Assembly (NCBI GenBank): GCA_002068325.1 | Contig: MVZH01000001.1 | Coordinates: forward strand, 1 to 60,335 | DNA length: 60,335 nt | Source: Lentisphaerae bacterium ADurb.BinA184 | GTDB lineage: Bacteria; Verrucomicrobiota; Lentisphaeria; Oligosphaerales; MVZH01 | Direction: 5' to 3' | Shown here: piece by piece, positions 1 to 60,335 of the stretch | How positions within the stretch are numbered: position 1 is the stretch's first letter | Layout: each line of letters opens with the position of its first letter | Made by a program: the position numbers and the translations under genes | Notes under the pieces: generated by a model | The model's input: only the letters and a program-made list of their open reading frames with translations | What the model was told of the DNA's origin: nothing | Databases searched by the model: none

Positions 1-1688
1 TTCACGAACTGGCCGGCCCCCTCAAGCCTCTTCGTGCCGTCGGCAATCAGGGTGACCGGCGCGGCCAGCAGCTCACGGCCCAGCGAGACACAGCTGGCCG
101 GCAGGCCCAGGCCGCCGACGGTCATCTGCCGCCCGACCACCCGCACGGCCGACCCCTGCACCGTCACCGGCTCAAACGGCGGCAGCACCGCGTCCGTGAT
201 CCCCAACCGGTTGCCCTCGAACGGGAAATGCACGCGCCTGAACTCACGCACGAAGGGGTCTTTCCACCCGTCGAGCGTCACCACCACCCGGTACTCGCCG
301 TCGGCAAGGTCGCCGACTGCGAACTCGCGGACAAACGGCGGCGTGTCCAGGGTGATCGCCTCCTCAAGCACCTTGTCCTCGCCGGGGCCGAGAACCCGCA
401 CGGCGCCCGTCTTCACACCCGCCTCGGCCTCCTTGCCCAGCTCGCGGACGTCAATCTGCGCCCGCACAAACTGGTACGACGGGTAGTAGGCCATGCGCAC
501 CGCGGCGTCGGGATCGGGCCCGACGCGGTAGTGCCACTTCCTCTCCGGCGCCTTGGTCCACGGCATGGCGTAGCGCAGGTAGGCCTCCTGGCCGGTCTCG
601 TCGCTCACCGTCAGCGTCAGCCGATGCTGGGCGTTTTCGTGGAGGAATCCGGTGACGTCGAAGGCATAGGGCGTGCGGCCCCCGGCCGGCAGGTCGAGGA
701 GACGCTCGTCGCGGCGCTCGGGCATGTCGGAGGACGTGGTCAGGGCGGACACCTTCACCTTGCGGGCCGGCCCGGGGTTGAACACCGTGGCCCTGAGCTC
801 GAGGTCGCCCGCGAAAACCTTGTCGCCGAGTGCCGTGATCTGCACGGACGGGGCGTCGGCCGTGAGGCGGAGGGCGGCGTAGCGGTACCAGTCCACGAAC
901 GCGCCGCAGGTGGTGAACATGGTGGCCTGCGACCAAGGCGCCTTGTAGTTGCGGGCGACCAGGATTCCGAGCTCGCGCCCGAGCACCTCGCCCGGTTTCC
1001 AGCCGATGTCCGCGAACGGCAGGCGGATCTCGGCCGTCCACGTGTTCGTCTGCCGGTCAACGGCATTGGCGAATCCCCAGTTGCCGTTCCAGCCGGTGTT
1101 GGGGCCCGTCTTGGGATGGAAGGCGACGTCGTAGACGGTGGCCTTCACATTCCCGATCATCTGGTAGAAGGTCAGGTCGCCGGTCTGGCTCTCGCGGTTG
1201 GCGCGGTTGGGATCGAGCCAGAGTTCGAGGCATTCGTCGAAGATCACGTCCGAGTCGCGGTTGGTGTGGTCGGCATGATCCTTCCCGTCGGGTGGGAACT
1301 CGCTGACCATGGCGATGTAGAGGGCGTCGGGCGTGAAGCCGACCCAGGTTGTTCCCAGCCGCGCCTCGATGTAACCCGGCGGGGCGAGCACCTGGAACCC
1401 GGTCAGGGCCACGGCCCGATCCCACTCGCCGGCCTCGAGTTTCCCATCAAGCACCGGCGGCCGCGCGAACGGTGAGACGCTGGCCGCGCCGTAGACGGTG
1501 GGGTCGGCGGCGCGCGCCAGCCCCGCCAGCAGGATCAGCGCCAGCGCGCAGACCGCGGCGTCCCTGCGCCGTCTGCGCACCCGCGTCGCCGTCGCCGCGG
1601 CCGTCGGGCGGCGTCTCGCCGTGGCGGCCCGCGGCCCCTCGCCCCTGACGTTCTCCCCCGCGCAAGATCGGTTGAGTGACGCTCTCAT
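1..1688 (-). CDS. secreted CBM9-like (carbohydrate-binding family 9 type) domain protein; C-terminal part lies outside the window
   Basis: The minus-strand frame is open from the window edge up to ATG 1688 (alternative GTG 1580). It is absent from the ORF track only because no stop lies in the window. My translation gives ...RRRRRDAAVCALALILLAGLARAADP (signal peptide), then TVYGAASVSPFARPPVLDGKLEAGEWDRAVALTGFQVL..., the usual opening of CBM9-like modules. Track ORF 228..1475(+) is its GC shadow. Confidence 0.7.
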   Translation of the reverse strand, partial: MRASLNRSCAGENVRGEGPRAATARRRPTAAATATRVRRRRRDAAVCALALILLAGLARAADPTVYGAASVSPFARPPVLDGKLEAGEWDRAVALTGFQVLAPPGYIEARLGTTWVGFTPDALYIAMVSEFPPDGKDHADHTNRDSDVIFDECLELWLDPNRANRESQTGDLTFYQMIGNVKATVYDVAFHPKTGPNTGWNGNWGFANAVDRQTNTWTAEIRLPFADIGWKPGEVLGRELGILVARNYKAPWSQATMFTTCGAFVDWYRYAALRLTADAPSVQITALGDKVFAGDLELRATVFNPGPARKVKVSALTTSSDMPERRDERLLDLPAGGRTPYAFDVTGFLHENAQHRLTLTVSDETGQEAYLRYAMPWTKAPERKWHYRVGPDPDAAVRMAYYPSYQFVRAQIDVRELGKEAEAGVKTGAVRVLGPGEDKVLEEAITLDTPPFVREFAVGDLADGEYRVVVTLDGWKDPFVREFRRVHFPFEGNRLGITDAVLPPFEPVTVQGSAVRVVGRQMTVGGLGLPASCVSLGRELLAAPVTLIADGTKRLEGAGQFV

Positions 1689-1767
1689 GCCAGGTGCTCC
1701 CTTCCGACTGTGACTGACGGGACGGGTGGACATGTTTCCCGGCTCGTGCAGGTGCAACAGCCTCACT

Positions 1768-1773
1768 ACTATA
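1768..1773 (-). promoter_or_regulatory. -10-like box TATAGT upstream of the CBM9-like gene
   Basis: The plus strand reads ACTATA at 1768-1773, which is TATAGT on the minus strand, 80 nt upstream of ATG 1688. It is an isolated AT hexamer in very GC-rich DNA. Confidence 0.25.
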
Positions 1774-1901
1774 CCGGACGAGTCGAGGGAAGACAAGGCC
1801 GGCGGGGGCGCGCGTTCCGTAGCCGGGCAGTTCCTCGGGACCTCTGCAAGGGGGCCGCGAAACGGTCCGGACGCAGGCGCCGGATCCCATTCCAGTGCGA
1901 T

Positions 1902-2156
1902 CCTAATTTGTTCACCACCGAGGACACAGAGTTCACAGAGGGCTTTGCGCTTGCGTCGGCGCGGACACCCGTCAACGCAAGTGCAAAGCCTGTTCTCTCT
2001 CTTGTGGTCTCTGTGCTCTCTGTGGTTGACGGCAACAACGGTCGCCCCTCATCGTACCGGAAGAAGTCAGGCCATGACAAACGGGCCGCGTCCCAGCCGG
2101 CCTCGCCGGCGGAGCCTGGCAAGGCTTGGCTTGCCGGACGGGATGCGAATCGCTCA
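1902..2156 (+). repeat. dispersed intergenic element, copy 1 (nested long hairpin 1914-2026, inner stem-loop 1941-1990)
   Basis: Aligns with 9338-9585 in the same orientation, including identical blocks of 43 nt and 39 nt. It lies in a divergent intergenic region. Confidence 0.85.
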
Positions 2157-2165
2157 GTGGCGCCT

Positions 2166-2171
2166 TATATT
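2166..2171 (+). promoter_or_regulatory. -10-like box TATATT upstream of the 2312 gene
   Basis: TATATT at 2166-2171, about 140 nt upstream of ATG 2312. No good -35 hexamer at 17-nt spacing. Confidence 0.25.
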
Positions 2172-2311
2172 CTCACCCTGTGGTCCGGCGGACGGCGGAT
2201 CCCCCGCCGCCCGCGCGGGGGCGACGTCCCGGCGGAGACCGCCGGCGCCAGGGAATGGGTCTGGGTCATTCCGAGACGGTTGATGGCCCCACCAAGCTGA
2301 GAAGCCGTACG

Positions 2312-4606
2312 ATGCCCACCGCCACTGTCGCCAGCCTGCACCGCGTCACCAACCCCCGCGGCTGCAACGCCCTCAGCAACCGCTACATCGGGCCGCTGCT
2401 CGGCAATGGCGAGCTGACGCTGTTCCTGGACGAGAACGGCGCCATGCACGACTTCGGGGCGTTCCCGGCCTGGCCGTCGCCGCGCATCTACTGGGCGGGG
2501 CGGCGCCTGCCCCGGCAACAGCGGCCGCTGGTGCCGTTCGGGCTGTTCACCGTGTCGCCGGGATGGGAGTGGCTGGAGAGCATTGCGTGGTCACAGGAGC
2601 TTGACGTGCGCGGCGGCCGGGTGCGGACCGTGCACCGGCGGCGAGGCGACGTCACGGAGATCACCGACACCCTGCTCCAGCTCGACCGCAATCTTCTGGT
2701 CGTGCACAAGTCCTTGCGCGGCATGAAGGTGGGATCATGGATCGAGTTCGGGTACCGCCTCTGTCCGCCGCGCGGGATGGATCTGCCCGAGGGGCTCACC
2801 GTCGGGGACGGCGGGCAGGATGCGACCGGCGCCTGGCTGGACTACCGGCTCGACGGCGTGGTCGCGCATCGTGGCCGGGTGGCGGCGTGGGCTGACCAGG
2901 CGTGCGCCGCCCGCTGGCAGGGCAACCAGCTCCGCCTGCGTGTCACGGTTCCCGCCGGCGACAGCGAGGTGACCTTGTGCCTGGCCCTGGCTGACGACCT
3001 CGGCAACGAGATGTTCTACGACCACACGGGCTGGGCGGGGCGCCACCGCGACCACCCCATGCTGGCGCAGGCGCATGCCGCCCTGCACGGGAAGGCGGTC
3101 CGGCGCGGCGATCCCGAGGCCGCCGTGACCGCGTGGCGGCAGTGGACGGACGAGGCCGGCTGGGCCGGCATCCACGCCACGCAGGAACGGCTCTGGCAGG
3201 CGTACTGGGAGACCGGCTGGATCAACCTGCCGGACGCCCCCGAGGTGCAGGCCGTCTGGGAGACCGGGATGTATGCCATCCGCACGCAGCTGACGCGCTG
3301 GTCGGTGCCGGTCCTGATCCACGGCGACTACTTCAACGGGCAGTACTTCTGGGACGCCATGGCCAGCGTCCGCGCCCTCCTGCACGCCGGGCACTGGCCC
3401 CTGGTCGAGCGCCTGGTCGAGCATTCGCTCAGCGTGGTGCCGCTGGGCATGCAGATCCTCGACGGCACCGGGGTGTGCGACTGCAGGCCGACGTTCGAAG
3501 GCGGGCACTACGAGATGTGGCCGGCGGGCTGTTCGGTCTATGAGGTCCATGCCAGCGACTGTCCGGCGCGGCTGGCTTGGAGTTGGCTGCAGTACAGCGG
3601 CGCTGGGCGCGACCGGCTCGAACGCTACTACCCGCTGTTGTGGGGGCCGGCCGAGTTCTTCCGCCGCTGGATGGTCTACAAGGGACCCGACGGGCGTTGC
3701 TTCACCGGCGCCTGCATTGATGTCAACGAGTCCATCCCCGCCGTCACCAACGGCGCCGCCACGGTCGCCTCGGCGGTGACCAGCCTGACGCTGGCCCGGC
3801 GCGCCGCCGAGGGGCTCGGCCGCGACCCTGACCTGGCCGGGCGCTGGCGCGAGATGGCCGACGGGCTGCGGGCCGCCCCGCGCGTCAACCGGCGCGGGCT
3901 GTTGGCGGCGTATGACGGCGACGAGGGCGTGTCGTTCACGCCGCTCAGCCTGGTGGCCGATCCGCCGTTCAAGTCCGGGGTGCTCGAAGCCGACGACCCG
4001 CGGGTCGCCGCCACCCTAGCCGCCTGGCAGCGTGAATGCAAGCTCGACGAGAACTGGGCGGTCGCCGCCTCGGCGGACCTCGAACTGGCCCGCCAGTCGC
4101 AGGACGTCCGCAACCCCGCCCCCATCGCTTGGACGTGGCCGGCCGCCGAGGCCGCACGCACCTGGGCGCGCGTCGGCAACGGCGAGGCCGCCGCGGCGAT
4201 CGTCACGGAACTGATCCGCTGCGCGAACAACTTCGGATCGCTGTACGAGTGCAAGGTCATGACCGACGGGTACATCTCCTTGCCCTGGTTCGTGACCTCG
4301 GAGGCCGAGCTCTCCGGCGCCATCTCGGCGATGTTGCTGCAGCCGTGCGAGGATCGCATAGATCTGCTGCCGGCCGTGCCGTCGGCCTGGCGCAATCTCT
4401 CCTTCCAGCTCTGGGCGATGAACCGTACCCGCGTGCGTGTGACGGTGCGCGACGGCGCGCTGCGGGAGTTGGCCTTGAGCGGGCCGCACCCCTCTTGGGC
4501 CGTGCGCGTCCCGCGTCGTTTCCAGGCCGGGGCCATCCTGGGTCCGGCCAGGCATCAGGACGAGGATTGGGACGTGTTCGAGGTGGCCGCGTCCGGGGGA
4601 CAGTAG
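2312..4606 (+). CDS. (alpha/alpha)6 six-hairpin glycosidase-like protein (GH65/GH15-clan-like, tentative)
   Basis: Track ORF 2126..4606. The first ATG is at 2312 (MPTATVASLHRV...), and the ORF part upstream of it is an Arg/Pro-rich leader. The segment PVLIHGDYFNGQYFWDAMASVRALLHAGHWPLVERLV resembles the G-x-Y-x-G-x-x-FWD core of GH65-type catalytic domains. Confidence 0.75.
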   Translation: MPTATVASLHRVTNPRGCNALSNRYIGPLLGNGELTLFLDENGAMHDFGAFPAWPSPRIYWAGRRLPRQQRPLVPFGLFTVSPGWEWLESIAWSQELDVRGGRVRTVHRRRGDVTEITDTLLQLDRNLLVVHKSLRGMKVGSWIEFGYRLCPPRGMDLPEGLTVGDGGQDATGAWLDYRLDGVVAHRGRVAAWADQACAARWQGNQLRLRVTVPAGDSEVTLCLALADDLGNEMFYDHTGWAGRHRDHPMLAQAHAALHGKAVRRGDPEAAVTAWRQWTDEAGWAGIHATQERLWQAYWETGWINLPDAPEVQAVWETGMYAIRTQLTRWSVPVLIHGDYFNGQYFWDAMASVRALLHAGHWPLVERLVEHSLSVVPLGMQILDGTGVCDCRPTFEGGHYEMWPAGCSVYEVHASDCPARLAWSWLQYSGAGRDRLERYYPLLWGPAEFFRRWMVYKGPDGRCFTGACIDVNESIPAVTNGAATVASAVTSLTLARRAAEGLGRDPDLAGRWREMADGLRAAPRVNRRGLLAAYDGDEGVSFTPLSLVADPPFKSGVLEADDPRVAATLAAWQRECKLDENWAVAASADLELARQSQDVRNPAPIAWTWPAAEAARTWARVGNGEAAAAIVTELIRCANNFGSLYECKVMTDGYISLPWFVTSEAELSGAISAMLLQPCEDRIDLLPAVPSAWRNLSFQLWAMNRTRVRVTVRDGALRELALSGPHPSWAVRVPRRFQAGAILGPARHQDEDWDVFEVAASGGQ

Positions 4607-4664
4607 GGCCAACCCGCCGGTGCCGCCCGGGGGCCGGGCGAGTCACGGGTCAGAAAAGGGCAGC

Positions 4665-7502
4665 ATGACGATGAAGGCAACAACTGCTGGGATGAGCATG
4701 GCGCTGTGGCTGGGCGTGCTGGCGGCCGGCCTGGGCGGGCGGGTTGCGGCCGCGCCGGTCTTCAAGGAGGACGGCGCCACCGTCGAGGTTGACAGCGAGC
4801 GTTACTGGGTGCGCATCGAGGGGCTCACCATCACCGGCATCCGCAACAAACTGACCGGCGAGACGTATGCGGAGGCCGCCGACCCGTCGGGCGCGGCCAC
4901 GCGGGCCGGCGACGCCGGCGTCGCGATCGAGTCCCTGCGCCCCGGGCTGCCGACGCGCGTCTACGGGATCGGGCCGCGCACCCAGGTGGCCCGCGAGAAG
5001 ACCGCCGACGGCGTCATCCTCTCCTTCAGCGGCCTGCATGCCGGCGAGGTGTTCGACGCGGGGCTAAGCGTGCGGCTGGGAATCCGCGTCGAGGCGGCGA
5101 CCGGGGACTTGTTGCTGGAGCCGGCCGCGCGCGCCGACATCGAGGAGGTGCACGGCTGCCGCGACCGCGGGCTGCTGCACGCCGCCGTCCGCGTCGGCGC
5201 CCTCGATCCCGCCCTGCGGCTGGTGATCCCCGCCAGCGACGGCTTCGCGGTGACACAGGACAACGTGGCCGCCGACTGGACGTACCGCGCCCGCTGGCCG
5301 CAGTTCTGGGAGGCGGCGCTGCTGGTTGCGGAGTCCGCAAAGGGCTCGCTCGGGCTGTGGGCCGACGAGCCGGAGCTGCGCTACGGCCGCACGCTCGGCA
5401 TCGCCCGCGGCCAGGGCTGGAACGCGACGCTGGCCTTCGAGACGTCCGACCGCATCGAGCGCTGCGCCGAGGTCAAGGGCGCGGTCTGGCGCTTCAACGT
5501 CTTCGCCGGCAACTGGTTGCAGCCCGCCGCCCGCTACCGCGAGCAGGCCGCGAAGCAGTGGCCGGATCTGCGCCCGCTCAAGGGCGGGGCGCCGGCCTGG
5601 GCCGACAGGATCCGCATCTTCATCACCGGGCCGACGCCTGACCCGGCCACCGCCGCCCGCTTCGCCGCGCTGGTGCCGCGTGACACCCTCGCGGTGTTCA
5701 CCTGCCAGGAGTGGCTGCGTGGCTGGAACGAGGGTGACATCGCCAAGCTCAACAAGGGCATGGACTACTTCCCGAACTGGCCCCTCGACAACCCCACCCA
5801 CTACGAGGCGCGGCCCGACATGCCGGCCAAGTTCAAGGCCCTCGAAGAGATGGGCATCCACATCTTCCCCTACACCAACCCGACCATCGTGACCTGGCAG
5901 CACCCGTGGATCCAGAAGCTCGGCGACCGCCACATGTTCGCCTACCGCATCTGGCAGCGCCTGCACCCCGAGCTGTGCCGCGACGTGGTCGGGCGCTACG
6001 GCGTCAGCGGCATCTACGAGGACTGCTCGTGGGTGGTCAGCCGCCACTCGCAGGGCGAGCCGGAAGGGTTCAACTGGTACAACGGCTCGGCCGCCATGCG
6101 GCAGTATTTTCGCGAACTGCTCCCCGAGGTGGCGGTGTGCGGCGAGCGCAACAACGAGGTGACTTGGCGCGGGCAGCAGTTCGCGCTGAGCATCACCCAG
6201 TGGCCGCAGCACGCCCACCCGATCGTGACCTACCTGTGCAGCCCCTACCTGCGCATGTGGAACCTGCAGCTGCAGCCGGCCGGCTTCGACGCCGACGACA
6301 TCCGCGGCTGGATCACGCCGTGGCCGTATGCCTTCGAGGAGAACCCCATGCAGGAACGCCGCATCCTGCGCGAACGCGGGATCGTCTTCGCGCGCGAACA
6401 GCTCGAAAGCGTGTGGCCGGAGAAGTGGGATCCCGACGTGTTGCACTACTTCCGCGCCGCCAATGGCGACGAGTACCGGTTCGTACGCGAGCGCGGCACC
6501 CGGTTCGTCAAGATGACCGCGCAGGGTCCCGAGACGGTGTACTGGCGGCTGGGCGGGGTGGCGGAGGCGGCGGTCGGGACGATGGGGATCGAAGGATGGA
6601 TCGGCTACGACGGCGAGCGGGCGGTCGGGCTCAACCCCAAGGCGGTCTACCCGGTGTTTGATGGCGTCAAGCGTGGCCCGGTCACGGTCAGCGGGGTGCC
6701 GGCGGGGTACTACCTGCGGCCGTGCGCGGTGCGCGACGGGTTCTGGATCGCGCAGCTGGTTGGGGAGGACGCCGGGGCGGCGCCGACCGAAGCCGTGCTA
6801 CGGGTGCGGGCCGAAGGCGTGGAGCTGCGCGGCCTATGCAACGCCCGGAGCGTCAAACGCGTCTCGGAACACGAGATCGAGGCGACCGTGGAGCTGCCTG
6901 GGGCGCTGGGCGCGTACTGGGCCGAACCCGTGTTGCTGAATGACACCGACCGGCTCACCACCTACCCGGTCGTCAACGGCGTGCATCGCCGTGACACCGG
7001 GTTGGCCTCGCGTCCGGTCGAGGCGGTGGGCGGGGGTGAGGCCCTCGCGCAGTCATGCGGCAGCGTCGAGAACGGCGAGGAGGGCTCGCTGGCCTGGCTG
7101 GTCACGGTGCCGGAGTTCAACCTGGCGGGCGAGGATCAGATCTTCCTGCAGTTCAGCTACGGTTCGCAGCATCCGTACGGCGACGGCGCCAACTACAGCG
7201 TGCGCGTCAATGGCCGCACGGTCTGGAAACGCTACCGTCCCGAGCAGGGGAAGACCGATCCGAAGAACCCTGCGGCGCCGCAGCCGCTGCCGTTGGACCG
7301 CGGCCAGGCCAGCCTGCGCGAGTATGCCGGGAAAGTGGTCGTGCTCGAGCTGGTGGCCGACGGCAACCGTAGCAGCGTGAGCGAGTCCATCCACTGGCAC
7401 TCACCCCGCCTCTCCACCACCCCGGATCACACCGCCAAGACCGACGACGCCGAGGGCGGCGGTGTGCCCGAGCAACCCGAGGCGCCCCTGCTCGAACCGT
7501 GA
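4665..7502 (+). CDS. large secreted protein, function unknown (possible glycan-active TIM-barrel-like core)
   Basis: ATG 4665 is preceded by AAAAGGG. The N-terminus MTMKATTAGMSMALWLGVLAAGLGGRVAAAP is a signal peptide. It lies 58 nt downstream of the previous gene on the same strand, so a likely operon. Composition is protein-like throughout; I recognise no confident family. Confidence 0.75.
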   Translation: MTMKATTAGMSMALWLGVLAAGLGGRVAAAPVFKEDGATVEVDSERYWVRIEGLTITGIRNKLTGETYAEAADPSGAATRAGDAGVAIESLRPGLPTRVYGIGPRTQVAREKTADGVILSFSGLHAGEVFDAGLSVRLGIRVEAATGDLLLEPAARADIEEVHGCRDRGLLHAAVRVGALDPALRLVIPASDGFAVTQDNVAADWTYRARWPQFWEAALLVAESAKGSLGLWADEPELRYGRTLGIARGQGWNATLAFETSDRIERCAEVKGAVWRFNVFAGNWLQPAARYREQAAKQWPDLRPLKGGAPAWADRIRIFITGPTPDPATAARFAALVPRDTLAVFTCQEWLRGWNEGDIAKLNKGMDYFPNWPLDNPTHYEARPDMPAKFKALEEMGIHIFPYTNPTIVTWQHPWIQKLGDRHMFAYRIWQRLHPELCRDVVGRYGVSGIYEDCSWVVSRHSQGEPEGFNWYNGSAAMRQYFRELLPEVAVCGERNNEVTWRGQQFALSITQWPQHAHPIVTYLCSPYLRMWNLQLQPAGFDADDIRGWITPWPYAFEENPMQERRILRERGIVFAREQLESVWPEKWDPDVLHYFRAANGDEYRFVRERGTRFVKMTAQGPETVYWRLGGVAEAAVGTMGIEGWIGYDGERAVGLNPKAVYPVFDGVKRGPVTVSGVPAGYYLRPCAVRDGFWIAQLVGEDAGAAPTEAVLRVRAEGVELRGLCNARSVKRVSEHEIEATVELPGALGAYWAEPVLLNDTDRLTTYPVVNGVHRRDTGLASRPVEAVGGGEALAQSCGSVENGEEGSLAWLVTVPEFNLAGEDQIFLQFSYGSQHPYGDGANYSVRVNGRTVWKRYRPEQGKTDPKNPAAPQPLPLDRGQASLREYAGKVVVLELVADGNRSSVSESIHWHSPRLSTTPDHTAKTDDAEGGGVPEQPEAPLLEP

Positions 7503-7511
7503 GCCGCGGCG

Positions 7512-8261
7512 TCAGCGCGACGGGCGCCGGCGCAGGGCGAAAAGCCCGCAGACGGCGAGGGTGAGGCCGGTGGCGGGCTCGGGGATGATGAGGATGTTGT
7601 CGACGAAGACGCTGAAACTCGGGGTGCTGTCCGTGCTGACGTAGAGGTCGTTCACGTTGCCGTCATTGTCGAACCCCGCGATCGGTTCGGGATCCCACCA
7701 GGCCTGGCCGGCTCTCCAGACCTCGGCGTCGGCGGTGCCGGCGGCGAAGTCACACTTGATGAGCACGCTGTACCACGTGTCCTTGCGCGCGTCCGGGCTC
7801 AGGAGCCAGGGCGAGGTGCCCCGCATCTCCCAGCGGCTGTAGGCCACTTGCCCGGCGGAGTTGGTGACGGCTTTGTAGACCAAGGTCATCTTCTGGTTGG
7901 CCTCGGGGCCGCGAACGGCAAACGCCGCCTGCATGTCGACGCTCGGGGTGCCAGCAAAATCATAGATGTCCGCGCCCAGCCGGATGTCGAAACTCAGCCA
8001 CTGGTTGGCCCGACCGATGGCGAACGGCTGGTTGTAGTACCCGGTTCCGAACGCCCCGTTGCCGGTCTCCAGGGCATTGCCCTCGACCGCCACCGTGCTT
8101 TGGACGATGGACAGGGGCGTCACCCCATACCAGCCCTGCTGGCCATTGATGTCGCCCAAAGTCATCGTGTCGAAGTCCTGCTCGAAGTGAATCGTCGCGC
8201 GGCCGGTCATGGCGACCAAGCCCGCCACGGCCGCGACGCCGATCATCCACCTCGTCTTCAT
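7512..8261 (-). CDS. PEP-CTERM sorting-domain protein
   Basis: ATG 8261 follows a GGAGAA RBS. Signal peptide MKTRWMIGVAAVAGLVAMTG. The C-terminus IPEPATGLTLAVCGLFALRRRPSR has a PEP motif, a TM helix and an Arg cluster. Confidence 0.85.
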   Translation of the reverse strand: MKTRWMIGVAAVAGLVAMTGRATIHFEQDFDTMTLGDINGQQGWYGVTPLSIVQSTVAVEGNALETGNGAFGTGYYNQPFAIGRANQWLSFDIRLGADIYDFAGTPSVDMQAAFAVRGPEANQKMTLVYKAVTNSAGQVAYSRWEMRGTSPWLLSPDARKDTWYSVLIKCDFAAGTADAEVWRAGQAWWDPEPIAGFDNDGNVNDLYVSTDSTPSFSVFVDNILIIPEPATGLTLAVCGLFALRRRPSR

Positions 8262-8389
8262 GGTCTTTTCTCCTGTCCCACCCAGGACTGGAAACCGCAC
8301 GCGACCAAACGTGCGCGGGACGGTTAGTCAATCCGCGCCGAGTGACGACAAGTACCAGGCGGCGCCTGGCCCCACGGTATCCAAGGCGG

Positions 8390-9238
8390 TCAACCGCGAG
8401 TCCGCCGGGTTGTCCGCCGTCGTTGCATCGCGGCGAAGGCGGCCAGGCCGAGGAGAAGGCCGCCGGTGGCGGGTTCGGGGATGCCCGCGACGGTGATGAG
8501 CGGCAGGCCTTGGGCCTGGATGAGGACGTAGTCAACCTCGAACACGCCCGCGCCGCCGATGCTGTTGGTGACCAGGCCGGCCAGGCCGTAGCGGCCGGAT
8601 TGACTCCACATCAGATCCCAGCCGGTGGGTTCGGGGGTGGCGCCGGCGTCCCAGATGCGGGCTTGAGCCGTATAACCGTCGTAGACCAGGCGCAGCCACT
8701 TCCACTCTCCGACCGTCCAGGAATCGCCGCCTGTCGTGGGGTCGGTGGCCGACCCCCAGACGATGCCATCATTGAGCAGGTTGAAGTGGTTACCGTTGCC
8801 GCCCTGCCCCGGCTCGCGGTGGTGCAGGCAGATGCCGCGGTAACTGTCGCCGGTGACGGTCCCCGCCGTGACGCCGCCGCGGAAGGCGTCGGTGTCGCCC
8901 GACGGGTCGGTGACGACCCTGATCAGCGCGAGCACATTCTGGCTGAGGGCGTCGTAGGTGCCGGACAACAGAAGCTTGTTGGGATCACCGGTGGCGGGGT
9001 TCATCTGCACCGCGCCCGCACCGGTCAGCGAGAACAGCGTGCCGGGAGTGTACGCCGCGCCGGCGCGGATCTCAATCCACGCGGGGTCGAAGGCAGCGCC
9101 GTCGAAGTCGTCCTGGAAGCCATTGACCTGCGAACCGGACTCGCTGAAGTTCGTGAACAGGACCGCCGGCGCCGACAACGGCAGCAGGACACAGGACAGA
9201 CAGGCCATCCACACCCCGAATGAACGCCGGATGCCCAT
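8390..9238 (-). CDS. PEP-CTERM sorting-domain protein with a LamG/concanavalin-like body (tentative)
   Basis: ATG 9238 follows a GGAGGAA RBS. Signal peptide MGIRRSFGVWMACLSCVLLPLSAPA. C-terminus IPEPATGGLLLGLAAFAAMQRRRTTRRTRG. Confidence 0.85.
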   Translation of the reverse strand: MGIRRSFGVWMACLSCVLLPLSAPAVLFTNFSESGSQVNGFQDDFDGAAFDPAWIEIRAGAAYTPGTLFSLTGAGAVQMNPATGDPNKLLLSGTYDALSQNVLALIRVVTDPSGDTDAFRGGVTAGTVTGDSYRGICLHHREPGQGGNGNHFNLLNDGIVWGSATDPTTGGDSWTVGEWKWLRLVYDGYTAQARIWDAGATPEPTGWDLMWSQSGRYGLAGLVTNSIGGAGVFEVDYVLIQAQGLPLITVAGIPEPATGGLLLGLAAFAAMQRRRTTRRTRG

Positions 9239-9294
9239 TCCGATTTCCTCCAGCAGACTGACACGCCGTGGCACAACTGGGCAACGTCAATCAC

Positions 9295-9323
9295 AATGTA
9301 CTGGCGACCCGGCGGGAAAGCAA
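9295..9323 (-). promoter_or_regulatory. sigma70-like promoter candidate for the 9238 PEP-CTERM gene
   Basis: The minus strand reads TTGCTT (9323-9318), a 17-nt spacer, then TACATT (9300-9295), about 57 nt upstream of ATG 9238. Confidence 0.3.
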
Positions 9324-9337
9324 GCGGCGGGCGCCAC

Positions 9338-9585
9338 CCTGATTTGTCTACCACCGAGGACACAGAGTTCACAGAGGGCTTTGCGCTTGCGTTGGCGCGG
9401 ACCCCCCGCCAATGCAGGCGCAAAGCCAATTCCCTCTCTGTGGTCTCTGTGCTCTCTGTGGTTGACGGCAACAACGGTAACCCTTCATCGTCCCGGAAGA
9501 GGTCAGGCCATGGCAGACGGGCCACATCCCAGCCTGCCGGCAGTCTGGCGCCCGTCGCCGAGTTGGGGTCGGGATCGAATCGCCC
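9338..9585 (+). repeat. dispersed intergenic element, copy 2 (nested hairpin 9350-9462, inner stem-loop 9377-9427)
   Basis: Aligns with 1902-2156. It is also located in a divergent intergenic region. Confidence 0.85.
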
Positions 9586-9805
9586 GATCTTGCAGCAGAC
9601 GGCGATCTCCCGGCGTCGCCCTTGCCCCGCCCCGGTCTGGCAGCAATGTACCCGTCGTTCGTCGGAACGCAGGAGGGATCCCTGCGAAAGCGACATGCGG
9701 CGCGGCAGGCCCGTCACGCCGCAGACCTCCACTTTCCACGCTCAACTTTCCACCCCGCCCCGCCGCCAGGTGAATCCGTCACCACCGCGAACCGTTGCGG
9801 CAGGT

Positions 9806-9834
9806 TTGCCGGGCGGCGTTTGGCCCCGTATATT
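9806..9834 (+). promoter_or_regulatory. sigma70-like promoter candidate for the 9878 gene and probably the giant gene
   Basis: TTGCCG (9806-9811), an exact 17-nt spacer, then TATATT (9829-9834). ATG 9878 lies 44 nt downstream and has a GAGG 8 nt before it. Confidence 0.4.
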
Positions 9835-9877
9835 CTGAGTGTTGCCTATGGTCTGTTCTGGGAACGAGGTCGCGGGC

Positions 9878-11176
9878 ATGCCGGCATCGGGCAGCAATCG
9901 GGCCGCGGGCAGGTGGCGGCCGGCGGGAGTAACGGCCGGGGGGCTGGTGGGGGCTGCCGTCCTCGCCCTCCTCGTGGCGTCGCCGTCCGACACCCCCGCG
10001 GCCGAGGTGCTCTTCGACCAGGCGGTCTACCACCTGGCCGGAGGCGGAACCTGCGAAATCCGGCTGCGGTTTGACATGGACGGGGAGACCGAAGGCCTGC
10101 AACCCCCGGCGAGCGGGCTGTTCAGCACGGGGGTGACGGTCTTCTTCCCGGAGGAACGTGCGTCCGTGGAGGGCGAGGCGGCGATTGCGCTGGCCCCCGA
10201 GCTGGACAGCAACGGGGCCGGCGGGCCGGCGCTCAAGGCGGTCGCGGCGGGTTCGGCCGGTTTCGCGGGGGCCCGGCCGCTGGGGTCGGTCACCGGCTAC
10301 ATGGGGTCGCGGCTGGCCACCCTGACGTTGCGCGACAAGGGGATCGCGGGCGTCTACAGCCTGACCGCGGATCTTTTCTTCACCGAGCCGGGCATGGCGA
10401 ACTTCGTTGACGGGGATGCGAACCTCCTCGACCCGGCGATCGGTTTCTCGTCGGCCCTGGTCAACCACACGCCGCAGACGACGGCCGACACACCTCATGT
10501 GGCACGCGACAGCGCGGACACCCGCATCGCCGCGCTGGCCAACGACGCCGATGCCGACGGGGACAGCTTCCATCTGGTCGCCAGCGAGGATCCGCCGCAC
10601 GGAACGGTGCGATGCGAAGGCGATGAAGTGCTCTACACCCCCGATCCGGGCTACACCGGGCCGGACGCGTTCAGTTACACCGTCGAGGACGGCCGCGGCG
10701 GCCGGAGCACGGGTCAGGTCATCGTGACCGTCTACCCGGTCATCGCGCTGTATCCCGGGTGGAACCTGATCTCGTTCCCGGTCAGCCTGGCCGCGCCGTG
10801 TCCGGCGCAAGCATTTGCGGGCCTGCCGGTTGCGGAATACGTCTTCGGCTGGGATCCGCGCGGTTATTACGTGATTGCGGGCGAGCTGCGGGCCCTGACC
10901 GGATACTGGGTCTACGTGACGGGTGCGAACGTGGTTCAGGCAGGGGCGGACGGCGCGCCGCCGGCCAGCACGAACATCGTCCTCGGCCGCGGGTGGAACC
11001 TGATCGGGCCGTCGAGGGATCGGGCGGCGCCGTCGGGGGCGGGGATTCTGGGGGCGGCCTGGGCGTGGCCGGGCAGTGAGCAGCGTTACAGGCGCCTGGC
11101 GGGAGGGGGGGGCGTGGTGGCGGTCGGGCAAGGAGTGTGGGTCTTGGCGGAGGGCAAGTTGGCAATCGGCTTCTAG
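9878..11176 (+). CDS. secreted protein: N-terminal beta-sandwich (cohesin-like?), cadherin-like domain, C-terminal GWNLI-repeat domain
   Basis: Track ORF 9839..11176, with ATG 9878 followed by the signal peptide GGLVGAAVLALLVASPSDTPAA. The segment ALANDADADGDSFHLVASEDPPHGTVRCEGDEVLYTPDPGYTGPDAFSYTVEDGRGG is a bacterial cadherin-like signature. The C-terminus carries PGWNLISFP ... GYWVYV ... RGWNLIGP. The stop lies 39 nt before the giant gene. Confidence 0.75.
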   Translation: MPASGSNRAAGRWRPAGVTAGGLVGAAVLALLVASPSDTPAAEVLFDQAVYHLAGGGTCEIRLRFDMDGETEGLQPPASGLFSTGVTVFFPEERASVEGEAAIALAPELDSNGAGGPALKAVAAGSAGFAGARPLGSVTGYMGSRLATLTLRDKGIAGVYSLTADLFFTEPGMANFVDGDANLLDPAIGFSSALVNHTPQTTADTPHVARDSADTRIAALANDADADGDSFHLVASEDPPHGTVRCEGDEVLYTPDPGYTGPDAFSYTVEDGRGGRSTGQVIVTVYPVIALYPGWNLISFPVSLAAPCPAQAFAGLPVAEYVFGWDPRGYYVIAGELRALTGYWVYVTGANVVQAGADGAPPASTNIVLGRGWNLIGPSRDRAAPSGAGILGAAWAWPGSEQRYRRLAGGGGVVAVGQGVWVLAEGKLAIGF

Positions 11177-11215
11177 CTGTGATAGAGTCTGTCCGGTAAA
11201 GACAGGTGCATCGCC

Positions 11216-11290
11216 GTGGCCAGCGATCAACAACGTCGGCGCTTCGAGCTGGAGCGGCTCGAACCGCGCGTCCTCCTGGATGGCGCGGGC
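11216..11290 (+). other. N-terminal R-rich LEPRVLL motif (MASDQQRRRFELERLEPRVLLDGAG)
   Basis: Read directly from the translation. No hydrophobic h-region follows. Confidence 0.8.
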
Positions 11291-14200
11291 GTGACGCCGT
11301 TGCCGGACGTCGAGGTTGCCGCGCCGGCCCCGGACGCGGCGGTGGTTGCTGAGGCCACGGACGCCGACCTCACGGCCCGGCCGGAATCGCTGGGCGACCT
11401 CTACAACCCCGGTGCGCAGCTCGACGACCTCTTCGCCGTGGCCACCGAACCGACCGATGCCCAGGCCCAGGACAGGACGCCGGCGCCCGCGGGCGCGCGT
11501 GATGCGCAGGCCGACCTGGCCTTTGTCGGCAACCTCAGTGTGTCGCCCGCGGACATCGAGCCCGGCGGCGTGGTCAGCGTCTGGTACCAGGCAAAGAACA
11601 TCGGTACGGCGGCGACCGACGCCTCGGGCTGGTACGACCAGTTCTACCTCTCCGCGGATGATCAGTGGGACAGCGCCGACACCTGGCTGGGCTACTGGTG
11701 GCGCTGGACCGGCCTGGCCGCCGGCGCCAGCTATTCCAGCCCCGGCGCCAGCCTGACCCTCCCGACGGATGCGCCGCCGGGGCCGATGTTCGTGCTCGCG
11801 CGGCTGGATGCCCTGGGCCAGGCGAGTGAAAGCAACGAGGCGAACAACGTCGCCGCCAGGGCGGTCACCATCCTCTCGACCACCGGCAGCACCGTCAACC
11901 TCGTCGCCTCGACGACGGTCACCGACCCAATCCCGGTCGCCGCCGGCGGCGAGGTCTCTTTCGATTTCACGGTGACCAATGCGGGCACCGGGACGAGCGG
12001 GTCCTATTGGTATGACGAAGTACGCCTCTCGGACGATGCGGTGTTCGATCCGGCCGAGGATGATGGAATCAGCGAACTGTGGCCCGGCGCCCTGCCTCTG
12101 GGGCTCGACGGGTTCTACACGACCCCCGTCACCGTTCGGCTCCCGGCCGATGTGACGCCGGGCATCCACTACCTCCTGGTTCGCGCGGACGCGAGCGACT
12201 ACCAGCCCGAGTCCGACGAGACGGACAACATCGCGGTGGTGCCCGTCTCTGTGTGGCTGCCCGACGTCAATCTGGCGATCGTCGGGCTGCCGACGGTTGA
12301 TCCAGCCAGCGCAGGCGTCGGGGACACGGTCACCGTCCGCTACTCGATCACCAACGCCGGCACGGCGGCGACCACGGCCGAACCGTGGTGGGACTTCGTC
12401 TACCTGTCCACCGACCCGGTTGGCGACTGGGGGGATCGCCAGTTGGCCCAGGTGCAGCAGTCCGCCCCGCTGGAGCCCGACGCAACGCGTGACGTCGAAC
12501 AGACCTTCGCGGTGCCCTCCGGCGTGCCGTGCGGGCCGCTCTACGTGGTCGTAAAGGTCAATGGAGGCTTGAACCAGCCCGAGACGGACTGGACGGACAA
12601 CGCGGGGGCGAGTGATTTCACGCTGGTCGGGCCGGACGTGGATTTGCAGCCGACGATCACCCAGGCGCCGCCGGCCGAGATCACGCTGGGCACCATGTTC
12701 CGGCTGAAGTGGACGGTGACCAACGCCGGCACGGCGGCGACCACGGCGACGTCCTGGTACGACTACATCTACTTCTCGACTGACGAGGTCTATGACGCGG
12801 CCGACACCCAGATCACCCGGTCGAAGAACCCGTCGGGGCTGGCGGGCGGCGCCAGCTACCTGAAGGATCTGTCGGTCTCGACGCCGAGCGGGGTTGGGGG
12901 CCCCGGCTACATCCTGATCGTCAGCGACCGCGGCTACGCCCAGGCGGAGTCCGACGAGGGCAACAACACGGTGGCCGCGCCGACCACGCTGATCGGGGCG
13001 AACCTCGTAGCCGCCGACCTTGTGGCGCCCCCGGTGGGCGACTGGTCGCAGACCATCGAGGTCAGCTACCGCGTCACCAACACCGGTACGGCGGCCGTGG
13101 CCGGATCGTGGACCGACAACGTCTACCTGATCACCGAGGCGACGCCGGGGGAGGTCCACAGCGTCGGGCAGTTCACCCGCAGTGACCCGCTGGCGCCCGG
13201 GGAGTGGATCGAGTACACCAGCCCGGTCACCCTCTCGACCGAGTACCTGGGATCGGTGCAGCTGGTCGTCAATACGGATTCCTTCCGCACGGTCACGGAA
13301 CTCGACGAGGACGACAACCAGTCGGCCCCCGTTCCCCTTGAGATCCGTGCCCCCAACCTGACGATGCGCCCGCCGGGCTCGCCGCCGGCGACGCTGGTCG
13401 TGGGCAGTACGGTCACACTCGAGTGGCAGGTTGAGAACACGGGCACGGCGGCGACCGGCGGCGCCTGGCGCGACGAGGTGTATTTCTCGCGGGACGCGGG
13501 GCTGGGCGGCGAGAGCGACTACCTGGTGTGGGGCGTCGAGCGGCCGGCCGGGGGCGCCCTCGTCCCGGGCGCGGTGGACAGCGTCTCGGCGACGTTCCAG
13601 CTGCTTGGGATACCGACCGGGACTGGGTACTTGATTTGCGTCACCGACGCGCGGGCGACACAGATCGAGCTGAACGAGACGGACAACGCCCAGGCATTCC
13701 CGGTGACGGTCCAGTCGGCCGAGCTGGCGGCCGCCTCTTTCACCCTGGCCGACGAGACGCTGCACGCCGGATCCGACGTGACGGTCGGGTGGACGGTGCA
13801 GAACCTCGGCGACGCCGCCCCGCCCACAGATTGGATCGACACCATCATCATCGAGAACCTGACCGCGGGCACGACCCTCGCCACGATCCCGGTTCCCTAC
13901 TCGCTGGCCGTCGAGGGCGCCATCCCTCCCGGCGGCAGCCGCGACCGCTCGGTGCAGATACACATCCCCGCCGCCTCGCCGTGGGTCGGCGACCTCCGCG
14001 TGACCGTGCGCGTGAACGGCGTGCCCGACGGCGCCGGGGGCTACGCCCGCGCCTTTGACGAGACCGATGCCGCCGGCGTGGTCTACGGCAACAACGCGCA
14101 GACCCTGACGCGCGAGTGCACGCCCCCGCCCTTCTACGTTGACCTGCGCGAGGGAGCGGTGCAGGCGACGCCCTCGCCCGCCTACCAGGGCCAGGGCGTG

Positions 14201-17200
14201 ACGCTCTCGTGGACCCTGAGCAACGCCGGCAACCTCGACCTCGACCGCCCCTTCGACGAGTTCGTCCGCGTGGTCAACACGACGACCGGCGCGACGCTCC
14301 TCGAGCAAGTCGTGCCCTACGATCCCGCCGTCGCCGGCGCGCTCGCCGCCGGGGGATCGCTGCAGCGGCAACTCGAGTTTGCACTGCCGGCCGGCGCCGA
14401 CGGCGTCGGGGGGATGACGGTGACGGTGACCGCCGACCGTGACGCGGGCGGCGCCGGAACCATCGAAGAGTATTACCCCGATGTGGACGCAGAGGCCAAC
14501 AACGCCGCCTCGACCACCTTCACGGCCCTGGCCCTGCCGCCGGCCGACCTCGCCGTGACCGCGCTCTCGGTGGTCGCCCATGAGGGACGCACCACGCCGA
14601 GAAAGGCGGACGTGAGCTGGACGGTCAGCAACGTCGGCATGGAGGACGCGGCCAAGCTCTGGTATGACCTGATCCTGCTCAGCGCCAACGCCGTCGCCGG
14701 CGATGCCGACGACATCGAGGTGGACTGGTTCCAGCAGGCGGCCGGTCTCGAGGCGGGCAAGTCAGTCGTGCAAACCGAGACGGTCTGGCTTCCCGACGAC
14801 CTCGACGGGACGTACTACTTCTTCGTGGTCGCCGACGCCGAGGCGGAGCTTGCCGACCCCGACCGCTCGAACAACACCTCGGCGCCGTTCGCCTTCGCCC
14901 TGTTCACCGCCCACGCCGACCTCAACGCACTCTCCGTCACCGCCCCGGCCACCGGCGCCAGCGGCCAGCCGGTCGAACTCACGTGGACGGTGCGCAACGA
15001 CGGCAACAGCCCCAACAACGACTCGTGGTACGACGCCTTCTACGTGACCGCAGGCGAGGCCTACTCGAATGCCCTCTACATGGGGTCGGCGCGCAACGAT
15101 GTCACCCTGGCGGTTGGCGAGACCCACGAGTTCACCGCCAGTCTCGAGCTTCCCGACGGAATCTCGGGCACGTACTATGTCTGGGTGCTGGTCAACCGCT
15201 GGGACTGGGTGGACGAACTTGGCAAGACCGGCAACAACCTGCGGCGGGCGACGGATCCGATAACGGTCAGCCTGACCCCGGCCCCCGATCTCGAGGTGGT
15301 CAGCGTCACCGCCCCGGCCTACGCCAATCGCGGCGAGAAGATGACGGTCAGCTGGGAGGTCGTCAACAACGGCCCAGGCGTCGTCGCCGAGGGGAGTTGG
15401 CACGACCTTGTGTACGCCGTCCCCGTCGGCGGGACGCTCGCCCGCGACGGCATCGAGCTGTCCTACCAGTACGGGAACGGCGACCCGCCGTTGCCGGACG
15501 GCGGCCGCTACACCCTGTCGGCGCAGTTCTACCTGCCGCAGCCAAACGCCCTGCCCGACGGCGACTACACCATCTACGTCGTGGCCGACGGCGACGAGGA
15601 CGTCTACGAGGCCGGCATCGAGGCGAACAACGCGGTGCCCGCCGGGCATCTCACCGGGATCGGCTGGGCCGAGCTCGGGGCGACGGTGGTGGCGGCCCCG
15701 GCCGAGGCGACGTCGTACACCACGATCCACGCAACCTTCGAGGTGCAGAGCCACGGCGGCGCGGGCGCGCAGGCCCCCTGGGTGGACCGCGCCTACGCGA
15801 GCCCGCGCGGCGATGCGCTGATCCTCTCGCAGTCCCAGCGGCTTGCGGAGTTCGCAATCGCCGGGCCGTTGCCCCCCGGCAGTTCCTACCAGCGCGAAGT
15901 TGCCTGGGAGATTCCGCTGACCGCGCAGGGCACGTGGTACATCTGGTACGTCACCGATGCCGACAACGCGGTGCCCGAGTACGGACCCGGCACCCCGGAG
16001 AGTCGGCCGAATGAGGTGGCCGCCCCGGTCGCCGTCACGCTCTGGCCCTATGCCGATCTGGCCGTGACCGCGCTGGACGCGCCGGCCCCCGTCTGCGGCG
16101 AGCCGCCCGTGTTCACGCTCTCGTGGACGGTGGGCAACCAGGGGACAGGCCGCGGCATCACCGAGGCGTGGACCGACCGCGTCTACATCTCGCCCCGACC
16201 GGCCGGCGAGTATTCCCTGCACTGGACGACGTTCGACTTCCCGCACAGCGGTGGACTCGACGCCGGTGCCAGCTACACACGCACCGAGACGATCACGCTG
16301 CCGGACGGTTTCTCCCTCGACGCACGGTACTACTTGTACGTCGTCACCGACGTCAGCGACGACGTGTTCGAGAACGCCTCCGAGGCCAACAACACCGCGG
16401 CCCTGCCCGAGCCCTTCGACGTGTACCGCGCGCCTTGGTGGGACTTGGAGGTCACCGACGTCCAGGCCCCCGCGACCGCCGGCAACGGCGAGACCATCAG
16501 CGTCTCGTGGACGGTCGAGAACCGTGGCACCGCCCTCACGGACAAGGCGTTCTGGTACGATCACGCGGACCTGTACGAGCGCCACACCGACGGCCAGGGC
16601 AACCCGTACTACACCCAGGTCGACCTCAACGTCGGCTACCGCGAGCTGCTGGCCTCGGTCCTGCACTCGGGGGCGCTCCAGCCCGGCGGGCAGTACACAG
16701 TCACCGCGACCATGCAGATCCCTTGGGGCATTGCCGGCGAGTTCTACATCGGGGTCGAGTGCACCCACTGGGAGTACATCAACGACGGGGACAGGTGGTT
16801 CTACCGGCCGATCACCATCGAGGAGCGCCCGGCCCCCGACCTGGCGGTGACCGCGGTCACGGTGCCGCACGACGCGCTGGTCGGCGAGTGGGTGGACGTC
16901 ACGTGGACGGTCACCAACCTCGGGGAGGCGACCGCCATCCCCTCGTGGCGCGACGGCGTGCAGTTCATCCACCCCGACGCGCCGCCGAGTTCCTGGCCGA
17001 CGTGGCTGGACCGGTTCGACTATGAGCAGCCCCTGGGGCCGGGGCTGTCCTACACGCGCACCGAACGCATCCGCCTGCCCGAGACCTACAGCGGCCTGGG
17101 CCGGCTCAATCCGGGCGACTACCGCCTGGCCATCCGCCTGGACATCAACGGTGCCGTCTACGAGGCCGACGAAAGCAACAACGACAGCCGCAACAACCCG

Positions 17201-20200
17201 GCGTTCGATACGACGATCCATCTCGATCTCCCCGACCGGCCCGACCTGCGTGTGGCCCAGGCCACAGCCCCCGACTCCGTCACCGCCGGCGCCACCTTCG
17301 CCGTCGAGTTCGACGTCATCAACCAAGGATCGGCCGCCGCCCTCGGCGACTGGGACGACGCGGTCTATCTCTCGACCGACGCGGAGTGGGGCTACGACGA
17401 CCTGCTCCTCGGCCGTTTCCCGAATCAGGCCGCACTGAACGTTGGCGAGAGCTACCGTACGCTGACCGGCAGCTTCACCATGCCGCTCTCGTTCCGGGGC
17501 GAGGGCTTCCTGATCCTGCGCACCGACGACGAGAGCGTCATCGAGGAGTACCCGAACGAGGACAACAACGTGTTGGTCCGCCCGATCGAGGCGATTCCGC
17601 TGCCGCCGCCCGACTTGGTGGTCAGCGACGTGGTGGCGCCGACCCAGGCCTTCGAGAACCGCTCGATCCAGGTCAGCTTCACGGTCACCAATCGCGGCCC
17701 CGGACCGACCGTGAGCGAGTACTGGACCGATACGGTGTGGCTGACCGTGATGCCGACCAGCCCCCTGCTGCTGAAGAACCCTGAGGGCTGGGACGTGCCG
17801 CCCGAGGCGAAGCGGTACTTCCTGCTCGGCAGCGCCTCGCACACCGGCTCGCTCGCCCCCGGCGAAAGCTACCGCGCAACCCTCACCGTCACGCTCCCGG
17901 AGCACCTGGCGGGCGAGCGCTTCATCACCCCCTACACCGACACCTACGGCCGCGAGTTCGAGGACACGCAGTCGGACTGGATCAACCCCGACGACCCGAA
18001 CACGCCCGACAACAACAACTTCAAGGCCCGCCCCATCTCCGTCATGCTGCGCCCGGCCGCCGACCTCGTCGTCACCGCGATCGTGCCCGACGCCACCGGC
18101 GACTGCACGCATCCCTTCACCGTGACGTGGACGGTGACCAATCTGGGCAACGCGCCGACCGACCGCACCCGGTGGACGGACCTCGTCTGGATTACGGACG
18201 ATCCTGACCTCGAGTACCACGGGGGAGGGACTGGCCAGTTGTTCGACCCTGACCGCGTCCACGAGGGCGCGCTCGAACCCGGCGCCAGCTACACCGTCAC
18301 CCGGACCTTCGACCTGGCCCCTGATGACCACGCGCACTACGTCCTGGTCGGGACCGGCTACGACACCTGGCAGGAGAACGGGAGCTACGGCAGCCCGTAC
18401 GAAGGCCCGCAGATCGAGTCCAATCCGGCCTGGCAGAACAACGTGAGCGTCGCCGCGACGGTGGTGACGCCGGTCGCCTCCGACCTCGTGGTGAGCACGG
18501 TCGAGGTCGCCCCGGCGGCGTTCTCAGGCGAGGCGTTGACCGTGCGTTGGACGGTGACCAACCTGGGGGCCGACGTGTGGGACGGCGGCTACCATCGCGG
18601 CGGGTGGTCCGACACCATCTATCTTTCGCAGTCGCCCGTGTTCGGCGCGGCCGGTTCTGGAACGAACACGACCCTCGGCGAATACCGGCGGCCGGTGCGC
18701 CTGAACCACGGCGCCAGCTATCAACAGCAAGTGACCGTGGCCTTGCCCGGCGGCATCGGCGGCGACTACTACATCCACGTGGTCGCCGACTCGCCCGACG
18801 GGTTCGTCTCGTATCTGGATCCCGACGACCCCCTGGGCGAAGGCTATGTCGTCGCGGCCCGTGACGGCGGCATCGTCTACGAAGGCGGCTGGATCGAGCC
18901 GGAGGTCAACGGCGGGACGGAGCGCGTCCTCGACCCGCGCGAGCTCAACAACGCCAATACCGCGCCGCTGCACATCACCCGCGCCGAGATTGACCTGGTG
19001 ATGACCGCGGTCGTTCTGCCGGCCGGGCCGCTGCTGGGCGGACAGACGGTGGACATCGAATACACCGTCGAAAACCAGGGCCTCCGCGACTGGGACGCCT
19101 ACTCCCTGCGCCCGGTTGATGCCGAGTACTGGTACGACCGCTTCTACCTCTCGGCGGACGCGACGCTGGACTTCGATGACCGCTGTCTCGGAACCGCGTT
19201 CCTGCCCGTCCTCTTCCTGCCCGCCGGCGGCAGCTACACCGGCACCGTCCGGCTCACCATCCCCAACGACGTCGAGGGCGAGCTGCACCTGATCGGCTTC
19301 ACCGACTCGAATCTCTACGGGAACCTTTGGCCCAACGCCGGCGGCCTGGGGTGGGAGGCGTACCCCAGCCGCGTCTTCTGCCGGCAGGACGAGTTCGACC
19401 GCGAGTTCAACAACACGATTGCGCTGCCGGTGACCGTGGTGCACGTGCCCATGCCCGACCTCCAGGTCACCGCCCTCGACATCCCCGAGCGGGTCACCGC
19501 CGGCCAGGCGTTCACCGTGACGTGGATCGTCAGCAACCTCGGCGGCGACACGACGGCCGGCCAGGCGTCGTGGGGGGAACGCATCTACCTGTCCCGCGAT
19601 GCCCTGCTCGAACTCGACGCCGACCGCCAGCCGAGGACGCTCTCGGCCCTCTCGGCGGCGCGGCCGTCCGCGCTTGCCGCCGGCGCCTCGTACACCTTGA
19701 CGCAGACCTTCGAGGCGCCGCTCGACCTGGTCGGCGAGTACTACGTCATCGTCATCACCGACCCCATCGTCTCCCCGCGGAACCAGCCCGAGGGCCAGGT
19801 GCTTGAAGGCGGCTTCGAGTACAACAACACCCGCGCCTCGGCGCAACCGCTGGTCATCGAACAGCCGCCGCCCTCCGACCTTGTCGTCACGCAAATCACG
19901 GTGCCGGCCACGGCGCGCGTCGGCGACCCCATCACCGTGTCGTGGACCGTGCGCAACGACGGCGAGAACGAGGCGGCGGCCCGCTGGACCGACGCGGTCT
20001 ACCTCTCGAAGGACGCGGTCTGGGACGTCGGCGACGCGCTCATCGGACGCGCCGACTTCCCCGGCCTCGTGCGCAACGCCAAGATTGACTACACGCTGCA
20101 GCCCGGCGAAACGTATGCGGCAACGCTCACGGCCGCGCTCACGGCCGCCGCGCCGGGAAGCTACCGCATCATCGTGCGCACCGACAACGCCGGCTACGTC

Positions 20201-23200
20201 TACGAGGACCCGGACGACGCCAACAACGCGACGCCGTCGGCGGACACCGTGGCCATCGCCGTTGATGAGCTGGTGCCCGGCGTTCCCCTCGACGTGACCT
20301 TGGCCCGCGGCGGCGACCGCGTCTACCAGATCGTCGTCGCCGAGGGCGAGACGCTGCGCGTCCGCCTGACCGCCACCGACCCGAATGCCGCCAATGAGTT
20401 GTTCCTACGCTACGGCGACGTGCCGAACGCCATCCTGTACGACGCCGTCTACACCGGCGGCCTGGCCGCCAGCCAGACGCTCACCGTCGGTGACACGCGC
20501 CCCGGCACGTACCTGCTGCTGGTGCGCAACCAAGCGGCGACGAGTCAGACGCTCGCGGCGACCCTGCAGGCCGACCTGCTGCCCCTGACCATTGACGACG
20601 TCGAGGTTGACCAGGGCGGCGACGCGCGCTACGTCACCGTCACCATCACCGGCGCCGGCTTCAAGGACGGCGCGCAGGTGAAGCTGGTGCGCCCGGGCAT
20701 CGAGGAGCGCGAGGCCGTCGGCAGCCGCGTGCTCCGCGGGGTGACGATCCAGGCCACCTTCGACCTGACCGGCGCCGTGCACGGGCTGTACGACCTCGTC
20801 GTCACCAACCCCGGCGGCGAACAGGCCGTCGTGCCTTATCGTTTTCTGGTTGAACGGGCCCTCGAACCCAGCGTGGTCGTCGGCCTCGGCGGCCCGTATG
20901 CCGTGCCCTTCTACACGACCGGACGTTTCGCGTTCAGCATCCGCAACCCCGGCAACGTTGACCTGCCGTACGTCAGCTTCACGGTGGCCGTCCCCGAGCT
21001 GGGAATCGTTGACGGCTTCTATGGGCGCTACCTGCATTCGACGACCACCGTGGGCGGCGCGCCCGAGGTCGAGGGTGTGCCCTGGGCCGAGCTCGATGCC
21101 CTGGCCAACCAGGGCGACGGACTGCTCATGGCGCCGGGCTACATCACCGGACTGGCGGCCGGCGCGACCACCGGCGCCACGCTGTGGACCGAGATCTGGC
21201 CCGATCTGGTGCCGCTGGTCGCCCAAGGGATGATGATCGTCCCGCCGCCGCCCGAGTTCGAGTACTTCGTCGTCGCCGCCGCCACACCGATGACCGCCGC
21301 CGAGTTCCTCGCCGAGCAGCGCGCCGAGGCCGAGGTCCTCCGCCTGGCCATCCTTGAAGACACTGCCGCCCCGGAGCCGCTCAAGAGCCTGGCCTCCGAC
21401 GCCGACACCTTCGCCGGCGCCTACCTCCTCGCCCTCGAACAGTCCGGCGTGCTGCGTTCCGAGGACCTGCCAACCGAGCTGCGCGACGCCCCCGCCATGG
21501 TGAGCCTCCTCTCCGTCCTCGCCGCCGGCGTGCTGGCCGGGCCGGCCGGAGAAACCCTCATCGCAGAGGGCGACCTGACGGCCTTCTTCACCCAGCTGCG
21601 CGCCTGGTATGGCCACGACGCGGACTCGCTCTACCGGACCGATTTCCACCCCGACGACCCCGACTGGACCGGGTACGCCGAAGACCCGACGATGGGGGTG
21701 GAGCGCATCGTCCTCCCCAACCTCGACGATCTCGGGCCGGGGCTGAGCGCCGACACCGCGCTGCTCGCCTTCCGCATCTGGGCCCACCTGTCAAACAGCA
21801 CCGGGCGCCATTTCCTGCCGGAACCGATGCCGCTGAACATCGAGGCCTATCTGGCCATGACCGCCTCGGCGAACCGGACAGCGCGGATGGACGGCCCGGT
21901 CGGCGCCGGACTCGAACAGTTCCTCCCGACCGGCTGGCCGCTGCCCTTCACCGTCTCGTTCGAGAACCCGGCGACCGCGGTCGACACCGCCAACGAGATC
22001 CGCATCGTCAGCGAGATTGACGACAGCCTCGGCCTGCGCACCTTCACCCTCGGCGACCTCCAGATCGGTGACGTCGCCGTCCACCTTCCCGCCGGCCGCG
22101 GCTACTTCCAGGGCGACTTCGATTTCACCGACGAGCGCGGCTTCGTGCTGCGCGTAAGCGCCGGCATGGATGTCCAGACCCGCATCGCGACGTGGCTGGT
22201 GCAGGCGATTGATCCGGCGACCGGCGAAGTCCTGCAGGATCGCAACGCCGGGTTGCTGCCGCCCGAGGACGGCACCGGGGCCGGCGGCGGCTTCGTCTCC
22301 TACTCGATCGAGCCGCTCCCGACCGCGGCCACCGGCGACGCCGTGACGGCGCAGGCGCGCGTCTTCGTCGGCGACCGTTCGCCCGAGGAAACGAACACGC
22401 TGACCTACGCGCTCGACACCGTCGCCCCGGTCACGCAGCTCACCGTCACCCCGTCGCCCGCCGACGCGAACGAGCTGCACCTGCACTGGCTGGCCAGCGA
22501 CGATGCCGGCGGCTCAGGCGTGGCCGCGGTCAGCGTGTATGTGTCGGTTGACGGCGGCGCGTGGGAAGCGGCGGACTTGGTGGACGATGGCAGCGGTAGC
22601 GGCGGGGTCTTTGTCGGCGAGACGGGGCGCGCGTACGAGTTCCTAGCCCTGGCCACGGACGCCGCCGGCAACAACGAGCAGGCCGGCCCTGGCGTCGTGG
22701 TCCCGAACCAGCCCGAACCCAACCTCGGGAGCCTGCCGGAAGTCCAGACCGGATCCCCGTCCAGCGATCTCGGCGAGGCGCCTGCCCCGAGCTACGAGCC
22801 GTCGAACTCACCACTCTTCGCCGAACTCGAGGCCGGCATCCCCGCCGCCGCCACGGGCGCGACACCGTCCGAGTACGCCGCCGTGCTCGCCCCGCTGACG
22901 GCCGAGGCCTTCGCCACCGGCATCCCCTCGAGTTCCGCCGGCATTGGCCCCCTGGCGATTGTCGAGCTGGCCGACGAGTCGGTCCTGGTCAGCGGCGGCC
23001 CCAGCCGGTCGTCCCTGTACCGCTTCACCCGCTTCGGCGGCGCCGCGGAAGCGCCCTTCGCCGAGCTGCCGTATCCGGTCTACGACCTTGCGCTCGATGC
23101 CGACGGCCGGCTGTGGGCCGCCACCGGGGGCGGGCCGCTGCTGTGGCTGGACGCCGCCACCGGCAGCGTCGTCAACGCCTACGGCGACGGGGTCACCCAG

Positions 23201-26200
23201 TCGGTCGAGATCGAACCCGCCACCGGCCGCCTCTTCGTCTCCATGGCTGACGGCATCGCCGTGTTCGACCCGGAGCGCGCAACCTTCACCATGGTCAGCG
23301 GCACGCGTGTCGGCAGCCTCGCCTTCTCGCCGGCCGGCGAGCTATGGGCCGCCCTTTGGCCGGAACGCGGCGGCGTCGTGGTCATCGGCGAGGACGGCAG
23401 CCCCACGCTCAAACTCGAATACGATCAGGCGATTGACTCGCTCGCCTTCGGACAGCCGGGCACCGACCTCGCGGACCTGCTGTTTGTCACCACCAATGGG
23501 GCCGGGCTGTCCGGCGCAGGCGGCGCCCTGATTGTGGTCGAGCTGCGGACGCTGCGCTCGGTGGTCGCGGCCGGCGGCGGCACACGCGGCGACATCGTGA
23601 TCGTGACCCGAGACGGCCGCGTGCTGGTCAGCCAGTCGCATCAGGTTGATGTGCTGCGTCCGCTGTTTGCCCCGCACGTGCAAAGCATCAACCCGCCCGA
23701 CCAGGTCATCGTCGCGCTGCCGTTCACGACGCTCGCCATCACGTTCGATACGGACATGAACGCCGGCCCGGCCACGGACGCGGGCTCGATCCTCAACCCG
23801 GACAACTACTGGGTCTACGGCGAGACGCTCGGCCCCGCCACCGTGACCGCGATCGCCTACGACGCCGCTACGCGCACCGTCCAGCTGACTCTCGCGCCGC
23901 TCGAACCGGACGTCTACCAGGTGCGGATCCGCGCCGCGGTCGCCAGCGCGGCCGGCCTGCCGATGGGCGAGGACTACGCCAGCTCATTCACCGCCGCCTC
24001 GGACTTCTCCAGCCAAGTCAGCATGCAGCTGCTCAATACGCGCTACGACCGCCGCCTCGCCGCCATCACCTACGACGTGCAGGTCACCAACATCGGCGAC
24101 TTCGACCTGCGGCCGCCGCTCATGCTGGTGCTCACGCCCGACGTCTTCTTCGGCGGCGAGCCGGCCGACGCCACAGGCCCGGACGCCAACGGCTGCTGGC
24201 TGCTGGACCTGGGCGCCGCGCTTGACGGGACGGCGCTCGAACCTGGCGCCTCGACCGTGCTCAAACCGGTCAGCCTGAACGTGCCGGGCGGCGTCGCCAC
24301 GGACTACGCGCACGGCGTGCTTGCCCTGCCCTATCCGAACGAGCGTCCCGTGATCGCCTCCGCCCCGGTCACCGCGGCCACCGCTGGCGCGCCGTACGCG
24401 TACGCCGTCACGGCGGAAGATCCTGACGGCATCCACCTGAGCTTCGTCCTGTTCGAGGCTCCGTCCGGAATGACGCTCGATCCGGCGACTGGCCTGCTCG
24501 CCTGGAGTCCCGATGCCGACAGCCCGTCCGAGGCGCCGGTGGTGTTGCGGGCGTACGACCGCCGCGGCGGCCATGCTGAGCAGGCATTCACCGTCGTCGT
24601 CGCCGGCGGCAATCACGTGCCGCAGATCACGTTGCCGGCCGGCCCGGTGCAGGCAAGCGAGGGCGTCGCCCTCACGCTCCCGATCAGTGTCGCCGACGCC
24701 GACGGCGACGCCATCAGCCTCGGCGCCGACAACCTGCCCGGCGGCGCCGTGCTCGACGTCGCCGCGCGCGTCATCCGCTGGACCCCCGGCTACGACCAGG
24801 CCGGCACCTACAAGAACGTCATGGTGCACGCTTCCGACGGACTTCGCCAGGCGTCGGCCTCGCTCACCATCGTCGTCGAGCCGCGCAACCAGCCGCCACA
24901 GGTGACGCCCATCGCCGACGTCGTCGTCCGCGAAGGCGACCGGGTCAGCCTCTTCGTGCGGGCCGACGATGCCGACGGCGACCCACTCCGCTTCCACTGC
25001 CCGATCCTGCCCGGCGGGGCCACGCTCCATCCGACCACCGGTCTCTTCGAGTGGACGCCAGGCTACACCCAGGCCGGCCAGTTCAGCATGACGTTCGCGG
25101 CCAGCGACGGCCACAGCATCGGCACCACCACGGTCGCCTTCACCATCCTCAACGCCAACGGCGCGCCCGTCTTCGACGACATCGGCGTCTTCACCGTCGA
25201 GGAAGGCCAGCCGCTCGCTTTCCGCGCCTTCGCCTTCGACCCCGACAACCCGGACTTCATCCCGCCCGACCCCACGGGCGACGGCGCCTATACCGACCTG
25301 CTCGGCACCGACCCGACCGTCATTGTCGCCGCCGACGGACTGCCCGCCGGCGCCGGGTTCGACCCGACTGCACTGTACTTCGACTGGACCCCCGCCTACA
25401 CCGACGCCGGCACACACGTGGTGACCTTCACCGCCACCGACGACGGCGGCGGCACCGGCACGCCCGCCGTCGTGCAGACCACCTGCACCATCACCGTCAC
25501 CAACCGCAACCGCGCCCCCGAGATTGCGGAGTTCGCAAACCTCAGTCTGCCGGTGGGGGCGACGCTCGCCGTGCCGGTCGCGGCGACCGATGCCGACGGG
25601 AATCCGGTCGTCCTCGCCGTGGACGGCCTGCCGGCCTTTGCAGCCTTCACCGATCACGGCGACGGCACCGGCACCCTCGACCTCGCCCCTGCCGACGGCC
25701 AGCGCGGCAACTACGCCCTCACCGTCGTCGCGACGGACAACGGTGACCTCGAAGGCCGGCGCGCCGCGCTCAGCGACAGCTTCACCTTCATCGTCACCGT
25801 CGAGCACCCCAACGAGTCCCCGGTCCTGTCCTTCACCGGCGACAAGGCCGTGGCCGTCGGCGACACGCTGAGTTTCCTGCTCTACGCCACCGACCCCGAT
25901 GAGGATGAACTGACGTTCTCCGCCACCGGCTTGCCGGCCGGCGCAACCCTTTCGCCACAAGTCATTTATGGACACGCGCTGGTGACATGGTCGCCGGCCG
26001 AGGCCGATCTCGGTTCCCACGCCGTGACCTTCCGCGTCACCGACAGCGGCAACGGCAACCCGGCCCTGATTGCCTTCGACGAGCTGTCGCTTCAGATCGT
26101 CGTGCGCGCGACGAACGCCGCCCCGACCATCGAGCCGGCCGCCCCCCTCGAAGTCACCGAAGAGCACCTCCTTGAGTTTGCCGTCGTCGCCGCCGACCCG

Positions 26201-29200
26201 GACGGCGATGCCCTGACCTTCAGCTCGACCAGCCTCCCGCCGGGGGCGACGCTCGACCCTGCGACTGGCGTCCTGCGCTGGACTCCCAACCGCCAGCAGG
26301 CCGGCAACTACACGGCGGTCAACATCACCGCCAGCGACGGGACGCGCTCGACGCCGGCGACGTTCGCCATCCGCGTGCTCAACCAGAACCAGGCGCCGCG
26401 GCTTGCCTACCGGCCGGCCCTGGCGATCCGCGAAGGCGAAGCCTTCAGCACAACCTTGGCCGCCAGCGACTACGACGGCGACGCCCTGAGTTTCAGCACC
26501 GCGGCGCCGCTGCCGGCCGGTGCCACGCTCGATCCCGCCACCGGCACCTTTGCGTGGACGCCGCACTCCGAGCAGGCAGGTGTGTACGAAGTCGGCCTCG
26601 TCGTCAGCGATCCCGGCGGGATGACCGACACCATGACGGTTCGTTTCGAGGTGCAGAACGTCAACCGCGCGCCGGTGCTCGTCGTGTCCGATCACTCCGT
26701 CGCCATCGGGACGACGCTTGCCTTCACGCTGCAGGCCACCGATGCCGACCTTGGCACTGTCCTCACCTTCGCGGCGGCCGCCCTGCCCGGCGGCGCGACC
26801 CTCGATCCGGCCACTGGTGCCTTCGCGTGGACGCCGGGGCCCGGTCAGGCCGGCGACTTCGTCGTCCAGTTCAGCGTCTCCGACGGCATCGCCACCACGA
26901 CGTTGCCCATGCTTGTGCGCGCCGCGGTGATGCCGGCGCCGCCCGCCGTCTTCGTCAGCCTTACGCCCAGTTTCCCGGTGACGCCGGGGGCGGCGGTCTC
27001 GATCCGGCCGCTGGCGGCGTCAGTTGCGGACCTCGCAACCGTGCGGTTGTTCGTTGACGGCGAGGAAGTGGCACTCGATGCCACCGGCCGCGCCGTGATC
27101 GCCGCCGGCGCGGTGGGGACGCACGCGGTCGAAGCCGTGGTCACGGATCTTGACGGCCTGGTGGGACGCGGCACGGCCACGCTGTGCGTGCGCGATCCCG
27201 CGAGCAACGCCCCGCCGAGCGTGTCGTTCGATGCCAGCCTCACCGGCGCAGTGCTCACGGACGCGACCCCGCTGCTGGCTACCGTTGAGGACACCGACTT
27301 GCTCGAGTGGCGCCTCGAGGTCACGCCCCTGGGCCGCGACACCGTGGTGTTCGCGGGCTCCGGCCGCACCCCGCTCGCGCACGCGGCGGCCGCCACGCTC
27401 GATCCGGCTTCGCTGACCAACGGCTTCTACACGCTGCGCCTGACCGCGACCGACGTGACCTCGCGCTCGGCGTCGGCGCAGGCCGTCATCGAGATCGCGG
27501 GGACGGCCAAGCCCGGCCGCTGCCGGCGCACGGACACTGACCTCACCGTCGCCTTCGCCGGCGGTGAACTGGCACTCGGTCACAGGTTCGACTCGATCGC
27601 CAAAGACATGCCCGGCACGCTCGGCCACGGCTGGAGCCTGGCCGGCTGCGAGTTCAATGTCGAGGGCGACACCGTGGAGCTGCCGTTCCACGACGGCACC
27701 CGCCTCTTCGTCACCTTCCCTGACGGCACCCGCGCCGCGTTCCGCTTCGCGCCGTCCGAGCACAGCGTGCCTGGACTGACGTGGTGGACGCCGGCCTGGG
27801 TTGCGGAGTCCGCAGTTCCGGCCGGCTGGTCGCTGGCCTCGGTGGCGACCCTCCTGACCCGCGGCGGCACGCGTTTCTACGACCTGCGCACCGGGCAGCC
27901 TTATCAGCCGGCGCAGTTCGCCGCGGACACCCGGGCCTGGTTCACGCTCACCGCTCCCGACGGCACGCGCTACGACCTGGCCGCCGACGGCGCGCTGGCC
28001 GCGGTCACCCGGCCCGGCGCCGGGCCGCTGGCCTTCAGCGGCGGCGCCATTGATGACGGCCGCGGCACCGCCGTGAGCGTCCCCCGGGACGACGCCGGCC
28101 GCATCATGAGCCTTGCTGCAACCGACGGTCGGCGAGTGACTTACGAGTATGACGACGCTGGCGATCTGGTCCGCGTACACGCGTCGTGGGTGGGGGCCTC
28201 GACGCTGCTCGGTTATGATCCGGCCGACCCGCACCGGCTCCTCCTAGTGGCCAACCCCGACGGCACCGGGGAATCCATCACCGACGACGGCGGGCACGAC
28301 ACGCTGCCCCTGGCGGCGAACCTCGGCCCGGCGGCGGACTTTGCCGGGCACCCCGTGACCGGCACGATCGCCGCCGGCGAGCTTGACCGCTACACCTTCG
28401 TCATCCGCGCGTCCGAAGTGTTGTCCAGCGTCACCGGCACCGTCCATCTCGGCGTCGAGGTTGGCGCGCTCTCCGGCGGTCTTGTGCCGGCCGTGCCGGC
28501 GATCCTGGGGATGATGCCGGTCTGGACCCTGGCGGAAGCAGGCCGTTCCGTGGCCCTGTTCGCATTGACGACGCCGGGGCTGTTCGCGCTCGACGTCACC
28601 GCCGCCACCGGCAACGGCGACTACCGGCTGGCGCTCTTCGTGGCCGGCGATGCCAACGAGGACGGGCGTGTGGACGGCACCGATGCACAAATCCTCGCCA
28701 CCGCCATGGGCACGCACACCGGCGATCCGGGCTACGTCCCCGCCGCCGACGCCAACCGCGACGGCGCCATCGCCCGCCACGATGCCGACCTGCTCTACGC
28801 GGGGTTCGGCTTCGCCGCCAACCGCCCGCCCGTGACCCAAGACAGCGCCGCCATGACGCACACCGACCTCGAACTGCGCTGGGCGATGACCAGCCTGGCC
28901 GCGGATGCCGAAGGCGACACCGTCGTCTTCCAGGTCACCGGCGCGACGCACGGCACGGCGAACCTCTCCGCCGACGGCACGACCGTGATCTTCCTGCCCG
29001 AGCCGGGCTACAGCGGCACGGCGTCGTTCTCGTACGTGGCCAGCGACGGCTACGGCGCCTCGGCCCCGGCCACGCTCACGGTCACGGTCAGCGACGCGCC
29101 GCTCATCGCCCTCGACATCACGACGCGGCGCCCGCGGATTGACGTCGGTCAGGGGGTGACGCTTCTGGCGGTCGGCGACTTTGCCGATCAGGCCGGCGTC

Positions 29201-32200
29201 TGGCTGCCGCCGTCCTACCTGGCCTTCACCAGTCACGACCCGGCCGTGGCGAGTGTGTCTTCGGAGGGTGTCCTGCTCGGATTGACGGCGGGCTCAGGAG
29301 CCGTCTCGATCACGGCCCGCGGGCTGGCCGCCACCACGGCGTTCCTGGTCGGCGACACGGCGACCGTGACCGACGCCGCGCTCGCCATCTTTGGGATCGT
29401 CGTCTACCCCGAGGCGGTCACCCTGCCGGCGGCCGGCGGCTCGCGCCAGATTCTCGTCGGGCAGGACACGGCCAACGACACGCCGGACATGCACACGGCG
29501 GCCGCGGGCACGCGCTACTTCCTCAGCGTTGTGGGGGTGGTGACGGTGACGCCAGACGGGGTGGTGCAGGCGGCGGGAGAGGGCGAGGCAGTCGTCACGG
29601 TGGTCTATCGGATGGCGGAGGCGCGGGTTCGCGTCCGCGTGGTTCAGCCGATCGCCAGCGGCGGCAGTGTGGGGGCGGCGGGTGGTGTGGTCTCGACGGC
29701 GGACGGTCTGAGCGTGGCGCTGGCGCCCGGCGCGTTGGGCGAGGCGACGGCAGTCAGCATCGAGTGGGCTACGGAAGGCGACCTGCCGATGGCGGCGCCG
29801 GGAGGGGCCAGTCACAACCCGGTGGCGTTCTTCGATCTCGACGTCGGGGGCGCAGTCATGGATCAGCCCGCGCAGTTCGCCGTGCCGTTGACCGGCGTGC
29901 CGGCCGGCGCGCGCGTCGTCTTCTACCGCGCCGCCGAATTCCCCGCGGCGGACGGGACCATGAGCCAGATCTGGATGGAAGTGGACGCCGGCGAGGTCGG
30001 CGACGACGGCGTCGCCCGCACCACCTCCCCCCCCTACCCGGGGCCGTACCGCGGCGGCTCGTATTGCATTGACTACTACAACGTATACAGCGGCATGCCC
30101 TGCACCGGCTACGTCTATCTGGCCGGCGCGCACATGATCGCCGGCGCGACCATGATCGCCGTCGCCTTCAACCCGATCAATCCCTGGGATGGCACCGGCG
30201 GCGCAGTGGACCTGATCCCGGGCGGGTTCGGCACCGGCCTCGACATCGCCCAGGGGCTGACATCCTTTGCCCGCGGCGTTCTCATGCTGCACCTGCCCTA
30301 CGGCGCCAGCACCTTCGAGCTGCGCCTGCTTCAGCCCGAGGGCGGACTGACCGTCCTGCAGAGCCAGGTCGAGATCGTCCCCGGCGGGCCCAGCACCTTC
30401 GAGACCGTGTTCGTGAACGACTTCGACCTCGACGAGCCGGCCCCCGCCATCGGCTCGATGCGCGTCGAGCTCGAGTCGGGCGAGCCCCTGCTGATCATCA
30501 CCGGCGAGCGCTTCCTCTACGCGGAGGACGAGGCGCCGCTGGTCGAGGGTCACCGCCTCGGTACGGCGGCCGGGGACCTGGCCGTCTGGTTCGAGCCGGC
30601 GACGGCCACAACCTCGTCCGAGGATCTGCGCTGGGCCGGGGAGATCGTCGCGTTCACGGACTTGGGCGGTGGCCGCGGCGAGTTGCGTGTGCGGGTGCCG
30701 CGTCACGTGGCGCTGGGTCTGGCGAACGTGACCGTGGCCCGTCGCGCCTCGCGCCGTTCCGCCGGCCCCGACGGCGAGCTCGTCTGGGATCACAGCCGCT
30801 TCTACCTGAGTGCCCCGGCGCAGCTGCGCGGCGACGGGCGGTACGTCTTCTTCTGCTCGGACGCCTGGGGCGACGAGATCGCGGTCATCACCGGCCTGGC
30901 CACACCGGGCGGCACGGGGGCGAACGAGCTGGTGGCGACGATTCCGGTCGGCGATCCGGCGGTACCGTTCGAGTGCCCCGAAGACACGGCGGCGACCGGC
31001 GACAACAGCCGCGTCTACGTCACGTTGCGTTATAGCGGCGCGGTGGCGGTCGTTGATGCCGTGGCGCTGCAGCAGCTCGACGCCTATGCCGATGATGCGG
31101 ACGACCCGGCGACGCTCGGGCTGAACGTGATTGACCTGCGCGCGGTGGTGCCCGGCGCCGAGCCCTACGAAGTGGCAATCGGCCCGGACAGCCGTTACGC
31201 CTATGTCGGCGACTACCGGCAGCCGCTGGTCTACATGCTCGACATTGACCCGGCGTCGCCCACCTACCACACCGTGGTGCGCACCCTCAACTTGGGAACG
31301 GACTTGGCCGCGAACGGTTGCCGCGACTTGGCGTTCGACAGCGACGGCCGCTACCTCTTCGTCGCCGCGCCCGCCCTCGAACGCTTCGCCCCCCTCGCCA
31401 ACTACTGGGGCCAGCCCGGCACGATCATGATCTATGACCTCGCCGATCAGGACGCGGTGGCCGGCGGCGCCCTCGAACCGCCGACCCAAGTGCTGCGCGT
31501 CGGCCGCTCGCCAGTCGGCCTGTCCGCAACCACCCGCGCCGACCTCATGGTCTACACCGACGACGAGTACGACCCCGGCGGCTTCGCCATCCTGCGCAAG
31601 GTCGGCGACCTCTGGGAGTACCACGAGCACGTCGGCCTGCAGCTGGGCAGCCAATACGACTCGCTGGACGTCAACAACGCCGTAGATGTCGTGGTCACCG
31701 CGGACCTGCGCTACGCTTTCATCGCCGCGGCCAACACCTACATCCGCGGGGTCTACTCGCACGATCCCTACCTGAACCCGTACCTGCCGGCCGGCGGCAA
31801 CGTGGGGATCATCCGCGACCCCTTCCTGCTGTTCCCCGAGATGCAGGGCCGCAAGAACCTGGTGGCCGCCACGCGCTCGCTGCCGTTCTCGTACACCGAG
31901 TCGCTGGCGCTCTCGCCCGACGGCGCCTACCTGTACGTCGCGTACTCCGGCCTGCGGTCGGTCATGGTCTACGACGTCGCGGCGATGATTGCCGAGCTGG
32001 AGTCCTCGCTCGACGTGCCCTACGACCAGGGCTACGTCCTCGACGTCGTGGCGGTCAACGACTTGGTTGACGGCTATGGCACGGGGACGAACCCGCTGAT
32101 TGATGTGCGCGCCGACTACCGCCCGATCTACGACGGCCCCGGCGGCCTGCCGATCTTCCAGGTGCCGGGCGGCGACCTGAATCCGCGCCGCCCGATCGTC

Positions 32201-35200
32201 GCCGGCCCCAACGCCCACGGGCTGTCGTCGCAGCAGAGTTTCCTGCGCCTGCTCGCCCCCGGCGTCGGGACGATTGCGCCCAACGTGCCCGAGTTCATCT
32301 GGGATCTCGGCGGACGGGTGGCGGCCAGCACGCTCTACGTCAGCGTCTACCCGGGCGGGCAGGGGTTGTTCCCCGACGATGTTGACCCGGCGCACGAGCA
32401 TCGCATCTACGAGTATACGGTGGCGGCCGGGGAGGCGACGCGCGTGACGCTGCCGGACGACCTGCCGCTGACGCGCGGCCAGCGCTACTGGTGGGGCATC
32501 GAGGTGCGGCTGGGCGACGGTACGGTTCACCGCAAGTGGCAGTGGTTCGAGGTGGCGCCGGCGACGGTCAGCGGCCGCTACTCGAGCGTGACCGTGATCA
32601 CGCACGACTTTGCCTTCTCGCTCGGCGACCAGCTCCCCGAGTGGGTCGGCGACCTGGCGAAGACCGTCGCGCAGGCCGGCGGCGGCGGCTCGATCATGAT
32701 CTACGACCGCGACAGCGGCGAGTTCCGCGTCGCCAACCGCGTCGTGCCCGAGTCCGGCAAGCCGGTGATCCTGCTGCCCAACTGGATCAAGGAGTCCGAC
32801 ATCACCGACTCCGGGTTTGCGGAGGCCGCGGCCGATGCCTTCTTCGCCGCCATGGTCCGGCTCGACCAGCAGCTTGGCGGCGAGCTGCTGAGTGCGCCGC
32901 TGCACTTCGTCGGGCACGGGCGCGGGGCGGTGGTGAACAGCGAGATCGTCCAGCGCCTCGGCGTGTACTTCGATGGCGTCGGCGACATCCACATGACCAC
33001 GCTCGATCCGCACGACTTCGAGCAGAAGGCGCTCAACCTGCCGGTCGGCGAGGCGATCCAGCTTCTCGAAGACATCGCCGGGATGCTCGCCGGCGGCCCG
33101 GCCGGCGGCCTGGCGGTCAAGATCAGGCGCGGCCTCGCCAGCCTGGTTGGGGACACCAAGCTGCTCTCGCGGATACTCGGCGTCGCCCTCGACACAATCA
33201 AGTGGGGCGACTTCAAGGATCCGCGGGTGCAGACGTGGAGCAACGTCGGGTTCCACGACAACTACTACCAGACGCTCGGCGCCCAGGAGCAGCCCTCCCA
33301 AGTCGAGTTCACCCTCACCCACAACGGCCGCCCGATCGCCTCGGCCGACTTCGATCTCGAACTCAACGGGCTGGCCGGCTTCTACAGCGACCTGCTGTCG
33401 TTGCAGTTGCCGGTGCCGGCCGTGCTGGCCGAGCTGCTCGACATCAACCCCGTGTTCGTCAACTTCGGGATCAACGCCCCGCACGAGCGGGTCTGGCGCT
33501 ACTACGCCGGCACCGCCGGGTTGAACCTGGCCGAGTTCGAGGTGACCGGCGACGACGGGCAGGTGCTGCTGCGCCGCGCCGCCGACGTCTACGACGCGGA
33601 GACCGGCGAGCCGCTGGCCATGTTCGAAGAGTTCACCGACGACGACGCCTGGTACGTGCCGCCCGAGATGGACGCCATCCTCCCGTCCACCCCGTGGGAG
33701 GGCATCGGCCTGGGCTGGGCGTGGTCGGTGCTGGGCGGGGTCACCGAACGGCGCCCCGCGGGGGCGACGGCACCGCGCGTCGAGGTTGACGACGCAGAGG
33801 CGGGCCCCGTGGCCAGCGTCTTCAACGGCGACTTCAGCGCCGGCACCGAGAATCTGCGCTCGCGCTTCCCGTTCGCCCACGAGATGCCCGGCTGGGCCTT
33901 GCATGGCGGGCGCGGGCTGGTGCTGGACTTCGGCCTCGCCACGGTTGACATCACCGACCTGTTCGTGTGGAATCTCGATCCCAAGGGCCTGCTCAGCAAG
34001 GTCATGTCCGCCGAGGACACGGCGGCCACGGTGTGGATGTGGGACAACCTCTGGCAGCCGCTCACCGAGGCGATCCTCGACGAAGTGCTGGCCAGCGGAC
34101 TGGACGCCATCCCCGCCGAGTGGCGCGGCGGCGCCGAGTACCTGATGAGCCTGCTCGGCGGCGAAGGGGTCACGGCGGAGGAGATGGTGCGCGCGGCCCG
34201 CGAGGCCATCGCCGACAACTGGTGGCACGACAGCCAGGCGCTGTTCATGGGCGGCGAGGCCCTCACCGACCGCCTCTACACGCAGTGGGATCAGCTCCCC
34301 GACTACTTCTGGCTCAGCGGCGCCTGCCCCGAGCTGCTCAACGCCCTCAGCACCCTTGATCTCATGGACCGGCTGACGGACTTCAACGCGATCACCCACA
34401 ACCGCCTCTACATCCCGCCCGACGCCCACTGCCTGAAGTTCGACGTCTACGCGCCGCTGCTGGTGTCGCCTGACGTGACCATCGAAGTCCTGTTCCAGAG
34501 CGACGACGTGGCGCCGATGGCGGAACCGCTCTCGGTCAGCCTGCAGTTCAGCCTGTTCAACGCGCGCACCTACAGCGTGCCGGTGCCGGCCGAGTTCCGC
34601 GGCAAGGTGGGCACCTTCACCCTCCGCGTGCAGGGTCTCGACGAGCCGATCCCGGACTTCCTCGCCGGCAAAATCCTCGGCGACACCGTGAGCCAGATGT
34701 TCTTCCTCGACAACATCGCGTTCACCGACACCTGCCCGCCGCCGGGAGACGAGATCAATGAGGCGCCGCGCCTGCGCGCCGACCCCATGACGGCGCACGA
34801 GAACCAGACCGCGAGCTTCGTCTTCTCGTTCACCGACCCCGACGCCCAGCATTGGACGTGGAGTGTGGACTTCGGCGACGGCACGCCGCCGGTCTCCGGA
34901 ACCGCCGACGCCCCCGGCACGGTCACGGTGCCGCACGTCTTTGCCGACGACAGCCCGACCGGGCGCTTCACCGCGGTCGTGACCCTCAGCGACGGGGTCT
35001 CGGAGACCTCGGCCAGCGTCGAGAACACCGTGCTCAACGTGGCCCCGACCCTCGATCCGGTCGCCGAGATCGTCCTCGATGAAGGCGAGACGCTCACCCT
35101 CGGCGGCGACACCGCCTGGCACTTCACCGATCCCGGCTTCGGCCCGCTGGAGGCCTGGACGTGGAGCATCGCGTGGGGCGACGGCACGACCGACGGCGGC

Positions 35201-38200
35201 GCAGTCACCGACACCCAGCCCGGCGCCGCCGGCCTGGACTCCGACGGCTGGATCGGCGCCAGCCACACCTACGGCGACAACCGCGCCGCCGGCGAACCCT
35301 ACACGGCCCAGCTGACCGTCACCGACGACGACGGCGGCCGCGCCACGGTCGCGATCACCATCCGCGTCGCCAACGTCGAACCCACCCTCCGCCCCACCGC
35401 CAACCTGACGGTCAACGAGGGCGCGGTGCTGACCATGCCCGACATCGCGTTCGAGGATCCCGGTTTCGCCAGCACCGAGACTTGGTCCTACACGATCGCC
35501 TGGGGCGACGGGACGACCGCCGAAGGCGCGGTGCTCGACTGCCTGCGCGGCCGGGCCGGCACGCCGTCGCTGGGCCGCTTCGCCGGCGACCTCGGCAAGG
35601 TCTATGCCGACGACGGTAACTACGTGGTTGACGTCACCGTGAGCGACCACGACGGCGGCGAAGCCACCGCGCAGTTCACGGTGACGGTGCGCAACGTCGC
35701 CCCCGACCTCACCGTGCCGGCCGACACGCTCACGGTCGCGAAATGCACCTACCTCGACTTGGCCGGGATGCTGACCTTCGACGATCCCGGCTTCGGCGAC
35801 AGCGAGACCTTTACCTTCTCGGTCGAGTGGGGTGACGGCACGGCGCCCGCATCCGGCGACGTCACCGACCTGACCCCCGGCGCCCCGCACGTCAAGACCC
35901 ACGGCCGGCTGAACCTGCGACACGCCTGGACAGCCTCACGGCCGGCGGGCGAATTCTACACGGTGACGGTGACCGTGACCGACGACGACGGCGACACGGA
36001 CACGGGCGTCTTCCAGGTTGAAGTCAGGAACGTCCCGCCGGTGCTGGCGCTGCTGCCGGATCTGCTCGCCGCCACCGCCGGTATGCCGTTCAGCGTGGTG
36101 GATTTCGGCCGCTTCACCGACAGCGCCTGCGAGCCGGCCCTTACCGCCACCATTGACTGGGGCGACGGCAGCGTCTCGGGGCCGTTCGCCGCGACGGTCG
36201 ACTGGCGCGGCGGAGTCGGCGAGGGCCTCCGGGGCACGTTTGATGGAACCCACACCTACGCCGCCGAAGGCCTCTACACGGTTGCGGTCACCCTCAGCGA
36301 CGGCGAGGCGACGGTCACACAGCACGCCTTGGCGGCAGTCTCGGGCACGGCGATCACCGCCCCCGTGATGTTGGGGTACAGCCCGGTTCTCGACTTGGCC
36401 TGCGACCCGCTGTCCGGCACGCTCTTCGCCGTGACCTCGATGCAGATCCTGCGGCTCGATGCCGGCGACGGCACCACCGTCGAACCGCTCGCGCCTCTGC
36501 CCGACGGACTTGCGGAGTTCGCAGGTCTGGCGTGGATTGACGGCGCGCTCTCGCTCGGCGGCACGCCGGTGCCGTCGGGCAGTCTGCTCCTGGGCACGGG
36601 CGGCAAGGTCTATGCGCTCGAACCGTCCCGCGGCGCCGAGATTGCCCGCGTCGCTCTCGCCGCGCCGGCCAGCCCGGCCGGGATCGCCGTGATGGGCGGC
36701 ACGCTCATGGTGCTGGGCAGCGACGGCGATGTCTACCGGGTTGATCCTGAAGACGGCCATGTCGTCGCCCGCTTCACCCCCGCCGGCGCGCGGGCCGGGG
36801 AAGGCGACGTGGCCGTCGCCCCGGACAGCGGCGGTCTGCTCATCGTCTCCGAGGCCGGCGGCGAGCTGCGCCGCGTGGATCCCGCGGACGGCACGATTGC
36901 CGGCGAGTATGCCCTCACCCTGTTCGGACTGCCCGCCAACCCCACGGGGATCGCCTTCGCGGCGGCGCCCCGCCTCGTCTTCGTGGACCGCAGCGGCGCG
37001 GTGCGCAGCCTGACTCTCGCCGCCGAGGACGGTCCGTCAGGCCGCACCACCGTGGTCTCGCCATTCTTGGCGGGAGCTATGCAGAGCACAGACGCAGACC
37101 TCTCTTCAAGAACCACCCTCGTCAACGGCGACTTCGCGGTTGCGGACCCCGCAAATCCGGCCTTCGGCTGGATGACGCGCGGCAGCGTGGCCGTCGAGGC
37201 CGGCGCCGCCGTGCTGACCGAGGACGCCCAGTTCCACTCGCAGCTTGCGCAGACGTTTGTGCTGCCGGGCGGCCCCGTCGGCCTGCGATTCACCGTCACA
37301 CTCCGCCAGCTCGGCGGTGCCGTGGACACCCGCGCCGGCGACGCCTTCGAAGTGGCGCTGCTGACCACCGATGGCCTGCTGCCTCTTGCCGGTACGGCCG
37401 CCGGGCTCACGCTCTGCGACGCCCTGATCAACGTGCAGCCCGACGGGCGCCTGTTCTTCGCCCCGCGGGTGACGATCCCCGGACTCGACGCGTCAGGGGG
37501 AACGCTGGGCCGCGAGACGGCGTTCACCGCCACCGTCCGCCTCGACGGGCTGCCGGCCGGCGTCGCCGTCACGGTCTTCTTCGACCTGCTGGGCTTCGGC
37601 GCGGAGGAGGCCGAGGTGGCCGTCACGGACGTGGCCGTGATCCCGCTGGACGACATCTTCGGCCCGGTGGTGACCGACGTGATCGTCAACGGCGGCGCCG
37701 GCCAACGCTCGATGGTGAGCCGCCTCGACATCGTGTTCAGCGAGGACGTCGGTCAGACGCTCTCGGCCTCCGACATCCTCCTGACCCGCATCGAGACCGG
37801 CGTCGCGCTGCCCGCCGCCGACCTCGCCTTCGTGTACGACGCCGCCATACACACGGCGACCTGCACCTTCCCCAGCCTGCTCGCCGGCAGCCTCGACGAC
37901 GGCACCTTCCGCCTCGAACTCAAGGCCGCCGACATCACCGACACCCTCGGCAATCCCCTCGACGGCAACGGCGACGGCTGGAACGGCGACGACTACGCCT
38001 CCGACCTCTTCCGCTTCTTCGGCGACGGCGACGGCGACCACGATGTTGATGTCCGCGACGCCACCGCCCTCGCCCCCGCGAACCTCGCAACCGCCGCCAG
38101 CCAGAACTACGACCCGCGCTTTGACTACGACGGCGACGGCGACGTGGATTTCCTCGACCTCCGCCGCTTCCACACCAACTACAACGCCAGCCGCACTCGG

Positions 38201-38557
38201 GATATCCCCGCCCAGCCCGAGCCCCCGCGGGAGGCCGCCGCCGCAGCGCTCCCGCGTGAGACGGGCGACGGCGCTCCGACTACCGTGGCGGCCCCCGCCG
38301 CCGTGGGAGAGCCTTCGGTGATGACGGCGGACACACCCCGCGCCGTTTCGACGGGGAGTGCGCCGGGCAACGGCTCCCCCGCCGCCGTCACGCCGGCGCA
38401 GGCCGTGCGGGTTCCTGCGACGCCGGCCCAGCCGTGGCGCACGGCGGGCTTCGACTGGCTGACCGACTGCGGACGGGGCAGGCCCGGTGTCCACGGAGTC
38501 GCCGAGGAATTTCTCTGGCCGCAGAGGATGCGGGGCCGAGCGGGGGGATCGCGTTAG
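11216..38557 (+). CDS. giant (9,113 aa) multidomain surface/adhesin-like protein
   Basis: Continuous ORF in the track. GTG 11216 is the first canonical start after the in-frame TAG at 11183-11185, with AGGTG 7 nt upstream. The sense frame shows coherent tandem domain signatures from end to end (see sub-features). Stop TAG is at 38555-38557. Confidence 0.9.
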   Translation: MASDQQRRRFELERLEPRVLLDGAGVTPLPDVEVAAPAPDAAVVAEATDADLTARPESLGDLYNPGAQLDDLFAVATEPTDAQAQDRTPAPAGARDAQADLAFVGNLSVSPADIEPGGVVSVWYQAKNIGTAATDASGWYDQFYLSADDQWDSADTWLGYWWRWTGLAAGASYSSPGASLTLPTDAPPGPMFVLARLDALGQASESNEANNVAARAVTILSTTGSTVNLVASTTVTDPIPVAAGGEVSFDFTVTNAGTGTSGSYWYDEVRLSDDAVFDPAEDDGISELWPGALPLGLDGFYTTPVTVRLPADVTPGIHYLLVRADASDYQPESDETDNIAVVPVSVWLPDVNLAIVGLPTVDPASAGVGDTVTVRYSITNAGTAATTAEPWWDFVYLSTDPVGDWGDRQLAQVQQSAPLEPDATRDVEQTFAVPSGVPCGPLYVVVKVNGGLNQPETDWTDNAGASDFTLVGPDVDLQPTITQAPPAEITLGTMFRLKWTVTNAGTAATTATSWYDYIYFSTDEVYDAADTQITRSKNPSGLAGGASYLKDLSVSTPSGVGGPGYILIVSDRGYAQAESDEGNNTVAAPTTLIGANLVAADLVAPPVGDWSQTIEVSYRVTNTGTAAVAGSWTDNVYLITEATPGEVHSVGQFTRSDPLAPGEWIEYTSPVTLSTEYLGSVQLVVNTDSFRTVTELDEDDNQSAPVPLEIRAPNLTMRPPGSPPATLVVGSTVTLEWQVENTGTAATGGAWRDEVYFSRDAGLGGESDYLVWGVERPAGGALVPGAVDSVSATFQLLGIPTGTGYLICVTDARATQIELNETDNAQAFPVTVQSAELAAASFTLADETLHAGSDVTVGWTVQNLGDAAPPTDWIDTIIIENLTAGTTLATIPVPYSLAVEGAIPPGGSRDRSVQIHIPAASPWVGDLRVTVRVNGVPDGAGGYARAFDETDAAGVVYGNNAQTLTRECTPPPFYVDLREGAVQATPSPAYQGQGVTLSWTLSNAGNLDLDRPFDEFVRVVNTTTGATLLEQVVPYDPAVAGALAAGGSLQRQLEFALPAGADGVGGMTVTVTADRDAGGAGTIEEYYPDVDAEANNAASTTFTALALPPADLAVTALSVVAHEGRTTPRKADVSWTVSNVGMEDAAKLWYDLILLSANAVAGDADDIEVDWFQQAAGLEAGKSVVQTETVWLPDDLDGTYYFFVVADAEAELADPDRSNNTSAPFAFALFTAHADLNALSVTAPATGASGQPVELTWTVRNDGNSPNNDSWYDAFYVTAGEAYSNALYMGSARNDVTLAVGETHEFTASLELPDGISGTYYVWVLVNRWDWVDELGKTGNNLRRATDPITVSLTPAPDLEVVSVTAPAYANRGEKMTVSWEVVNNGPGVVAEGSWHDLVYAVPVGGTLARDGIELSYQYGNGDPPLPDGGRYTLSAQFYLPQPNALPDGDYTIYVVADGDEDVYEAGIEANNAVPAGHLTGIGWAELGATVVAAPAEATSYTTIHATFEVQSHGGAGAQAPWVDRAYASPRGDALILSQSQRLAEFAIAGPLPPGSSYQREVAWEIPLTAQGTWYIWYVTDADNAVPEYGPGTPESRPNEVAAPVAVTLWPYADLAVTALDAPAPVCGEPPVFTLSWTVGNQGTGRGITEAWTDRVYISPRPAGEYSLHWTTFDFPHSGGLDAGASYTRTETITLPDGFSLDARYYLYVVTDVSDDVFENASEANNTAALPEPFDVYRAPWWDLEVTDVQAPATAGNGETISVSWTVENRGTALTDKAFWYDHADLYERHTDGQGNPYYTQVDLNVGYRELLASVLHSGALQPGGQYTVTATMQIPWGIAGEFYIGVECTHWEYINDGDRWFYRPITIEERPAPDLAVTAVTVPHDALVGEWVDVTWTVTNLGEATAIPSWRDGVQFIHPDAPPSSWPTWLDRFDYEQPLGPGLSYTRTERIRLPETYSGLGRLNPGDYRLAIRLDINGAVYEADESNNDSRNNPAFDTTIHLDLPDRPDLRVAQATAPDSVTAGATFAVEFDVINQGSAAALGDWDDAVYLSTDAEWGYDDLLLGRFPNQAALNVGESYRTLTGSFTMPLSFRGEGFLILRTDDESVIEEYPNEDNNVLVRPIEAIPLPPPDLVVSDVVAPTQAFENRSIQVSFTVTNRGPGPTVSEYWTDTVWLTVMPTSPLLLKNPEGWDVPPEAKRYFLLGSASHTGSLAPGESYRATLTVTLPEHLAGERFITPYTDTYGREFEDTQSDWINPDDPNTPDNNNFKARPISVMLRPAADLVVTAIVPDATGDCTHPFTVTWTVTNLGNAPTDRTRWTDLVWITDDPDLEYHGGGTGQLFDPDRVHEGALEPGASYTVTRTFDLAPDDHAHYVLVGTGYDTWQENGSYGSPYEGPQIESNPAWQNNVSVAATVVTPVASDLVVSTVEVAPAAFSGEALTVRWTVTNLGADVWDGGYHRGGWSDTIYLSQSPVFGAAGSGTNTTLGEYRRPVRLNHGASYQQQVTVALPGGIGGDYYIHVVADSPDGFVSYLDPDDPLGEGYVVAARDGGIVYEGGWIEPEVNGGTERVLDPRELNNANTAPLHITRAEIDLVMTAVVLPAGPLLGGQTVDIEYTVENQGLRDWDAYSLRPVDAEYWYDRFYLSADATLDFDDRCLGTAFLPVLFLPAGGSYTGTVRLTIPNDVEGELHLIGFTDSNLYGNLWPNAGGLGWEAYPSRVFCRQDEFDREFNNTIALPVTVVHVPMPDLQVTALDIPERVTAGQAFTVTWIVSNLGGDTTAGQASWGERIYLSRDALLELDADRQPRTLSALSAARPSALAAGASYTLTQTFEAPLDLVGEYYVIVITDPIVSPRNQPEGQVLEGGFEYNNTRASAQPLVIEQPPPSDLVVTQITVPATARVGDPITVSWTVRNDGENEAAARWTDAVYLSKDAVWDVGDALIGRADFPGLVRNAKIDYTLQPGETYAATLTAALTAAAPGSYRIIVRTDNAGYVYEDPDDANNATPSADTVAIAVDELVPGVPLDVTLARGGDRVYQIVVAEGETLRVRLTATDPNAANELFLRYGDVPNAILYDAVYTGGLAASQTLTVGDTRPGTYLLLVRNQAATSQTLAATLQADLLPLTIDDVEVDQGGDARYVTVTITGAGFKDGAQVKLVRPGIEEREAVGSRVLRGVTIQATFDLTGAVHGLYDLVVTNPGGEQAVVPYRFLVERALEPSVVVGLGGPYAVPFYTTGRFAFSIRNPGNVDLPYVSFTVAVPELGIVDGFYGRYLHSTTTVGGAPEVEGVPWAELDALANQGDGLLMAPGYITGLAAGATTGATLWTEIWPDLVPLVAQGMMIVPPPPEFEYFVVAAATPMTAAEFLAEQRAEAEVLRLAILEDTAAPEPLKSLASDADTFAGAYLLALEQSGVLRSEDLPTELRDAPAMVSLLSVLAAGVLAGPAGETLIAEGDLTAFFTQLRAWYGHDADSLYRTDFHPDDPDWTGYAEDPTMGVERIVLPNLDDLGPGLSADTALLAFRIWAHLSNSTGRHFLPEPMPLNIEAYLAMTASANRTARMDGPVGAGLEQFLPTGWPLPFTVSFENPATAVDTANEIRIVSEIDDSLGLRTFTLGDLQIGDVAVHLPAGRGYFQGDFDFTDERGFVLRVSAGMDVQTRIATWLVQAIDPATGEVLQDRNAGLLPPEDGTGAGGGFVSYSIEPLPTAATGDAVTAQARVFVGDRSPEETNTLTYALDTVAPVTQLTVTPSPADANELHLHWLASDDAGGSGVAAVSVYVSVDGGAWEAADLVDDGSGSGGVFVGETGRAYEFLALATDAAGNNEQAGPGVVVPNQPEPNLGSLPEVQTGSPSSDLGEAPAPSYEPSNSPLFAELEAGIPAAATGATPSEYAAVLAPLTAEAFATGIPSSSAGIGPLAIVELADESVLVSGGPSRSSLYRFTRFGGAAEAPFAELPYPVYDLALDADGRLWAATGGGPLLWLDAATGSVVNAYGDGVTQSVEIEPATGRLFVSMADGIAVFDPERATFTMVSGTRVGSLAFSPAGELWAALWPERGGVVVIGEDGSPTLKLEYDQAIDSLAFGQPGTDLADLLFVTTNGAGLSGAGGALIVVELRTLRSVVAAGGGTRGDIVIVTRDGRVLVSQSHQVDVLRPLFAPHVQSINPPDQVIVALPFTTLAITFDTDMNAGPATDAGSILNPDNYWVYGETLGPATVTAIAYDAATRTVQLTLAPLEPDVYQVRIRAAVASAAGLPMGEDYASSFTAASDFSSQVSMQLLNTRYDRRLAAITYDVQVTNIGDFDLRPPLMLVLTPDVFFGGEPADATGPDANGCWLLDLGAALDGTALEPGASTVLKPVSLNVPGGVATDYAHGVLALPYPNERPVIASAPVTAATAGAPYAYAVTAEDPDGIHLSFVLFEAPSGMTLDPATGLLAWSPDADSPSEAPVVLRAYDRRGGHAEQAFTVVVAGGNHVPQITLPAGPVQASEGVALTLPISVADADGDAISLGADNLPGGAVLDVAARVIRWTPGYDQAGTYKNVMVHASDGLRQASASLTIVVEPRNQPPQVTPIADVVVREGDRVSLFVRADDADGDPLRFHCPILPGGATLHPTTGLFEWTPGYTQAGQFSMTFAASDGHSIGTTTVAFTILNANGAPVFDDIGVFTVEEGQPLAFRAFAFDPDNPDFIPPDPTGDGAYTDLLGTDPTVIVAADGLPAGAGFDPTALYFDWTPAYTDAGTHVVTFTATDDGGGTGTPAVVQTTCTITVTNRNRAPEIAEFANLSLPVGATLAVPVAATDADGNPVVLAVDGLPAFAAFTDHGDGTGTLDLAPADGQRGNYALTVVATDNGDLEGRRAALSDSFTFIVTVEHPNESPVLSFTGDKAVAVGDTLSFLLYATDPDEDELTFSATGLPAGATLSPQVIYGHALVTWSPAEADLGSHAVTFRVTDSGNGNPALIAFDELSLQIVVRATNAAPTIEPAAPLEVTEEHLLEFAVVAADPDGDALTFSSTSLPPGATLDPATGVLRWTPNRQQAGNYTAVNITASDGTRSTPATFAIRVLNQNQAPRLAYRPALAIREGEAFSTTLAASDYDGDALSFSTAAPLPAGATLDPATGTFAWTPHSEQAGVYEVGLVVSDPGGMTDTMTVRFEVQNVNRAPVLVVSDHSVAIGTTLAFTLQATDADLGTVLTFAAAALPGGATLDPATGAFAWTPGPGQAGDFVVQFSVSDGIATTTLPMLVRAAVMPAPPAVFVSLTPSFPVTPGAAVSIRPLAASVADLATVRLFVDGEEVALDATGRAVIAAGAVGTHAVEAVVTDLDGLVGRGTATLCVRDPASNAPPSVSFDASLTGAVLTDATPLLATVEDTDLLEWRLEVTPLGRDTVVFAGSGRTPLAHAAAATLDPASLTNGFYTLRLTATDVTSRSASAQAVIEIAGTAKPGRCRRTDTDLTVAFAGGELALGHRFDSIAKDMPGTLGHGWSLAGCEFNVEGDTVELPFHDGTRLFVTFPDGTRAAFRFAPSEHSVPGLTWWTPAWVAESAVPAGWSLASVATLLTRGGTRFYDLRTGQPYQPAQFAADTRAWFTLTAPDGTRYDLAADGALAAVTRPGAGPLAFSGGAIDDGRGTAVSVPRDDAGRIMSLAATDGRRVTYEYDDAGDLVRVHASWVGASTLLGYDPADPHRLLLVANPDGTGESITDDGGHDTLPLAANLGPAADFAGHPVTGTIAAGELDRYTFVIRASEVLSSVTGTVHLGVEVGALSGGLVPAVPAILGMMPVWTLAEAGRSVALFALTTPGLFALDVTAATGNGDYRLALFVAGDANEDGRVDGTDAQILATAMGTHTGDPGYVPAADANRDGAIARHDADLLYAGFGFAANRPPVTQDSAAMTHTDLELRWAMTSLAADAEGDTVVFQVTGATHGTANLSADGTTVIFLPEPGYSGTASFSYVASDGYGASAPATLTVTVSDAPLIALDITTRRPRIDVGQGVTLLAVGDFADQAGVWLPPSYLAFTSHDPAVASVSSEGVLLGLTAGSGAVSITARGLAATTAFLVGDTATVTDAALAIFGIVVYPEAVTLPAAGGSRQILVGQDTANDTPDMHTAAAGTRYFLSVVGVVTVTPDGVVQAAGEGEAVVTVVYRMAEARVRVRVVQPIASGGSVGAAGGVVSTADGLSVALAPGALGEATAVSIEWATEGDLPMAAPGGASHNPVAFFDLDVGGAVMDQPAQFAVPLTGVPAGARVVFYRAAEFPAADGTMSQIWMEVDAGEVGDDGVARTTSPPYPGPYRGGSYCIDYYNVYSGMPCTGYVYLAGAHMIAGATMIAVAFNPINPWDGTGGAVDLIPGGFGTGLDIAQGLTSFARGVLMLHLPYGASTFELRLLQPEGGLTVLQSQVEIVPGGPSTFETVFVNDFDLDEPAPAIGSMRVELESGEPLLIITGERFLYAEDEAPLVEGHRLGTAAGDLAVWFEPATATTSSEDLRWAGEIVAFTDLGGGRGELRVRVPRHVALGLANVTVARRASRRSAGPDGELVWDHSRFYLSAPAQLRGDGRYVFFCSDAWGDEIAVITGLATPGGTGANELVATIPVGDPAVPFECPEDTAATGDNSRVYVTLRYSGAVAVVDAVALQQLDAYADDADDPATLGLNVIDLRAVVPGAEPYEVAIGPDSRYAYVGDYRQPLVYMLDIDPASPTYHTVVRTLNLGTDLAANGCRDLAFDSDGRYLFVAAPALERFAPLANYWGQPGTIMIYDLADQDAVAGGALEPPTQVLRVGRSPVGLSATTRADLMVYTDDEYDPGGFAILRKVGDLWEYHEHVGLQLGSQYDSLDVNNAVDVVVTADLRYAFIAAANTYIRGVYSHDPYLNPYLPAGGNVGIIRDPFLLFPEMQGRKNLVAATRSLPFSYTESLALSPDGAYLYVAYSGLRSVMVYDVAAMIAELESSLDVPYDQGYVLDVVAVNDLVDGYGTGTNPLIDVRADYRPIYDGPGGLPIFQVPGGDLNPRRPIVAGPNAHGLSSQQSFLRLLAPGVGTIAPNVPEFIWDLGGRVAASTLYVSVYPGGQGLFPDDVDPAHEHRIYEYTVAAGEATRVTLPDDLPLTRGQRYWWGIEVRLGDGTVHRKWQWFEVAPATVSGRYSSVTVITHDFAFSLGDQLPEWVGDLAKTVAQAGGGGSIMIYDRDSGEFRVANRVVPESGKPVILLPNWIKESDITDSGFAEAAADAFFAAMVRLDQQLGGELLSAPLHFVGHGRGAVVNSEIVQRLGVYFDGVGDIHMTTLDPHDFEQKALNLPVGEAIQLLEDIAGMLAGGPAGGLAVKIRRGLASLVGDTKLLSRILGVALDTIKWGDFKDPRVQTWSNVGFHDNYYQTLGAQEQPSQVEFTLTHNGRPIASADFDLELNGLAGFYSDLLSLQLPVPAVLAELLDINPVFVNFGINAPHERVWRYYAGTAGLNLAEFEVTGDDGQVLLRRAADVYDAETGEPLAMFEEFTDDDAWYVPPEMDAILPSTPWEGIGLGWAWSVLGGVTERRPAGATAPRVEVDDAEAGPVASVFNGDFSAGTENLRSRFPFAHEMPGWALHGGRGLVLDFGLATVDITDLFVWNLDPKGLLSKVMSAEDTAATVWMWDNLWQPLTEAILDEVLASGLDAIPAEWRGGAEYLMSLLGGEGVTAEEMVRAAREAIADNWWHDSQALFMGGEALTDRLYTQWDQLPDYFWLSGACPELLNALSTLDLMDRLTDFNAITHNRLYIPPDAHCLKFDVYAPLLVSPDVTIEVLFQSDDVAPMAEPLSVSLQFSLFNARTYSVPVPAEFRGKVGTFTLRVQGLDEPIPDFLAGKILGDTVSQMFFLDNIAFTDTCPPPGDEINEAPRLRADPMTAHENQTASFVFSFTDPDAQHWTWSVDFGDGTPPVSGTADAPGTVTVPHVFADDSPTGRFTAVVTLSDGVSETSASVENTVLNVAPTLDPVAEIVLDEGETLTLGGDTAWHFTDPGFGPLEAWTWSIAWGDGTTDGGAVTDTQPGAAGLDSDGWIGASHTYGDNRAAGEPYTAQLTVTDDDGGRATVAITIRVANVEPTLRPTANLTVNEGAVLTMPDIAFEDPGFASTETWSYTIAWGDGTTAEGAVLDCLRGRAGTPSLGRFAGDLGKVYADDGNYVVDVTVSDHDGGEATAQFTVTVRNVAPDLTVPADTLTVAKCTYLDLAGMLTFDDPGFGDSETFTFSVEWGDGTAPASGDVTDLTPGAPHVKTHGRLNLRHAWTASRPAGEFYTVTVTVTDDDGDTDTGVFQVEVRNVPPVLALLPDLLAATAGMPFSVVDFGRFTDSACEPALTATIDWGDGSVSGPFAATVDWRGGVGEGLRGTFDGTHTYAAEGLYTVAVTLSDGEATVTQHALAAVSGTAITAPVMLGYSPVLDLACDPLSGTLFAVTSMQILRLDAGDGTTVEPLAPLPDGLAEFAGLAWIDGALSLGGTPVPSGSLLLGTGGKVYALEPSRGAEIARVALAAPASPAGIAVMGGTLMVLGSDGDVYRVDPEDGHVVARFTPAGARAGEGDVAVAPDSGGLLIVSEAGGELRRVDPADGTIAGEYALTLFGLPANPTGIAFAAAPRLVFVDRSGAVRSLTLAAEDGPSGRTTVVSPFLAGAMQSTDADLSSRTTLVNGDFAVADPANPAFGWMTRGSVAVEAGAAVLTEDAQFHSQLAQTFVLPGGPVGLRFTVTLRQLGGAVDTRAGDAFEVALLTTDGLLPLAGTAAGLTLCDALINVQPDGRLFFAPRVTIPGLDASGGTLGRETAFTATVRLDGLPAGVAVTVFFDLLGFGAEEAEVAVTDVAVIPLDDIFGPVVTDVIVNGGAGQRSMVSRLDIVFSEDVGQTLSASDILLTRIETGVALPAADLAFVYDAAIHTATCTFPSLLAGSLDDGTFRLELKAADITDTLGNPLDGNGDGWNGDDYASDLFRFFGDGDGDHDVDVRDATALAPANLATAASQNYDPRFDYDGDGDVDFLDLRRFHTNYNASRTRDIPAQPEPPREAAAAALPRETGDGAPTTVAAPAAVGEPSVMTADTPRAVSTGSAPGNGSPAAVTPAQAVRVPATPAQPWRTAGFDWLTDCGRGRPGVHGVAEEFLWPQRMRGRAGGSR
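11516..20263 (+). repeat. 22 tandem CARDB-like modules (aa 101-3016 of the giant protein)
   Basis: Each ~120-150-aa unit starts with (P)DLxV. Each has a core such as FRLKWTVTNAGTAATTATSWYDYIYFSTD or ITVSWTVRNDGENEAAARWTDAVYLSKD, and ends with an acidic ..E(S/T)(D/N)E.NN stretch. I counted 22 units by eye. Confidence 0.8.
20264..20856 (+). other. PPC (pre-peptidase C-terminal)-like module followed by an IPT/TIG-like module
   Basis: The PPC-like part reads DELVPGVPLDVTLARGGDRVYQIVVAEGETLRVRL...GTYLLLVRNQ. The TIG-like part reads YVTVTITGAGFKDGAQVKLV...LYDLVVTNPGGEQAVVPYRFLV. Confidence 0.5.
22944..23675 (+). other. beta-propeller-like region 1 (NHL/SMP-30-like blades)
   Basis: Repeated blade-like strings: VYDLALDADGRLWAATGGGPLLWLD, VEIEPATGRLFVSMADGIAVFD, SLAFSPAGELWAAL, IVIVTRDGRVLVSQ. 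Confidence 0.45.
24338..26945 (+). repeat. 9 tandem cadherin-like / putative-Ig (dystroglycan-type) modules of ~97 aa
   Basis: Each unit reads ..A.D.DGD.L(T/S)FS...LP.GATLDP.TG.F.WTP...QAG.Y.V...V.D and ends N..(A/P)P. For example, AADPDGDALTFSSTSLPPGATLDPATGVLRWTPNRQQAGNYTAVNITASDG. Confidence 0.7.
27530..28270 (+). other. short RHS/YD-repeat-like fragment
   Basis: TDLTVAFAGGELALGHRFDSIAKDMPGTLGHGWSL resembles the opening of Rhs-repeat regions. FTLTAPDGTRYDL and GRRVTYEYDDAGDLVRV are YD-type repeats. The fragment is only ~245 aa. Confidence 0.5.
28649..28815 (+). other. dockerin-like (duplicated EF-hand Ca-binding) module 1
   Basis: DANEDGRVDGTDAQILATAMG ... DANRDGAIARHDADLLYAGFG. Confidence 0.6.
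29096..29650 (+). other. two Big_2-like (bacterial Ig group 2) modules
   Basis: The first reads VTLLAVGDFADQAGVWLPPSYLAFTSHDPAVASVSSEGVLLGLTAGSGAVSITA. The second unit ends GEGEAVVTVVYRMAEARVRVRV. Confidence 0.55.
30838..32000 (+). other. beta-propeller-like region 2 (YVTN/lactonase-type blades)
   Basis: Blade-like strings: SRVYVTLRYSGAVAVVD, PYEVAIGPDSRYAYVGDYRQPLVYMLD, RDLAFDSDGRYLFVAAP, GTIMIYDL, LALSPDGAYLYVAYSGLRSVMVYD. Confidence 0.5.
32579..33280 (+). other. lipase-like alpha/beta-hydrolase fold with a Ser-less nucleophile elbow (GHGRG)
   Basis: Landmark order: KPVILLPNW ... LHFVGHGRGAVVNSEIVQRL ... DIHMTTLDPHDF ... VGFHDNYYQT. Codons GGG CAC GGG CGC GGG lie at 32912-32926. Confidence 0.45.
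34757..36345 (+). repeat. 5 tandem PKD-like modules (~105 aa each)
   Basis: Cores read WSVDFGDGT, WSIAWGDGT, YTIAWGDGT, FSVEWGDGT and ATIDWGDGS. Each is followed by ...Y.V.VTV(T/S)D.DG and an NV(A/E/P)P boundary. Confidence 0.75.
38021..38185 (+). other. dockerin-like module 2
   Basis: GDGDGDHDVDVRDATALAPANL ... DYDGDGDVDFLDLRRFHTNYN. Confidence 0.55.
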
Positions 38558-39246
38558 CCGTTCAGCTCGCGGCGGATGGCGCGGGCGGCCTCGGCCGGGC
38601 TCGGGGCCTTGAGGATGGGGCGGCCGACGACGATGTAGCTGGCGCCGGCGCGGGCGGCCTCGGCCGGGGTCATCACGCGCGCCTGGTCGTCGTGGGCGGC
38701 CCCGGCTGGCCGGATGCCGGGCACGACCAGCAGGAAGTCCGGACCGCAGGCCTGCCGCAGGGCCGCGATTTCGAGGGCGGAGCAGACGACGCCGGGGACG
38801 CCGGCCGCCTGGGCCAGGCGGGCGAGGCGGACGACCTGCTCCTCGGGGGAGGCGGTGATGCCAACGGCACGCAGCTCGGCGGCGTCCATGCTGGTCAGCA
38901 CAGTCACGCCGAGGACGATGAGGCCGGTTTCGCGGGCGGCGTCGGCAGCGGCCTTGAGCATGGCGCGGCCGCCGCTGGCGTGCACGTTGGTGATGTCGGC
39001 GCCCAGGCTGGCGGCGGAACGGACGGCCTGGGCCACGGTGTTGGGGATGTCGTGGAACTTGAGGTCGAGGAAGACGTGTTTGCCGGCGGCTTTCACGGTC
39101 TGCACGGCGGCCGGGCCGAAGCGGGTGAAGAGCTGTTTGCCGATCTTGTACCAGGTGACGGCATCGCCGAGGGTATGGACGACGGCGGCGGCCTCGTCCA
39201 GGGTAGCGACGTCGAGGGCGACGATGAGTTCAGTCCGGCTGGCCAT
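38554..39246 (-). CDS. pyrF: orotidine 5'-phosphate decarboxylase
   Basis: 230 aa with LIVALDV, WYKIGKQLF, HVFLDLKFHDIPNTV and IVVGRPI, the classic PyrF motifs. Confidence 0.95.
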   Translation of the reverse strand: MASRTELIVALDVATLDEAAAVVHTLGDAVTWYKIGKQLFTRFGPAAVQTVKAAGKHVFLDLKFHDIPNTVAQAVRSAASLGADITNVHASGGRAMLKAAADAARETGLIVLGVTVLTSMDAAELRAVGITASPEEQVVRLARLAQAAGVPGVVCSALEIAALRQACGPDFLLVVPGIRPAGAAHDDQARVMTPAEAARAGASYIVVGRPILKAPSPAEAARAIRRELNG

Positions 39247-39967
39247 GTTGGCTCCGTGCGGTTGCGGGTTCGCGGTCGGGGCGGCCGTCGGGCGGGGTGG
39301 CGGGCAGGGCAGTGCAGTCGCAGATGGCGCGTGCGAGGAGGGCGGCGAGGAGGGTTAGGACGGCGGCCACGGCAGTCATGAGAAGGGCCCGGAGGCCGCC
39401 GTGGACGTTGCCCCAGAGGGCGCGCAAGGACTCGACAGCCTTGATGCGGAAGAGGGCCTGTTCGCCGAGGATGAGCAGGCCCACGGTGATGACGACGGTG
39501 AGGTTGCCGTAGAGCATGAGGATGCGGGCGAGGCGCGTCCAGCCGACGGCGGCGCGGTCCCCGGCGGCGGCGAAGAGCATGGCGAGGAGTCCGCACAGGC
39601 GGAACAAGTAGACGGCGGCCAGGCCCACCGCCATGGCGGCCACGACGGACACGTACAGGTTCGCGGGCAGGCGGGCCTGCCACGCGAGGAAGGGGGCCAT
39701 CGCCAGCACGGCCAGGGCGTCAACCTGCAGCCAGCGCACGGCCGGCCCCCAGGCGGCCGGGGCGCCGCCGCCCGTGGCGGGCAGGGCGAGGGTGGCGACG
39801 GTGACGGCGGCCAGCGGGATCAAGGCGAAGAGGGTCGGGGGCGGCGGCAGGATGACGGTGTGCCGCATTTCGTCGGCGACGACCAGGACGACACCGGTCA
39901 GCCCGCACAGAATGAGGGTCAGGCACAGGGCCAGGCGCCGGGCATGGTGGTGGCCGAAGTCGTTCAT
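39230..39967 (-). CDS. integral membrane protein (about 6 TM helices), function unknown
   Basis: ATG 39967. Hydrophobic helices include LALCLTLILCGLTGVVLVVA and ILMLYGNLTVVITVGLLILG. The 3' end overlaps the pyrF start by 17 nt, suggesting an operon. Confidence 0.65.
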   Translation of the reverse strand: MNDFGHHHARRLALCLTLILCGLTGVVLVVADEMRHTVILPPPPTLFALIPLAAVTVATLALPATGGGAPAAWGPAVRWLQVDALAVLAMAPFLAWQARLPANLYVSVVAAMAVGLAAVYLFRLCGLLAMLFAAAGDRAAVGWTRLARILMLYGNLTVVITVGLLILGEQALFRIKAVESLRALWGNVHGGLRALLMTAVAAVLTLLAALLARAICDCTALPATPPDGRPDREPATARSQHGQPD

Positions 39968-40100
39968 GCGGTCGGAGGCGTCGGCATGGCGCAGGGGGAG
40001 GGTCGCACGGCGTCCGGGAGTGGGTGCCCGGCAATCCGGTTGCGTTGCGGGCCGGGGCGGCGGCCGGGGCCTCGGGGGCCGGGCTGGGCGAGGCGCACGG

Positions 40101-40496
40101 TCACAGCGATTCGACGTAGGCGACGTAGCGGCGCGGTTCGATCAGCAGCTCGAACTCCGCGGGCTCGTCGTATTCCATCTCCACCAGCCAGTGCTTGTAG
40201 GGATCGACGTGGATCAGGTCGGGCCGGTCGAGGACTTCGCGGTTGATTTCGAGGATGCGCCCGGTCAGGGGGATGGGCACGTGCTCGATGACCCCGGACG
40301 GCAGGTGGAGGTGGAAGCACTCGTCATCAATCTCCACCTCGTCGCCGACCATGGGCAGGTCGAGGCTGAGGATCTCGGGCAGTTCCTCCTCGCGGTAGTG
40401 TGTCATGCCGACGCGCGCGCGTTTCTTCCGCCCCGGCAGTTTTTCGACCCACATGTGGCGGAGGTTATAGAGGAGATTTTCAGGGCATTCCAGCAT
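40101..40496 (-). CDS. glycine-cleavage H-protein-like protein lacking the lipoyl-lysine
   Basis: This is the C-terminal 131 codons of track ORF 40101..43208, starting at ATG 40496 (MLECPENLLYNLRHMWVEK...). It aligns by eye to GcvH: HEW ~ HMW, VDLPEVG ~ LDLPMVG, PVSGEIVAVN ~ PLTGRILEIN, EPY..GW ~ DPYKHW. Confidence 0.75.
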   Translation of the reverse strand: MLECPENLLYNLRHMWVEKLPGRKKRARVGMTHYREEELPEILSLDLPMVGDEVEIDDECFHLHLPSGVIEHVPIPLTGRILEINREVLDRPDLIHVDPYKHWLVEMEYDEPAEFELLIEPRRYVAYVESL

Positions 40497-40615
40497 GGTT
40501 TTACCACACTCCTGAGCTTTCCTTGGCTGCCGCCTGTCCTGGTGGCGTCGGCGTCGGGGCCGTACACGTCCGGGAGCGGGTCTGCGCCAAGGTCGCAGCA
40601 GGCATTGGTTGGGGA

Positions 40616-40621
40616 TATAGT
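40616..40621 (+). promoter_or_regulatory. -10-like box TATAGT in the divergent region between the GcvH-like gene and the permease gene
   Basis: GGGGATATAGTACCC. It lies 44 nt upstream of the candidate TTG 40665 and 146 nt upstream of ATG 40767. Confidence 0.25.
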
Positions 40622-40766
40622 ACCCACTAAACGAGGCTGTGCAAACGGGAAGCCTGCGATTCCTTTGAGCTCCGACGCCACCACACGCAAGGCCGGGCTG
40701 CCGGCGCCGGCATTCACGCCGCCGCCGTCGCCCCGGCGCCGGTTCTCGCCGACGCTGTTCGCCTAC

Positions 40767-41834
40767 ATGGCCCGCTCCTTTCTGCATCCCCTCCTGGGGT
40801 GCGTGGCCGGGTTCTGCATCCTGTTCCTGATTGCCGACGTCTTCAACTCGCTGGACGAGTTCCTCGAAGCCCGCGCCTCGGTCGTTGACGCGCTGTCCTA
40901 CTACCTGCTGCTGGTGCCGCGCAACCTGGTGCATGTCGTGCCGATGGCGGTGTTGCTGGCGGTCAGCTTCATGATGAGCGGGCTGACGCGGCACCGGGAG
41001 ATCACCGCGATCCGGGGGGCGGGGTTGTCCATCGGCCGTGTGATGATGCCGGTGTGGCTGCTGGCCGCGCTGCTGGCGGGAGCCCTGTTCTGGCTGAATG
41101 AATCGCTGGGGCCGCGCTGCCTGGCCCGCGCCGAGGCGCTGAAGGAGCGGGTGACCCGCGGCGACGAGCAGCCCCGGCCGGCCGGGGTCTGCCTGGCCTA
41201 CCGCAACCGCCAGGCCCGCCGCGACTGGTTCTTCGAACGCTTCGACCCCAACGGACGGCAGTACGGCCTGACGGTCAAGCAGCTCGGCGACGCCGGCCAG
41301 CCCGTGCTCTGGGAACTGCGGGCGCGGGAGGCCGTCTATGCCGATGGACGGTGGACGTTCCTCGGCGGCAGCCGCTGGCGCTACGACAACGGCGAACTGC
41401 TGCCGACCGCCGAGGAGGCGTTCGAGACCCTGACCGAGCCGGGGCTGGACGAACGGCCGGCGGACATCTTCAGCAGCCTGCGGCCGGTTCACGAACTGTC
41501 GGCCTGGCAGATCGCCCGCGTGCTGTGGTTGGAACGCGACCTGCCGTCCAGCACCTCGCGTCTGCTGGCGACCACGATGTGGTACCGGCTGACGATGCCG
41601 CTGTCGTGCCTGATCGCCGCCCTCTACGGGGTCGGGATGTCGCTGGGGCGGGAGCGGGCCGGGGCGCTCCGGGGGTTCGGGCTGGCGGTGGGATGCGTGG
41701 TGCTGTACTATCTGGTCAGCCAAGTCTCGGTGCTGCTGGGGCGCCACGGGGGGTTGCCGCCGCTGCTGGCGGGCATCCTGCCGGCGGCGGGGTTCGCGGT
41801 GGACGGCCTGCGCCGGCTCCATCGGCGGCGGTAG
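40767..41834 (+). CDS. LptF/LptG-family (YjgP/YjgQ) permease
   Basis: This is the 3' part of track ORF 39633..41834. From ATG 40767 it reads MARSFLHPLLGCVAGFCILFLIADVFNSLDEFL..., with a periplasmic beta-jellyroll-like middle and C-terminal TM helices, which is typical family topology. The true start may be in-frame TTG 40665, because the usual L.RY.. opening (TLFAYMA) begins just upstream of the ATG. Confidence 0.8.
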   Translation: MARSFLHPLLGCVAGFCILFLIADVFNSLDEFLEARASVVDALSYYLLLVPRNLVHVVPMAVLLAVSFMMSGLTRHREITAIRGAGLSIGRVMMPVWLLAALLAGALFWLNESLGPRCLARAEALKERVTRGDEQPRPAGVCLAYRNRQARRDWFFERFDPNGRQYGLTVKQLGDAGQPVLWELRAREAVYADGRWTFLGGSRWRYDNGELLPTAEEAFETLTEPGLDERPADIFSSLRPVHELSAWQIARVLWLERDLPSSTSRLLATTMWYRLTMPLSCLIAALYGVGMSLGRERAGALRGFGLAVGCVVLYYLVSQVSVLLGRHGGLPPLLAGILPAAGFAVDGLRRLHRRR

Positions 41835-41870
41835 CCCCTGCACGCCGCCACCGCGGAATGCGGACACCGG

Positions 41871-41968
41871 AACGCCGAACGTGGAACGCCGAACGCCGAA
41901 CGAAGAGCGAAGAGCGAAGAACGAAGAACGCGGCGCGGAGCGCGGAGAACGCCGAACGTAGAACGCTG
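41871..41968 (+). repeat. degenerate heptanucleotide tandem repeat, 14 units (AACGNNG type)
   Basis: The units read aacgccg aacgtgg aacgccg aacgccg aacgaag agcgaag agcgaag aacgaag aacgcgg cgcggag cgcggag aacgccg aacgtag aacgctg. It is intergenic, between stop 41834 and ATG 42033. Confidence 0.85.
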
Positions 41969-42032
41969 ACACCTGACCCCAGCGGCGGCCCGCACTTGCA
42001 GGGTCTTGCCGATGCCTCAAGGAGCGACGACG

Positions 42033-43166
42033 ATGGATCTGCAACGCCTCGCCGAACGCGCGCGCGCCGCCACACAGAACCGGCCGGATGCCCCGGACGC
42101 CGTGCCGCCGCCGGAGACTGCCCCACGCCGCCGGCGCGGGAGGCTCACCCGGCTGCGCCTCACGATGTGGGCGGTCGCACTGGTGGCCCTGCTGGCCTTC
42201 CTCGAAATCCGGGTGTTCCGCCCGCGCTTCGGCGCGAAGGGCAGGCAGGCGGTCTCCCAGGCCGTGGCGGTGCCGCCGGGCGAGGCGGTGTCGGCGCTGG
42301 GAGCGGAGGGGCTGTCGCTGCGCGGGTTGCGCGAGGTCACACCCGCTTTCCTGGCGCCGCTGAGCGTACTCGGGCCGGAGGCGGTGAGCGCCCAGGCCGC
42401 CCAGAAGGTTGTCAGCCAGGAGAACCGGCTGCCGATCGAGGTCGAGAACAGCATCGGCATGCGGTTCCGCCTGATTCCGAACGGCAGTTTCCTCATGGGC
42501 AGCCCGGCCGAGGAGACGGGCCGCTGGGACGGCGAGGTCCAGCACGTGGCCGTGGTGGACGCGCCGTTCTACATGGGCGCGTTCGAGGTGACGCAGAAGC
42601 AGTGGCGCGCGGTCATGGGCGGCAATCCGTCGCGGTTCACCGGCGACAGCCGTCCGGTCGAGGAAGTGACCTGGTACCAGTGCCAGGAGTTTGTGCGCAA
42701 ACTGGCCGAGCGGGAGGGGCTGGCGAAATGGACGTACCGGCTGCCGACCGAGGTGCAGTGGGAGTACGCCTGCCGGGCGGGCGGGGGGACGGCGTTCCAC
42801 TACGGCAATGACCCGGCCAAACTCGGCGGGTTCGACTGGGTGGACGTCAACAGCGCCGGCCGCCCGCACCCCGTCGGCGGCCTCCTGCCCAACGGCTACG
42901 GGCTGCACGACCTGCACGGCAACCTGTGGGAATGGTGCGCCGACCCCTTCCGCAACTATCCGGGCTACACCGGCAAGGATCAGCCGGCCGAGGCGCTCGA
43001 CGGCTGGCGGGTGATCCGCGGCGGCAACTGGTACCTGCCCGCGGTGGATTGCCGCAGCGCGGCCCGCTCCCGCCTGAGCTCGACCTCGCACGGCAACATG
43101 CTGGGCTTCCGCGTCGTGCGCGTCATCCCCGAGCTCGCGGCGCCGGCCGAGTCCGCCGCCGAGTAA
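42033..43166 (+). CDS. membrane-anchored FGE-sulfatase (SUMF1/formylglycine-generating enzyme family) domain protein
   Basis: ATG 42033 follows an AAGGAG RBS. One TM helix (MWAVALVALLAFL). Family motifs: MRFRLIPNGSFLMGSP, PVEEVTWYQCQEFVRKL, YRLPTEVQWEYACRAG, NGYGLHDLHGNLWEWC, RGGNWY and GFRVV. Confidence 0.9.
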   Translation: MDLQRLAERARAATQNRPDAPDAVPPPETAPRRRRGRLTRLRLTMWAVALVALLAFLEIRVFRPRFGAKGRQAVSQAVAVPPGEAVSALGAEGLSLRGLREVTPAFLAPLSVLGPEAVSAQAAQKVVSQENRLPIEVENSIGMRFRLIPNGSFLMGSPAEETGRWDGEVQHVAVVDAPFYMGAFEVTQKQWRAVMGGNPSRFTGDSRPVEEVTWYQCQEFVRKLAEREGLAKWTYRLPTEVQWEYACRAGGGTAFHYGNDPAKLGGFDWVDVNSAGRPHPVGGLLPNGYGLHDLHGNLWEWCADPFRNYPGYTGKDQPAEALDGWRVIRGGNWYLPAVDCRSAARSRLSSTSHGNMLGFRVVRVIPELAAPAESAAE

Positions 43167-43239
43167 CGCCTGCGCCCAGTCCCGCACGCCTCCCCGCCAA
43201 GGCGCCAAGGCTCAGAGGCACGCGGCGGCCGGCGCGGCC

Positions 43240-44493
43240 TCAGCGCATCATCCCGCGCAGCTCGGCGCTGAGGGCGAGGATCTCCTCGCGGATGGCGAAC
43301 AGCTCGCGGCCGAACGCCTCGCTGTGTTCCGCGACCAGCCTGCGTTCGACCACGCGCTGATGGGCATTGAGGGCGTCCTTGAGCAGGTCGAGTCCGCGTT
43401 TCAGGCAGGCGATGACGAAGCCGGGGTCGCGCAGGGGCAGCTCCTCATAGGCGAGGTGGTTCAGCGCCCCGGCGAGCTTGGCGCCCATGCATTGGGTCTT
43501 GAAGACCATCTCGTCAATGTCCTCGTCGCCGTTCTCCCCCATCAGGCCAGCCGCCTCGCAGGCGTGGAACATGGCGATGCACAGGGCGCTTGCCCGCTTG
43601 GCGAGGGGGTGGCAGACGTGGCCGCCTTCGTCCTCGATCCAGAACCTGCCGCGGGTCAACGGGTTGGGCGTGAGCTCCGGCAGGTCCTCCGAGTCGGGCG
43701 GCCAGTCCGGCTCGTCGCCGTCGTCATCGCCGGACTGGTCGGGCTGGTTGGCCAGCACGTCGCCAACGTCGTCGGCCCCCGCCTCGTCAAGGACCTCCTC
43801 CAACCACTTCCATCCCATGGCTTCGGCAGTCTTGCGGTCGCGGGCCGGATCGTCCATGAACTTCTCCGTCAGCTCGCCCAGCCGGGCGGACCGCCTGTCG
43901 CTGTGTTTCAGGAACTGCTCCCATTCGAACTCGTCCATCGGCCGGCTGGCCGGCGGCTCGGGCGTCTCCCGCGGGCCGGGCAGGGCTTCCTCGACGGCCG
44001 CCAGGAAGGCGGCGAAGGCGGCCGCCGACTGCTCCCGGATGTTCGCCGCCTCGTCGTCAGTCAGGCGCCACTCGGGGGCCGACACCGTCACGTCGTAATC
44101 GGGGCTCTCGATGACCACGCGGCCGTTGCGGCCGCTGTACCACTCCAGGTACAGGCAGTTGCCCCAGCGTTCGGGCGTCGGCTTCACATCGAGGTCAGAC
44201 CCGGAGTCGGCCAAGGCAGACGGGTCGGTCAGCCGGACCTTGCGGGACGCCGTCATGTCCCCCGCTTCGCCCGACTGATCCGTGGCCAGGCTGGTGTTTG
44301 TACGTGCGCAGGGCGCCGGCCTGGGATTGCGGAACTCGACCCGGCAGCCGGCGATGTCCGGATGGCAGTTGCCCTTCAGGTCGAGGATCAGGGGCTCGTC
44401 CTGGCCGGCCAGCCAGACCCGGCCGCGGATCGTTCCACGGACGGTGTTGTCAATCTCGCCGTGAGCCACCTCCCGGTGAATGCGGAATGCCAT
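43240..44493 (-). CDS. hypothetical protein with a central acidic low-complexity linker
   Basis: 417-aa ORF with balanced, protein-like composition (K, F, Y, I and N present), unlike its antisense shadow 43324..45954. No family recognised. Confidence 0.65.
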   Translation of the reverse strand: MAFRIHREVAHGEIDNTVRGTIRGRVWLAGQDEPLILDLKGNCHPDIAGCRVEFRNPRPAPCARTNTSLATDQSGEAGDMTASRKVRLTDPSALADSGSDLDVKPTPERWGNCLYLEWYSGRNGRVVIESPDYDVTVSAPEWRLTDDEAANIREQSAAAFAAFLAAVEEALPGPRETPEPPASRPMDEFEWEQFLKHSDRRSARLGELTEKFMDDPARDRKTAEAMGWKWLEEVLDEAGADDVGDVLANQPDQSGDDDGDEPDWPPDSEDLPELTPNPLTRGRFWIEDEGGHVCHPLAKRASALCIAMFHACEAAGLMGENGDEDIDEMVFKTQCMGAKLAGALNHLAYEELPLRDPGFVIACLKRGLDLLKDALNAHQRVVERRLVAEHSEAFGRELFAIREEILALSAELRGMMR

Positions 44494-44619
44494 GCGAGTG
44501 TCCCCCGGTCAGCCTTCAGTTCGCCTGCGCGGCAGGCCTGGCCCGGCGACGCGCCTGCCTTCGGGGATCGCGCCGGCCGGTGGCCGCTTCGAGCCTTCGA
44601 GGTGAAGGGGCCGCCCCCG

Positions 44620-45933
44620 CTAGTCGCGCATCGAGATCGGCACGTAGTGCTGCTCGCGGGGGCCGGTGTAGACCTGCCGCGGCCGCTGGATCTTGAACTC
44701 CGGGTCCTCCTGCGACTCCTTCCACTGCGCGATCCAGCCCGGCAGCCGGCCAATGGCGAACATCACAGTGAACATGTTGGCCGGGATGCCAATGGCGCGG
44801 TAGATGATCCCGCTGTAGAAGTCCACATTCGGGTACAGCCGCCGTTCGAGGAAGTAGTCGTCCTGGAGCACGCGCTCCTCCAGCTCGAGCGCGATGGCCA
44901 GCAGCGGATCCTGCGTCTTGACCGCGGCGAGGACGTCCTTGCAGGTCTGCTTGATCACGCGGGCGCGCGGATCATACGTCTTGTAGACGCGGTGGCCGAA
45001 ACCGTACAACCGGAACGGATCCTTCTTGTCCTTGGCCCGTTCCATCACGCGCTTGACGTCGCCGCCGGACTTGAGGATCCCTTCGAGCATCTCGAGCACT
45101 TCCTGGTTGGCGCCGCCGTGCAACGGCCCCCACAAAGCGCAGATGCCGGCCGCCACCGAGGCGTAGAGGTTGACCTTGGCGCTGCCGACCAGGCGCACCG
45201 TCGAGGTCGAGCAGTTCTGCTCATGGTCGGCGTGCAGGATCAGCAAGACGTTCATGGCCCGCTCGACTTCCGGCTTGATCTCGTACGGCCGCACCGGCGA
45301 GGAGAACATCATGTTGAGGAAGTTGGCGCAGTACTTCAAGTCATGCCGCGGGTAGACGAACGGCTCGCCGATGGATTTCTTGTAGGAGAAGGCGGCGATG
45401 GTGCGCAGCTTGGACAGCAGCCGCGTGGTGGTGACGTCCAGCTCCTCCTCCTCGTGCAGCCGCTCGCGCGCCAGCTCGGGGTAGAACGTGGACAGCGAGA
45501 CCACCATGGCCGAGAGGATCGCCATCGGGTGGGCGTGCTCGGGGTAGTTCTTGAAGAACTGCGTCATGTCCTCGTGCAGCATCGAGTGCCGGGTCAGGAG
45601 CGCCGAGAAGCGGTCGCGCTCGCCGCGGTCGGGCAGCTTGCCGTGGACCAGCAGGTAGGCGACCTCGACGAAGCGCGACTTGGCGGCCAGCTCCTCGACG
45701 GGGTATCCGCGGTAGCGCAGGATACCGTGTTCGCCGTCCAGGTAGGTGATGCTGCTCTGGCAGCTGGCGGTGTTCTTGAAGCCGTAGTCGAGGGTGGTCA
45801 GGCCGGTCTCGTCGCGCAGGGTGCGGATATCAATCGCGCGTTCGCCCTCGGTCCCTTCGAGCACGGGCAGGGTGAGGGTCTTGTCCCCGTAGCGGAGTTC
45901 GGCGGTGCCGATCTTGGCAGCGGTTGTAAACAT
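44620..45933 (-). CDS. gltA: citrate synthase (type II)
   Basis: The protein begins MFTTAAKIGTAELRYGDKTLTLPVLEGTEG. It carries GPLHGGANQEV, LYGFGHRVYKTYDPRA and PNVDFYSG motifs. I chose ATG 45933 because the AAGGGGG RBS lies 7 nt upstream; ATG 45939 is the alternative. Confidence 0.95.
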   Translation of the reverse strand: MFTTAAKIGTAELRYGDKTLTLPVLEGTEGERAIDIRTLRDETGLTTLDYGFKNTASCQSSITYLDGEHGILRYRGYPVEELAAKSRFVEVAYLLVHGKLPDRGERDRFSALLTRHSMLHEDMTQFFKNYPEHAHPMAILSAMVVSLSTFYPELARERLHEEEELDVTTTRLLSKLRTIAAFSYKKSIGEPFVYPRHDLKYCANFLNMMFSSPVRPYEIKPEVERAMNVLLILHADHEQNCSTSTVRLVGSAKVNLYASVAAGICALWGPLHGGANQEVLEMLEGILKSGGDVKRVMERAKDKKDPFRLYGFGHRVYKTYDPRARVIKQTCKDVLAAVKTQDPLLAIALELEERVLQDDYFLERRLYPNVDFYSGIIYRAIGIPANMFTVMFAIGRLPGWIAQWKESQEDPEFKIQRPRQVYTGPREQHYVPISMRD

Positions 45934-45960
45934 GCGCATGCCCCCTTTGGCTAAACGTGA

Positions 45961-45966
45961 AATATA
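45961..45966 (-). promoter_or_regulatory. -10-like box TATATT upstream of gltA
   Basis: The minus strand reads GCTTTGTTTTCCGCTGTCCGCCGCTATATTTCACG. The box lies 28 nt upstream of ATG 45933, and a TTTGTT -35-like string lies 15-17 nt upstream of the box. Confidence 0.35.
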
Positions 45967-46083
45967 GCGGCGGACAGCGGAAAACAAAGCCGCCCGCGCG
46001 AAGCGCGCCCCCCCCCGATTGCATTCCGCCGGCGTCGGCCTACATTCGGGCCATGCCCGAGCCGCATTGAGGACACCGGCAAC

Positions 46084-46488
46084 ATGCCCACCAAGAAGCC
46101 CGACTCCCCTGGCGAACCCCTGCGCGCCACCGTGGACTTCGTCTGCCTGGACAGCGAGTGCAAGGCTGTCGTCGCATTCAACCTGATGGACCTGGAGGCG
46201 TCCCACGGCGAGGTCACCTGTCCGGGCTGCCGGCGGGGCTACGCCTTCGACAAGGTCTTCCTTGACAAGCTGCGGCGCCTGCGCAACCTCATCGCCGCGG
46301 TCCGCGAGGCGCAGGACCTGCTCGGCGAAGTCAACGTCGCCGTGACCACGCCCATGGGCGAAGTCAAGATCCCCTACTGGCTGTTGATGACGCGCCTCAA
46401 CACCCTCGTCTCCCTTGACGTCGGCGGCCAGACCGTGGATTTCCATTTCCGCATCGAGCCGCTCAACGAGAAGCAGTCGATCCGGTGA
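46084..46488 (+). CDS. small hypothetical protein with a CxxxC...CxxC zinc-ribbon-like motif
   Basis: 134 aa starting at ATG. Composition is Lys/Phe/Asn-containing. Motif: VCLDSEC...(21 aa)...CPGC. Divergent from gltA. Confidence 0.55.
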   Translation: MPTKKPDSPGEPLRATVDFVCLDSECKAVVAFNLMDLEASHGEVTCPGCRRGYAFDKVFLDKLRRLRNLIAAVREAQDLLGEVNVAVTTPMGEVKIPYWLLMTRLNTLVSLDVGGQTVDFHFRIEPLNEKQSIR

Positions 46489-46558
46489 GGGCCGGCCTCG
46501 GCGCTCACCGGGTCCATCCGTCCGCCCAACCCAGGTTCCTCACATAGGGGAAACGGAG

Positions 46559-46597
46559 GCAACGAAGGGTTTGCGTTGCAGGGGGTTATCCCCCCCC
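46559..46597. terminator. two adjacent GC hairpins in a convergent intergenic region (weak terminator candidates)
   Basis: Hairpin 1 is GCAACG-aagggtttg-CGTTGC (46559-46579). Hairpin 2 is GGGGG-ttat-CCCCC (46581-46594). Neither strand has a clear U-tract. Confidence 0.2.
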
Positions 46598-46749
46598 ACC
46601 ACGTGCGGTTGGGCGGCGTGGGAACCGACGGCGCTCACAGCGGACACGGAGGTCCGCCCTTCATCGCACAAGGCGGTTGTCGTCCGCGGTGGGGTCCGCA
46701 AGCGCCTCTCCGGATTGCCGGCCACCGTAGCCGACGGGTTCGGGGCGGT

Positions 46750-48027
46750 TCACTCCGCGGCGATCTCCCCGCCCAGCCGGCGCATGAGGTCTGCATACTC
46801 CGGGAAGGTGACGCCGGCGGCCTCGGCCGTGCTCACGCAAGTCTCGCCGTCGGCGCACAGCCCGGCCAGGGCCAGGGCCATGACCACGCGGTGATCGCCG
46901 TGCCCCTCGACCGCGGCGCCGCGCAGGGGGCTCTCCCGGATGACCAGCCCGTCCTCGCGCTCGGCGATGACCGCCCCCATTTTGCGGAGTTCGCAGGCCA
47001 TCACGGCGATGCGATCCGTCTCCTTGATGCGGGCGTTGGCGACGTTGCCCAGCACGGTCGTGCCGCGGGCGAAGCAGGCGACTACGGCCATCACGGGCAG
47101 CGCGTCCGGGGTCTCGTTCAAGTCAATCTCGGCCCCGTGCAGACGGGCGGCGCGCACGCGGATGCCGCCGTCAGCCAGGAGCGTGACGTCCGCGCCCATG
47201 GCGCGCAGGTGCTCGAGGACGCGCCTGTCGCCCTGGCTGTCGGCCATGTCCAGCCCGAGGGAGGTGACGTCGTTGCCGCCGAGGGCGCCGGCCCCGAAGA
47301 AGAATGTGGCCGACGAGAAGTCCGCCGGCACCGCGCGCCGGAACGCCCGGTACGACTGCCCGCCGGGAATGCGGAAGTGCTCCAGCCCCTCGCGCTCCAG
47401 GCGGATGCCCTGCCGGGCCAGCCAGTCCAGCGTCATCTCGACGTACGGCCGTTCGTGCAACAGCGGCACCTCGATCGTCGTCTCGCCGTCGCCCAAGGGA
47501 CAGGCCAGCAGTAGGCTCGTCAAGTACTGGCTTGAAGGGCAGGCGATGCGGGTGTAGCCGCCGCGCAGGCGCCCGCCGGCCCGGAACGGCGGGCAGCCGT
47601 TGCCGCCCAAGGACGTCACCGACGCCCCGAGTTCATTGAGTGCCGCCGCCAGCGGCCCCGACGGACGCCGCCGGATCTGCGCGTCGCCAGTCAGCTCGAC
47701 CGTCTCTCCCGGCGGCAGGAGCGCGGCGATCCCCAGCATCACGTTCAGGGTGGTCCCCGAGTTGCCCACGTCAATCGTCGCCGCCCGTGGCCGCGGCCGC
47801 CCGCCCACCCCCGTCACCCGCCACAGGCCGGGCTCCTTCACAACGTCCGCCCCTAGCGCGGCCGCCGCCCGCGCCGCGGACTCGGCGTCGGCGGAGACCA
47901 ACGGCGACTCGATCCGGCTCTCGCCCTCGGCCAGCGCCGCGATCGCCACCGCGCGGATGGTATGGGATTTCGAGCCGGGGATCGCCACCCGGCCGCACAG
48001 CCGCGACGGCCGGCAGATGAACTTCAT
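46750..48027 (-). CDS. aroA: 3-phosphoshikimate 1-carboxyvinyltransferase (EPSP synthase)
   Basis: 425 aa with IPGSKSHTIRA, VGNSGTTLNV, the QYLTSLLLA-type motif, RIKETDRI and DHRVVMALA. Confidence 0.95.
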   Translation of the reverse strand: MKFICRPSRLCGRVAIPGSKSHTIRAVAIAALAEGESRIESPLVSADAESAARAAAALGADVVKEPGLWRVTGVGGRPRPRAATIDVGNSGTTLNVMLGIAALLPPGETVELTGDAQIRRRPSGPLAAALNELGASVTSLGGNGCPPFRAGGRLRGGYTRIACPSSQYLTSLLLACPLGDGETTIEVPLLHERPYVEMTLDWLARQGIRLEREGLEHFRIPGGQSYRAFRRAVPADFSSATFFFGAGALGGNDVTSLGLDMADSQGDRRVLEHLRAMGADVTLLADGGIRVRAARLHGAEIDLNETPDALPVMAVVACFARGTTVLGNVANARIKETDRIAVMACELRKMGAVIAEREDGLVIRESPLRGAAVEGHGDHRVVMALALAGLCADGETCVSTAEAAGVTFPEYADLMRRLGGEIAAE

Positions 48028-48713
48028 GCGAGCAAATCCTCAACGTTCACGTGCGGGCCGGGAAACAGCCGCCCGAGCTCCTTGCCCAGCGCCCCGTCGC
48101 CGGCCAGCCCCGCGGCCAACTCGTCATAGACCGTCAGCGGCAGGCGCGCCACGCCCGTCGCGGCCCCGGTCCCGCGCTCGAAGACCAGAAAGGACAGCCG
48201 GTCGGAATGGCCGGGCGAGAAATCGTAGAACAGCTCGCTCGATGCCGCGCTGACCTTCTGCTGCGGGTTGCGGAACATCTGGTACTTGATGTACTCGATC
48301 AGCCGGTCGTCGAGGCCGCGCAGGTGCAACGCCACCTTCTCGATGAACTGGCGCCGCGTGAAGGCGATCCGGCACACCGGGGGGACATTGCCCGCCTCGG
48401 CGAAAGCCGTCGCCGCCAGCCCCGCCATCTCGCCGGCCGCACGGGCGCGCCGGCCGGCGTCGGCCTCGGGCAGGAAGTAGATCAAGCAGGGCGTCTCGTC
48501 GTCGCGGAAAACCACCGGCGCGTCGAGGACGAACGCCTGACCGCAGGCCGCGCACTCGCGCCGATTGAGCGAGCCGCGGAGCAACGCCTCCAAATCGGCG
48601 GTGTGCGGGCGCACCACGCTCGTCGCCGGCGCCGCGGCAACCGCCGCCCCGCAGGCCGGACACGCCCCCGCGCCGGCTCGCCTCGCACTCGGCTTTCCGT
48701 TCTTTGACGCCAT
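48024..48713 (-). CDS. CpXC-type zinc-ribbon domain protein
   Basis: ATG 48713 (MASKNGKPS...). It has CPACG ...30 aa... CAACG followed by PVVFRDDETPCLIYFLP, as in CpXC-family proteins. Its stop overlaps the aroA start (ATGA). Confidence 0.7.
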   Translation of the reverse strand: MASKNGKPSARRAGAGACPACGAAVAAAPATSVVRPHTADLEALLRGSLNRRECAACGQAFVLDAPVVFRDDETPCLIYFLPEADAGRRARAAGEMAGLAATAFAEAGNVPPVCRIAFTRRQFIEKVALHLRGLDDRLIEYIKYQMFRNPQQKVSAASSELFYDFSPGHSDRLSFLVFERGTGAATGVARLPLTVYDELAAGLAGDGALGKELGRLFPGPHVNVEDLLA

Positions 48714-48809
48714 CGGACCTCGCGCCCATGAGTTGTCTCTCCCTCGCTTCCCCGATGCCCGCAACATACCCCCCGAAGCCCGGTCCGGCAATGCCCGCAC
48801 CGCCACGCC

Positions 48810-48829
48810 GAAGCCGGTTGCGCTGTGGG
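48810..48829 (+). repeat. IS left terminal inverted repeat GAAGCCGGTTGCGCTGTGGG
   Basis: Exact reverse complement of 50576-50595. Confidence 0.85.
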
Positions 48830-48998
48830 TGCGCCATAGGGCGGGGGAGGCGGGCGGCGGGCCGGCTTACCCGCAGGGCGTCCCCCGGACAGGGGCGGCT
48901 CCCCTTGGCGGAACCCCGGCGGCCGGCGGTTTCCAGGAAAAATCTGCAGAAATCTCCCCCAGCCGCTTGCCTAGGCGGGTATTTGTTGCTTTGCAGGC

Positions 48999-49004
48999 TA
49001 TATT
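48999..49004 (+). promoter_or_regulatory. -10-like box TATATT upstream of the transposase gene
   Basis: GCAGGCTATATTACCCC, 54 nt upstream of ATG 49058. Confidence 0.3.
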
Positions 49005-49057
49005 ACCCCCCCGGCGCGCGCCTGAGGCAGGCGCCGCGGAAACCGGAAAGGGCCACG

Positions 49058-50392
49058 ATGAAGCTGCCGTACACCGCCCCCCTGTTCGCCTGGGCCTACC
49101 TGGAGGACAACCCGTCGCTGCACACGCTGCGGCAGCTGCTGGAGGCCATCCCCGACGACGGGCTGCTGGCGGCGCTGCGCTCGCACCGCGGCCGGGGCCG
49201 CAACGAGTACCCGGTGGAGACGCTGTGGGGCACGCTGCTGCTGACCGTGGCGCTTCGGCACACCTCGATCGATGCGTGCCTGTCGGAGCTGCAGCGCAAC
49301 AGCGGGCTGCGGCTGCTGATCGGCATCCGCACCGCCGCCGGGGTGCCCAAGCCGTGGAACCTGTCGCGTTTCATGAAGCTGCTCGGCGAGGAGCCGTTCC
49401 GCGGCTTGAAGGAGGCGGCGTTCGACGCCATGGTCAGGCGGCTGGGCGAGGCGGTCCCGTCGCTGGGCGCGGCGACGGCGGGGGACTCCACCGGGCTGTC
49501 GGCGCGCAAGGGGCGGCCCGGGACGGAGGGCGGGCTGCCGCCGCCGACCGGCGGACGCAAGGAGTACACCGACGCCGGGGGCAAGGTGGTGCGCGTGGTC
49601 GAATGGTTCGGCTACAAGCTGCACCTGGTCGTCGACGCCCGGCATGAGGTGGCGCTGGCCTACCGGGTCACCGACACCAAGGCGGGGGACGGCGAGACGC
49701 TGCCCGGCCTGCTGGACGCGGCGCTGGGACGGCTGCCCGAGGGCCGGATGAAGACCCTCGCCTACGACCTGGCCGCCGACAGCCAGCCGTTCCACGCCGC
49801 GCTGCACGCCCGCGGCGTGCGCCCGGTGGTGCAGATGCGCGACCTCTGGACCGGCAGCCCCGACCGCCCGCTGCCCGGGCACGGGCACCTGCCGGTGCGC
49901 ATCACCTACGACCAGCTGGGCACCGTCCACTGCTGGGACGACTCCGGCCCCGCCCCGGTCCGCCGCCGCATGGCCTACACGGGGCACGAGCCGGCGCGCG
50001 GCACCCTCAAGTACCGCTGCCCGGCCATGACCGGCGAATGGCGCTGCGGCTGCGAGCGCAAGTGCAACCACGGCAAGACCTACGGACTCACCGTACGGGT
50101 CCGCCGCGAACTCGACCTGCGCCGCTTCCCGCCCATCCCCCGGGCGACCAAGGCCTTCGAGCGGCTGTACCGCGGCCGGACCTCCGTCGAGCGCGTCAAC
50201 GGCCGGCTGAAGATGTTCTGGGGCGCCGACGACGGGAACTTGAGCGGCGCCGCCCGCTTCCACGCCTACGTCGACGCGGTGATGCTGGTGCACCTGGCCT
50301 TCGCCACCGTGCTGGCCGGGGGCGGGCGGCCGGCCGGCAGCCTCGGCGCGATGGGGCTGGGCAAGGTCCAGGAGGCGCTGCGCCGCCGGTAG
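49058..50392 (+). CDS. DDE transposase (IS4/IS5 superfamily)
   Basis: ATG 49058 (MKLPYTAPLFAWAYLEDNPSL...). The N-terminus resembles the InsH-type transposase domain. DDE candidates are GDSTGLSA and LAYDLAADS, and the YREK signature is YRGRTSVERVNGRLK. A Cys-rich insert reads CPAMTGEWRCGCERKC. Confidence 0.9.
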   Translation: MKLPYTAPLFAWAYLEDNPSLHTLRQLLEAIPDDGLLAALRSHRGRGRNEYPVETLWGTLLLTVALRHTSIDACLSELQRNSGLRLLIGIRTAAGVPKPWNLSRFMKLLGEEPFRGLKEAAFDAMVRRLGEAVPSLGAATAGDSTGLSARKGRPGTEGGLPPPTGGRKEYTDAGGKVVRVVEWFGYKLHLVVDARHEVALAYRVTDTKAGDGETLPGLLDAALGRLPEGRMKTLAYDLAADSQPFHAALHARGVRPVVQMRDLWTGSPDRPLPGHGHLPVRITYDQLGTVHCWDDSGPAPVRRRMAYTGHEPARGTLKYRCPAMTGEWRCGCERKCNHGKTYGLTVRVRRELDLRRFPPIPRATKAFERLYRGRTSVERVNGRLKMFWGADDGNLSGAARFHAYVDAVMLVHLAFATVLAGGGRPAGSLGAMGLGKVQEALRRR

Positions 50393-50482
50393 CCCCGGCG
50401 GCTTGACCCAGGCTCCCGACCCGGGCACGGCCCGGAGCGTCCCGCCTGCCCGCGATCCCCGTCCGCCACGCCCCAAAAGCCC

Positions 50483-51493
50483 CTAAAACGCCCCTCCGCC
50501 GGCGCCGGCCGCCCCGCGAGCCTCCCCGACCGGCCGGACGACGCCCCCCGCAGCCTCCATCCACCGCTTACCCCCCCCACAGCGCAACCGGCTTCCGGCC
50601 GGGCGACCGTCCGCCGCCCCGTGGGGGAGCCGGCGCAGGGCGCCCCTCGAACGCGCCAAGGCAAAACGGTCGCGGCCGGCGTAGTCCGGGCGGACGGCAA
50701 CCTCGGCGTAGCCACGGGCGTCCAGCAGCTCGCGGACGGCGGCGCCCTGGGTCTCGCCAATTTCGAGCAGCAGCCAGCCGTCGGGGCTGAGGAAGCGCGG
50801 CGCCCCGTCGGCGATGCGGCGGATGATGTCGAGTCCCTCCGAGCCGGCCAGCAGAGCCGTCGCCGGCTCATGGTTGCGGACCTCGCAGGGCAGGGCGTCA
50901 TATTCGCCGGCGGACACGTAGGGCGGATTGGCGGTGATCAGCGAGAAGCGGCGTGGCGCCGGAAGCGGCCCGAAGAGGTCGCCTTGCACGAGAGTGAGAT
51001 TGGCGGCGCCGAGGGCCGCGGCATTGCGGCGGGCGTAGGCCAGGGCCGGTTCCGAGATGTCGGTGGCCAAGACGTGCGGCGGGCCGGGCAGAGTCAGGGC
51101 AAGGCTGATGGCGATGACGCCGGAACCCGTGCACAGGTCGCAGACCTCGCCGTGCCCCGGATACAGGCCCAGCGCCAGCTCGACCAGCTGCTCCGTCTCC
51201 GGACGGGGAATGAGGACGCCGGGGCCGACGCTGAATGTGCGGCCATGGAATTCAACGGTCCCGAGGACGTACTGCAACGGCCGTCCGCCGGCCCGTTCGC
51301 GGGCCAGTTCGGTGACCCGGGCCGTCTCGTCCGCGGAGAGCGGCGTCCGGCGGCAGACCCCGCTGAGCCAGCGGTCGCGGCCGATCACCTCCTGAACGAT
51401 CCACTCGGCTTCGCGCCGGGCATTCGTCACCCCCCCGTGCCGCAGACGCTCTGCGGTCGCCTTCACCAGCCCTGCAATCTGCCCGTCTTTCAA
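50483..51493 (-). CDS. prmC: release-factor glutamine N5-methyltransferase; last ~36 codons are IS-derived
   Basis: Motifs: PLQYVLGTVEFHGRTFSVGPGVLIPRPETE, DLCTGSGVIAISLA and ITANPPYV (the NPPY motif). The TTG start at 51493 overlaps the queF stop (TTGA); GTG 51466 is the alternative start. The ORF crosses the IS right end at 50595. Confidence 0.9.
   Translation of the reverse strand: MKDGQIAGLVKATAERLRHGGVTNARREAEWIVQEVIGRDRWLSGVCRRTPLSADETARVTELARERAGGRPLQYVLGTVEFHGRTFSVGPGVLIPRPETEQLVELALGLYPGHGEVCDLCTGSGVIAISLALTLPGPPHVLATDISEPALAYARRNAAALGAANLTLVQGDLFGPLPAPRRFSLITANPPYVSAGEYDALPCEVRNHEPATALLAGSEGLDIIRRIADGAPRFLSPDGWLLLEIGETQGAAVRELLDARGYAEVAVRPDYAGRDRFALARSRGALRRLPHGAADGRPAGSRLRCGGGKRWMEAAGGVVRPVGEARGAAGAGGGAF
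50576..50595 (-). repeat. IS right terminal inverted repeat
   Basis: The plus strand reads CCCACAGCGCAACCGGCTTC, the reverse complement of 48810-48829. Confidence 0.85.
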
Positions 51494-52035
51494 GCCCTGC
51501 CGCCTTCCGTCCGCCGGCCCTTCGACCCGCCGGGCCCCGCCCTGCCGGTCGCCGTCTCAGCGTCTCGGTTCGCCGGCTCCGCGCCCTTCGTGGGGTCGGC
51601 TCTCCGGTAGTGGCAGGCGACGCTGATGCTGATGCCGCCGCGCGGGTTGAACTCGCCCTCGACCACGATCTCACGCGGGGCGCAGGCGGCGATCAGGTCG
51701 TCCATGACGCGGTTGACGACTTCCTCGTGGAACGTGGGGTGGTTGCGGAAGGCGAACAGGTAGAGCTTCAGCGACTTGCTCTCGACGCACTCGCAGTCCG
51801 GGATGTAGCGGATGCGCAGCCGCCCGAAGTCGGGTTGGTTGGTGACCGGGCAGCGGGAGGTGAACTCCGGGCAGTCGAAGGTGACCCAGAAGTCGCGGTC
51901 GCGGTAGCGGTTGGCGAAGGTTTCCAGCCGCGCCTCGTCGGGGGTTTCGGGGTAGGGGGTTCGGCTGCGCCGCAGCAGGGTCAGGTTGCGGGCGATGTCC
52001 TGCGGGGTGCCGCCGTTGCGTCGGGCTGGTTTCAT
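51490..52035 (-). CDS. queF: NADPH-dependent 7-cyano-7-deazaguanine reductase (type I QueF)
   Basis: ATG 52035 follows CAGGAG. Motifs: FDCPEFTSRCPVTNQPDF, ESKSLKLYLFAFRNH and PRGGISI. Confidence 0.9.
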   Translation of the reverse strand: MKPARRNGGTPQDIARNLTLLRRSRTPYPETPDEARLETFANRYRDRDFWVTFDCPEFTSRCPVTNQPDFGRLRIRYIPDCECVESKSLKLYLFAFRNHPTFHEEVVNRVMDDLIAACAPREIVVEGEFNPRGGISISVACHYRRADPTKGAEPANRDAETATGRAGPGGSKGRRTEGGRA

Positions 52036-52080
52036 GGCCGGCTCCTGGGCGTGGGGCGCGGGGCGCGGGGCTTGGCCGGC

Positions 52081-52086
52081 AATATA
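52081..52086 (-). promoter_or_regulatory. -10-like box TATATT upstream of queF
   Basis: The minus strand reads CCGGACTATATTGCC, 46 nt upstream of ATG 52035. Confidence 0.35.
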
Positions 52087-52464
52087 GTCCGGCGGGCCCG
52101 GCTTTGCCGCGGTTCTCCGGCCGTGCATTCGGCGATGGCTTGGGCACCAAGGCAGGACACGCGCCTGCCAGCCCGCGGCCAAGCCTTCGCCTCTCAGAGC
52201 ATCCTCCGCCCTCAGTCCCCCGCTCATCCCCACGTTTCTACGAGCGAGGCAAGGCTGATGGAAACCGGGACGGTTGCCCTGCCATGCCGCTCCGCACCCC
52301 ATCCGCCGCCCCGCATTCCCCATCGCCGCCCGCGACTGGCAGTCTCCCCGTCTGCGTGCATATTAGCCGACGTTGCCACGGCGACGTGACGCGCGCGCTT
52401 CGGGAAAGTCCCCCGCATCGGCGGCGTGCGCAGCCGGCGCCGCGGCGTGTGGAGACACCGCGCA

Positions 52465-55329
52465 ATGGAACCGAATCCCCTCCCGGCCGAGGCGCGCGGG
52501 AAGTGGATCTGGCGGCCAGACCTGAAGAACCAGGTTGAGACGCACATCCTCTTCCGGCGAGAGTTCACCCTCGATGCCATCCCCAGCTCGGCGGAACTGT
52601 GGATCGCCGCCCGCTCGTTCTACCACCTCTTCGTCAACGGCCACCATCTCGGCTACGCCCTGGGCACCGCCCCCAGGCGGGCCTCCTACGTGCGCAGCTA
52701 CGACGTCGCCTACCTGCTGGCCACCGGCACCAACGTGCTCGCGGTCATGGCCCACAACACCGAGGTCGCCCGCTCGTCCTGCTTCGCACAGCCCGGCGGC
52801 CTGTGGTGCCAGCTGGACGTCAACGACAAACCCTTGGTGTGGAGCGACCGTTCCTTCAAGACGCTGATCCCCGCCGCCTACGCCGGAAACCGTCCCCGCC
52901 GCTCCGTGTCCGAGGCGTTCACCGAGCGCGTCGACTTGGGCGAGTTCCCGGCCGGCTGGCGCGACCCCGGCTTCGGCGACGCACACTGGATCGCCCCCGA
53001 GCTGTGCCCGGAACCCGACGGCGACGGCTGGATCCTCCTGCCCTGCCCGGGGCCCGAGCTGACCGTCCAACCCCGCCGCTTCGAGCAGACCGCCCTGCGC
53101 GGCACTTGGCGCCGTTCCCGCGCCGCCACCAACGTCTCCTTCGAGAACCTCGCCGCCCGCCGCGGCCCGGGCGCCTACGTCGCCGAAACTCACCTCTTCT
53201 CACCCGAGGAGACTGACCTCGGCTTCGAACTGTACGCCGACAACCCCTACCGCCTGTTCCTTAACGGCCAGGCCATCAAGGAACAGGGCCTGCGACCGTT
53301 GACCGCCGGCGACCCGTACCCCCCCCGCCCCGACGGCGGCTTCCGCCAAGGCGAGATGGTCGGCCCCGACGGCGTCATGCACCTGGTCGAGGGCTGGAAC
53401 CGCCTCACCTTCTTCCTCGACGTCCAGCCGGGAACCTCCGGCATGACCATGATCTTTCCGCAGCGGGCTGCGGACGCCGTACACCTGCAACGCGTGCCCG
53501 ACCGCACCGCCCTGCCGGGCTGGTCGGTGTCCGGCCCCCTGCGCACACCCATGGTCAACATCCTCGGCAACCTCACGCTGGCCGGTGACGACAGCAAGGA
53601 GTTCCATATTCCGGTCGGCGACCGTCCGGTCGCTGAGGGCCCCGAGCTGATGGCCTGCGACTTCACACCCGACGCCGCCTTCCAGCCCGCCGCCTTCCCG
53701 TTCGAGGAGGGCGTCGAACTCCGCCAGGGCCAGTACGTCATCCTCGAAATCGAGGAGACCGTCTTCGGCTGCCCGCGCCTGCGGCTGGAGGGCAGCCGCG
53801 GCGACCTCGTCGATGTCATCACCGGCACCGAGGTGGCGGGCGGCCAGCTGCCGCCCTGGCGCGAGGGCAGGGATCACACCGACACGCTGATCCTGGGCGC
53901 CGCCCCGACCGAGTGGATGAGCGGCTTCCCCAAGGCCGTCAGCGCCGTCATGGTCGTCGCCCGCCAGGCGCAAAGCGTGGTCCGCCTCTCCGAGGCCATG
54001 GTCAAGACACGCCGCTACAGCTTCCCCAACCCCGGGCGCTTCGAGTGCGCCGACCCCGCCCTGAACGCCATCTGGCGCAACAGCCGGCGAACCCTCGACG
54101 CCACCGTCCAAGAGACCTTCATGGACGCGCCCGGCAAGGAGCAGACCCAGTACATCGCCGACGCCCTCATCGAGTCGTGGGCCAGCTACCACGTCTACGG
54201 CGACTTCAGCCTGGCGGCGCGAAGCCTCGTCGAGTTCGCCAGCGCCCAGTTCGAAACCGGCGAAATGCCCGCCGCCTGCCCCAGCGGCCTCTACTGGAAC
54301 ATCGCCGACTACGCCCTCCTGTGGCCGGTGTGGCTGCGGCAACACTACCTCTATACCGGAGACCGCAAACTCCTTGACCGCCTCCTCCCCAACGCCGAAA
54401 ACCTCTTCAGCTACTTCGCCGAAATCACCGACCCGGAAACCGGCGCCCTGCGCGACCTCGGCCGCCGCTTCAAGGCGTACTGCTTCCTCGATCACGGCCC
54501 CATCGACCGGCACGGCGTCGTCACCGGCCTCAATGCCCTCTACGTGCGCGCACTCCTCAGCGGCGTCTGGCTCTTCGACACCGTCGGCCGCGAGGAAATC
54601 GCCGAACTCCTGCGGCAACGCGCCACCCGTGTCGTCGCCAGCCTGCGCACCCTCGCCTGGAACCCCGAGCTGGGACTCTTCGCCGACGGCTGGGACGGCG
54701 AGCGCGCCGCCCGCCACTCCCCGCAGACCAACGTGCTGGCACTCTACGGCGGACTCGCCGACCCCGCCGAATACGACCGCATCTTCTCGGCCCTCTTCAC
54801 CGCGGAGCCGCCCTTCGAGAGGGAGGCCCCGGGACCCGCCAACAACCCCTACTTCAAGTACTTCGTACTGGAGACCGCCTTTGCCCTCGGACGGCGTGGG
54901 TGGGCGTTCGACTACATGCGGTGGTACTGGAACAGCATGATCGAACACGGCGCCCGAACCTGGTGGGAACTCTTCGACCCGGAGGCGGCGCCCGGCCAGC
55001 ACAGCACCGGCAGCGGCTGCCACGGCTACGGCGCCTCGCCGAGCGCCTTCCTGATCCGCGAGGTCGCCGGCATACGCCCCGCCATCCCCGGCTTCACGGC
55101 AGTCTATTTCAACCCCCTCTACCAGCGCGTCCGCTCGGCACAGGCCAAGATCCCCACCCGCTACGGACATATCTCCGTCGAGTGGGAGATGCAGGACGAC
55201 GGCCACCTCGAAGCCGCCATCGATGCCACCTATCCGCTGGCCGTCATCCCCGAGCTCCAATCCGATGTCGCCGCCACCGCCACCCTCCGCGTCAGCGAGG
55301 AAGTCAGCATCTTCGCCGCCGAGGGATAG
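52465..55329 (+). CDS. GH78-like alpha-L-rhamnosidase family protein
   Basis: ATG 52465. The N-terminus KWIWRPD...ILFRREFTLD...AELWIAARSFYHLFVNGHHLG matches the rhamnosidase N-terminal domain pattern. The six-hairpin region reads FMDAPGKEQTQYIADAL...NVLALYGGLA...TWWELF...SGCHGYGASPSAFL. It is divergent from the canonical DCPxRE motif. Confidence 0.75.
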   Translation: MEPNPLPAEARGKWIWRPDLKNQVETHILFRREFTLDAIPSSAELWIAARSFYHLFVNGHHLGYALGTAPRRASYVRSYDVAYLLATGTNVLAVMAHNTEVARSSCFAQPGGLWCQLDVNDKPLVWSDRSFKTLIPAAYAGNRPRRSVSEAFTERVDLGEFPAGWRDPGFGDAHWIAPELCPEPDGDGWILLPCPGPELTVQPRRFEQTALRGTWRRSRAATNVSFENLAARRGPGAYVAETHLFSPEETDLGFELYADNPYRLFLNGQAIKEQGLRPLTAGDPYPPRPDGGFRQGEMVGPDGVMHLVEGWNRLTFFLDVQPGTSGMTMIFPQRAADAVHLQRVPDRTALPGWSVSGPLRTPMVNILGNLTLAGDDSKEFHIPVGDRPVAEGPELMACDFTPDAAFQPAAFPFEEGVELRQGQYVILEIEETVFGCPRLRLEGSRGDLVDVITGTEVAGGQLPPWREGRDHTDTLILGAAPTEWMSGFPKAVSAVMVVARQAQSVVRLSEAMVKTRRYSFPNPGRFECADPALNAIWRNSRRTLDATVQETFMDAPGKEQTQYIADALIESWASYHVYGDFSLAARSLVEFASAQFETGEMPAACPSGLYWNIADYALLWPVWLRQHYLYTGDRKLLDRLLPNAENLFSYFAEITDPETGALRDLGRRFKAYCFLDHGPIDRHGVVTGLNALYVRALLSGVWLFDTVGREEIAELLRQRATRVVASLRTLAWNPELGLFADGWDGERAARHSPQTNVLALYGGLADPAEYDRIFSALFTAEPPFEREAPGPANNPYFKYFVLETAFALGRRGWAFDYMRWYWNSMIEHGARTWWELFDPEAAPGQHSTGSGCHGYGASPSAFLIREVAGIRPAIPGFTAVYFNPLYQRVRSAQAKIPTRYGHISVEWEMQDDGHLEAAIDATYPLAVIPELQSDVAATATLRVSEEVSIFAAEG

Positions 55330-55545
55330 CTACGGCCCCCTACCCACCCCCCCCAGAGAGTTGCTGATCGTCCCGGAACCCTCTCGACTGACTGCCAAGG
55401 CTCCAAGTCGCCTGGAGCCGGCGATACCCGCCGTCAGACACGTGCGACGGACAGCGCCACTTGCCGGGACTGACGGCCCCGCCCCGCAGGGTGGATAAAG
55501 GCGATTATTAGGACTGACCCCGAGGCTCACAGAAGGAGGGACCCC

Positions 55546-58500
55546 ATGTCGAGCGATCGCCGGAGAGTGGCGGCCCGAGTGACGGCCCGAGTGCTGATCC
55601 CACTGGCGGGGGTGTTCATCGTGAAGGCGACGGGCGGGGAGCTGGCGAGGTTTGAGCTGCGCGAGTGCCTCGGCCTCACATACGCGGCGCAGCCGGTTCA
55701 CGGCACGGTCGAGATCCCGCGCGGGGCCCTGAAGGAGACCGCCCGCTGCACCCTGCGCGACGGCGCCGGGCAGGCGCTGGCCGCGCAGGTCAAGGCGATG
55801 GATGGCTGGGATGACGGGTCGGTCCGCCACGCCCGCGTGAGCTTCCTCACTGAGCTGGAACCGCTTGCCCACAAGTCGTTTACGCTCGACGACTCCGGGC
55901 AGGCACCGCCCGACGACGGCACCCTCACCCTCACCCGCGGCCCCGACACGCTCGTGCTCGCCTCGCCGCTGGCGGCGGTCGAGATCCCCGGCCGCCGCAA
56001 CTGGTTCGGACGGGGCTGGATCACGCTGGACAGCAGCTTCCGGCTGCAGGGACGCACGGTGACGGTCAGCGACGACGGCCCGATTGTCAAGCGCGTCATG
56101 GTGACCAGCTCCTACGTCAAGGGGGCGAAGTCGAACACCTTTGTCGGCGACGTGTGCCTGCACGCCGTCGAGGTCACGCTGTGCCGCGGCGAGGAGCTGG
56201 TGCGCATCAAGGAATCGTTCTCCTTCCCCTTCACCGATCTGGCGCCGCAGGAGTTCGCCTTTGATTTCTACCCGGGCTTCGAACCCGACACCTCGGTGTG
56301 CCGGCCGGCCTGGAGCGCCGAAGGGCCGACTTTCGACGTGGGCAGCTCGTGGGACCTGCAGCCGTACCAGGGGCCGATGTTCCCCCTGCACTACGACCGC
56401 GACGACACGGTCGGCTCGCTCACCCCGTGGTCGGCGCATCCGCAGGCGTGGGTGCACTTCGGCTGCTACCGCGAGGCGGCCGGGGCGGAGGCCGAGATGG
56501 CGGGGGTGATGATCACGGCACCGGAGGCGTGGGACCACATCGCCTACATCAGCCCGGACGACAGCTGGCGGCTGGTGCAGAACCCGCACGCCTTCTTCAC
56601 CATGAAGAGGATCAAGGACGTCCGTCTCTCGGTTGGCCGCGGAGGCGGCCTGGTGGCGCACTTCCCGCTGTCCACGGGGGCACGCGAGTGGGCGTTCTTC
56701 GTCGGCGGGCCGTTCCCGCGCACGACGCCGCTTCCGGCCAAGGCCGGCGAGACCGGCGAGCCGAGGCAGAACGCCGCCGCGCCGCGCGACTACTTCAAGG
56801 CGAAGGTCAACCACTACGCCTTCAATCCCCTCGACCGGGTCAAGGACTGGGTCCTCGCCTGGCCCGAGGCTCCCGACGTCGCCTACCCGCACCTCTACTA
56901 CTCGCGTGAGGAGTTCGAGGCGCGGCGGCAGACGTACAACGCCTGGGAGGGTCAGAAGACCGTGCCCGCCTTGGATGATCCCGCCGCGCTGGCGAAGCTG
57001 AAGGACGCAGTCCTCCAGCTGGCCGACGAGGCGGTCCAGCGCATGGCCGTCAACCCCGGGCCGCCCCATCACGTCACCCAGGTCGTCTACCCCGCCGCCA
57101 ACCTCGCCGACCTGCTGCTGGGCACGGACGCGCTGTCGCCCGACGAACGCAACCTTCTGCGCGCCCGCCTCGCCTACATGGCCTACCGGCTGAACTGGCG
57201 CGGCTACTGGGCCCCGGAGCTCGGCTACGCGGCCAACCCCAACATGACCTCGTTCTGCTACGACGCGGTCGGACTCCTCGGCCTGCTGCTCGCCGACCAC
57301 CCCGAGGCCGAGAACTGGGTGCGCGCCTGCACCACCGAGATCGACCGCGAACTGGCCGGCTGGATCTCCGACGACGGCGCCTGGATCGAGTCCCTCGGCT
57401 ACGTCCGCGCCGCCTGGCATGAACACTCCATGCTCATGACCGCCCTCAAACACACCGGCCGCCGCGACTACTTCCGCGACCCGCGCGTCCAGAAGTTCTT
57501 CCGCTATTACTTCACCGCCCAGACGCCGCCGCACCCCGAGCGCGGGTATCAGCGGACGCTGGCGATCATCGGCCACGTCTTCGGTATGCAGGCGGTGGAC
57601 GAGTTCAACGTCTGGGCGCGCGGCCTGGCGGACGGCGACCCCGCCCTCTCCGGCGCCCTGCAGTGGATGTGGAAGGAGTTTGGGTTCGGCAATTCGGCCG
57701 AGATGAAGGGGCGGACGCTGTACCGGGCGTCGGGCGCCGACTTCAGCCACTGGTTCGGCGGCGTGCGCGGCCTGCCGCCGTACAAGGAGATCGCCCTCAA
57801 CGACCCGGCCCTCGAAGCCGTCGCGCCGACCGACCCCGGCCTGCGCCTGGGGGGGCGGTTCCGCGGCTTCGGCGCCATACTCAACAGCCACTTCGGCGGT
57901 CGCCAGGAAACCAAACTCTACCTCCGCCAAGGCGCCTACTACTCGCACTGGGATGCCGACCAGGGCGGCATCGTCTTCTGGGGAAAGGGCGCGCCCCTGG
58001 TGCTGGATCACGGCTACGGCGAATACCACCCGTGGTTCCACAGCCGCGTCAACGTCAACCACATGTACGACGACGACCTCGGCGAGGTCACCGCCTGTTT
58101 CGCGGGCGAAGGCGGGGCGTTCGTGCAGGGCGACATCACGCTCTCGCGCCTCAGCCTCCGCGAGCACGCCTGGGTGAAGGAATGGCCGTTCAAGCCGGAG
58201 CCGATCAACGGGCGCTCGCTGCGCACCGACTGGCGGCGGCGGATCGTTTTCATGAAAGACCCGGTGCCGGAAGGGCCGAACTACCTCGTGGTGCGCGACA
58301 CCGTCCGCGGCGAGCTGCCGACCGAATGGGTGCTGTGGGCGTACGGCGCCGTCGCCGACTTGCAGGCGACTCCCATCCGCGCACGCGGCCAGTTCGGCGT
58401 CGACCTGCTCGTCTACCTGCTCGATGCCGACAAGGGCACGGTGAACACCGGCCGGCTGGACTTCAGCGCGGAACCCGCCTGGGACGCGCGGCCGAAACAA

Positions 58501-59010
58501 ACCCTGATCCATCTCCTGCGCCCGGCCGGACGCGGCACGCTCGCCGTCCTCTACCCCGCCCTGCCTGCCGAGACGCCGCCGCAGGTGACGCCGCTGCACG
58601 ACGGGGCGGTCGTCCGCCTCTCCGCCGGCCCGCGCACCGACTGGGTCTTCCTGCCCGAGTCACGCGCCACGCTCGAAGCCGACGGCGTCCGCTTCGAGGG
58701 GCACACCGGCAGCTTCTCGAAGCGCCAGGACGGACTTCACTACATGCTTGACCGGCAGGGGACGCTGACGGCGGAAGGGCTGACGCTGACCTGCAACACC
58801 CCCTGCGAGCTGCGCGTCCAGGGCAATCAGGCGCCCGGCCGTGCCTCGGCCGCCGAGGCGACACCGACACTCGTCCTCGCCGGCCCAGTCTCCGAACGGA
58901 TCACCGCGGCGACGTGCGAGGGCGCCCCGGTGCCGCTGACCCGTGAGGCGGGCCGTGTCACCCTGCGCCTCCCGCCGGGCCGCGAAGCCTTCGCCTTCAC
59001 GCTGCGGTAG
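55546..59010 (+). CDS. heparinase II/III-like (polysaccharide-lyase-like) protein
   Basis: ATG 55546 follows a GGAGGGA RBS. An alpha/alpha-toroid-like region (NPNMTSFCYDAVGLLGLLLADHPEA...DGAWIESLGYVRAAWHEH) is followed by SHWDADQGGIVFWGKGAPLVLDHGYGEY...HSRVNVNH, which is typical of the heparinase II/III C-terminal domain. Confidence 0.75.
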   Translation: MSSDRRRVAARVTARVLIPLAGVFIVKATGGELARFELRECLGLTYAAQPVHGTVEIPRGALKETARCTLRDGAGQALAAQVKAMDGWDDGSVRHARVSFLTELEPLAHKSFTLDDSGQAPPDDGTLTLTRGPDTLVLASPLAAVEIPGRRNWFGRGWITLDSSFRLQGRTVTVSDDGPIVKRVMVTSSYVKGAKSNTFVGDVCLHAVEVTLCRGEELVRIKESFSFPFTDLAPQEFAFDFYPGFEPDTSVCRPAWSAEGPTFDVGSSWDLQPYQGPMFPLHYDRDDTVGSLTPWSAHPQAWVHFGCYREAAGAEAEMAGVMITAPEAWDHIAYISPDDSWRLVQNPHAFFTMKRIKDVRLSVGRGGGLVAHFPLSTGAREWAFFVGGPFPRTTPLPAKAGETGEPRQNAAAPRDYFKAKVNHYAFNPLDRVKDWVLAWPEAPDVAYPHLYYSREEFEARRQTYNAWEGQKTVPALDDPAALAKLKDAVLQLADEAVQRMAVNPGPPHHVTQVVYPAANLADLLLGTDALSPDERNLLRARLAYMAYRLNWRGYWAPELGYAANPNMTSFCYDAVGLLGLLLADHPEAENWVRACTTEIDRELAGWISDDGAWIESLGYVRAAWHEHSMLMTALKHTGRRDYFRDPRVQKFFRYYFTAQTPPHPERGYQRTLAIIGHVFGMQAVDEFNVWARGLADGDPALSGALQWMWKEFGFGNSAEMKGRTLYRASGADFSHWFGGVRGLPPYKEIALNDPALEAVAPTDPGLRLGGRFRGFGAILNSHFGGRQETKLYLRQGAYYSHWDADQGGIVFWGKGAPLVLDHGYGEYHPWFHSRVNVNHMYDDDLGEVTACFAGEGGAFVQGDITLSRLSLREHAWVKEWPFKPEPINGRSLRTDWRRRIVFMKDPVPEGPNYLVVRDTVRGELPTEWVLWAYGAVADLQATPIRARGQFGVDLLVYLLDADKGTVNTGRLDFSAEPAWDARPKQTLIHLLRPAGRGTLAVLYPALPAETPPQVTPLHDGAVVRLSAGPRTDWVFLPESRATLEADGVRFEGHTGSFSKRQDGLHYMLDRQGTLTAEGLTLTCNTPCELRVQGNQAPGRASAAEATPTLVLAGPVSERITAATCEGAPVPLTREAGRVTLRLPPGREAFAFTLR

Positions 59011-59103
59011 GGGAGCCGGCTGCGGCGCCCCGCCTTTGCGCGCGAAGACGCCTCGGCGCGGCAGGCCCCGGCCCGCCGCCGCTCGATGCCGCGAGCGCTC
59101 GCC

Positions 59104-60159
59104 TCAGCGGCCGAGATGCCGCTTGAAGAAGGCGCGCGACCTGTTCCCGCCCCAGGCGTGTTCGCCGGGATGGAGATCGAGCTCGAGGCGGTCCTGGAGT
59201 CCGGCGGCCGCGTAGATGCGTTCGACCTGGCGGAAGGCGGGCAGCGCGGTATCGATGCGGAAGCAGGTGTCGCGGCAGGCGATGTCAACCAGCAGCGGGA
59301 TGGGGGCGAGCAGCCCGAGCACGTCCGGAAGGTCAACCAGGGCGTAGAGCCCGGGCGCGACCTGCATGCCGCAGTAGTTCAGGTCGCGCATGCCGAACGC
59401 CTCCCACTGGTCGCAGTAGCAGATGACCTCGGCGGCGCGGAAGCGCTCGTCGCAGAATGCCGTCCACGTGGTCATGGTGCCGCCGCCGCTCAGGCCCATG
59501 ACGCCGAGGCGGGCGCCGTCCACGCCGGGCAGGGTGCAGACGAAGTCGGTGGCGGCGCGTCCGTGCTGGACGTTGACCGAGATGGAGGTCATGCCGAACA
59601 TGGTGGCATTGAGGTAGAGCAGGTTGCACCAGTCGCGGCCGCCGGCCAGGTTGCAGCTGTTCGGCTTGTGCTCGGGGTGGCGTTCGCCGGCACCGATCCA
59701 GTCGATGGCGTAGGTGATGAAGCCGGCCTTGGCCATCTGCCAGCCGTAGTCGTAGTTGTGGGCGCGCACGTTGGCATCGAGTGCCGGCGTGGTGCGGTTG
59801 CCCATGACCGCCTCCTTGCCGAACGGGCCGTGTCCGTGCCAGCAGAAGATCGCGGGCCGCCGTTCGCCGGCCGCCAGGTCGGCGGGGTAGTTGACGAGGA
59901 GGCTGGCGGCCATGTGCGCCTGCACGTCGAGCAGCCAGCGCTGCTGCCGCACGCCGTCGGCGGTGCACTCGACAACCAGCTCCGGGTTGGCGGGCACCGC
60001 CTCGGGGAAGCGCCCCAGGCAGGCCAGCACCGCCGGCCGCGCCGCCGCCCGCCACGCCGCATGGTCCGCCGGCGTCCTCCCCTCAAAATGGTACTTCGGG
60101 CGGTGGTGGCGGGCCATCTCGATGAACATCACATGCGGGTCGAGGTTGCGTGCGCTCAT
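59104..60159 (-). CDS. alpha/beta-hydrolase esterase (acetyl-xylan-esterase/dienelactone-hydrolase-like)
   Basis: ATG 60159 follows an AAGGAGG RBS (MSARNLDPHVMF...). The nucleophile elbow is GVMGLSGGG, with FCWHGHGPFGKE upstream. Confidence 0.8.
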   Translation of the reverse strand: MSARNLDPHVMFIEMARHHRPKYHFEGRTPADHAAWRAAARPAVLACLGRFPEAVPANPELVVECTADGVRQQRWLLDVQAHMAASLLVNYPADLAAGERRPAIFCWHGHGPFGKEAVMGNRTTPALDANVRAHNYDYGWQMAKAGFITYAIDWIGAGERHPEHKPNSCNLAGGRDWCNLLYLNATMFGMTSISVNVQHGRAATDFVCTLPGVDGARLGVMGLSGGGTMTTWTAFCDERFRAAEVICYCDQWEAFGMRDLNYCGMQVAPGLYALVDLPDVLGLLAPIPLLVDIACRDTCFRIDTALPAFRQVERIYAAAGLQDRLELDLHPGEHAWGGNRSRAFFKRHLGR

Positions 60160-60335
60160 GGCAGGGCCTCCTTGCGTGCGCGGACGAATTCTGCGAGGTC
60201 CGCATTTCCGGCCTGGGTCAGCCCGTCGAGCAGGGCCTGGCTGGCGGCGGGCTCGCGGTCCCCGAGCAGGTTCATGCACAGGCTGGCTTCGAGGGTGAAA
60301 TGGGCCTGGCGGAGGCCCGCGGCGGCGACGGCGGG
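60156..60335 (-). CDS. C-terminal fragment (59 codons) of an upstream gene; the rest lies outside the window
   Basis: The minus-strand frame is open from the window edge and reads ...GLRQAHFTLEASLCMNLLGDREPAASQALLDGLTQAGNADLAEFVRARKEALP*. Its TGA overlaps the esterase ATG (ATGA). Confidence 0.5.
   Translation of the reverse strand, partial: PAVAAAGLRQAHFTLEASLCMNLLGDREPAASQALLDGLTQAGNADLAEFVRARKEALP

Follow-up and report, generated by a model that had tools for sequence, protein, structure and literature searches.

What kind of protein takes up 27 kb of uninterrupted reading frame, and does such a frame belong to a gene at all? The window, by which we mean the whole stretch of 60,335 nt analyzed here (contig MVZH01000001.1 of Lentisphaerae bacterium ADurb.BinA184), belongs to a PVC-group bacterium, and the metagenomes concerned are of the anaerobic-digester type. 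At 11216..38557 on the forward strand, which also carries every module and motif described below, a frame begins with GTG and stays open for 9,113 codons to a single stop at its end. Its product would be an acidic protein of 9,113 aa and ~958 kDa, with 1,167 Asp and Glu against 456 Arg and Lys and without a hydrophobic segment. A preliminary description of this DNA took the product to be a mosaic surface protein whose architecture could not be placed.

The frame does belong to a gene, and the gene is intact over its 27 kb. The stop-free frame reported in the preliminary description is borne out by a uniform coding signature and by an independent assembly that reproduces its first 6.25 kb. GC content at codon positions 1, 2 and 3 is approximately 0.68, 0.50 and 0.91, each 3-kb slice of the frame has this sense-frame signature, and the annotation in NCBI record JAKJHD010000002.1 includes this 9,113-aa gene as well. 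The contrary reading, in which the frame is an artefact, be it of chance in high-GC DNA, of repeat collapse or chimerism in the assembly, or of pseudogene decay, can point to the source, a MAG contig, and to the 70% GC DNA of the window, which yields antisense shadow ORFs of up to 2,209 aa. However, because the longest of these shadows reaches only that length, 9,113 aa lies far beyond chance. Collapse is opposed by repeats that are at most 53% identical to one another in a tiled self-comparison at the protein level, and a search of the gene for long-period DNA tandem repeats found none. In addition, an independent JGI metagenome contig aligns to 693..17470 of the window; on the left it covers only ~690 nt beyond the window start. 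Over the gene's first 6.25 kb its identity is 99.98%, and the frame is unbroken. The complete list of differences inside the gene is an in-frame 30-nt duplication (a polymorphism at 13837-13866, within the CARDB array), one third-position SNP and a 10-N scaffold gap. Two points remain on the side of an artefact: no independent assembly of the 3' 21 kb was found, either in a metagenome scan with a propeller segment or in the JGI contig, whose match ends at 17470, and the last ~340 nt, encoding a Pro/Ala tail, are the sole part to deviate in codon-position GC (0.76/0.72/0.83). Against them stand the GC3 of ~0.91 throughout, curated domains that share one frame from end to end, as the preliminary description had maintained, and homologues from other phyla that align without a break over 6,300 aa. 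The artefact reading is essentially refuted for aa 1-7566, and for the gene as a whole we consider it extremely improbable. A sigma-70-like promoter match (TTGGCA-18-TAGAGT, TG-extended, 11159..11188) lies 28 nt upstream of the GTG; it is a consensus match only, observed once against 0.0 expected in shuffled sequence.

The make-up of the protein was mapped by scanning tiles of it with Pfam and NCBIfam, by counting repeats with a self-trained HMM, and by comparing AF2 models through Foldseek. At the N-terminus, where an LEPRVLL motif had been recognized earlier, aa 10-31 (FELERLEPRVLLDGAG, 11243..11308) pass the NCBIfam model NF012209 (LEPR-XLL, 'LEPR-8K'; cutoff 17 bits) with 19.5 bits in a 1,000-aa tile and 21.3 bits in a 100-aa piece, and the motif occurs once in the window. 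This leader is followed by 22 CARDB-like Ig modules (aa 115-3005, 11558..20230; Pfam and self-trained HMM) and by a first PPC-like module (aa 3036-3104, 20321..20527), which scores 21.4 bits with PF04151, below the cutoff of 25.9; its counterpart in the homologue P0032 lies above that cutoff at 27.0 bits. Next comes what we term the family signature block (aa 3120-3830, 20573..22705), which consists of a TIG-like sandwich, a sandwich with a helical insert, a CnaA-like DUF7619 domain and an Fn3-like domain. Foldseek matches the AF2 model of the block (pLDDT 76) to integrin legs, A2M MG domains and Gram-positive pilins. In fibrillar adhesins, DUF7619 serves as a CnaA-like stalk domain (PMC12617251). 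The domain (PF24595) scores 26.8 bits here against a cutoff of 27, and 34-44 bits in homologues. An alignment of 26 sequences of the DUF7619 block holds no invariant or ≥90%-conserved Lys, and we make no claim of an isopeptide bond, there being no conserved Lys.

The central part of the protein opens with beta-propeller 1 (aa 3900-4145, 22913..23650; Reg_prop 23.4 bits against a cutoff of 20.4, SGL weak) and a Big_5 Ig module (aa 4152-4259, 23669..23992; PF13205 26-27 bits against 23.6). Nine He_PIG/cadherin-like/tandem-95 modules follow (aa 4387-5234, 24374..26917; Pfam, NCBIfam and self-trained HMM), and then a YD/RHS segment of ~260 aa (aa 5440-5700, 27533..28315) in which just one repeat exceeds the cutoff (RHS_repeat 29.4 against 22 bits; TIGR01643 21.2 against 15.8). 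The first dockerin (aa 5810-5867, 28643..28816) has two DxNxDG Ca loops, scores 35.5 bits with Dockerin_1 (cutoff 22.9) and matches PDB 2y3n_B with E=1.8e-5. Beyond it lie a tenth cadherin-like module and a Big_2-like pair (aa 5882-6145, 28859..29650; Big_9 52.7 bits, Big_2 21.5 against 22.8), a conserved block (aa 6150-6545) in which a Pfam scan gave no match, and a YVTN/lactonase-like propeller 2 (aa 6545-7000), whose scores are sub-threshold (Lactonase 18.2 against 21.7; TIGR02276 17.2 against 27.85). The latter two, which together span 29663..32215, are collinear with homologues at 30-43% identity.

The C-terminal region begins with a lipase-like alpha/beta-hydrolase module (aa 7125-7530, 32588..33805), placed by AF2, Foldseek and homologue alignment, and with jelly-roll 1 (aa 7535-7840, 33818..34735), which has a helical insert and Foldseek matches at E~1e-3 to CBM4, CBM6, CBM16 and MAM domains. 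The Ser-less lipase-like fold and the NGDF...FLDNIAF module of the preliminary description are both where it had put them, and in homologues, too, this jelly-roll follows the lipase-like module. Further on are five PKD-like modules (aa 7862-8378, 34799..36349; Pfam and self-trained HMM), a PQQ/BamB-like propeller 3 (aa 8380-8600, 36353..37015; PQQ_2 56.3 bits against 27.6) and jelly-roll 2 (aa 8635-8810, 37118..37645), which has no Pfam match and is recognized by its conservation (34-41%) in Anabaena, Gloeothece, Mesorhizobium, Stieleria and others. A Big_5-like 'QRS' Ig module (aa 8817-8919; 18.1 against 23.6 bits) and a second dockerin-like module with one canonical DxDGDG loop (aa 8936-8983; Dockerin_1 16.9 against 22.9 bits), both sub-threshold and together at 37664..38164, precede the Pro/Ala-rich low-complexity tail (aa 8990-9113, 38183..38554), which is marked by the shift in codon-position GC. 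Nearly all of the protein is of Ig-like, propeller or jelly-roll fold. The self-trained HMM returned exactly the repeat numbers given in the preliminary description (22 CARDB-like, 9 + 1 cadherin-like and 5 PKD-like modules). Of the modules named earlier, Pfam and NCBIfam recover most (CARDB, PPC, Big_5, He_PIG/Big_9/Cadherin_4/5, RHS_repeat, Dockerin_1, PKD, PQQ_2 and LEPR-XLL), but give weak or no Pfam matches for the TIG-like module, the second PPC, the YVTN propeller, the C-terminal dockerin and both jelly-rolls; among these weak calls, AF2 and Foldseek back the TIG-like module and jelly-roll 1.

Can this architecture be placed? RefSeq holds collinear homologues of 10,518-12,948 aa from cultured Mesorhizobium, Anabaena, Gloeothece, Pseudosulfitobacter and Undibacterium. 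They include WP_255337275.1 from a plasmid of Mesorhizobium ciceri R30 (10,518 aa, 'Ig-like domain-containing protein'), WP_275890958.1 from Pseudosulfitobacter (12,737 aa), WP_042466302.1 from pANACY.01 of Anabaena cylindrica PCC 7122 (11,150 aa, 'CARDB domain-containing protein') and WP_013334495.1 from Gloeothece PCC 7822 (11,342 aa). With the Anabaena, Gloeothece and Mesorhizobium proteins the giant protein is collinear over residues ~100-7100; each pair is joined by a single HSP (6,248-6,396 columns, 38-39% identity) that covers aa 117-6300, 117-6285 and 852-7010 of the giant protein, respectively. In searches with queries of 711-850 aa, the signature block was found at 445 loci in species-representative genomes and in 1,626 clusters at E<=1e-30; the closest representative is just 49% identical in the block, and in 80 loci identity is 37-45% over all 711 aa. 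Most of the 80 fetched loci are open across the whole 22 kb and collinear from aa ~100-1300 through ~6900-7200; ORF ends apparent in draft loci coincide with masked-N runs or frameshifts and are uninformative. The possibility that aa ~3000-4300 represent a stand-alone protein of ~1,000-1,300 aa that was fused in was rejected, the matches being frameshift-split fragments of giant genes in long-read assemblies. Judged by these alignments, the giant protein is a member of a widespread, collinear and unstudied family of 9-13-kaa proteins and not a one-off oddity. Since this family is common to cyanobacteria, rhizobia and planctomycete-type bacteria, we regard the giant protein as an ordinary member of it. 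In other words, the statement that the architecture cannot be placed holds in that no characterized homologue was found, and fails in that an LEPR-XLL domain and collinear RefSeq homologues of 10-13 kaa exist. Our literature searches on LEPR-XLL, CARDB giant proteins, DUF3467 and SecA/HlyD export of giant proteins found nothing relevant, nor any experimental work on localization, adhesion or export of a family member.

The idea of a free mosaic did not survive this comparison. Approximately 7,000 of the 9,113 residues belong to a core, conserved and fixed in its order, that is shared at ~40% identity across cyanobacteria, alpha- and beta-proteobacteria, planctomycetes and other phyla, and only the C-terminal ~2,000 aa of the giant protein are variable. 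The order of the core is CARDB array, PPC, DUF7619 block, propeller, Big_5, He_PIG/cadherin array, YD segment, dockerin, Big_2, unassigned block and second propeller. Thus the two unassigned stretches (520 and 400 aa), the YD fragment and the first dockerin, each listed earlier as a part of the mosaic, all lie inside it. Conservation is highest at aa 2750-5250 (40-52%), and from CARDB-13 onward the modules are one-to-one orthologous, including the nine cadherin-like modules in Anabaena and Mesorhizobium. A fixed repeat number holds from CARDB-13 onward only, as the length of the N-terminal array varies among relatives. Across the family the variable parts are the N-terminal leader and the C-terminal region. 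Many copies are plasmid-borne, the family occurs patchily among phyla, and multiple paralogues are present in several genomes.

In detail, the RefSeq homologues share the module order over ~6,000-7,000 aa (31-39% overall, 40-52% in the center) along with the DUF7619 block, the first dockerin, the YD segment, the second jelly-roll and low-complexity tails, which in relatives are of Ala/Thr/Pro composition. Unlike them, the giant protein is shorter at 9,113 aa and has fewer modules at the N-terminus, where relatives are longer by 900-3,400 residues; it lacks a metzincin or nuclease domain, has a lipase-like module without Ser and no adjacent SecA-like operon, and follows a C-terminal order of its own (five PKD modules, PQQ propeller, jelly-roll 2, QRS Ig module, dockerin 2).

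What would such a protein do? We consider it probable that the gene, which is intact, encodes a long, exported, all-beta fibrillar adhesin or scaffold of the 9-13-kaa family, a binding and structural variant without a payload whose export would be directed by the LEPR-XLL leader. The surface or adhesin-type character proposed at the outset holds up well: the protein is very acidic and carries Ig-like, propeller and jelly-roll folds, DUF7619 and a dockerin above cutoff. A stalk of tandem Ig-like domains is present (22 CARDB, 10 He_PIG/cadherin-like and 5 PKD modules with Big_5, Big_2 and TIG-like domains), and if extended the ~45-50 Ig-like sandwiches would reach ~0.2 micrometer. The three propellers, the two CBM-like jelly-rolls and the PPC modules are candidates for ligand binding, probably of glycans or cell surfaces (Reg_prop, 23.4 bits; PQQ_2, 56.3 bits; CBM-like jelly-rolls by Foldseek), and the Ca-binding dockerin modules may serve in protein docking. 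Several of the binding-module calls are sub-threshold, which we count against this reading, as we do the absence of any recognized anchor or sorting signal. Repeats of adhesins normally expand, contract and homogenize. An ordered core of ~7,000 aa kept at ~40% across phyla is unexpected for generic adhesins and calls for explanation; the fixed module order is therefore a hint of a function more specific than generic adhesion.

A rival reading makes the family a payload-delivery fiber, a polymorphic effector or competition system. In relatives, the variable C-terminal part carries enzymes as payloads: a DNA/RNA endonuclease, a metzincin protease and a Ser-containing lipase-like hydrolase. Under this reading the conserved core would present or deliver such C-terminal, and in some cases N-terminal, enzymes to neighboring cells or prey, and in the giant protein the payload would have decayed. 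The variable ends of relatives do contain Endonuclease_NS (E=5e-35), Peptidase_M10 with an intact HExxHxxGxxH, and lipase-like modules with Ser; PF01223 nucleases are frequent fusion partners of the lipase-like cassette, a YD segment lies within the core, and the plasmid copies, patchy phyla and multiple paralogues would fit as well. The matches also include short lipase-plus-nuclease proteins, which may be stand-alone. Foldseek matches of the AF2 model of the giant protein's own lipase-like module are thioesterases, lipases and cell-surface hydrolases, but the nucleophile Ser of the G-x-S-x-G elbow is absent: Gly7235 (nt 32918-32920) occupies the position, giving GHGRG instead of GHSRG, while the Asp (TTLDPHD, aa 7264) and His (PHERV, aa 7423) are kept. 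Among 31 aligned lipase-like modules, Ser is found in 17 and Gly in 12, and the Asp is invariant. Because this module is the only enzyme-like domain in the protein and has Gly for the nucleophile Ser, the giant protein is probably a purely binding or structural variant. The 27-kb frame has nevertheless been maintained with a strong coding signature though no catalytic motif is intact, which suggests that its function is independent of a payload. Delivery is further opposed by the homologue loci examined, which have no recurrent immunity-like small gene downstream, and by the single RHS repeat above cutoff, hence no Rhs shell; compared with Rhs/YD polymorphic toxins, the giant protein has neither a long YD array nor a toxin domain in Pfam or NCBIfam. 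The enzymes of relatives could equally serve nutrient scavenging. On this balance we think delivery unlikely.

A further rival is a surface or extracellular scaffold, cellulosome-like or part of a matrix, that captures polysaccharides. It would hold glycans through the CBM-like jelly-rolls, propellers and PPC modules, would recruit partner proteins, or be recruited by them, through dockerins, and would support a lifestyle of polysaccharide degradation. It gains from the above-threshold Dockerin_1 and the second dockerin-like module, from the CBM4, CBM6 and CBM16 matches of jelly-roll 1, and from genes for a GH95-like protein, a rhamnosidase and an FGE-sulfatase-type enzyme in the neighborhood. 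Dockerin_1 is, moreover, reported to be enriched in huge planctomycetal proteins (PMC11573180). However, apart from the type I dockerin, Pfam and NCBIfam show no cohesin or glycoside-hydrolase module in any tile. We know of no cohesin partner for the dockerin modules. The neighborhood is kept in no homologue: the synteny suggested for the upstream gene (9878..11176) is absent from them, and matches to the upstream 445-aa gene are only Big_9 domains inside other giant genes. The same core also occurs in phototrophic cyanobacteria and in rhizobia, with very different lifestyles. A scaffold of this kind is, in our view, quite doubtful.

The fibrillar adhesin or scaffold that we favor can be compared with several known systems. 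With fibrillar adhesins that have CnaA/CnaB and CLIPPER/DUF11/DUF7619 stalks (PMC12617251) it shares a single long chain, an Ig-like stalk, putative binding domains, a DUF7619-like CnaA-type domain and Foldseek matches to pilins, Cna and AgI/II. Unlike these, it has no signal peptide, known anchor or sorting motif, its DUF7619 domain scores just under the cutoff, no Lys of a Lys-Asp-Asn isopeptide triad is conserved in the alignment, and its module order is fixed across phyla instead of shuffled. Giant RTX adhesins of the LapA, SiiE and MpIBP type are T1SS substrates of Gram-negative bacteria and, like the giant protein, are acidic, Ca-binding and repeat-rich; HlyD-type adaptors also adjoin the genes of some relatives. 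The giant protein differs from them in having no RTX nonapeptide array and no HemolysinCabind match (a lone GGxGxD lies at aa 2512) and no adjacent ABC exporter or TolC, and the ATPase associated with its relatives is a SecA paralogue instead of an ABC transporter. Giant surface-protein genes are already a recognized class in PVC bacteria. The giant proteins of Omnitrophota (Archaeovorin and Dockerin types; bioRxiv 10.1101/2023.11.21.568195) and the giant genes of planctomycetes (PMC12673574, PMC11573180) belong to the same PVC group, with dockerin, Ig and CBM-like content, an inferred cell-surface role and associated SecA-related functions. The Omnitrophota proteins, in contrast, have at least 30,000 aa, C-terminal TM anchors, SecA-like domains within the protein and adjoining T2SS/T4P-like loci.

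How, then, would the protein leave the cell? No KD19 window exceeds 1.9 anywhere in it (the N-terminal maximum is 0.88), which leaves no sign of a signal peptide or TM segment, and neither LPXTG nor, by NCBIfam, PEP-CTERM, GlyGly-CTERM or T9SS signals were found. Export and a fibrillar adhesin or scaffold role are both probable for the giant protein, and in place of a classical signal peptide it is probably the LEPR-XLL leader that directs export. A leader of the LEPR type is common to the giant protein and the Mesorhizobium (NF012209 34 bits) and Pseudosulfitobacter homologues. In proteobacterial relatives with this leader, the giant gene is followed by an operon for DUF3467, GAF-HlyD, a 715-aa PqqD/M50/HlyD fusion and a truncated SecA paralogue, an arrangement, in that order, seen in all six LEPR-type or sampled loci. 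Its composition suggests a dedicated export route. Because cyanobacterial and Undibacterium homologues lack both leader and operon, this route is not universal. The five operon proteins gave no tblastn match in the 60-kb window at E<=1e-6.

We tentatively propose, as a reading that is possible but rather less than likely, that LEPR-XLL is the leader of an undescribed export pathway for megadalton proteins, of which the giant protein would be a payload-dead PVC member with its export genes elsewhere in the genome. Hypothetically, the truncated SecA paralogue would be the motor, the fusion of PqqD-like leader-binding, M50-type intramembrane protease and HlyD parts would recognize and cleave the leader, GAF-HlyD and RND-type adaptors would form a periplasmic conduit, and DUF3467 would act as a chaperone. 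A giant fiber, horizontally mobile and conserved module for module, would be the cargo and would itself carry exchangeable enzyme payloads. Co-occurrence of LEPR-XLL with the SecA-paralogue/HlyD/PqqD-M50 operon makes the export of megadalton proteins without a signal peptide a testable hypothesis. The function of the family is likewise testable, since members live in cultivable and partly tractable organisms such as Mesorhizobium ciceri, Anabaena cylindrica, Gloeothece and Stieleria. In the window itself, the flanking genes of the giant gene are pyrF, gcvH, lptF/G and citrate synthase, and its stop overlaps the 3' end of the convergent pyrF by 4 nt.

The 9,113-aa giant protein encoded at 11216..38557 (+) adds a new and divergent member to a family that is already known, yet uncharacterised. 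The preliminary description had held that its architecture could not be placed and had called it a mosaic. Neither view stands, since its LEPR-XLL domain passes NCBIfam NF012209, collinear homologues exist in RefSeq, where they already carry generic names, and a core of ~7,000 aa is conserved in order, with variation in the leader and the C-terminal ~2,000 aa. The strongest handle for placing the protein is the region of about 520 aa that had been left unassigned: an 850-aa query covering it gave matches with E-values down to 1e-193, at 40-43% identity and 100% query coverage. In an exhaustive HMMER search, 1,626 clusters (50% identity) reached E<=1e-30; across the block where conservation is highest, the closest representative shares 49% identity with the giant protein. 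When one genome per species was scanned, 445 loci were found to encode the 711-aa signature block (aa 3120-3830) that contains this region. The best 80 of these 445 are 37-45% identical across the whole block and, by labelled taxon, comprise 36 Planctomycetota, 19 Cyanobacteria (several plasmid-borne), 21 Proteobacteria (Accumulibacter, Bradyrhizobium, Mesorhizobium, Burkholderiales and others), and one each from Nitrospirota, Acidobacteriota, Verrucomicrobiota and a record labelled Frankia sp. RB7.

Most of the 22-kb loci hold a single open frame from end to end, collinear with the giant protein from aa ~100-1,300 through ~6,900-7,200, and a 24-kb locus (L006) is collinear with aa ~900-6,900. 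Full-length members occur in cultured strains, namely Mesorhizobium ciceri R30 (10,518 aa), Anabaena cylindrica PCC 7122 (11,150 aa), Gloeothece verrucosa PCC 7822 (11,342 aa), Pseudosulfitobacter DSM 107133 (12,737 aa) and Undibacterium YM2 (12,948 aa); all five are plasmid-borne and annotated with generic names only. Against each of the Anabaena, Gloeothece and Mesorhizobium proteins, BLASTP yields a single HSP; these HSPs run to 6,248-6,396 columns, with 38-39% identity. Starting at CARDB module 13, a module usually finds its best match in a distant homologue in its positional orthologue, which scores far ahead of paralogues; orthology is ambiguous among the N-terminal CARDB modules, where array lengths differ among homologues. 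Conservation reaches its maximum, 40-52%, at aa 2,750-5,250. Together, the long single HSPs, the positional orthology of modules and the central conservation show that the architecture is no ad hoc mosaic.

Matching "proteins" of ~1,300 aa were considered as stand-alone products and rejected, being fragments of giant genes frameshifted in long-read assemblies. Indel errors in nanopore-based assemblies have cut giant genes into pieces, and many matching database entries of 600-1,500 aa are such pieces (for example, proteins P0031-P0060 and loci L005, L006, L015, L031 and L074), and full-length homologues are therefore under-reported by protein-level searches.

The 27-kb ORF itself is as first described, with a GTG start, 9,113 codons and a single stop at its end. 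Long spurious ORFs are common in DNA of ~70% GC, which is the composition of the window, and antisense shadow ORFs of 2,209, 1,600 and 1,191 aa lie within the giant gene. That the sense frame is real coding sequence follows from its GC1/GC2/GC3 of ~0.68/0.50/0.91, a pattern that holds in each 3-kb slice; the sole departure is the last ~340 nt, which encode the Pro/Ala tail, and relatives likewise end in low-complexity tails. The product, of ~958 kDa, is strongly acidic (1,167 D+E vs 456 R+K, with only 46 Lys). At its stop the gene shares 4 nt (38554-38557) with the 3' end of pyrF, which lies convergently on the minus strand (38554..39246).

Tandem Repeats Finder detected no long-period DNA arrays across the gene, and repeat collapse is implausible because internal repeat pairs reach at most 53% amino-acid identity. 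The window corresponds to part of contig JAKJHD010000002.1 of NCBI MAG GCA_022704055.1 (positions there minus 13,035 give those of the window), and that record has the same 9,113-aa gene. An independent assembly (JGI 3300010429, contig Ga0116241_10003843, our locus L098) is 99.985% identical to window 693..13866, continues to 17470, and thus corroborates 23% of the ORF. Within the giant gene it differs in three places only: a third-position SNP, a 10-N scaffold gap, which accounts for the two gene calls made by JGI, and a 30-nt in-frame tandem duplication at window 13837-13866 (L098 13145-13204) that adds 10 aa, DTIIIENLTA, in CARDB module 7 and reflects either polymorphism in the population of this one organism or a difference between the assemblies. 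Unbroken collinearity with distant homologues backs the frame to aa ~7,566; support for the last ~1,500 aa consists of the coding signature and scattered homologous modules. We consider it highly improbable that the giant ORF is an artefact.

Tiled Pfam and NCBIfam scans bore out the domain inventory drawn up by eye, and a self-trained HMM recovered exactly the counts of 22 CARDB-like, 9+1 He_PIG/cadherin-like and 5 PKD-like modules. CARDB, Big_5, He_PIG/Big_9/Cadherin_4/5/tandem-95, PKD, PQQ_2, Reg_prop, one RHS_repeat, Dockerin_1 (aa ~5810-5860) and LEPR-XLL (aa 10-31, FELERLEPRVLLDGAG; NF012209 short name "LEPR-8K") score above curated thresholds. PPC (21.4 vs 25.9), Big_2 (21.5 vs 22.8) and the C-terminal dockerin (16.9 vs 22.9) fall below them, and the YVTN propeller, second PPC, TIG-like module and both jelly-rolls are sub-threshold or lack Pfam support. 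The C-terminal order is five PKD modules, a PQQ-type propeller, the second jelly-roll (common to many relatives), a Big_5-like Ig module, the dockerin-like module and the Pro/Ala tail.

Within the signature block, DUF7619 (PF24595) scores 26.8 vs a threshold of 27, and the blocks of homologues pass. DUF7619 has been described as a CnaA-like stalk domain with a predicted intramolecular isopeptide bond (PMC12617251); we do not claim such a bond here because the signature-block alignment has no conserved Lys. In the AlphaFold model of this block (aa 3120-3830; pLDDT 76), beta-sandwiches follow one another in a chain that has a single helical insert; the model matches Gram-positive pilins as well as integrin leg domains and alpha-2-macroglobulin MG domains, and shows no enzyme fold.

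The "Ser-less lipase-like fold" proposed earlier proved sound: aa ~7105-7565 are part of a Pfam-unannotated family whose homologues are 27-41% identical. The model (pLDDT 85-93 in the alpha/beta core) matches thioesterases, lipases and cell-surface hydrolases, and its C-terminal part CBM4, CBM6, CBM16 and MAM jelly-rolls, with weak Foldseek E-values of ~1e-3. Of 31 aligned sequences, 17 carry Ser at the nucleophile elbow (GHSRG or GFSRG) and 12 carry Gly, among them the window protein (GHGRG, Gly7235); the Asp of TTLDPHD is invariant and the His of PHxRV nearly so. Asp and His persist in the roughly 40% of sampled cassettes that have lost or never had the nucleophile Ser. Giant homologues with this module (Anabaena, a Pirellulales MAG) retain the Ser. 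The lipase-like and jelly-roll cassette is often joined to a PF01223 DNA/RNA non-specific endonuclease in cyanobacterial proteins of 800-1,200 aa, and the same pairing occurs inside the Anabaena giant at aa ~8551-9616 (cassette-bearing database proteins: P0009, P0011-P0017, P0021-P0023, P0028, P0029).

Payloads differ among the giants. In the Anabaena protein a metzincin signature (HEFGHVLGLDH) is N-terminal, and the lipase-like module is followed by the endonuclease (E=5e-35), five PKD modules, Calx-beta and a beta-helix tail; the Mesorhizobium protein has a metzincin motif (HEIGHVLGLPH) and eleven additional cadherin-like modules. Metzincin, endonuclease and Ser-lipase catalytic motifs are all absent from the window protein. 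A fibre for payload delivery or competition, its payload decayed in the window protein, is a reading we regard as unlikely.

No hydrophobic segment, LPXTG or RTX array was found anywhere in the giant protein, and its export may depend on dedicated machinery. In Mesorhizobium and Pseudosulfitobacter, five genes lie 3' of the giant gene, 40-54% identical between the two: DUF3467, two adaptors (one RND/HlyD-type, one GAF-HlyD), a 715-aa fusion that joins a PqqD-like domain to an HExxH/M50-type intramembrane protease and an HlyD domain (PqqD and M50 matches being sub-threshold in this copy and annotated in many homologues), and a 653-aa truncated SecA paralogue (SecA_DEAD E=4e-101, preprotein cross-linking domain present). 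The operon loci are L089 598-7952 (Mesorhizobium ciceri plasmid NZ_CP088148.1 48597-55951), L092 39969-46342 and L094-L097. The fusion has at least 1,989 relatives, and four further neighbourhoods all place it directly 3' of a gene for 6,118-12,208 aa, beside GAF-HlyD and SecA-like genes; two of these four giants belong to the collinear family. The operon is thus directly downstream of a giant gene in 6/6 loci examined, and co-occurs with an LEPR-XLL-type leader wherever the giant's N-terminus is known (LEPRLLLSADF, 34 bits, and FEPRVLLSADL in Mesorhizobium and Pseudosulfitobacter). The Anabaena, Gloeothece and Undibacterium giants have neither leader nor operon. Because the operon adjoins LEPR-type giants and is absent from leaderless ones, we infer, from a small sample in which the operon was seen in no PVC genome, that LEPR-XLL may be a leader recognised by the SecA/HlyD/PqqD-M50 machinery. 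The 60-kb window contains no homologues of the operon, and our literature search turned up nothing on it.

We propose that the giant protein is probably an exported, Ca-binding, all-beta fibre, serving as adhesin or scaffold and with no working enzyme in this copy. Its propellers, jelly-rolls, PPC and dockerin modules would be the means of adhesion or scaffolding, and its ~45-50 Ig-like modules would extend to the order of 0.2 micrometre, as estimated from typical domain lengths. The dockerins and CBM-like folds, with GH95-like, rhamnosidase and sulfatase-maturase genes nearby, could instead indicate a cellulosome-like scaffold that captures polysaccharide; however, synteny of the neighbouring genes is not conserved, and we think this quite improbable. 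None of these readings, the adhesive fibre included, accounts for the strict module order across phyla, which is the most intriguing point.

PVC bacteria are known for their giant genes, which have presumed roles only (PMC12673574), and enrichment of Big_9, Cadherin and Dockerin_1 in huge planctomycetal proteins has been reported (PMC11573180). Unlike the window protein, the Omnitrophota giants (Archaeovorin/Dockerin types; bioRxiv 10.1101/2023.11.21.568195) have TM anchors, in-protein SecA domains and T2SS-like loci. At the family level, the collinear cross-phylum core, the exchangeable payloads and the leader-linked SecA-paralogue operon merit follow-up.

The upstream gene (window 9839-11176 (+), 445 aa; 409 aa in the JGI call), raised earlier as a possible syntenic partner, is not syntenic in any homologue. 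It has a signal-anchor-like N-terminus and one Big_9/cadherin-like domain, 34% identical to cadherin-like module 10 of the giant protein (aa 5856-5966). Window 2126-7502, 42006-43166 and 52426-55329 have a polysaccharide-degradation flavour (GH95-like, a secreted protein of 945 aa that weakly matches DUF6259, an FGE-sulfatase-type enzyme and alpha-L-rhamnosidase), with the housekeeping genes pyrF, gcvH, lptF/G, citrate synthase and aroA interspersed. A DDE_Tnp_1 transposase gene (window ~48983-50392 (+)) lies between the CpXC/EPSP-synthase genes and prmC, at the identical site in three independent assemblies (L001-L003).

Follow-up and report, generated by a model that had tools for sequence, protein, structure and literature searches.

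A degenerate heptanucleotide array between a permease gene and an FGE-domain gene of a Lentisphaerae bacterium, probably an old microsatellite of a class dispersed through its genome

The locus considered here lies in a 60,335-nt stretch of DNA from Lentisphaerae bacterium ADurb.BinA184 (contig MVZH01000001.1 of assembly GCA_002068325.1), the whole of which is referred to below as the window. Two genes on the forward strand frame it: one for an LptF/LptG-family permease of 389 aa (40665–41834; identified with Pfam and by gene calls on other assemblies), and one for an FGE-sulfatase-domain protein of 377 aa (42033–43166; Pfam, with the exact protein recorded in other assemblies). They are separated by a 198-nt spacer, from the permease stop, which ends at 41834, to the FGE ATG at 42033, and a heptanucleotide tandem array takes up most of it. 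Between the array and the FGE gene is an AAGGAG motif resembling a Shine-Dalgarno (SD) sequence (42019–42024, forward strand, read directly), 8 nt upstream of the ATG and 50 nt downstream of the core of the array. Independent gene callers left the spacer uncalled on the other assemblies, and both flanking gene models agree; with the models matched elsewhere, the array follows the permease stop and ends 65 nt before the FGE ATG, just where the preliminary description had put it.

A 733-aa ORF at 39633–41834 was rejected as an over-extension; other assemblies call the 389-aa LptF/LptG protein there. Within the region of this ORF they also call a GCV_H gene (40101–40496, reverse strand), and a 245-aa gene is called on them at 39230–39967, again on the reverse strand. 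The window has a single other period-7 tract, with about 3.6 copies of GGGGCGC/GGGGCGT, at 52047–52071. The genome, at 69.5% GC, is rich in DUF1559-type and FGE/sulfatase proteins, the DUF1559 matches covering the N-terminal motif only.

The core array (41871–41968, assigned to neither strand) is 98 nt long and parses directly into fourteen head-to-tail heptads with the consensus A(A/G)CGNNG, a GAACGCC-type repeat on the forward strand. From 41871, the first seven units are AACGCCG, AACGTGG, AACGCCG (twice), AACGAAG, and AGCGAAG (twice); the second seven, to 41968, are AACGAAG, AACGCGG, CGCGGAG (twice), AACGCCG, AACGTAG, and AACGCTG. Positions 3, 4, and 7 are C, G, and G in all 14, with no exception. 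At a lag of 7 nt, the core matches itself at 69 of 91 positions (20,000 shuffles gave a mean of 28.5, a standard deviation of 4.4, and a maximum of 47), while at the remaining lags there are 14–32 matches, apart from 57 at the double period of 14. TRF resolves the tract into three period-7 sub-arrays, with weak 28- and 35-nt periods. Two more degenerate units can be added at either end without loss of register (GGAATGC and GGACACC upstream, TGACACC and TGACCCC downstream), for a full tract of 18 units at 41855–41980, likewise without strand.

Parsing, shuffles, and TRF thus all confirm the degenerate 14-unit repeat first described from the sequence. The sub-blocks listed with it were right for AGCGAAG and CGCGGAG, two copies each, and wrong for AACGAAG, of which there are two copies rather than one; the translated array does give the expected NAERRT-type peptide (NAERGTPNAERR...). 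The longest perfect run is two units, and three identical adjacent pairs are left. The tract shares with heptanucleotide long simple-sequence repeats (SSRs) the head-to-tail iteration of a 7-nt unit, in at least three copies and above chance.

It is far from alone. The 4.76-Mb assembly (575 contigs, 69.5% GC; the window is its contig C1, and other loci are given below as contig:positions) was surveyed for tandem periodicity. A sliding self-match scan found 111 period-7 tracts, against 0–9 for other periods from 4 to 12, and a scoring scan found 119 period-7 segments, against no more than 12 for any period not a multiple of 7. A laxer threshold raises the period-7 count to 177, for an overall range of 118–177 arrays; seventeen of them sit at contig ends, so this count is a lower bound. 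Several unit families are represented (GAACGCC, GGTGATC, TCGTGGG, GCAGATA, GGAGCAC, GGTGGAA, GGAGGGC, and GAACTCC), and the unit frequently changes stepwise along a single array. AACGCCG is the joint commonest unit, with perfect doublets in 22 arrays. The suggestion that the tract might belong to a dispersed repeat family is therefore borne out, since period-7 arrays number well over 100; the window array has both the dispersed copies and the genomic period-7 excess of heptanucleotide long SSRs. At 14–18 units it is long for the genome (median 6.7), and its degeneracy is far above average.

Like heptanucleotide long SSRs, the arrays are predominantly intergenic: 83 of 118 are fully so by a crude, GC3-based gene finder, although just 17% of the genome is intergenic. 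Those that appear to be genic mostly fall within the first 3–15% of longest-ORF calls, where these are over-extended, or else in short ORFs that are spurious. The spacers that hold arrays are distributed near the spacer background, with 50 co-directional, 11 convergent, and 11 divergent. Within co-directional spacers, 21 arrays are no more than 50 nt from the upstream stop codon and 9 no more than 50 nt from the downstream start, an excess near gene ends that could hint at a function there. A common orientation for all unit families was sought by linking arrays through shared units, but was abandoned because the resulting chains contradicted each other; strand bias was therefore analyzed family by family. 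The GAACGCC family is oriented with and against transcription in a ratio of 7:4. The GCAGATA/GCAAATA family is 8:1 sense-strand in co-directional spacers, as other families are not, but the numbers are small.

Outside this genome, the exact (GAACGCC)2.7 pattern matched at least 117 stretches. The matches listed include Acidobacteriota, Verrucomicrobiota, Planctomycetota, Chloroflexota, Myxococcota, Actinomycetota, Pseudomonadota, Armatimonadota, and a Haloferax. Eighty such loci (556 kb) contain 94 period-7 arrays, of which 27 are built from other units, compared to at most 8 for other periods. In a sample of the phylum to which this genome belongs, (GAACGCC)3 was found in just 3 of 200 other genomes, and a reversed-pattern control in none. 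There are 25 period-7 arrays per Mb in this genome, about 17.5 and 13 in two relatives from the same family, with different units, and 5, 0, and 0 in relatives from other families of the order. These steep differences in density, together with the distant recurrence, indicate that array richness is lineage-specific, that turnover is fast, and that units recur in distant lineages.

The preliminary description had proposed a spacer-length or slipped-strand variable element here. The exact FGE protein is also encoded on contigs of JGI 3300010429, JGI 3300010346, and Logan SRR17648133, and one more, ENA UOWG01041796 from an activated-sludge metagenome, was found when metagenome contigs were searched with the left flank. 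Two of these four contigs match the window at 100% over about 6 kb; the other two stand at 99.84% and 99.7% identity. Runs and metagenomes containing this strain include Logan SRR17648133 and ERR14064717, JGI 3300010429, 3300010346, 3300010355, and 3300009838, and ENA ERZ761563. The spacer is 198 nt in all four, and so in five assemblies including the window. The single difference within the array is at 41932, where the window has C and ENA UOWG01041796 has G; there is no indel. No length variation was seen at the window array in these five consensus assemblies, which include strains diverged by 0.16–0.3%, and at this locus the proposal of a variable element finds no support. The accompanying remark that degeneracy argues against very active slippage is in line with the data.

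Sister arrays, compared between assemblies using flanking proteins as anchors, behave differently in two cases. Among the assemblies, GCA_022703545.1 and GCA_022704055.1 are near-identical to this one. At a GAACGCC-family array on C163 (C163:9900–10014), this assembly is exactly 7 nt shorter than three others, with zero mismatches across 6.5 kb of flank. A second GAACGCC-family array (C48:12969–13086) has alleles of 145, 131, and 96 nt, or minus two and minus seven units, with zero mismatches across 7.7–9.3 kb. Arrays on C16, C13, C7, and C83 showed no length change between the assemblies compared. The assemblies behind all of these unit-number differences are short-read consensus assemblies, in which repeats may be collapsed or mis-joined; all sister-array length differences are nonetheless of whole units, and the longer C163 length is agreed on by three independent assemblies. 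The C48 and C163 arrays are either hypermutable or else collapsed in assemblies. Taken at face value, the rapid change in unit number at these two means that arrays can change by whole units much faster than substitutions accumulate in the DNA around them.

The array at C45:16362–16453 is a special case. Other assemblies have three units more and a different right flank; three of them run from the array into an alpha-L-fucosidase gene, as does contig C284 of this assembly (C284:1–79). Contig C45 is probably a chimeric mis-join at the heptamer array. Two further differences between assemblies were seen along the way. Inside an rsmH-like methyltransferase gene, the 58 nt at C13:25512–25569 are unrelated to the 20 nt that two other assemblies have in their place, and may be an assembly artefact or mark a disrupted gene. 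GCA_022703545.1 has a 24-nt insertion, compared to this assembly, at C48:14145, inside a tRNA-methyltransferase (MnmA-like) gene, and the contig of another assembly stops exactly at this insertion point.

The constant length here, together with whole-unit changes in purer sister arrays, points to an old, decayed member of a slippage-prone class. The reading preferred (at a probability of roughly 80%) takes the tract for an old heptanucleotide microsatellite that stands alone and has decayed in part, one of the 118–177 intergenic period-7 arrays in this genome, without a specific regulatory role. Unit divergence fits local duplication followed by point mutation, near units being more alike than distant ones: over all arrays, mean mismatches between units rise from 0.66 at lag 1 to 1.26 at lag 5, and within the window array from 1.69 at lag 1 to about 2.5 at lags 6–7. 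Judging by assembled sequences, slippage is probably real for the family, whose members change by whole units. The array would have grown by strand slippage during replication or repair, and later point substitutions would have broken its register; this in turn would have lowered the slippage rate, and so might account for the fixed length in the strains compared. At present, it would most likely serve as a mere unstructured spacer of about 100–126 nt between the permease and FGE genes, with which it may be co-transcribed.

What neutral slippage alone leaves unexplained is the preference for period 7, and the recurrence of a few units across many loci and phyla. One response is that heptamer arrays are the product of a sequence- and length-specific process rather than neutral slippage debris. 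The process could be a polymerase-footprint effect, a heptad-reading protein, or a mobile cassette. Pointers in this direction are the spread of GAACGCC arrays over ten phyla or more, and to one archaeon, the dominance of a few related units within one genome, and the clustering of arrays directly downstream of stop codons. This seems unlikely, if less so than the more particular proposals below. If it is true, the window array is a decayed product of the process, with perhaps some remaining influence on FGE expression.

A more specific proposal, and a slightly more doubtful one, is that the array works in cis, as part of the mRNA leader or as DNA, and gives the ribosome or a heptad-reading protein, such as one of the cold-shock-type OB-fold proteins, a platform from which to tune FGE transcription or translation. 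It is compatible with the lack of structure: the spacer RNA fold is weaker than that of shuffled sequence (z = +1.25), with 182 of 200 shuffles folding at least as well, a result for which ideas of a hairpin, terminator, or riboswitch were dropped. A good SD motif 50 nt downstream would also suit a leader element. An Rfam scan of 41000–43000 at E ≤ 10 produced no match. Elsewhere, Nostoc reporter assays showed a change in recO promoter activity when heptamer repeats were deleted (10.1101/2022.06.06.494920), and a part in translation has been suggested for the repeats of Beggiatoaceae (PMC4679880). The arguments on the other side are from distribution. The GAACGCC family has no strand bias relative to transcription (7:4, as above), one genome has many unrelated unit sequences, and the array is not conserved: among the FGE loci of 11 relatives (46–55% protein identity), 10 have no array beside the gene, and the eleventh has a run of ATTCAGA, an unrelated unit, where its contig begins. 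We know of no binding protein for such a heptad array. Regulation of the FGE gene by the window array has left no sign that was found, and the initial reading of the tract as a promoter or leader element of this gene is not supported; against it are the relatives without an array, and the presence of arrays in every gene context without strand bias.

Less probable again is a contingency (phase-variable) element, in which the number of units would reset promoter spacing or leader length and so switch the FGE gene on and off. The unit length, not a multiple of 3, the position upstream of the FGE start codon, and the whole-unit changes in sister arrays are all as such an element would have them. 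However, contingency SSRs are long perfect tracts that are polymorphic in length, and here no perfect run exceeds two units, adjacent units differ by a mean of 1.69 mismatches, and four other consensus assemblies, including those of strains 0.16% and 0.3% diverged, have the same length as the window. A promoter and terminator consensus scan found no sigma-70-type promoter and no intrinsic terminator, by consensus sequences that do not cover the promoters of this lineage. The more than 100 arrays are also spread alike over convergent, divergent, and co-directional spacers, and the lack of an array beside the FGE gene in 10 of 11 relatives counts against this idea as well.

The array might also have once belonged to a hairpin with heptamer arms, or to a small cassette with a PF05635 (“23S rRNA intervening-sequence protein”) gene, and be the one arm left after loss of the gene and of the opposite arm. 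There is some association to build on: in this genome, period-7 arrays are found within 700 nt of three of four PF05635-type genes, and of the eight such genes in relatives, four lie between arrays of period 7 or 8, three of the pairs clearly inverted. At the window locus, though, there is no partner arm, no adjacent PF05635 gene, and only a weak fold. A search for an inverted partner array within 1.5 kb turned up none, with matches at chance level and in GC-rich coding DNA; the PF05635 genes of this genome are on contigs other than that of the window; a 198-nt spacer is too small for a lost gene; and relatives have no cassette at this junction. Genome-wide, just 2 of 37 neighboring array pairs scored as inverted, plus one borderline. 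A leftover arm is accordingly very improbable.

Array-bracketed PF05635 loci in this genome are at C144:7130–8287, where the flanking arrays are direct rather than inverted, and C2:21235–21866. The small array-bracketed PF05635 genes of relatives are at four loci, in two relatives. A relation between the count of PF05635 genes and array density, from six related genomes, is a lead only.

Lastly, a chance or compositional periodicity of GC-rich DNA, or a coding heptapeptide repeat, is effectively refuted: several reading frames do have long ORFs across the tract, which is usual at 70% GC, but the lag-7 self-match is more than 9 standard deviations above shuffles, the 7- and 14-nt changes in sister arrays would shift any frame and so rule out coding constraint, and the spacer is uncalled by independent gene callers.

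If the tract is a decayed microsatellite, it deserves annotation as a simple-sequence repeat, rather than as a regulatory element or an ORF, and the NAERRT-type peptides derived from it should be ignored by gene callers and readers alike. For assembly, heptamer arrays are break and mis-join points, as the seventeen at contig ends and the apparently chimeric C45 illustrate. This single locus is a small and ordinary finding; the wider survey adds another lineage rich in 7-nt arrays, with units shared with very distant phyla. Why bacteria should favor a 7-nt period is an old question, which the finding does not answer.

A literature search found no publications on heptamer arrays in this lineage, but there are several systems elsewhere with which they can be compared. 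Among them are the phase-variable SSRs of host-adapted pathogens such as Haemophilus (PMC12721329), where, as here, the tandem repeat precedes a gene and its unit length cannot be divided by three. Those repeats are perfect, have units of 1–5 nt, and vary within populations, while the window tract is degenerate and constant in five assemblies.

Another case is that of the TAACTGA direct repeats of marine Beggiatoaceae (MacGregor, 2015, PMC4679880), intergenic heptamers upstream of start codons with a patchy distribution over phyla. There, one unit is dominant, with two to six copies immediately ahead of the start codon; here there are many units, in all gene contexts. A cold-shock-type OB-fold protein has been put forward as a reader of the TAACTGA repeats, as speculation. 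The GGGAATC and GGGGA(T/C)T repeats of Xanthomonas and Nostoc (Rehm et al., 2015, PMC4692102) are also intergenic heptamers, found on both strands, often near the stop codon of the upstream ORF, and varying in length and sequence between close relatives. Their units contain G-runs and form G-quadruplexes, and the repeats are often paired in inverted orientation, whereas the window array is without a partner arm and, unlike heptamers of this GGGNATC type, has no GGG in its units on either strand. A preprint reports that heptamer repeats affect Nostoc rec gene reporters (10.1101/2022.06.06.494920). A mechanism has been established in none of these related cases.

A further comparison is with the STRR (short tandemly repeated repetitive) heptanucleotides of heterocystous cyanobacteria, known from Calothrix PCC 7601 (PMC4692102). 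They were reportedly described by Mazel and colleagues in 1990. They too are tandem heptamers scattered between genes, and a single genome has several families of unit. The differences are of phylum (the features of this genome suggest the PVC group), of GC content (far higher here), and of unit sequence (unrelated): with a non-cyanobacterial host, and units of GAACGCC and other types, the present arrays are not STRR in the strict sense.

The nearest match is with the long SSRs surveyed by Mrazek, Guo, and Shah. As that work is represented in later papers, heptanucleotides are the most abundant class of long SSR in many prokaryotes, of unknown function, and slippage related to the polymerase footprint was put forward to explain them (Mrazek et al., 2007, via PMC4679880 and PMC4692102). 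The features shared, so far as these citing papers describe them, are tandem 7-nt units, a period-7 excess, intergenic position, occurrence in larger GC-rich genomes, and, for the family at large, quick turnover of unit number and sequence. There is no difference of kind; this lineage stands out in having many unit families at once, and the window copy in being unusually long and unusually degenerate. The tract thus belongs to the over-represented heptameric long SSRs of bacteria, STRR-like in character, a class that is known but unexplained.
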